From an uncultured virus (IMG/VR IMGVR_UViG_3300023094_000010) (taxonomy: Duplodnaviria; Heunggongvirae; Uroviricota; Caudoviricetes), in the IMG/VR virus record IMGVR_UViG_3300023094_000010: a stretch of DNA of 20,000 nt; one strand, 5' to 3'. Both the position numbers and the translations under genes were made by a program. Under the pieces are notes generated by a model. That model worked only from the letters and a program-made list of their open reading frames with translations, was not told where the DNA came from and did not search any database. Below are positions 1 through 20,000 of the stretch, piece after piece; the stretch's first letter is position 1, and each line of letters starts with the position of its first letter.

Positions 1-56
1 ACGGCCGCGTCGTCCGCCGCGCCTGACACTCCCAATAGTAATATCTCGTTATCCTT

Positions 57-392
57 GTGAAAAAATCCATCCTCAACATCGGCCTCGCCCGCAAGGGGCA
101 GGCCGAACTCAATTCCCTCTTCGTCTGGGAGCTCCTGATCCAAACCCTGCCGGCCGGCGTTTTCAACTACAAGACGCTGCGTTCCCAGACCGAGCCCACC
201 CTCGTCGCTGAAGTGGCCACCGACGACATCCCCGACACCTTCCTCGAAGGCCTCGCCGTCGTCCTTGGACAGGACTGCCTTGCCTGCTTGGATGACGGCA
301 AGACTGGCAGGCTCGTAGGCCCCAGAGCCGCCGACTGGGGCACCTTCAGCGGGTCCCAATTCTATCTCCTCAACGGAAACACCCTTGAATAA
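57..392 (+). CDS. Phage hypothetical protein, possible SAM lyase (T3 SAMase-like)
   Basis: 111 aa, C-ending codon bias, GTG start. Motifs TEPTLV and LGQDCL followed by GRLV resemble T3 SAMase TEEKTV...EQDCVLV...AGLV. Confidence 0.5.
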   Translation: MKKSILNIGLARKGQAELNSLFVWELLIQTLPAGVFNYKTLRSQTEPTLVAEVATDDIPDTFLEGLAVVLGQDCLACLDDGKTGRLVGPRAADWGTFSGSQFYLLNGNTLE

Positions 393-591
393 AGCCACCC
401 TCGCAGCCGCCAACCTCGTTACAACTTCCGGTCCTCTCAATTATGTCCACGCTCTCGAAAATCCCTCCTTCAAAATCTCCTACGACGCCGAAACGCTCGC
501 AGCTGCGGCGCTCCGCGTCGCCGAGCAACGGGGATACGAGCGTGGTCGCGCCGACGCCCGGCGAGATCTCATCGACCGGCTTTTCTCTTAG
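385..591 (+). CDS. Small hypothetical protein overlapping the 5' part of the sigma ORF
   Basis: 68 aa, TTG start overlapping the upstream stop region. Genome-typical codons (gcc, ctc, atc, tcc). Confidence 0.6.
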   Translation: MNKATLAAANLVTTSGPLNYVHALENPSFKISYDAETLAAAALRVAEQRGYERGRADARRDLIDRLFS

Positions 592-1393
592 TCGCATCGC
601 CCGTTTGGCCGGCGAGTTCAAGCCGCTGTCGGGGTCCGAGGAGCGAAAGCTCTTGGCCTCGAGAAAAACGAAGGACGAGAAACGCCTCGCCCTCTGGCAC
701 CACAATCTGCGGTACGCCGGCCTCCTCACGACCGAGGCTTTCAATCGCCGCCTGCCTCACCAAATCTGCACCCGCGACGACCTCGAGTCCGCCGCGTTCG
801 TCGCGCTGTGGGACGCCGCCGGCAATTTCGAACCTCAACGGGGCACGAAGTTCATCTCGTACGCCAAATGGGGCATCAACAAGGCCCTCTCCGACGTCCT
901 CACGCACTCCGCGAGCGGCCTGACGGTGCCTCGTGCGGCTATCCGCATCTTGGGAGCCCTCAAAACGCAGGAAGACACCGGCGTCGAAAGCAAACAGTTT
1001 TCTCAGCGTCGACTGCAGAAGGCCGCCCTCTATCGAACTGCGGTGACCTCTATCGATTATACACATCTCAAAGGGGATTCCGCCGACGTCATCGAGGGCC
1101 GTCACGCTCTTATCCCCGGCGACATCGACACTGTCAAGGAGGTCGAGACGCCCGAGCTGTCCGCCAAGCTCGACGAGATGCTGGAGAAGCTGGCCGGATT
1201 AGATCCCCGCATGCCCCAGATGCTGCGTGATTATTACGACTTCGACGGCCGCCACCACACCCTCGACACCATCGGGAAAAAACACGGCATCACCCGCGAA
1301 CGCGTCCGCCAAATCCTTTTCCAAGGGCTCCGCCGTCTCCGCATCCTCGCGCAGGCGCGGGGCATCAAATTCCAAGACCTCCTCGCCTCGTGA
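443..1393 (+). CDS. Sigma-70 family RNA polymerase sigma factor (start uncertain)
   Basis: Region 1.2-like PLSGSEERKLL; region 2 DDLESAAFVALWDAAGNFEPQRGTKFISYAKWGI; region 4.2 TLDTIGKKHGITRERVRQI. Confidence 0.92.
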   Translation: MSTLSKIPPSKSPTTPKRSQLRRSASPSNGDTSVVAPTPGEISSTGFSLSRIARLAGEFKPLSGSEERKLLASRKTKDEKRLALWHHNLRYAGLLTTEAFNRRLPHQICTRDDLESAAFVALWDAAGNFEPQRGTKFISYAKWGINKALSDVLTHSASGLTVPRAAIRILGALKTQEDTGVESKQFSQRRLQKAALYRTAVTSIDYTHLKGDSADVIEGRHALIPGDIDTVKEVETPELSAKLDEMLEKLAGLDPRMPQMLRDYYDFDGRHHTLDTIGKKHGITRERVRQILFQGLRRLRILAQARGIKFQDLLAS

Positions 1394-1995
1394 TCATCAT
1401 CTCCGACGTCCACGGCTGCTACAACACGTTCCGCCGCCTTCTGCGCAAATGTCCCGACGAGCCCCTTGTTCTTGGCGGTGACAACATCGACCGCGGGCCT
1501 CGGTCGGCTGAAATGGTCCGCTGGATCATGGACACTCAGACCCCTTCGGTGAAGGGTAACCACGAAGACCTGATGCTCGGCGAACTCGGCATCGTCGATC
1601 ACTACGACGAAGGACTGTGGGTCATGAACGGCGGCGGGGATGCAATAAAATCGTGGAACGGACTTCCTCCGAACGACGTCCGGAAATGGGCATTCGAGCT
1701 GCCGTATTATCTGAAGTTCGACAACCTCCTCATCTCTCACACCGGACACGGATTGGCCGGCGATAAACCGCACGGGCACCTGTCGGCGCTCTGGCACCGC
1801 GACCCTCAATTTCCGGACGACGGCCTGTTCCGCGTCTTCGGTCACACTCCCGCCAAGGAGCCCGTCATCACATCTTCCTACGCCATGATCGACACCGGCT
1901 GTGCGTATCAGAATCGTGGATACGGAACTCTCACGGCCTTGCAATGGCCGTCGATGCAAATTTTTCAGCAACCCTACGACGAATCTCCTCTTTAA
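1390..1995 (+). CDS. Calcineurin-like metallophosphoesterase (Ser/Thr phosphatase, lambda NinI/PrpA-like)
   Basis: Motifs SDVHG, GDNIDRG, GNHE, SHTG, FGHTP, IDTG. GTGA overlap with the sigma stop codon. Confidence 0.92.
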   Translation: MIIISDVHGCYNTFRRLLRKCPDEPLVLGGDNIDRGPRSAEMVRWIMDTQTPSVKGNHEDLMLGELGIVDHYDEGLWVMNGGGDAIKSWNGLPPNDVRKWAFELPYYLKFDNLLISHTGHGLAGDKPHGHLSALWHRDPQFPDDGLFRVFGHTPAKEPVITSSYAMIDTGCAYQNRGYGTLTALQWPSMQIFQQPYDESPL

Positions 1996-2000
1996 ATCTC

Positions 2001-3265
2001 ATGGTCGACTTTGCAAAACTTCTCGATAAAAACTGTGCCTCCGACAAGGCCCCGATCGTGTTCACCCCCGATCAGCAGGAGGCCTACGACGCCGTCTGCT
2101 CTGGAAAAAATGTCTGCATCACCGGCCCCGCCGGGACGGGAAAATCCGTGCTGTTGAATTGCCTTCGCGAGGCTTTCAAAGGCGGCCTCGACGTCACCGC
2201 TTCCACCGGCATTGCCGCGCTCAACGTGAGCGGCATCACGATCCACTCGTGGGCCGGCCTTGGACTCGGCGAGGACCCGATCAACTACATCGTCAGCCAA
2301 ATCCTGCAACGTCGCAAGGTCCTCTATCGCATACGAAATTGCCGACGCCTCGCCATCGACGAGGTGAGCATGCTCTCGGCTCCGCTGCTGACCAAGCTCT
2401 CCGAGGTCTTGTCGGCCGAATGGGCTCGCGCCGAGATTGAAGTGCATGAGCTCACGACCATCGTTCGTCAAAAGGATGCCAATTTCGCCGCCCTCCTCAA
2501 CAAAATCCGCGTCGGCACCGTCGACCACGAAGTGGCTGCGCTGCTCCAGTCCCGGCTCGAGGCGGTCGACAATGACCTGACGATCAAGCCTGTCGTGCTG
2601 GAAGGCCGCAACGAAGACGTCGACCGCCTGAACCAAAAGGAGCTGGCCAAAATCGACGCCGAGGTTTGTCGCTCCGTCGCACAAGACACCGGCGAGCCCT
2701 CCTTTGTTGAACGCCTGAAAAAAGACTGCATCGCCCCGAGGTGCTCGATCTGAAAATCGGGGCTCAAGTGATGTGTCTCAAAAATCTCAATCCCGAGTAC
2801 GGCGTGGTCAACGGCAGCGTCGGTGTGCTCGTGTCGTTCGACGGAAAAACCGAGGACGGTGACAACCTGCCGCTGGTTCAATTTGGAGCCTCGAAGATTC
2901 TGTGGCCCATCGCGCCGGCGGTGTGGGAACTGAAAGACGGCCAGAACGTCATGGCTCGGCGCGAGCAATTCCCGCTGCGTCTTGCGTGGGCCATCACCAT
3001 CCACAAATCACAGGGCATGACGCTCGACAAGATGAGCGTGAATTTGCACGACATCTTCGAGGCCGGCCAGTCGTACGTGGCCTTGTCCCGCGCCCGCACG
3101 CTCGAAGGCGTTTTCCTCACTGCAGTGGACGCGGGGCGCATCCGCGCTCATCCGGACGCCGTCGCTTTCTACGCCAAGAACAAACGTATCCAAAATTCGG
3201 ATACCGCCGAAGCCGACCGTTGCCCCTTCGAGGATCACGGCGTTGACGAACCTGAAATAAATTAA
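2001..3265 (+). pseudogene. Pif1/RecD-like SF1B helicase, frameshifted and lacking motif III
   Basis: Walker A GPAGTGKS, ASTGIAA, TIHSWAG, DEVSML, IVRQ in 2001..2753. LKIGAQVM, VNGSVG, QFPLRLAWAITIHKSQGMTL, YVALSRAR in 2741..3265. Frame changes at CCCC 2734-2737. No GDxxQLPP motif. Confidence 0.85.
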
Positions 3266-3303
3266 AAATAGTTGTTGACGGCGGGAGCGCGGTCTGTTTT
3301 TCT
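3264..3303 (+). promoter_or_regulatory. Class 1 promoter: A-tract, TTGACG-17-TTTTCT
   Basis: TTGACG 3275-3280 and TTTTCT 3298-3303. The 16-mer AAAAATAGTTGTTGAC is identical to 15128-15143. Confidence 0.75.
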
Positions 3304-3324
3304 CGGATCAACCTAGTAATACAA

Positions 3325-3669
3325 ATGATCTCCCTGACCACTCCCGCCTTCATCTCTTTCCTCGCCGGTGCCGAGAAAATCACCGTCGACCACATCACTG
3401 CCAACTACCCGCGCAATGCGGCTCTCATCGAGCTCAAACTCGTAGCGACCGAGGGCAAGAAAAACATCCACGTCGTCCGCACCGAGCGTTGCCGCAAGGA
3501 CAACAAAATCATCACCAGTTCCAGCCACTGCCTGATCGATCGCGCCACCGGCGACGTGTTGAAGCCCGCTGGCTACGGCCGCCCCGCCAAGGGCACTCGT
3601 GGCAACATCAACGACCAGCACAACGGCCTCGGCCGCATGGGCGAGTACGGCCCCCACTACAATCGCTAA
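3325..3669 (+). CDS. Conserved phage hypothetical protein
   Basis: GKKNIHVV...HCLIDRATGDVLKPAGYGRPAKGTRGNI resembles a widespread small phage family (FVDKxTGDVxKPAxWxxPAKxxR). Confidence 0.8.
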   Translation: MISLTTPAFISFLAGAEKITVDHITANYPRNAALIELKLVATEGKKNIHVVRTERCRKDNKIITSSSHCLIDRATGDVLKPAGYGRPAKGTRGNINDQHNGLGRMGEYGPHYNR

Positions 3670-3688
3670 AACTTTTTCCTCCCAACAC

Positions 3689-4963
3689 ATGAAATCCATC
3701 CCGTCTCATCTCCCTCCGTTGCCTGTGGGCACCGTTTTTCTCGGCCTCGGCGGCTCGTTCAAACTTCTGCCGGGCAGCGCCTACTTCAAATCGTACACGT
3801 TCTACAAGAACGACCATCAATGGAGCGGTCTGGAAAGTAATGCGGGTGACGGTAGCCGCACCTACTACGCCGCCCCGGCCGACTCCGAGATCGTGCGCCT
3901 GAACGCCCCGAAGTCTGTCGACCTGAGCTCCTGCGTCGTTGGTCAGAAGCTCCGCTGCCGCGACGGTTCCTTCTACACCTTCGAGGGTTCGTGTGTCCGT
4001 GGTGGGCACATCTGCCGCATCGCCCTGATCGATAATCCAAAACACTACCGAAGCGTCTACACCTCCACCGGCCGAGGCAACGAAGTGGGCGGCATCGATT
4101 GCGACTGCGACGTCCTCGAAATCCTGCCCCTCGAACAGCAGGCCTCCCCCGCGCCCGAGATCGCCAAACCCCCGGCCGCTCCGCGTTCGCCGCGGGAGCT
4201 TTACTTGGAGGGAGCCAAGCTGGCCGACTTCAAGGCCGGCGAGTGGGTCAAGGTGCTCTTCGCAGTGCCGACCGAGGCTGGCTGGCCCGGAACGTGGGTT
4301 GAGGACATGAACGCGTTCGTCGGCGAGACGCACGAGGTCGTCACTCCTGCCGTGACCGCGCCCGACGCTCGTTATCCGTCCGGCAACGTCGGGATCAAAA
4401 ACAAAAAAGGTGTCCGCTGGTTTTTCCCGTGGTTCTGTCTCCAACGCGCCGAGTCCCCCAAGCCGCCGACTCCGAAAAAGCCGGAGCCGGTCAGCATCAA
4501 GCTGGACGATAGTTTCACGGCTGTCATCGACAACGCTCTCACCGTCAAGGTCGGCTGCCAGACCTTCGAGGTCCAGAAGCTGAAAGAGCTCGAAACCTCA
4601 ATGGGGCCGGCGTCTCGCACGCTTGCTCTGAACAGCTCGTACGTCGCGCAATTCACCGCCCCAGCGGTCGACCACTGCGTCGTCAACGGCACCAAGATCG
4701 CGGCTGACACGCTCCGCCAGATCATCAAGGCCGCCGAGGTGTTCGCTGCCCCGGCTGCGCAAGCAACCGAGCTCGCCGCCAAGGTCCGTCGCTTCACCCA
4801 CGCCCAAATCAAATGGGACTACCACATGGAATTCAAACCCGACGGTACCGTTACCATGATCAAGGACGACAAAGACAAAAAACGCACCGTCATGACCCAT
4901 TTTTACAAGATCTACGAGGCCGAACGCATGGTTGCGCAGGGCATCTGGAAAGAGATCCCGTAA
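3689..4963 (+). CDS. Multidomain hypothetical protein with Pro-rich linkers
   Basis: ATG 3689 follows a pyrimidine/AC-rich spacer. Long ORF with typical codon bias; several small modules separated by PAPEIAKPP and PKPPTPKKP linkers. Confidence 0.85.
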   Translation: MKSIPSHLPPLPVGTVFLGLGGSFKLLPGSAYFKSYTFYKNDHQWSGLESNAGDGSRTYYAAPADSEIVRLNAPKSVDLSSCVVGQKLRCRDGSFYTFEGSCVRGGHICRIALIDNPKHYRSVYTSTGRGNEVGGIDCDCDVLEILPLEQQASPAPEIAKPPAAPRSPRELYLEGAKLADFKAGEWVKVLFAVPTEAGWPGTWVEDMNAFVGETHEVVTPAVTAPDARYPSGNVGIKNKKGVRWFFPWFCLQRAESPKPPTPKKPEPVSIKLDDSFTAVIDNALTVKVGCQTFEVQKLKELETSMGPASRTLALNSSYVAQFTAPAVDHCVVNGTKIAADTLRQIIKAAEVFAAPAAQATELAAKVRRFTHAQIKWDYHMEFKPDGTVTMIKDDKDKKRTVMTHFYKIYEAERMVAQGIWKEIP

Positions 4964-4974
4964 ACCACAACAAC

Positions 4975-5007
4975 GGCGGGCGACCTCCGAGGTCGCCCGC
5001 CTTAATT
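4975..5007 (+). terminator. Stem-loop, probable intrinsic terminator
   Basis: Perfect 12-bp stem GGCGGGCGACCT/AGGTCGCCCGCC, 3-nt loop, followed by TTAATT (weak U tract). Confidence 0.65.
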
Positions 5008-5024
5008 AACACTCGTAAAATTCA

Positions 5025-5366
5025 ATGAACGCCAAACAACGAAAAGCACACTCCGCCAAGCTCAGCCGGGCTTGGTATCGCACCCCAAAGGGTCAGGCCT
5101 ATCAACGGACGCTCCGTGAGCGCCTGTTTTCTCCCGAGTGGAAGCTCCTCCCCGGCCCGCGTAAATGGACCTTCCGCGACGACGTCGCCGTGCTGAGCAG
5201 GACGAAGTCCGACCGCGAGCTCGCGCAAGCCTTCGGGCTCACGATGCCGGCGGTTCGTCAGCGCCGCAATCGCCTCAATAAACTCCTCTGGACGGCCGGC
5301 CAGCATTCGCTGGTTGCGAGCGGCCAAATCTCTTACTCCCTCCGCCTGCAGAAGGCCCTCTCCTAA
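5025..5366 (+). CDS. Putative HTH DNA-binding protein
   Basis: Basic protein; WTFRDD...SDRELAQAFGLTMPAVRQRRNRL fits an HTH/Myb-like pattern. Confidence 0.65.
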   Translation: MNAKQRKAHSAKLSRAWYRTPKGQAYQRTLRERLFSPEWKLLPGPRKWTFRDDVAVLSRTKSDRELAQAFGLTMPAVRQRRNRLNKLLWTAGQHSLVASGQISYSLRLQKALS

Positions 5367-5635
5367 TGTCCTACAGCTACAAAACCGAACGCCCGTTCAT
5401 TTTCACCGAGGAAGGACAGGTCCAATTCTTGGCCGTCCGGGATCGTGTCCAGCACCTGATCAAAACCGCGGGGGCTTTCCGCATGGATCGCGCCATCGAA
5501 AAGCAATCCGGCGACTCGTGGCACCTACTCGCCTGCGTCGACCGTCTCGTGGAGCTGAAAGAAATCCACGAACTCACCCCTCCAAACTCGTGCGCGGGTC
5601 AGCACCGCGTCTTCACCAACTTCGACCGCCTGTGA
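5366..5635 (+). CDS. Phage hypothetical protein
   Basis: 89 aa, TAATG coupling to the upstream gene, typical codon bias. Confidence 0.8.
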   Translation: MSYSYKTERPFIFTEEGQVQFLAVRDRVQHLIKTAGAFRMDRAIEKQSGDSWHLLACVDRLVELKEIHELTPPNSCAGQHRVFTNFDRL

Positions 5636-6186
5636 AACACTCCATCGAAATCCTCCCGTGCGGGAGCTACTGCCTCGCCCGTCCCGATCACACGCCGTAT
5701 TCACTCGGTGAATACCAACTCCTCCTGAAGTGCGTCGACCCCGAGGCCGAACGCCTCCTCGACAACATACTCGACTCCACCGATCACGAAGGCGACGCCG
5801 ACAAAAAAAACGTCGACACCTTCGAGGCCTACAAGCAGGCAAGGGCGCTGCTGCCCGAGACACTCAAAGAGCTTGAATTGCTCCGCGATAAAAACTTGGA
5901 GCTGCATGCTAAAATCGCCGGCCTCAACATCGGCCGACTTGATTTGGAAAAACTACGCGCCGAAGAAGCAGACGGCCTAAACGCCGAGATCGAATCCCTC
6001 CGCGCCACGGTCGCGTCGCAGGATAAAAAGATCACTTCGCTGATTCAAACCGGGCGACCCCTCAGGACTGGATATGAAAAGTTGCTGTCCCTCTCTTCGG
6101 TGCAGCCGGGAGCGCCAAACCCATCCATCACCGCCTACGACGAAGCTGTTCAATCATGCACACGCCGCCCCCTCTCACCCTCATAG
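5632..6186 (+). CDS. Coiled-coil hypothetical protein
   Basis: GTGA-coupled start at 5632 in the 5314..6186 frame; heptad-like L/E/K-rich central part. Confidence 0.75.
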   Translation: MKHSIEILPCGSYCLARPDHTPYSLGEYQLLLKCVDPEAERLLDNILDSTDHEGDADKKNVDTFEAYKQARALLPETLKELELLRDKNLELHAKIAGLNIGRLDLEKLRAEEADGLNAEIESLRATVASQDKKITSLIQTGRPLRTGYEKLLSLSSVQPGAPNPSITAYDEAVQSCTRRPLSPS

Positions 6187-6455
6187 ACGGCCCCGACTGC
6201 TACCATCTCGCAGGGTGGGAGGACCGAAAACACTGGGCACGCTTCAACGACGCCCTGTGGTCCCACATCTTTTCGCAAGGCTTCCATCACGGTATCCAAG
6301 AAATCGATACATTGAAGATTTTGGCTGACGCTCAGGCGGCCGAGATTGTGCGCCTGCGTGCGGCGCTTAAAGACGCAGAACTCACGCGTCCCTTCCAAAT
6401 TACGGTGCCCGCAGATTTTAGTTTAAAAACGCTTGACGGGGCCAAGCCTCTCTGA
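6156..6455 (+). CDS. Hypothetical protein
   Basis: 99 aa ORF filling the gap, contains a phage-typical AEIVRLRAAL helix. Confidence 0.65.
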   Translation: MHTPPPLTLIDGPDCYHLAGWEDRKHWARFNDALWSHIFSQGFHHGIQEIDTLKILADAQAAEIVRLRAALKDAELTRPFQITVPADFSLKTLDGAKPL

Positions 6456-6461
6456 ATTACT
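6425..6461 (+). promoter_or_regulatory. Class 1 promoter: TTGACG-17-ATTACT, leaderless ATG at 6469
   Basis: A-tract 6425-6429, TTGACG 6433-6438, ATTACT 6456-6461, ATG 7 nt later. Confidence 0.6.
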
Positions 6462-6468
6462 TCATGCC

Positions 6469-6642
6469 ATGACCTCTTTCTCTAAACTTTCCTCCACTGC
6501 CCAAGACCTGATCATCGATGCTCTCATGGGAAAATTCGACGAGAGCGGACCTCCTGAAATGTCCCCGGAAGTGCGAGCAGAGCTCGAAGCTTGGAGCATC
6601 ACCGACGGCACCCACGACGCTTTTACCCACTCCCATGATTGA
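6469..6642 (+). CDS. Small acidic hypothetical protein
   Basis: MTSFSKLSSTAQDLIIDALMG...; ATG placed at the predicted transcription start. Confidence 0.6.
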   Translation: MTSFSKLSSTAQDLIIDALMGKFDESGPPEMSPEVRAELEAWSITDGTHDAFTHSHD

Positions 6643-6730
6643 CCTTCTCCTCTGCATCCTCTTCACCCCCGTCGTTCTGGCCTATCAGGCTTGGATCGAC
6701 CGGGGCGGCGAAAACAACGAACACGACTAA
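6635..6730 (+). CDS. 31-aa single-TM membrane peptide
   Basis: MIDLLLCILFTPVVLAYQAWIDRGGENNEHD; overlaps the upstream stop. Confidence 0.55.
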   Translation: MIDLLLCILFTPVVLAYQAWIDRGGENNEHD

Positions 6731-6734
6731 AGCC

Positions 6735-6812
6735 GTGTGGTTTTTCCTTCTCGTCGTCTTCATCCTCTGGTGCCTGATGGAAGAGCCTCCATCCGACCCC
6801 AACCCGTCCTGA
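6735..6812 (+). CDS. 25-aa single-TM membrane peptide
   Basis: GTG start, MWFFLLVVFILWCLMEEPPSDPNPS; fills the gap between neighbours; C-ending codons. Confidence 0.5.
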   Translation: MWFFLLVVFILWCLMEEPPSDPNPS

Positions 6813-6814
6813 CC

Positions 6815-7192
6815 ATGGCCGACTTCAACACCACATCCACGCACAAAGCCCGTGTCGCCCGCACGTGCTACGAGACCGGCGAGATTATTGCCGCCGGGGA
6901 CCGTTACACCCGCTTCGCCGGCACCCACGAGGGCGACTTCTACTGCATCTGCATGAAGACGGAGGTCGCTGAGATTTTTAATCGCCTCAACTCCGAGTCG
7001 TGGAAAACCAACAAGGAAGGAATTGTCTTCGGGGGTCTGATCGATTACATCTACGACAGCCTGAACGAATCCTCCACGCCGCAACAAATGGCCGACGCCA
7101 AAGCCATTCACATGCTGTCGGGCCGCAAGCACGCTTGGATGTTCGAGCGCATCGCCGACGTCGAGGCAGTATCCAATTTACCAGTACAATGA
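6815..7192 (+). CDS. Phage hypothetical protein, degenerate Zn-ribbon-like N-terminus
   Basis: KARVARTCYETGEIIAAGDRY...GDF resembles the phage ARKxHxCxECxxxIxxGxxY family. Confidence 0.7.
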   Translation: MADFNTTSTHKARVARTCYETGEIIAAGDRYTRFAGTHEGDFYCICMKTEVAEIFNRLNSESWKTNKEGIVFGGLIDYIYDSLNESSTPQQMADAKAIHMLSGRKHAWMFERIADVEAVSNLPVQ

Positions 7193-7467
7193 GAAAGAAA
7201 AAGAAACTGCGGAAATCTCTGCCCAAAACGGGCCGTTTTTATTCTTTGTGGGAGCGTCAGACTCGACGACACAAATGGAGGAACACCCATTGTTTTGTGT
7301 GGGTCACTAATTGCGTCCCGGCAACCCGGGACGACCCTAAACACCTGCACGCCGAAATTTCCTACCAGACTTCGAACAGTGGAGGACCGTCTCGCACGGG
7401 CTGGGCTGTTTGCTACCTCTCTGACTACCGCCAATTGCGCACCCCGATCTTCGATTCGCCGCTCTAA
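7189..7467 (+). CDS. Basic hypothetical protein
   Basis: ATGA-coupled start, MRKKKKLRK...; fills the gap. Confidence 0.6.
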   Translation: MRKKKKLRKSLPKTGRFYSLWERQTRRHKWRNTHCFVWVTNCVPATRDDPKHLHAEISYQTSNSGGPSRTGWAVCYLSDYRQLRTPIFDSPL

Positions 7468-7493
7468 TTTTCGCTAGCCAATCCAAAAAACAC

Positions 7494-8210
7494 ATGAGTA
7501 ACATCACTGATCCCCGGGCCAAGTTCTGGGGTAAATTCGCCAAGTTCGCCGCCCTCGGGGTAGGCTGCTTTTTCATCGCCCCGTTCGTCTGGATCGCCAT
7601 CGGCGGTCTTCTCGGCCTCGTCTGCTTCGGCGGCATCGTCGGCACCCTCTGGTTCACCAAGGACTGGATCGCGGGTGTCGCCGCCAACGCCCGCCTGAAG
7701 CTCATCAAACACGAGGCGGCGTCCAATCCCGTCGAGACCTTGCAGGCTGAATCCCTGCGCCAGTCCAAGGTGCTGGAGGAACGCAAGGTCGCTCTGGAGA
7801 CCCTCAGCGGTGCTATTCGGTCGCTCGACCAAGCCATCGACGAGTTGCAATCCGAGTTTCCCGACTCCCCTGAATTGCCGCAGATGCGCTCCGACCAAGC
7901 AGAACTTGACGCCCTGCTGAAATCGCGCACCGAAAGCTGGACCGCAGCCTACGTGCAGCTCGGCGAATTCGACCGCGAAGTCGTGCGTGTCGGCAAGCTG
8001 TGGGACGTGTCCCTGAAGGCCGCCAAGGCCCGCGGCGCGTCGGGCCTGACCGAAGGCGAGTGGGTGGCCAAACTCCAGACGTCCACGGCCATTTCCTCCA
8101 TCCGCAACAACCTGAACACGCAGCTCTCAGCCCTGAGCGTCGAGCGCATGCAGGTTGAGGCCGATCGAATCCTGAAGGGCAAGTCCGTCAAAACCGCCCT
8201 TCCCGCCTAA
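7494..8210 (+). CDS. Membrane-anchored coiled-coil protein (PspA-like architecture)
   Basis: Two hydrophobic N-terminal segments followed by about 170 aa of coiled-coil-like sequence. Confidence 0.8.
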   Translation: MSNITDPRAKFWGKFAKFAALGVGCFFIAPFVWIAIGGLLGLVCFGGIVGTLWFTKDWIAGVAANARLKLIKHEAASNPVETLQAESLRQSKVLEERKVALETLSGAIRSLDQAIDELQSEFPDSPELPQMRSDQAELDALLKSRTESWTAAYVQLGEFDREVVRVGKLWDVSLKAAKARGASGLTEGEWVAKLQTSTAISSIRNNLNTQLSALSVERMQVEADRILKGKSVKTALPA

Positions 8211-8214
8211 TCCA

Positions 8215-8508
8215 ATGACCACTCGTACCAAGAAAAAACTGCTCGTCGCCGCGGCGGCGCTCTTCATTGAAGTTGCACCTCGGGGATCGCTAACACCCAC
8301 GGTCACGTGGCAGGCCCTCAGTCGCGCTGTCAGCAATGCTTATCCCCAACGGGGTCCTTCGGATCGTTATCAGATGGCATACGATCTACTCCGGGATTTC
8401 CGCAGCATGTTCACAACAGACCCCGCGTTCGGCGTACCTCAATGGCCGTACGGAGACCGCGAAACGCGTTGTCTCGCCCTTCTTTTTCTCGCACACTCCC
8501 TCGAATAA
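8215..8508 (+). CDS. Hypothetical protein, probable paralog of 10604..10918
   Basis: N-terminal KKLLVAAA; C-terminal W...ETRCLALLFLAHSLE. Confidence 0.7.
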   Translation: MTTRTKKKLLVAAAALFIEVAPRGSLTPTVTWQALSRAVSNAYPQRGPSDRYQMAYDLLRDFRSMFTTDPAFGVPQWPYGDRETRCLALLFLAHSLE

Positions 8509-8519
8509 ATTTTCCTCCT

Positions 8520-9623
8520 ATGAAAAACATGCTCCGTTCCCTCGCCCTCCTCTGCGTCCTCGCCTTCACGGCAGCACACGCCCAGCAGCCCGCCGCCTCG
8601 CCGCCGGCTCCCGACGCCGCCTTCATCAAAGGTGATTTGTCGATCCAGTTCAACACCCGCACCCAACTCGACGGAGGAAAGCCCCGTGAAGGCGTGGCCG
8701 ACAAGTACAAGCTCAAGCTGAACGTCTCCAACAGCGTCGTTTTCGACGGCACCATCGAGAGCCTGCCCAACATCAAGGGCATGGTCAGCCTGAACCAGCC
8801 CGGCCGCCTGACGCATTCCATCGAGTGCCTCGTCGTGAACCCGCGTAATCCGTCCCAGACCCGCAACATCGGCCGCCTCTTCGGCACCGTCCCCGTCGAC
8901 ACTGAAAACGTCTACCGCTTCGAGGACGGCAATCTCAAGATCGGTGTCTTCGGCGTCGGCAACGCGCAACCATTCGAGAGCCGTGTCCGCGGCTTGGCCC
9001 TCGGCAAACCGACGTCCTCCGGCGAAGGCTTTTTCGCAAAGATGAAAAAAGAGGCGATGCAAATCACCAAGTCGGTCGGCGGGAAAAACGTCGCCATCGC
9101 GGTGACTAAATACGATCGCATGGAATTCGTGAACCACGTGCTCTCCGCCGGCCCTGTCATGGTTTATCCCGAAGTGACAGTCTCCGGCACGACGATCTAT
9201 GACTACGACCGCACCGCGTGGTATTTGAACGGCGTCACGGTTTCGTACTCCATGGAAGACGCCCGTGGCCTGCGCGTGGCTGTGCAAGACCGACTGTCGG
9301 GCAACATCCGCTGGGTTGAGGCCGCTGATCGCGGTCGGTCCGGCCTCGGCGAGTACCAATTTGATGTGCGCGTCAACGAGCCTGCAGCCTCGGAGGCTTC
9401 GATATTTGCAGGAGCCGCAACCGAGGCCGACTTCTTCGCCACGGATGCCTTGAACCCGAGCCTCACCGGCACGATGAAGTACAAGGACTCGATCCAGAAC
9501 GACGTCGTGTCGTCCTCGCAGGTCTCTGTTGATCTCACCGGCAACAAGCTCACCAAACAGCAGGTGATGTACCTAGCCAAACTGCTGCTCATGTCCTCCA
9601 TCGTTCCCCTCAACGCCGAATAA
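8520..9623 (+). CDS. Secreted beta-rich protein of unknown function
   Basis: Sec signal peptide MKNMLRSLALLCVLAFTAAHA (AxA cleavage site), Pro/Ala linker, alternating beta-strand patterns; strong codon bias. Confidence 0.85.
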   Translation: MKNMLRSLALLCVLAFTAAHAQQPAASPPAPDAAFIKGDLSIQFNTRTQLDGGKPREGVADKYKLKLNVSNSVVFDGTIESLPNIKGMVSLNQPGRLTHSIECLVVNPRNPSQTRNIGRLFGTVPVDTENVYRFEDGNLKIGVFGVGNAQPFESRVRGLALGKPTSSGEGFFAKMKKEAMQITKSVGGKNVAIAVTKYDRMEFVNHVLSAGPVMVYPEVTVSGTTIYDYDRTAWYLNGVTVSYSMEDARGLRVAVQDRLSGNIRWVEAADRGRSGLGEYQFDVRVNEPAASEASIFAGAATEADFFATDALNPSLTGTMKYKDSIQNDVVSSSQVSVDLTGNKLTKQQVMYLAKLLLMSSIVPLNAE

Positions 9624-9624
9624 C

Positions 9625-9957
9625 ATGAGCAGCATCGAAGTCACCCAAACCATCAAGCTGACCATCCGTGGCGTCCCCGTGGAGCTCAGCAAGGACGAGG
9701 CCACCGAACTGCGCGACGCCCTCGCTGCACTGCTCGGCGACCCGAAGCAGGACGACCGTTACGAAGCGATCCGCAAGAAGATCGACCAGATACGAGACAA
9801 GAGCGTCGATCGCATCCCGTTCCCGATCATCCCGACGACGCCCCCGCGCACCCTCCCGTGGCCACCGCCTCGAGACGACTCCGGCAAATGGCCCTACCAG
9901 TACCGGGAAATCTGGTGCAGCGCCGACGCCAACCTACGGATGGCGATTGGTCCATAA
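9625..9957 (+). CDS. Hypothetical protein
   Basis: 110 aa; IKLTIRGVPVELSKDEATELRDAL N-terminus and a Pro-rich tail. Confidence 0.8.
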   Translation: MSSIEVTQTIKLTIRGVPVELSKDEATELRDALAALLGDPKQDDRYEAIRKKIDQIRDKSVDRIPFPIIPTTPPRTLPWPPPRDDSGKWPYQYREIWCSADANLRMAIGP

Positions 9958-9961
9958 CCTC

Positions 9962-9992
9962 AAGGGCCGACCAATCTGGTCGGCCCTTTTTT
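9962..9992 (+). terminator. Rho-independent terminator
   Basis: Stem AAGGGCCGACCA/TGGTCGGCCCTT, 3-nt loop, T6 run at 9987-9992. Confidence 0.85.
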
Positions 9993-9998
9993 GTATCC

Positions 9999-10196
9999 AT
10001 GAAAAAACTACTCGCAATCCTCTGCCTCGCCACGGCCGGCTGCTCCACCACCCGTCAAGTCCACGACGTACCGAAGGGCGTTGTATCCGGAAGTGGATAC
10101 GACTACGAATTGTTCGAACGACCCGACGGCTCTCGGTATATCAGGAACGAAGCCGGCAAGGTGATGGACGTCGCCGAGTCCGGGACTTTAAAATAG
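9999..10196 (+). CDS. Small lipoprotein
   Basis: MKKLLAILCLATAG-C lipobox-like signal; 65 aa. Confidence 0.75.
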   Translation: MKKLLAILCLATAGCSTTRQVHDVPKGVVSGSGYDYELFERPDGSRYIRNEAGKVMDVAESGTLK

Positions 10197-10238
10197 TTGA
10201 AGAAAGTTGTTGACCGCCCTGCGCGAGTCGTTTCTTCT
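10190..10238 (+). promoter_or_regulatory. Class 1 promoter: TTGACC-17-TCTTCT, leaderless ATG at 10246
   Basis: AAAATAGTTG...AAAGTTGTTGACC with TTGACC 10210-10215, TCTTCT 10233-10238, ATG 7 nt later. Confidence 0.75.
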
Positions 10239-10245
10239 CGGTCCC

Positions 10246-10599
10246 ATGAGCCTTACCTCCATTCAAATCACAGCTGCCGTCGCATTCGATTCGGCCCTCG
10301 CCTCCGGGTACTCCGAGATCGAGGCCGTGCGTTACGTCTGGAAATTCCTGCGTCGTGCCGAGCTCAAGAATCTTCGCGCTCCCGACGCCTTCGAGCAACT
10401 GCACGTCAACACCGGATGCCGGAAATCCTACGTCAGCCCAATCGCTGCCGCCCTCGACCTCCCCTTTGCCGACGGCAACCGCGTCTTCGGCCACCACTCC
10501 TCCAAATACCCCCGCACCGGGCGAAGCTTTTCTGAGTCGATCTCGGCCCAAAACGACGTTCTCTCGTGGTTCCGCTCGCAGTCCAAACTAGCCGCCTAA
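10246..10599 (+). CDS. Hypothetical protein
   Basis: ATG 10246 in the 10207..10599 frame; typical codon bias. Confidence 0.75.
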   Translation: MSLTSIQITAAVAFDSALASGYSEIEAVRYVWKFLRRAELKNLRAPDAFEQLHVNTGCRKSYVSPIAAALDLPFADGNRVFGHHSSKYPRTGRSFSESISAQNDVLSWFRSQSKLAA

Positions 10600-10603
10600 T
10601 TCT

Positions 10604-10918
10604 ATGACCTCCTCCATCCGCACCAAACTCCGCGCCATCCTCCTGCTCGCTGCCGAGCGCATCGACCACCGCCCCGTCGCGTTGGTCCAAGATCGGATTG
10701 ACCCCGTCCTCGGGGCCGGCAACAATTACATCGAGACCGCCTGCGATCAAGCCGCTCTCTACCTGCACCACGACTTCGCCGAGGCCCGTCCGCTGTTCCG
10801 CATGCTCGTCGAGCTGACCGGCGTCCAAGGAGCCGAGGACCCCGACTTTACCGAGGGTTGGACCCTCGAAGACCGCGTGCTTTTTCTGCTCCTCCTCCGC
10901 GAATCCCTCCGCACGTGA
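10604..10918 (+). CDS. Hypothetical protein, probable paralog of 8215..8508
   Basis: N-terminal KLRAILLLAAE; C-terminal WTLEDRVLFLLLLRESL. Confidence 0.75.
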   Translation: MTSSIRTKLRAILLLAAERIDHRPVALVQDRIDPVLGAGNNYIETACDQAALYLHHDFAEARPLFRMLVELTGVQGAEDPDFTEGWTLEDRVLFLLLLRESLRT

Positions 10919-11340
10919 GACCGATCAATCGCCAATCCGCCATCGTCACGAGCCCGGGCGTGCGCCACGTCCCGGAGCCGCCTACGACCCTTCACTGGAA
11001 TCACTGCCCGGCCATCACGACGACGCGACTCGTCGAGCACGACTTCACCGGCATGCGCTGCGGTTCGCTCTTCGTGAAGGGTGTCTACGCCGGCGACACT
11101 CAAGTCCGCTGGGTCGTGCGCTGCACCTGCGGCCGCTACGAACTCCGCACCTCGAAGGCCCTGAGATCCTCGGGCAATAAAGCATGCCAGAGCTGTTCCA
11201 AAAGCGGCTCGGTGGTGCCGCTGCCCCACGAAACCGATCGCTGGGCTCGTTTCAAGGCTCAGAGTCCTGACGGCTTCGCGCATCCGAGCGACAGAAAAAA
11301 GCACCTCATCCACACACCTTTCATCTCCCGACAAAAATGA
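10915..11340 (+). CDS. Zn-binding hypothetical protein
   Basis: DFTGMRCGSLFV...WVVRCTCG...CQSC resembles the DLTGxRFGRLTV...WxCxCxCG module of phage endonuclease-associated proteins; GTGA coupling. Confidence 0.7.
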   Translation: MRPINRQSAIVTSPGVRHVPEPPTTLHWNHCPAITTTRLVEHDFTGMRCGSLFVKGVYAGDTQVRWVVRCTCGRYELRTSKALRSSGNKACQSCSKSGSVVPLPHETDRWARFKAQSPDGFAHPSDRKKHLIHTPFISRQK

Positions 11341-11540
11341 AACTCACCCGCACCAGAATCCTCGGGCGCTACAAAAACCCTCAAACCGGCCGCCCCGTAA
11401 ATGTTCATAAAGGCACCCGCGTGGACCGCAGCACCGACCACCTGTTTTTCATCCGCAGCGGCCTGCGGATATTCATTAATGATGGCGAGTTCTATTCGAA
11501 GTGGACAAAGATCCATCGGGCTGGCGTATCCATCCTGTGA
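11337..11540 (+). CDS. Small basic hypothetical protein
   Basis: 67 aa, ATGA coupling. Confidence 0.65.
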   Translation: MKLTRTRILGRYKNPQTGRPVNVHKGTRVDRSTDHLFFIRSGLRIFINDGEFYSKWTKIHRAGVSIL

Positions 11541-11728
11541 ATACCCCTCGCGTACGCCACATCGCTGGCATGTCAATTCCTGATGACGGCGCTGTCAGCC
11601 CCCTGAAGGATGAATCGTTTCGAGCCTTGGCGGCACAGCGGGCTTCATCCTCTCCGGATGCGAGGCTGAAAGAATCTGAGAAAAAACCCTTGACCCCGTC
11701 GCACGATTTTCTTTTGCTCGGCTCATGA
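11537..11728 (+). CDS. Possible 63-aa ORF (or non-coding structured region)
   Basis: GTGA and ATGA overlaps at both ends, but atypical codon use and a promoter inside it. Confidence 0.3.
   Translation: MNTPRVRHIAGMSIPDDGAVSPLKDESFRALAAQRASSSPDARLKESEKKPLTPSHDFLLLGS
11681..11718 (+). promoter_or_regulatory. Class 1 promoter: TTGACC-17-TTTGCT, leaderless ATG at 11725
   Basis: A6 at 11681-11686, TTGACC 11690-11695, TTTGCT 11713-11718, ATG 6 nt later. Confidence 0.8.
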
Positions 11729-12015
11729 CCCCCCTCCCTGCAAACGCCGAGCGAAACGACTCCCTGTGGACCTCCCGCTGCCCAGCCAAGGCTGGAACTT
11801 TCCGATGGTCCAAAGACCGGAAATGGGAGTACGTCACCCGCGTGGTCACGCAGCAGGACGACGGCACACTCGTTTGCTGGTCCCATAAGCTCGAAAATTA
11901 CGTCCCGGTCGCTTGGGTCGAGGGTCGTTGGCTGATTGAGGACCTCGTCGCCCAGAACGCCCTGCCGGCCCCCAAAAACTCCTGTGTCGCCCGTCGCTCC
12001 ATCTTCCGCAAATGA
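11725..12015 (+). CDS. Trp-rich hypothetical protein
   Basis: 96 aa, starts at the predicted transcription start. Confidence 0.75.
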   Translation: MTPLPANAERNDSLWTSRCPAKAGTFRWSKDRKWEYVTRVVTQQDDGTLVCWSHKLENYVPVAWVEGRWLIEDLVAQNALPAPKNSCVARRSIFRK

Positions 12016-12440
12016 AACCTCACTTCGACCTCCACCCGCTCCGATCCATCGACTGGGAGACCCTCCATCTCTCGAACCGCATGGGAAAAACAGACGCTGC
12101 CCGTCGCATGCTCGCACTCCATCAACAGCCCGTGCGCCTCGGCCGGTGGCAGCGCCTCAAGGACTGGTTGTCCTCCAATGTAAAAGCCTGTAAGGGTTGG
12201 AGGCTCGGCCGCTGCTATGGCATGAGCCGCCGGCCGCTGGGCGATCGAGACCTTGGAACTGAAACAGATGGAGTATGCCCGCCGATGAAAACCACGTTAA
12301 TTTCAAAGCTCCATCTATCTGCGGCCACTGCAACGCTTGGACTGGCAATCATCCCGCCGATCGACTGGGTGATCACAGGTTCTTTCATCCTTATGGCCCT
12401 CTGTTCGTTCGTAAACTGGGACGCGACCCGACAATCGTGA
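12012..12440 (+). CDS. Hypothetical protein; the hydrophobic C-terminal part may be a separate product from ATG 12285
   Basis: ATGA coupling. The last 51 aa (MKTTLISK...) contain two hydrophobic segments; the middle has atypical composition. Confidence 0.5.
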   Translation: MKPHFDLHPLRSIDWETLHLSNRMGKTDAARRMLALHQQPVRLGRWQRLKDWLSSNVKACKGWRLGRCYGMSRRPLGDRDLGTETDGVCPPMKTTLISKLHLSAATATLGLAIIPPIDWVITGSFILMALCSFVNWDATRQS

Positions 12441-12772
12441 AACTCTACCGCTACCACCTCAACTGGGACCGCACGTCCCTGACCCGCGAAGAATTCGAGG
12501 TCGTGAAGACCACGCCCTGCGGTGTCTGGATCACCGATGATCGCTTCAAACCGCGTTTCATCAACCTCCAACGCCGCAAGCAATGGGCCAACAAGACGCC
12601 TGAGGAGGCGCTGGAGGCGTTCAAGGCCCGCAAGCGCCGGCAGATAAAGATCCTGTTTTCCCAGCTGCTGGAGGCCAAGAAAGCCCTCGCAGTGGCCGAG
12701 GGTACGAGCCTTGCCGTGTTGCAGCTCCCTGAATCGTCCTCCTTCGAAACGTGCTTTCCCAACCTTCCATGA
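12437..12772 (+). CDS. Conserved phage hypothetical protein
   Basis: MKLYRY...VVKTTPCGVWI...KQWANKTPEEALEAFKARKRRQIKIL, a pattern seen in many phage early proteins. Confidence 0.8.
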   Translation: MKLYRYHLNWDRTSLTREEFEVVKTTPCGVWITDDRFKPRFINLQRRKQWANKTPEEALEAFKARKRRQIKILFSQLLEAKKALAVAEGTSLAVLQLPESSSFETCFPNLP

Positions 12773-12960
12773 AACTCCGTCACCTCCAGATCGCCGCCCT
12801 ATCCTTTTACGTCGGAATGTCCATCTCAACCTTCGGGCATGCGTGGAACCGCAACGTCTACCCTGACCTCGAACCGCGCACCTACTCGGCGATCCTTTGC
12901 GCCGCTGCGTGGCCGCTCTACTGGTCCGCCGTGCTCAATGCTCCTGCAAAAACATCATGA
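12769..12960 (+). CDS. Small two-TM membrane protein
   Basis: Two hydrophobic segments, WPLYWS motif; ATGA coupling at both ends. Confidence 0.7.
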   Translation: MKLRHLQIAALSFYVGMSISTFGHAWNRNVYPDLEPRTYSAILCAAAWPLYWSAVLNAPAKTS

Positions 12961-13232
12961 AAGCGACCACCCCCACGCCGGCCGAAAGCCTTGAAAATAT
13001 CCGGAAGGCCCGACTCAAGATGATCAACCGGAGAATTCGAAAAGCGGCAGACCTCCTCGAGGAGGCTGCGTTCATTCTTCAGATTGATCACCCCGAAGGC
13101 GGCATCTTTATCGAAGGCGAGGGGTCTATCAACGCTCTGCAGCAACGGGATGACGAAAAAGGTACCCGAGAGCACGGCATCCTAGCAAGCGCCCGTTTCG
13201 AAAAATCCCTCATCTCTGTCGGCGCTTGGTGA
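12957..13232 (+). CDS. Hypothetical protein
   Basis: ATGA-coupled start, 91 aa ending in GAW. Confidence 0.7.
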   Translation: MKATTPTPAESLENIRKARLKMINRRIRKAADLLEEAAFILQIDHPEGGIFIEGEGSINALQQRDDEKGTREHGILASARFEKSLISVGAW

Positions 13233-13236
13233 TTCG

Positions 13237-13461
13237 ATGACCACGCTCCCTCCACTCCCCGAAGGCTGGACGTCTTGGAGGCCCGCAGGCTGGGGTGGAC
13301 TCAAACGTGCGCCCGACGGCACACCGTGGGCATTCACCATCCGCGGCTTTGACCTCGAGTATACCCTCGCCGGACCTCGCAACACCGAACCCTCGGCCGA
13401 TGAAAAGCTCGGCCCTCAGGGGTATCCAGATTTCTACTACCTCGAGGCCACCAACCGATGA
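13237..13461 (+). CDS. Hypothetical protein
   Basis: 74 aa, LPPLPEGW N-terminus. Confidence 0.7.
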   Translation: MTTLPPLPEGWTSWRPAGWGGLKRAPDGTPWAFTIRGFDLEYTLAGPRNTEPSADEKLGPQGYPDFYYLEATNR

Positions 13462-13625
13462 CACAAAAAGTCTTTAACTACTCGATCGTCGACGGTCCTC
13501 GCATAATCGAAGTCGACCATCTGCCCGAAATCAAAAACGAGTTCGTCTGGTTTGAGGGTGTGCAACGCGAAGTCCGGGAAGTGCATCACACCGCGACCGG
13601 CAAACAGATCGAATTGGTGGGATAA
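13458..13625 (+). CDS. 55-aa hypothetical protein (not in ORF track)
   Basis: ATGA-coupled: MTQKVFNYSIVDGPRIIEVDHLPEIKNEFVWFEGVQREVREVHHTATGKQIELVG. Confidence 0.65.
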   Translation: MTQKVFNYSIVDGPRIIEVDHLPEIKNEFVWFEGVQREVREVHHTATGKQIELVG

Positions 13626-13735
13626 CATTTCCGGTTCGCAGGCCATGAGGCCGACCAGAGGACGAGTCTGTTCTCGATCGTGGCCTGACCGGCTCCAAGC
13701 CTCTCATCCTCGAAAGGTGAGATGCTTTCTTGTAT

Positions 13736-14179
13736 TCAACCCTTGGATACTTCGGGCAGCTCGTACTCCAAGGCCGCGAACATGCCTATGTCGTGGGCGA
13801 TGTGCCGGCATCCAATGTTGTCGGACTTGACGAGCTCCGCGGCTTGGAGCCGGATGAAATCGCAGCGTTGCTCCTCCGTGAGGGCAAGAAAAGGCCCGTA
13901 GCCACTACCCGACGACGGCCACGCTTGCACGTATTCCCAGAGCGCGGCACGCCATGAGTCTGGCATCCATTGAAGCTCGCCGGGCTCCACGACTACGAGC
14001 GGGCGGGTCTGGAAGGAAATAAACCCCGGCGTAGTGCCGTGGGTGATACACGTGATCGTGCCGTTCTTTTCACTTCTCCAAATATTGCCGGGCACCGTCA
14101 TGGACGGCAGCCCCCATTCTCGGACCCCTATGCGTCCGATGAGTTGTTTGTCAATCGTGACAGGCTTTGAGTCTTCCAT
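13736..14179 (-). CDS. Hypothetical protein on the opposite strand
   Basis: 147 aa with ATG start and protein-like composition; divergent from the promoter at 14246. Confidence 0.6.
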   Translation of the reverse strand: MEDSKPVTIDKQLIGRIGVREWGLPSMTVPGNIWRSEKNGTITCITHGTTPGFISFQTRPLVVVEPGELQWMPDSWRAALWEYVQAWPSSGSGYGPFLALTEEQRCDFIRLQAAELVKSDNIGCRHIAHDIGMFAALEYELPEVSKG

Positions 14180-14235
14180 TTCTTGAAGGGTAACAGACTG
14201 TGCGGGTTGGAGACATCCGGGCTTGAAGAAAAATG

Positions 14236-14274
14236 AAAATAGGCATTGACGCGAGCTGTGCGGTCATTTTTGCT
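14236..14274 (+). promoter_or_regulatory. Class 1 promoter: TTGACG-17-TTTGCT, leaderless ATG at 14282
   Basis: AAAATAG upstream, TTGACG 14246-14251, TTTGCT 14269-14274, ATG 7 nt later. Confidence 0.8.
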
Positions 14275-14281
14275 CTGCTCC

Positions 14282-14518
14282 ATGAACCAACCATTTGATT
14301 TCCAGCCCCGCCCTGCGCATCCCTTCAGCCGTGCCCAAGTCATCTCGATCATCCTGCGAAACGTACGCCGGCAAAAGCCCGCAACCCGCGCTCTTTGGGC
14401 CAACAGCAAGAATGACAGCGAGAGCCGCACCCAAGCCAAGCGCATCCTTATCAGGCAGTGGGTCGAGGAGGCCTCCACCAATCCCGCCATCATCGCCCAC
14501 TACAAGCAGGTTGCATAA
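14282..14518 (+). CDS. Hypothetical protein
   Basis: 78 aa from ATG 14282. Confidence 0.7.
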   Translation: MNQPFDFQPRPAHPFSRAQVISIILRNVRRQKPATRALWANSKNDSESRTQAKRILIRQWVEEASTNPAIIAHYKQVA

Positions 14519-14529
14519 CTCCCCCCGTC

Positions 14530-14811
14530 ATGAACGCCCGCCGCTACGAGCTCGTCAAATACTTCTCCGACGCCCGCAGTCCTGAGATCCAGCCCCGCTT
14601 GCGCCTGCTCACCCTCGAGGAGGCCCAGAGCGCCTGCAACGCGCCATCCACACGCAAGGCTGGCGAGTGGTTCATCGGGTACCGCGAGGCCAATCGCCGC
14701 GAGTCCTTGGCGGAGACCCGGCGCGGCACCGCATCCATCACCAAAGCCCTGCTGGCCTGCCATCACGGGCTGGGCGGTGGCCGTGCCAAGTTTGGAACCT
14801 ACGACTTCTGA
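14530..14811 (+). CDS. Conserved phage hypothetical protein
   Basis: YELVKYF...LTLEEAQSACNAPST...WFIGY resembles the GLTLEEAQAHCxDPxT...WFDGY phage family. Confidence 0.75.
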   Translation: MNARRYELVKYFSDARSPEIQPRLRLLTLEEAQSACNAPSTRKAGEWFIGYREANRRESLAETRRGTASITKALLACHHGLGGGRAKFGTYDF

Positions 14812-14814
14812 GTT

Positions 14815-15135
14815 ATGAACAAACGCACCATCAACGCCCGCATCAAGCGTCTCGGAGTCGAGATCCAGAACAAGCGCGGCGACGGCTACTCCTATTTCAC
14901 CTCCCTGACCACTGGCGACCAAATCGGTGAGTCGGTGCCCGTCTGCTACCTCAATCACCTCACGGTCGAGAAGTGGGAAGAGGCGGCCATCTGCGCCTGC
15001 CACGACTACCGCACCGATTGTGGGCGTCGTGATGTGTCACCTTCTGCACTTCCCCCGAAGACTTCGACCCTTAAATTGTCTGGCAACTTGAAGACTATCA
15101 GGCTGATAGACGGAGAGTGCGAAACTGAAAAATAG
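14815..15135 (+). CDS. Hypothetical protein
   Basis: 106 aa; RGDGYSYF...ESVPVCYLNHLTVEKW. Confidence 0.75.
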   Translation: MNKRTINARIKRLGVEIQNKRGDGYSYFTSLTTGDQIGESVPVCYLNHLTVEKWEEAAICACHDYRTDCGRRDVSPSALPPKTSTLKLSGNLKTIRLIDGECETEK

Positions 15136-15167
15136 TTGTTGACTGCGGCGAGGTTTTTCTTTTTGCT
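15128..15167 (+). promoter_or_regulatory. Class 1 promoter: TTGACT-17-TTTGCT, leaderless ATG at 15175
   Basis: AAAAATAGTTGTTGAC 15128-15143, TTTGCT 15162-15167, ATG 7 nt later. Confidence 0.8.
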
Positions 15168-15174
15168 CTGACTC

Positions 15175-15603
15175 ATGAACCGCACCAAATTCAAAAAGGG
15201 CGACGAACTTTACATCGTATCCATCAGCCACGGTCAGAGCGGTGGCTGGGACCACACCTCGGAAGCTTTCCGCACCCGCGTCGGTGCCGAGCTCGTGGTT
15301 CTCACCAGCCTCGGGAAAAAGCAAGGTACCGCGCTGACCAAGGGTGCCAATCTCGAGCGCCGCATCTACACCGGCTCCACCGTGCTGGTCGCGACCAAAG
15401 AAGAGGTCGAGGCGATCCGGGCCTCGATCGGTACGGAGCAGGCGGAAAAAACGATTCAGGCCGCCCACGTCAACGCTCTCGAATGGAAACGCAACTACGC
15501 CGACACCGGCCGCGGCACCGCCCTCGGCATCCAGCGCAACGAGCTGTCCTTGCAGACCATCGCCGCCTGCGTCCCGCTGGAGCATGTGATCATCTGGCGC
15601 TAA
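15175..15603 (+). CDS. Hypothetical protein
   Basis: 142 aa, FKKGDELY SH3-like start; converges with the - strand gene. Confidence 0.8.
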   Translation: MNRTKFKKGDELYIVSISHGQSGGWDHTSEAFRTRVGAELVVLTSLGKKQGTALTKGANLERRIYTGSTVLVATKEEVEAIRASIGTEQAEKTIQAAHVNALEWKRNYADTGRGTALGIQRNELSLQTIAACVPLEHVIIWR

Positions 15604-16037
15604 CCCGGTCCGCCGCCGGCCAGCACCCCTTGCTCCACGAGCCTGAGGGTGCTGAGACGTTGCAAGATCTTTGCGCGTTGCATTTTGGAGGCCTCCAAAC
15701 GTTGGGCGGCCTGCTCCAGCACTCCAATGCGGCGGTCGACACGGGCCAGCAAAGCCTGCAGCTTGGCTTTCTCGGCCTGTGGAGGAGCCGCTGGGGCCAA
15801 GCGTACGCCGATCAGCCACTCGGGATGACTCAGGGCCTGACAGAGCAGATCCTCGAGCTGTCGTGCCTGCTGGGCGACGGTCAACGACCGATCGACCTTG
15901 AGGGCCACCGCGTCGAAGGCGTTCCCAAGCTCCAAGATTGCTGATGTGGTGTCGGCCTGAGCTTTTGCAGCTCCGTTGCTGTAAGCAAGGATCAGGACGT
16001 CGCGTCGATGCTTCCTCGAGTAGTTGGGTTGTTTCAT
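15600..16037 (-). CDS. Helical/coiled-coil hypothetical protein
   Basis: 145 aa, A/L/Q/R-rich; stop overlaps the stop of 15175..15603; has its own promoter. Confidence 0.7.
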   Translation of the reverse strand: MKQPNYSRKHRRDVLILAYSNGAAKAQADTTSAILELGNAFDAVALKVDRSLTVAQQARQLEDLLCQALSHPEWLIGVRLAPAAPPQAEKAKLQALLARVDRRIGVLEQAAQRLEASKMQRAKILQRLSTLRLVEQGVLAGGGPG

Positions 16038-16042
16038 GCTCT

Positions 16043-16071
16043 ACCAAGTTGAAGGATTGATGAGTTGTCAA
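16043..16071 (-). promoter_or_regulatory. Class 1-like promoter: TTGACA-17-CTTGGT, ATG 5 nt later
   Basis: On the - strand, TTGACA 16071-16066, CTTGGT 16048-16043, ATG 16037. Confidence 0.55.
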
Positions 16072-16520
16072 CTTTGAGAGTTGATATCTTGATGCCTGAG
16101 AGGCTTGCAGGCTATTGGACTGCGAGTCGTTATTTCGAGGCCTATTATACAGTTGTTTAAGTAAAATATCATAAGTTTAATAGATAAGTGATTCATTGAT
16201 CGTGGGATAGCTCGGGTATTTTATATATTATCCTTAATGTCATTTTAAAAGGGTCCGGAAAGCTACGGCAGTGGAGGGTACGAGGCATCAAGATTGAAAG
16301 ATTGAGAATTGATGCGGCTTGCAGATTCCGTGGCTTTCCGGTCTTTTCCTTACGTACCTCTGTATTATATATATTTTAAAATTTAATATAGTATAAGTAG
16401 TAGAGGTGGCTCTCCTCTAGTAGGGGCTATTAAACATATTAGGACCTTAACTATTGGACTTATTGGTATTAAACAGAGGGTGTTAAATGCTTGAGGATAA
16501 TAAGTAGAAGAGAAAGACGT
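16072..16520. repeat. AT-rich intergenic island with inverted and direct repeats (origin or packaging-site candidate)
   Basis: Inverted repeats 16086-16097/16283-16294 (12/12), 16255-16268/16328-16341 (13/14), 16285-16291/16309-16315, 16356-16361/16402-16407. Direct repeats CTATTGGACT, TATTAAACA and GGCTTGCAG, two copies each. Confidence 0.7.
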
Positions 16521-16561
16521 GCTCGGGGCCTGCGGCCAGCTACTTTTCCCGGGCCTCGTTT

Positions 16562-16589
16562 TTGTGTCTGTTTGGTCAACAGGTATACT
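16562..16589 (+). promoter_or_regulatory. Class 2 promoter: TTGTGT-16-TATACT, ATG at 16596
   Basis: GGTATACTC is shared with 17681-17689; ATG 6 nt after TATACT. Confidence 0.55.
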
Positions 16590-16595
16590 CATTGT

Positions 16596-17171
16596 ATGTC
16601 TGGAACACTCACGATGCCGGCGAACGTCAACCCTTGCGCCCTGTTCGAGATGTGGCGAGCCCTTGGCGGTAACGCCGCCCACGTTTCCTTGGCCAGCGGC
16701 GTCTCTGTCTCTATCATTAAGGCGCTGGAGCACGACTTCAGTTGGAACGACCTCGCCGGCGGCAAGCTGGGCATGGCGGATAAAAAATTGGAGAAGGAAG
16801 TGGGCAGGGCGATCGCGTACGCTCAGGGTAATCGGCTCCAGCGTATCCTCGATAAGGTGATGGACGGCCTCGAGGCCGACGACGGCGCAATGATCAAGAA
16901 ACATCTGACCGCGGCGAAGAAAGATGGCGACCCCGAGATCATGATCAAGCCTTACGCCGACCTCGCCAAGGCGATGGAGACGGTTCACAATATCAAGTAC
17001 CGCGCTCTCGGCGATAAAGTTGCGGTCGATGCAGACCCCGTGAGTGACGACCTCGAACGCACCAAGGCGCTGGGCCTGACGGTGTTTAATCTCGTGAACA
17101 ATGCGGCCACTGCGCAGGCTCTGAAGCCCGAGCAGGTGGTGCGCGAGGTGAAGGATGCGATCAACGTATGA
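16596..17171 (+). CDS. HTH plus helical protein, possible terminase small subunit
   Basis: N-terminal HTH-like GNAAHVSLASGVSVSIIKALEHDFSW, then long helices including YADLAKAMETVHNIKYRALG; size and context fit TerS. Confidence 0.5.
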   Translation: MSGTLTMPANVNPCALFEMWRALGGNAAHVSLASGVSVSIIKALEHDFSWNDLAGGKLGMADKKLEKEVGRAIAYAQGNRLQRILDKVMDGLEADDGAMIKKHLTAAKKDGDPEIMIKPYADLAKAMETVHNIKYRALGDKVAVDADPVSDDLERTKALGLTVFNLVNNAATAQALKPEQVVREVKDAINV

Positions 17172-17617
17172 AGCCGCCCGCAATAAAGAAACGACAGACC
17201 AAAACGTATCGCCGAGAGTACCGCGATCGGGCTCCCTATATCATCGCGAATCGTCTGGATCTCATTAAGGCCAAGGAAGCTGGGTGTTCTTTGTGCGGGT
17301 ACAAAGGCACGTCGATCACCTTTGAGGCGACCGATCAGGCCCCGCGCAGTCCGGCGACGCTCACCACGTCCAGCAGAACGTCGTTCCTTAAAGCACTGAA
17401 GCACAGTAAGATGCTGTGCTTTAATTGTGCCTTCGAACGTCGAGAGACAGGAGGACGTCCCCGAAAGCGTCGCGTATGTATCAGGGCATTAGATACTTCG
17501 GCACTTCAAAAAGCCTTGGAGGTCGAGAAGCTTGTTAGCGAAGTCCCTCCCCCGAGGACTTCTGAGCAGTTAAGCAAAGAAATTTTTGACTTAACAAGGA
17601 ATGTTAGCCTCACCTAA
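17168..17617 (+). CDS. Degenerate HNH-like Zn-binding protein
   Basis: GCSLCGY...TFEATD...MLCFNCA: both CxxC pairs present, expected His residues absent. Confidence 0.6.
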   Translation: MKPPAIKKRQTKTYRREYRDRAPYIIANRLDLIKAKEAGCSLCGYKGTSITFEATDQAPRSPATLTTSSRTSFLKALKHSKMLCFNCAFERRETGGRPRKRRVCIRALDTSALQKALEVEKLVSEVPPPRTSEQLSKEIFDLTRNVSLT

Positions 17618-17625
17618 TACTTATC

Positions 17626-17664
17626 GCACAATAAATATTACGACCAATCAAGTGTTTATTGTGC
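17626..17664. other. Hairpin between the HNH-like gene and the HNH gene
   Basis: GCACAATAAATA ... TGTTTATTGTGC inverted repeat. Confidence 0.55.
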
Positions 17665-17688
17665 CGTGTTGTCTGAGGGTGGTATACT
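17659..17688 (+). promoter_or_regulatory. Class 2 promoter with extended -10 (TGGTATACT), ATG at 17697
   Basis: TTGTGC 17659-17664, TG 17680-17681, TATACT 17683-17688. Confidence 0.6.
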
Positions 17689-17696
17689 CTTATTAA

Positions 17697-18269
17697 ATGA
17701 CCCAAGAAGCGTTCCTCCCCCACCCTCTTTACTCAAATCAGCTCATAGGTACCCGAGGTACCGTGTGGTCAGTTCAACCCGATGGATCTCGCAGGCTCAG
17801 AGTTCAACGAGTTGATGCGGCCGGGTACGTTCGGGTCAACATGCCTCCCCGCGTTGGCTGTAACGGAAACGGGCTTTTCCTGCATCGTCTCATTGCAGTA
17901 ACCCATATCCCCAACCCTTGTAACCTCACAGATGTTAACCACATAAACCACATCAAGACTGACAACAGGGTCGAAAATCTTGAGTGGGTTACGCACGCAG
18001 ATAACATGCGGAAGGCGCGAGAGTTTCACGGCAACTGGACGACCGGTGAGCGGGTACGTAAGCCGGTCATTGCGACGCCGGTTGGAGGAGGACCAGACAT
18101 CAAATGGCCGAGCGTGCGAGCGTGGGCGATTGATAGCGGGAACTTCCGCAGAGCCGCCAATGTCTGCAAGGCTCTGAGATCTGGTAAGGCGGCGCACGGG
18201 TACTACTGGCGATTTGACATAATAAACACAACGAATACATCCGCAGGTCCCGATGAGGAGAGCGTTTAA
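17697..18269 (+). CDS. HNH homing endonuclease (HNH_3 type with NUMOD-like flanks)
   Basis: GYVRV, LHRLIAVTHIPNP, VNHINHIKTDNRVENLEWVTHADN; C-terminal WPSVRAWA...HGYYWRF. Confidence 0.92.
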   Translation: MTQEAFLPHPLYSNQLIGTRGTVWSVQPDGSRRLRVQRVDAAGYVRVNMPPRVGCNGNGLFLHRLIAVTHIPNPCNLTDVNHINHIKTDNRVENLEWVTHADNMRKAREFHGNWTTGERVRKPVIATPVGGGPDIKWPSVRAWAIDSGNFRRAANVCKALRSGKAAHGYYWRFDIINTTNTSAGPDEESV

Positions 18270-18494
18270 GGCTGTCAGGCTCTCAGCCTGTCAGAGAAAA
18301 CGACCCCGGCAGGGGGGATTTTCATAGGAACCCTCGCTAAGTGGTCTCTCACCGCACATAAAAATTTTGCCTCGCGTAGGCTCTTTTACTTATAGTCCCT
18401 AAGCCTCATATACTCACATCCCAACGCCTCTTTAAAATCAAAAGCCTCACAGTCCAACAGGCGTATTCACTTTAAGGATACAAGAATTCGAGGG

Positions 18495-18522
18495 TTGTCG
18501 GCTGACAGAAATCAAGTATAAA
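18495..18522 (+). promoter_or_regulatory. Class 2 promoter: TTGTCG-16-TATAAA, ATG at 18529
   Basis: Same geometry as 16562-16589 (16-bp spacer, ATG 6 nt later). Confidence 0.5.
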
Positions 18523-18528
18523 AGCACG

Positions 18529-18726
18529 ATGAAATCCGCTTTAATCAAGCAGGTCGCAAATGGCTTCATTGTTCATCAGGACGCGAGCTCCGACGAGTTC
18601 TCAGGTCCGGTGAGCCTGATCAGACACGAGCCCTACGTCTTCGAAACCTTCGAGAAGCTGACCGAGTGGCTGAAGCAGGGTTTCGGGGCGGAGCGTCAGG
18701 CTCGCGGCGGGGCCCACCACTCGTGA
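18529..18726 (+). CDS. Small phage hypothetical protein
   Basis: IKQVANGFIV...YVFETFEKLTEWL, a common small phage protein pattern. Confidence 0.75.
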   Translation: MKSALIKQVANGFIVHQDASSDEFSGPVSLIRHEPYVFETFEKLTEWLKQGFGAERQARGGAHHS

Positions 18727-19334
18727 CCATCAACAAAAACCTCTTCGCCGACACCCAGCTCACCCTCTTCCCGGTGGAGCCGGAAGTCGTGTTGGCGACG
18801 CAGGCGGCGGCACGCAACCTGTACGGCAACCTCTGCGAACGCATAGCCGTCGAGGCTCTCAGCCTGAGACGGCTCAAGATCTCGGGGAACTTCGACGCCT
18901 GTTACGATGCCCAGTCCAAGGAAGGCGGGTTGGTCGAGGTGAAGAGTGTCAGGCGCTCCGGGGCCTGTCCGATTTGGTCTTGGAGGATGCAAAAAGACTT
19001 GACAGTCGCGGCCGAGGGCGAAGACGTCAGCTATGTGTTCGTGGCCCACAACATCTCGGGCGTCTCCTCCAGCGATGAGTTGTGGAAGGGGTTGGCCCGC
19101 ACAGTCAAGGAGATTTTTGTCGTCCCCTTGCCGGTGATGGCGGAGATGCACAAAAGCTCCCCCGCAGGCGGCATGCGGCTGGGCCTCGGCGGCTCCGGGT
19201 ACGATCGAGAGGGATACCGCGACGGGTACAGGCGTGTATCCATGAAGTCGATACGAGCGAGAAGCACCCGCGGCCAACGGCTGAATTTTTCTCTCGCCGG
19301 CCACGAATTCGACGTGAACGTCTGCACGCTTTGA
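18723..19334 (+). CDS. PD-(D/E)XK nuclease-like protein
   Basis: GNLCE helix, YDA, LVEVKS catalytic-like motifs; GTGA-coupled start. Confidence 0.6.
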   Translation: MTINKNLFADTQLTLFPVEPEVVLATQAAARNLYGNLCERIAVEALSLRRLKISGNFDACYDAQSKEGGLVEVKSVRRSGACPIWSWRMQKDLTVAAEGEDVSYVFVAHNISGVSSSDELWKGLARTVKEIFVVPLPVMAEMHKSSPAGGMRLGLGGSGYDREGYRDGYRRVSMKSIRARSTRGQRLNFSLAGHEFDVNVCTL

Positions 19335-19380
19335 GACTTGCAGAATCCGAGGATCGCAATAGTATTCCCTCTCAGCCCTG

Positions 19381-19566
19381 ATGACCGCTTCCGACTTAGT
19401 CACCACGAACGCCTTCGTCCCGTTTGGGCCTCCGCGGCCTGAGGTCGGGGCCGTCTACGGGGTCACGACCAAAGAACATCTGGACGAGACGGTTGAAAAG
19501 ACATTTGCGTTCATCCGCCAACGAAACGCGTTGTGCGGGCTCCGACAGGACAATCGAGTTACATGA
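19381..19566 (+). CDS. Small hypothetical protein
   Basis: 61 aa, ATGA-coupled to the next gene. Confidence 0.5.
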   Translation: MTASDLVTTNAFVPFGPPRPEVGAVYGVTTKEHLDETVEKTFAFIRQRNALCGLRQDNRVT

Positions 19567-19895
19567 GAAACTTTTTGCGTGCCATCACTGGCTGGTTGTG
19601 GAAGAAAGAAATCGAGGACCTGCGTCAGCGTCTTCGAGACACCGAGCACCATCGCGATAATTTGTTGTGGCTGATCGACTCCAGCAAGACACGGCCTGCG
19701 CAATTGCAGGATGAGAATCTCCGGCTCCGCCACCTTTGTTTTCAGATGCGGATGACGTTTCGTCGCATCAAGGGTCGTGGCACCGATTGTGTGCCGTATA
19801 ATTGGCCAGATCCAGAGCGCATCGCCCCGCCACCGGCGACCTTTGACGCGATGGAGGTCTTCCGAGAGGCTGAGTTGCAGCGACCGTTGCCGTAA
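19563..19895 (+). CDS. Coiled-coil hypothetical protein
   Basis: ATG 19563, 110 aa; coupled at both ends. Confidence 0.65.
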   Translation: MRNFLRAITGWLWKKEIEDLRQRLRDTEHHRDNLLWLIDSSKTRPAQLQDENLRLRHLCFQMRMTFRRIKGRGTDCVPYNWPDPERIAPPPATFDAMEVFREAELQRPLP

Positions 19896-20000
19896 TGATC
19901 GACCTCAAAGCCCTGAGCCGCGAAGTCGCTCTCCCTCTCCACCTCGACGATCCGATGACCGCGGCCCGCATGGCGCTTGACGGCCTCGGGAAGGTGGACG
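19895..20000 (+). CDS. Partial CDS running off the window
   Basis: TAATG coupling; MIDLKALSREVALPLHLDDPMTAARMALDGLGKVD with no stop. Confidence 0.6.
   Translation, partial: MIDLKALSREVALPLHLDDPMTAARMALDGLGKVD

Follow-up and report, generated by a model that had tools for sequence, protein, structure and literature searches.

In the textbook account, sigma-70-type factors begin to open a promoter by flipping the adenine at position -11 into a pocket of the sigma protein. Leaderless promoters of this type are found in Actinobacteria and Deinococcus, where TTGACA is followed after 17 nt by TANNNT and the start codon lies 6-7 nt past the -10 element. Sigma-A promoters of Bacteroidota have a different arrangement (-33 TTTG and -7 TAnnTTTG). 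Lytic phages such as T4, T5, and T7 (A1-A3) carry strong, near-consensus early promoters of the host type, and near-consensus promoters with UP-like tracts ahead of many small ORFs are typical of phage early regions. Some phages use sigma factors of their own. For example, gp28 of SPO1 reads a T-rich -10 element, and gp36 of phiEco32 reads its own promoters. Phage sigmas with their own promoters include SPO1 gp28 (middle) and gp34 (late), phiEco32 gp36, and a Salmonella phage 7-11 factor; published accounts on the subject are PMC13401047, PMC12276001, and PMC4331800. A T-rich -10 consensus for SPO1 was not found in the literature searched.

The DNA analysed here (the window) comprises 20,000 nucleotides of an uncultured soil phage and carries seven sites, termed class A, in which TTGACN is followed after exactly 17 nt by a second hexamer. 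The sites begin at 3275, 6433, 10210, 11690, 14246, and 15139 on the plus strand and at 16071 on the minus strand, and their hexamers are, in this order, TTTTCT, ATTACT, TCTTCT, TTTGCT (three times), and CTTGGT. The original prediction that A never occupies the second hexamer position holds for all seven (T in six, C in one), as does its report of upstream A-rich tracts, which are present at all six plus-strand sites. TTGAC and the T at -7 are found in 7/7 sites, and C at -8 is invariant in six. The geometry, a -35 element and a spacer within 17 +/- 1 nt, is that of sigma-70-type promoters in every case, and on this basis we predict that the sites are promoters. However, the second hexamer departs from the usual form, which pairs an -11 A with a -7 T, in that -11 is T or C. 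The pattern TTGAC-N18-NNTN[CG]T occurs seven times, versus 0.95 +/- 1.0 (maximum 4) in 300 dinucleotide shuffles, and TTGAC-N18-NNTNCT occurs six times, versus 0.49 +/- 0.69 (maximum 3) in 300 such shuffles.

The seven sites are not equal, and a leave-one-out PWM scan upholds the idea of a common class for five of them, which form a tight family. These score 26-44 bits and rank directly under the training sites. The predicted promoters, all on the plus strand and each with an A-tract and the 17-nt spacer, span 3255..3303 (TTGACG, TTTTCT; 43.7 bits), 10190..10248 (TTGACC, TCTTCT, 7 nt, ATG at 10246; 26.0 bits), 11670..11727 (TTGACC, TTTGCT, 6 nt, ATG at 11725; 33.1 bits), 14226..14284 (TTGACG, TTTGCT, 7 nt, ATG at 14282; 27.2 bits), and 15119..15177 (TTGACT, TTTGCT, 7 nt, ATG at 15175; 37.6 bits). 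The site at 6433 is a variant (6415..6471, plus strand; A-tract, TTGACG, 17 nt, ATTACT, 7 nt, ATG at 6469) that scores -0.5 bits, is outscored by 5 non-training positions, and carries TGa directly before its hexamer. The minus-strand site is a weak relative (16035..16071; TTGACA, 17 nt, CTTGGT, 5 nt, ATG at 16037) that scores -23 and was not recovered by the scan. Conservation in class A extends past the hexamer as CTC(G/T)GnTC(C)ATGA, and a T-tract is kept at -17..-13. The spacers vary, whereas the -35, the -10, and the distance to the ATG are constant. The additional uniformity of the phage sites (T-tract, CTC(G/T)G) could reflect a dedicated reader, and in this respect it speaks against reading by the host.

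Six of the seven hexamers sit 5-7 nt ahead of the ATG that opens the downstream gene, compared with 0.083 (maximum 1) in 300 shuffles. With this spacing, the mRNAs would be leaderless, and transcription of these blocks of small genes would begin on the A of the ATG. The exception is the site at 3275, where the ATG of a DUF7717 gene at 3325 lies 21 nt downstream, so this transcript is not predicted to be leaderless. No GGAGG-like Shine-Dalgarno box was found ahead of the 41 phage starts inspected, and a start codon that coincides with the predicted +1, together with the lack of such a box, is what would be expected of leaderless genes. Groups in which Shine-Dalgarno sequences are scarce include some Verrucomicrobia, according to the consulted part of one report (PMC10783764). 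A second class of predicted promoters, class B, has a canonical -10 element (TTGTnn-N16-18-TATAnn-N6-8-ATG). Its three plus-strand sites are at 16562..16598 (TTGTGT, 16 nt, TATACT, 6 nt, ATG at 16596; predicted leaderless), 17659..17699 (TTGTGC, 18 nt, TATACT, 8 nt, ATG at 17697 of an HNH endonuclease gene), and, as a class B-like relative, 18495..18531 (TTGTCG, 16 nt, TATAAA, 6 nt, ATG at 18529).

Class A resembles the TANNNT leaderless promoters in its -35 element, 17-nt spacer, hexamer-to-ATG distance, and T at -7. The differences are that T (once C) replaces the near-invariant -11 A, that six sites invariably have C at -8, and that the phage sites also carry a UP-like A-tract and conserved sequence between the hexamer and the ATG. 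The layout TTGAC-N18-TANNNT-N5-7-ATG is itself common in Gemmatimonadota (40 versus 4 in the control; 5 genomes), two Verrucomicrobia (19 versus 1 and 27 versus 5), and a Latescibacterota genome (20 versus 4). Many close, uniform, and strong-looking promoters with A-rich upstream sequence, small downstream genes of unknown function, and a match to the grammar of the (here probable) host are shared with the early promoters of T4, T5, and T7, whereas the A-less -10 and the predicted leaderless transcripts are not. With Bacteroidota sigma-A promoters, class A shares a lineage-specific departure from TATAAT, a T-rich -10, and the lack of a Shine-Dalgarno sequence. However, the Bacteroidota box retains TA, its spacing and -35 differ, and two Hymenobacter genomes yielded 0 and 0 TTGAC-type leaderless promoters versus 3 and 4 in the controls.

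The window also encodes a member of the sigma-70 family (443..1393, plus strand; 316 aa), which matches PF04542 (Sigma70_r2; 26.8 bits, cut-off 24), PF04545 (Sigma70_r4; 48.5 bits, cut-off 24.1), PHROG 351, and the NCBIfam model TIGR02937 (51 bits, cut-off 42.9), with no equivalog attained. Its architecture consists of sigma2, a short sigma3-like helix pair, a disordered linker, and sigma4. The AlphaFold model has a mean pLDDT of 74, and the best 50 Foldseek matches are all sigma chains, with sigma-S and sigma-A on top. Alignment to solved sigma-70 and sigma-S chains (residues 113-304 correspond to E. coli 403-603, with region 2 gap-free) confirmed the earlier reading of W434G, R436N, Q437K, and R441D and of a retained TRERVRQ in region 4.2, and added T440S. 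The aligned segment is FEPQRGTKFISYAKWGINKALSD, and region 2.3/2.4 reads YAKWGINKALSD. That a phage should encode a sigma factor altered at precisely the -12/-11 residues is an observation that does not favor reading by the host.

We rejected assignment of this protein as a primary (group 1) sigma of the RpoD/SigA type, given W434G, R436N, Q437K, T440S, and the absence of the region 1.2 and region 3 domains PF00140 and PF04539. Both of these domains are present in its nearest cellular relatives, which are short sigma factors of Bacteroidota. It reaches only 44-58 bits with the RpoD and RpoS equivalog models, whose cut-offs are 354-572. Among 1.84 billion representatives, the protein has a clade of 7 relatives (E 3e-77 to 1e-20). 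W434 is absent in 8/8 clade members examined (T, A, H, E, P, V, and H in the relatives), and the seven relatives have K/R at 436/437 and a common 5-residue insertion.

The A-less layout is widespread in one family of Verrucomicrobiota, that of genome G443. Among 11 genomes of this family, TTGAC-N18-TTNNNT-N5-7-ATG occurs 81 times (about 69 once repeat copies are discounted by eye) versus 9 in the control, whereas the TANNNT version of the same layout is not enriched (18 versus 11). The T[C/G]NNNT version occurs 96 times versus 25, although about 20 of these belong to one repeat family in genome G491. In all of these searches T was required at -12 and -7, and repeat copies inflate the totals. 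The most frequent hexamers include TTTGCT and TTGGCT, and the phage hexamers TTTGCT, TTTTCT, and TCTTCT are each found among the matches. An unbiased check of 3 x 400 kb of DNA from the family gave a peak in the TTGAC-to-ATG distance at 35-36 nt; position -7 is T, position -8 is C or T, and A is not preferred at -11. The host -10 logo is weak, and the phage sites vary far less. Elsewhere the A-less grammar is minor or absent (46 versus 37 in 151 Gemmatimonadota; 26 versus 18 in 81 mixed Verrucomicrobiota), and TANNNT is the preferred form in Gemmatimonadota, in Latescibacterota, and in Verrucomicrobia outside the family.

We inspected 37 rows of host sites from 35 loci in six genomes of the family, which represent 35 distinct sites because loci L173 and L174 overlap. 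Frames of at least 60 aa are opened in 28 of the 37 rows (26 distinct sites) and frames of at most 55 aa in the other 9. The long frames begin with the N-termini of AccA (3 genomes), a low-molecular-weight phosphatase (4 genomes), ThrRS, IspH, and others, which were named from these N-termini by eye, without a family scan. Between species, the spacers of orthologous sites drift, but TTGAC is conserved and so is the hexamer (TTTGCT, TTAGCT, TTGCTT); A is rare at -10, -9, and -8 (3, 2, and 5 of 37). The original prediction favored a private regulon of the phage sigma, for which the motif should be missing from host genes. The presence of this style ahead of accA, thrS, ispH, and other ordinary genes in the family of the probable host leaves that proposal unsupported, and the style seems to be a habit of the host and not a code private to the phage sigma.

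The alternative once considered, a host lineage whose housekeeping sigma has a non-canonical -10, fits the enrichment of A-less over TANNNT sites better, but only in part. RpoD itself is canonical, with region 2.3-2.4 in two genomes of the family matching E. coli letter for letter. The family also has a second, short RpoD-like sigma, whose region 2.3-2.4 is identical in those Verrucomicrobia in which TANNNT is preferred. Thus, no host sigma examined accounts for the A-less -10, and the family also encodes several small sigma-70 proteins. The expectation that a host property would show itself ahead of host stable RNA genes was likewise borne out for cellular genes but not for tRNA genes. In 400 kb of one family member, 0/11 tRNA promoters are A-less, and 6/11 have a TTGAC-type -35. 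Since tRNA -10 boxes contain A, the A-less class is not the stable-RNA promoter type.

A further link to this family comes from an intrinsic terminator (9962..9992, plus strand; 12-bp stem and T-run) that ends the unit preceding the promoter at 10210. Its 19-nt core is identical to that of a terminator in family genome G492 (31-nt match, E 1.7e-4 for that genome alone; 151 genomes searched). The match is a single occurrence with no recurrence elsewhere in the family, and our search for a CRISPR spacer or prophage match tying the phage to a host found none. The phage probably infects a member of this Verrucomicrobiota family or a bacterium closely related to it.

Class A is most likely the consensus version of a promoter grammar of the host lineage. 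Its parts would be a UP-like A-tract, the consensus -35 TTGAC, a 17-nt spacer, and an nTTnCT -10 without the -11 A, a near-consensus form of the TTGAC-N17-T(T>C/G>A)nn(C/T)T-N5-7-ATG arrangement that appears to serve the family's own leaderless genes. Because the grammar is common to those genes, the host RNA polymerase holoenzyme can most likely read class A without the phage sigma, and the sites would act as early or middle promoters. We infer that they are genuine sigma-70-type promoters that fire, with 5' ends at the positions predicted above. We assign this reading as a whole, including the probable Verrucomicrobiota host, a probability of about 0.55.

We consider it rather unlikely, though deserving of attention, that class A is read mainly by the phage sigma, alone or beside a host factor. 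Its region 4.2 would contact TTGAC, and the rebuilt region 2.3/2.4 (no W434; N436, K437, D441) would open a T-rich, A-less -10, thereby switching the polymerase to phage middle genes and leaving class B to host RpoD. The changes at residues that read -12/-11 beside an intact TRERVRQ, the membership in a small clade uniformly lacking W434, and the presence in one phage of two promoter classes with different -10 boxes are consistent with such a role. The greater uniformity of class A relative to the host grammar, conserved past the hexamer, and the failure of either host sigma examined to explain the -10 point the same way. As in SPO1, phiEco32, and 7-11, a divergent sigma-70-family protein accompanies a distinct promoter class beside canonical ones. 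However, the -35 is canonical here, and the odd -10 also precedes cellular genes where the sigma clade is not found (G443 itself and 0/251 genomes of its order). The phage sigma is thus not needed for reading, and the proposed link from sigma to promoter is tentative. Moreover, the sigma gene shares a strand block with the class A units, which follow it closely, and its own promoter is outside the window, and the W dyad is commonly lost in non-primary sigmas. The position of a phage-borne sigma beside an odd motif is insufficient for calling a private regulon.

It is improbable that the reader is instead a second phage sigma or sigma-modifying protein beyond the window, or an alternative host sigma (short RpoD-like or ECF-type). 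The contig is 71,146 bases long, of which the window covers just 20 kb, the host family has the short sigma and small sigma-70 proteins mentioned above, and its two -10 styles, with A in tRNA genes and without A in leaderless genes, could suit two readers. Nevertheless, the short sigma is unchanged in lineages that prefer TANNNT, to our knowledge ECF promoters use no TTGAC at -35, and the only hint of such a factor in the window is one weak HTH match below the cut-off (5025..5366). We find it very hard to credit that the sites are terminator-like hairpins with T-runs or recently copied, functionless intergenic cassettes. A T-run does follow the GC-rich spacer, and 4/6 sites allow a small GAC...GTC hairpin, but folding energies are no better than those of shuffles (z -0.39 to +0.60) and the terminator scan does not list the sites. 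In addition, the spacers differ while the -35, -10, and ATG distance are fixed, and the same layout precedes conserved cellular genes.

More tentatively, and at somewhat less than even odds, the Verrucomicrobiota family and its infecting phage might run a large set of sigma-70-type promoters in which -11 A is replaced (T > C/G > A) while the -35, the spacer, the -7 T, the start site, and RpoD remain canonical, with opening by an undescribed mechanism. Opening at such a -10 would call for a different reader, some helper factor, or nucleation at C-8/T-7, and the W434-less phage sigma clade could be a dedicated reader of A-less promoters. A natural class that drops only the -11 A and is shared by a phage and a family of bacteria would be a clean system for studying alternative DNA opening. 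Promoter finders that rely on a consensus will overlook the majority of promoters in lineages of this kind, and for an orphan phage from soil, promoter grammar alone is enough to predict a host. As a minor observation, the weak site at 16071 opens the sole minus-strand gene (16037..15600; 145 aa), whose codon-position GC of 0.71/0.45/0.71 is consistent with a gene.

The seven sites of the original prediction, in which TTGAC is followed after a 17-nt spacer by a putative -10 hexamer, were found where it had placed them, and the absence of A from hexamer position 2 (promoter position -11) that it had claimed holds for all seven (TTTTCT, ATTACT, TCTTCT, TTTGCT three times and CTTGGT). The pattern TTGAC-N18-NNTN[CG]T for these sites, hereafter class A, occurs seven times in the window compared with 0.95 ± 1.0 times in 300 shuffles. 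A leave-one-out matrix recovers five of the sites at 26-44 bits, whereas the site at 6433 is marginal (-0.5 bits) and the minus-strand site at 16071 is missed (-23 bits). A scan of the window for canonical sigma-70 promoters revealed no enrichment (9 versus 6.2 ± 2.8).

The gap between the hexamer and the ATG of the gene that follows is 5-7 nt for six of the seven sites and 21 nt for the one at 3275. When the ATG is included in the pattern, there are six occurrences versus 0.083 in 300 shuffles, with a maximum of one. This spacing puts the predicted +1 nucleotide at the A of the start codon, and thus the resulting mRNAs are expected to be leaderless. Conservation of class A also extends over CTC(G/T)GnTC(C)ATGA and a T-tract at -17 to -13. 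Two other ways of reading the elements were rejected by eye. A sigma-54 promoter, with TTGC as its -12 box, would lack the GG at the required distance and would have the wrong start position, and a displaced, A-containing -10 element within the spacer would leave spacers of only 6-13 nt.

None of the 41 gene starts inspected in the window carries a Shine-Dalgarno (SD) box. A cruder count based on ORFs gave an SD-like word at 5 of 38 starts versus 6 of 38 in a control window further upstream. The regions preceding the gene starts are rich in C, T and A, and CCTCC is frequent among them. An excerpt of PMC10783764 names Bacteroidota and some Verrucomicrobia as groups in which SD sequences are scarce, and a table there gives a low figure for Gemmatimonadetes, 22, which is unlabelled in the excerpt. 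For Verrucomicrobia, no publication on either promoters or leaderless transcription turned up in our literature searches.

A second set of sites, class B, combines TTGTnn with a canonical TATAnn hexamer. Its three plus-strand members are TTGTGT-16-TATACT-6-ATG (16562-16598), TTGTGC-18-TATACT-8-ATG (17659-17699) and TTGTCG-16-TATAAA-6-ATG (18495-18531). These sites would likewise yield leaderless mRNAs, and the three occurrences compare with 0.027 in shuffles for a pattern that was defined after the sites had been seen. Class B is found solely in the AT-richer right part of the window, together with two HNH endonuclease genes.

In cellular genomes, we counted two patterns that were matched in information and distinguished by hexamer position 2 alone (TTGAC-N18-hexamer-N5-7-ATG, with TANNNT or TTNNNT as the hexamer), and the same pattern read backwards served as the control. 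Five Gemmatimonadota genomes yielded 40 TANNNT sites (control 4) and 5 TTNNNT sites (control 2). The corresponding numbers are 19 (1) and 7 (1) for the Verrucomicrobia genome G406, 27 (5) and 9 (6) for a second one, G407, and 20 (4) and 1 (1) for a genome of Latescibacterota (G410). Two Hymenobacter genomes gave 0 and 0 TANNNT sites (controls 3 and 4) and 1 and 0 TTNNNT sites (controls 3 and 5). These counts indicate that, outside Bacteroidota, TTGAC promoters of the leaderless type are frequent and normally carry A at -11. A Bacteroidota host was rejected because such promoters are absent from the two Hymenobacter genomes. The best sigma matches had suggested a host among the Gemmatimonadota, which was likewise rejected because TANNNT is used there and class A is not enriched; its form NTTNCT occurs 46 times in 151 genomes versus 37 in the control.

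Among 81 Verrucomicrobiota genomes, TTTNCT occurs 26 times versus 18 in the control, and three of the matches lie in a single genome, G443, which has no TANNNT sites and five TTNNNT sites. We searched the 11 genomes of the G443 family (G443 and G491-G500; 35.6 Mb). TTNNNT occurs 81 times versus 9 in the control, or about 69 times once repeat copies in G495, G499 and G500 are discounted by eye, and TANNNT occurs 18 times versus 11. T[C/G]NNNT occurs 96 times versus 25, although about 20 of the 22 sites in G491 represent one repeat family. These numbers imply a preference at -11 of T over C or G, and of C or G over A. The commonest hexamers, TTGGCT, TTTGCT, TTTTCT, TTTCCT, TTGTCT and TCTTCT, share the form TnnnCT. 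The G491 repeat, which starts with TTGACTT.GAGGGTG.GTGGTGTTGGGGTGG, is present in about 20 copies that end at an ATG and lie mostly at contig ends; it probably represents an insertion sequence whose transposase promoter is leaderless.

The genes behind these sites were inspected at 35 loci fetched from six family genomes, which give 37 site rows for 35 distinct sites because two loci (L173 and L174) overlap. The frame opened is at least 60 amino acids long in 28 of the 37 rows (26 distinct sites) and at most 55 in the other nine, five of which span from three codons or fewer up to 19. As judged by eye from their N-termini, the long frames would code for AccA (three genomes), a low-molecular-weight phosphatase (four genomes), ThrRS, IspH, an enzyme similar to ProA and other proteins. 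Between orthologous sites the spacers differ, but TTGAC and the hexamer are preserved; the accA sites read TTGACA-17-TTTGCT in G443 and G498, with TTAGCT as the hexamer in G494. When the hexamer was left free, the distance from TTGAC to ATG showed a peak at 35-36 nt in all three genomes sampled, over 400 kb each (13+5 occurrences at these two distances in G495, 4+8 in G498 and 10+10 in G493, compared with 0-6 at other offsets, or as many as 11 in the case of G493). This sample gives a weak -10 logo, with T at -7, C or T at -8 and no preference for A at -11.

The original prediction had allowed that the unusual -10 element might be a property of the host, in which case the motif would lie upstream of host rRNA or tRNA genes. 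The motif does precede cellular genes of the family, but not the tRNA genes sampled: of 11 tRNA genes from G495, six have a TTGAC-type -35 element, but none carries an A-less hexamer. Their -10 boxes contain A (e.g. AATCCT, GATCAT), and thus the A-less class is not the promoter type of stable RNAs. Region 2 of RpoD is canonical in G443 and G493, and the other sigma-70 matches in these two genomes are small proteins. The second, short sigma of the family (KLSTYAAWWIKQSIKRAL) hardly differs from its counterparts in G406 and G407, both of which prefer TANNNT. Verrucomicrobia (loci L059, L076, L105 and L136) have a short RpoD-like sigma with KLSTY..WWIKQSIKRAL, which carries K at 436 and 440, in addition to a long canonical RpoD.

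A phage terminator at 9962-9992 matches one in G492 (locus L131, 1497-1535) at 29 of 31 bases, with an identical 19-nt stem-loop core (E 1.7e-4, 151 genomes searched). Across the 11-genome family this core has one exact match only, and so it does not recur as a family element. The phage host is inferred from promoter grammar, with this single 31-nt match to G492 as the sole additional support.

Reading of the -10 element involves -11A and, on the side of sigma, residues W433/W434 and Q437/T440; the T-rich -10 element of SPO1 middle promoters, read by gp28, is a further point of reference. The phage sigma (443..1393, plus strand; 316 amino acids) was originally claimed to carry W434G, R436N, Q437K and R441D while keeping TRERVRQ in region 4.2. 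Alignment to solved sigma-70 chains confirms this and adds T440S. Its predicted structure (mean pLDDT 74) includes a confident sigma2 domain (residues 49-156) and a sigma4 domain, with two sigma3-like helices and a disordered linker in between, and in structure it is closest to sigma-S and sigma-A. Among NCBIfam models, the superfamily model alone passes its cut-off. The nearest cellular relatives, all of which carry YAVWWIRQ, are short primary sigmas of Gemmatimonadota (about 33% identity), followed by those of Bacteroidota. Phage-encoded sigma factors have precedents, as described in an excerpt of PMC13401047.

The protein is a singleton in a collection clustered at 90%, and when 1.84 billion representatives were searched exhaustively, it fell (as P0001) into a small clade with P0121 (51% identity) and P0122-P0127 (29-36%), on contigs of 7-70 kb from Logan, ENA, JGI and NCBI. 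W434 is absent from all eight clade members (G, T, A, H, E, P, V and H instead), most have K or R at 436/437, and all share a five-residue insertion before region 2.2. TRERVRQ is found only in P0001 and P0122; the recognition helices of P0121-P0127 and a further relative, P0271, include TRERVRQ, TRQRVEQ, SRQAINA, SKQRIEQ and others, with the SRQAIN type in P0123 and P0125-P0127, and this variability predicts different -35 boxes.

IMG/VR scans with the phage sigma, a 454-aa protein, a 438-aa protein and P0121 gave no match, a helicase scan of the same resource matched a 19-residue motif only, and there is no near DNA relative of the window among 50,697 GenBank phage records. P0271 is absent from the phage collection. 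Metagenome scans with the phage sigma gave no match, and one with P0122 gave 13 loci, of which seven were translated and encode ordinary WW-type sigmas and six are short partial matches. A clade profile gave two borderline matches only (E ~4e-36) in 401 Gemmatimonadota genomes, which we assume to be cellular sigmas, and none in 251 genomes of the order to which G443 belongs.

We consider class A sites to be promoters for leaderless mRNAs whose A-less -10 element most likely represents the consensus version of the grammar of this verrucomicrobial family, with a probability of roughly 0.55. Since the family uses this grammar for its own genes, the host holoenzyme is probably sufficient to read class A. 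It is very improbable that the sites are not promoters at all; as terminators, they fold no better than shuffles (z -0.39 to +0.60).

A tentative alternative is that the phage sigma is the main reader of class A, either alone or alongside the host enzyme. Residues that read the -12/-11 positions are altered, the protein belongs to a clade that lacks W434, and the phage sites are more uniform than the host grammar. Moreover, with canonical RpoD proteins in G443 and G493, no host sigma was found that accounts for A-less promoters. Against this stands the use of the same grammar by the bacterial family. Recognition of class A by some factor that we have not seen is unlikely.

The window (59% GC) represents nucleotides 43,725-63,724 of a 71,146-base contig from a leaf litter DNA run, which is probably its source. 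The phage is also present in a second DNA run, at low depth and lacking informative variants, whereas no RNA run was found to contain the window. Genes lie on the plus strand from 57 to 15603, followed by one minus-strand gene (16037..15600), a 560-bp AT-rich non-coding stretch and plus-strand genes again. C outnumbers G on the coding strand over all of 1-16000 (GC skew about -0.03 to -0.21). Besides the sigma-70-family gene, recognizable genes code for a NinI-like phosphatase, a Dda/Pif1-like helicase, a DUF7717 protein and HNH endonucleases, and most of the others are orphans. For the 454-aa protein, no lead of use came from the protein atlas, and the window was negative in scans for tRNAs and Rfam families.

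The helicase is spread over two frames, 1944..2753 and 2741..3265, with an overlap of 13 nt. A genuine split, a frameshift or a programmed shift could account for this arrangement. A 65-aa ORF (9999-10196) with a lipoprotein-type signal (MKKLLAILCLATAGC) begins a few bases past the T-run of the phage terminator, has neither a class A nor a class B promoter, and stops just ahead of the promoter at 10210. The non-coding stretch (16040-16600) separates the divergent minus-strand gene from the rightward genes and falls in the kilobase of lowest GC content in the window (48% for 16001-17000). It carries a 14-nt inverted repeat (16255-16268/16328-16341) followed by TCTTTTCC, as well as AT-rich direct repeats and a 12-nt inverted repeat that is perfect (16086-16097/16283-16294). 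Possible roles of this stretch are those of an origin, a packaging site or a small RNA.
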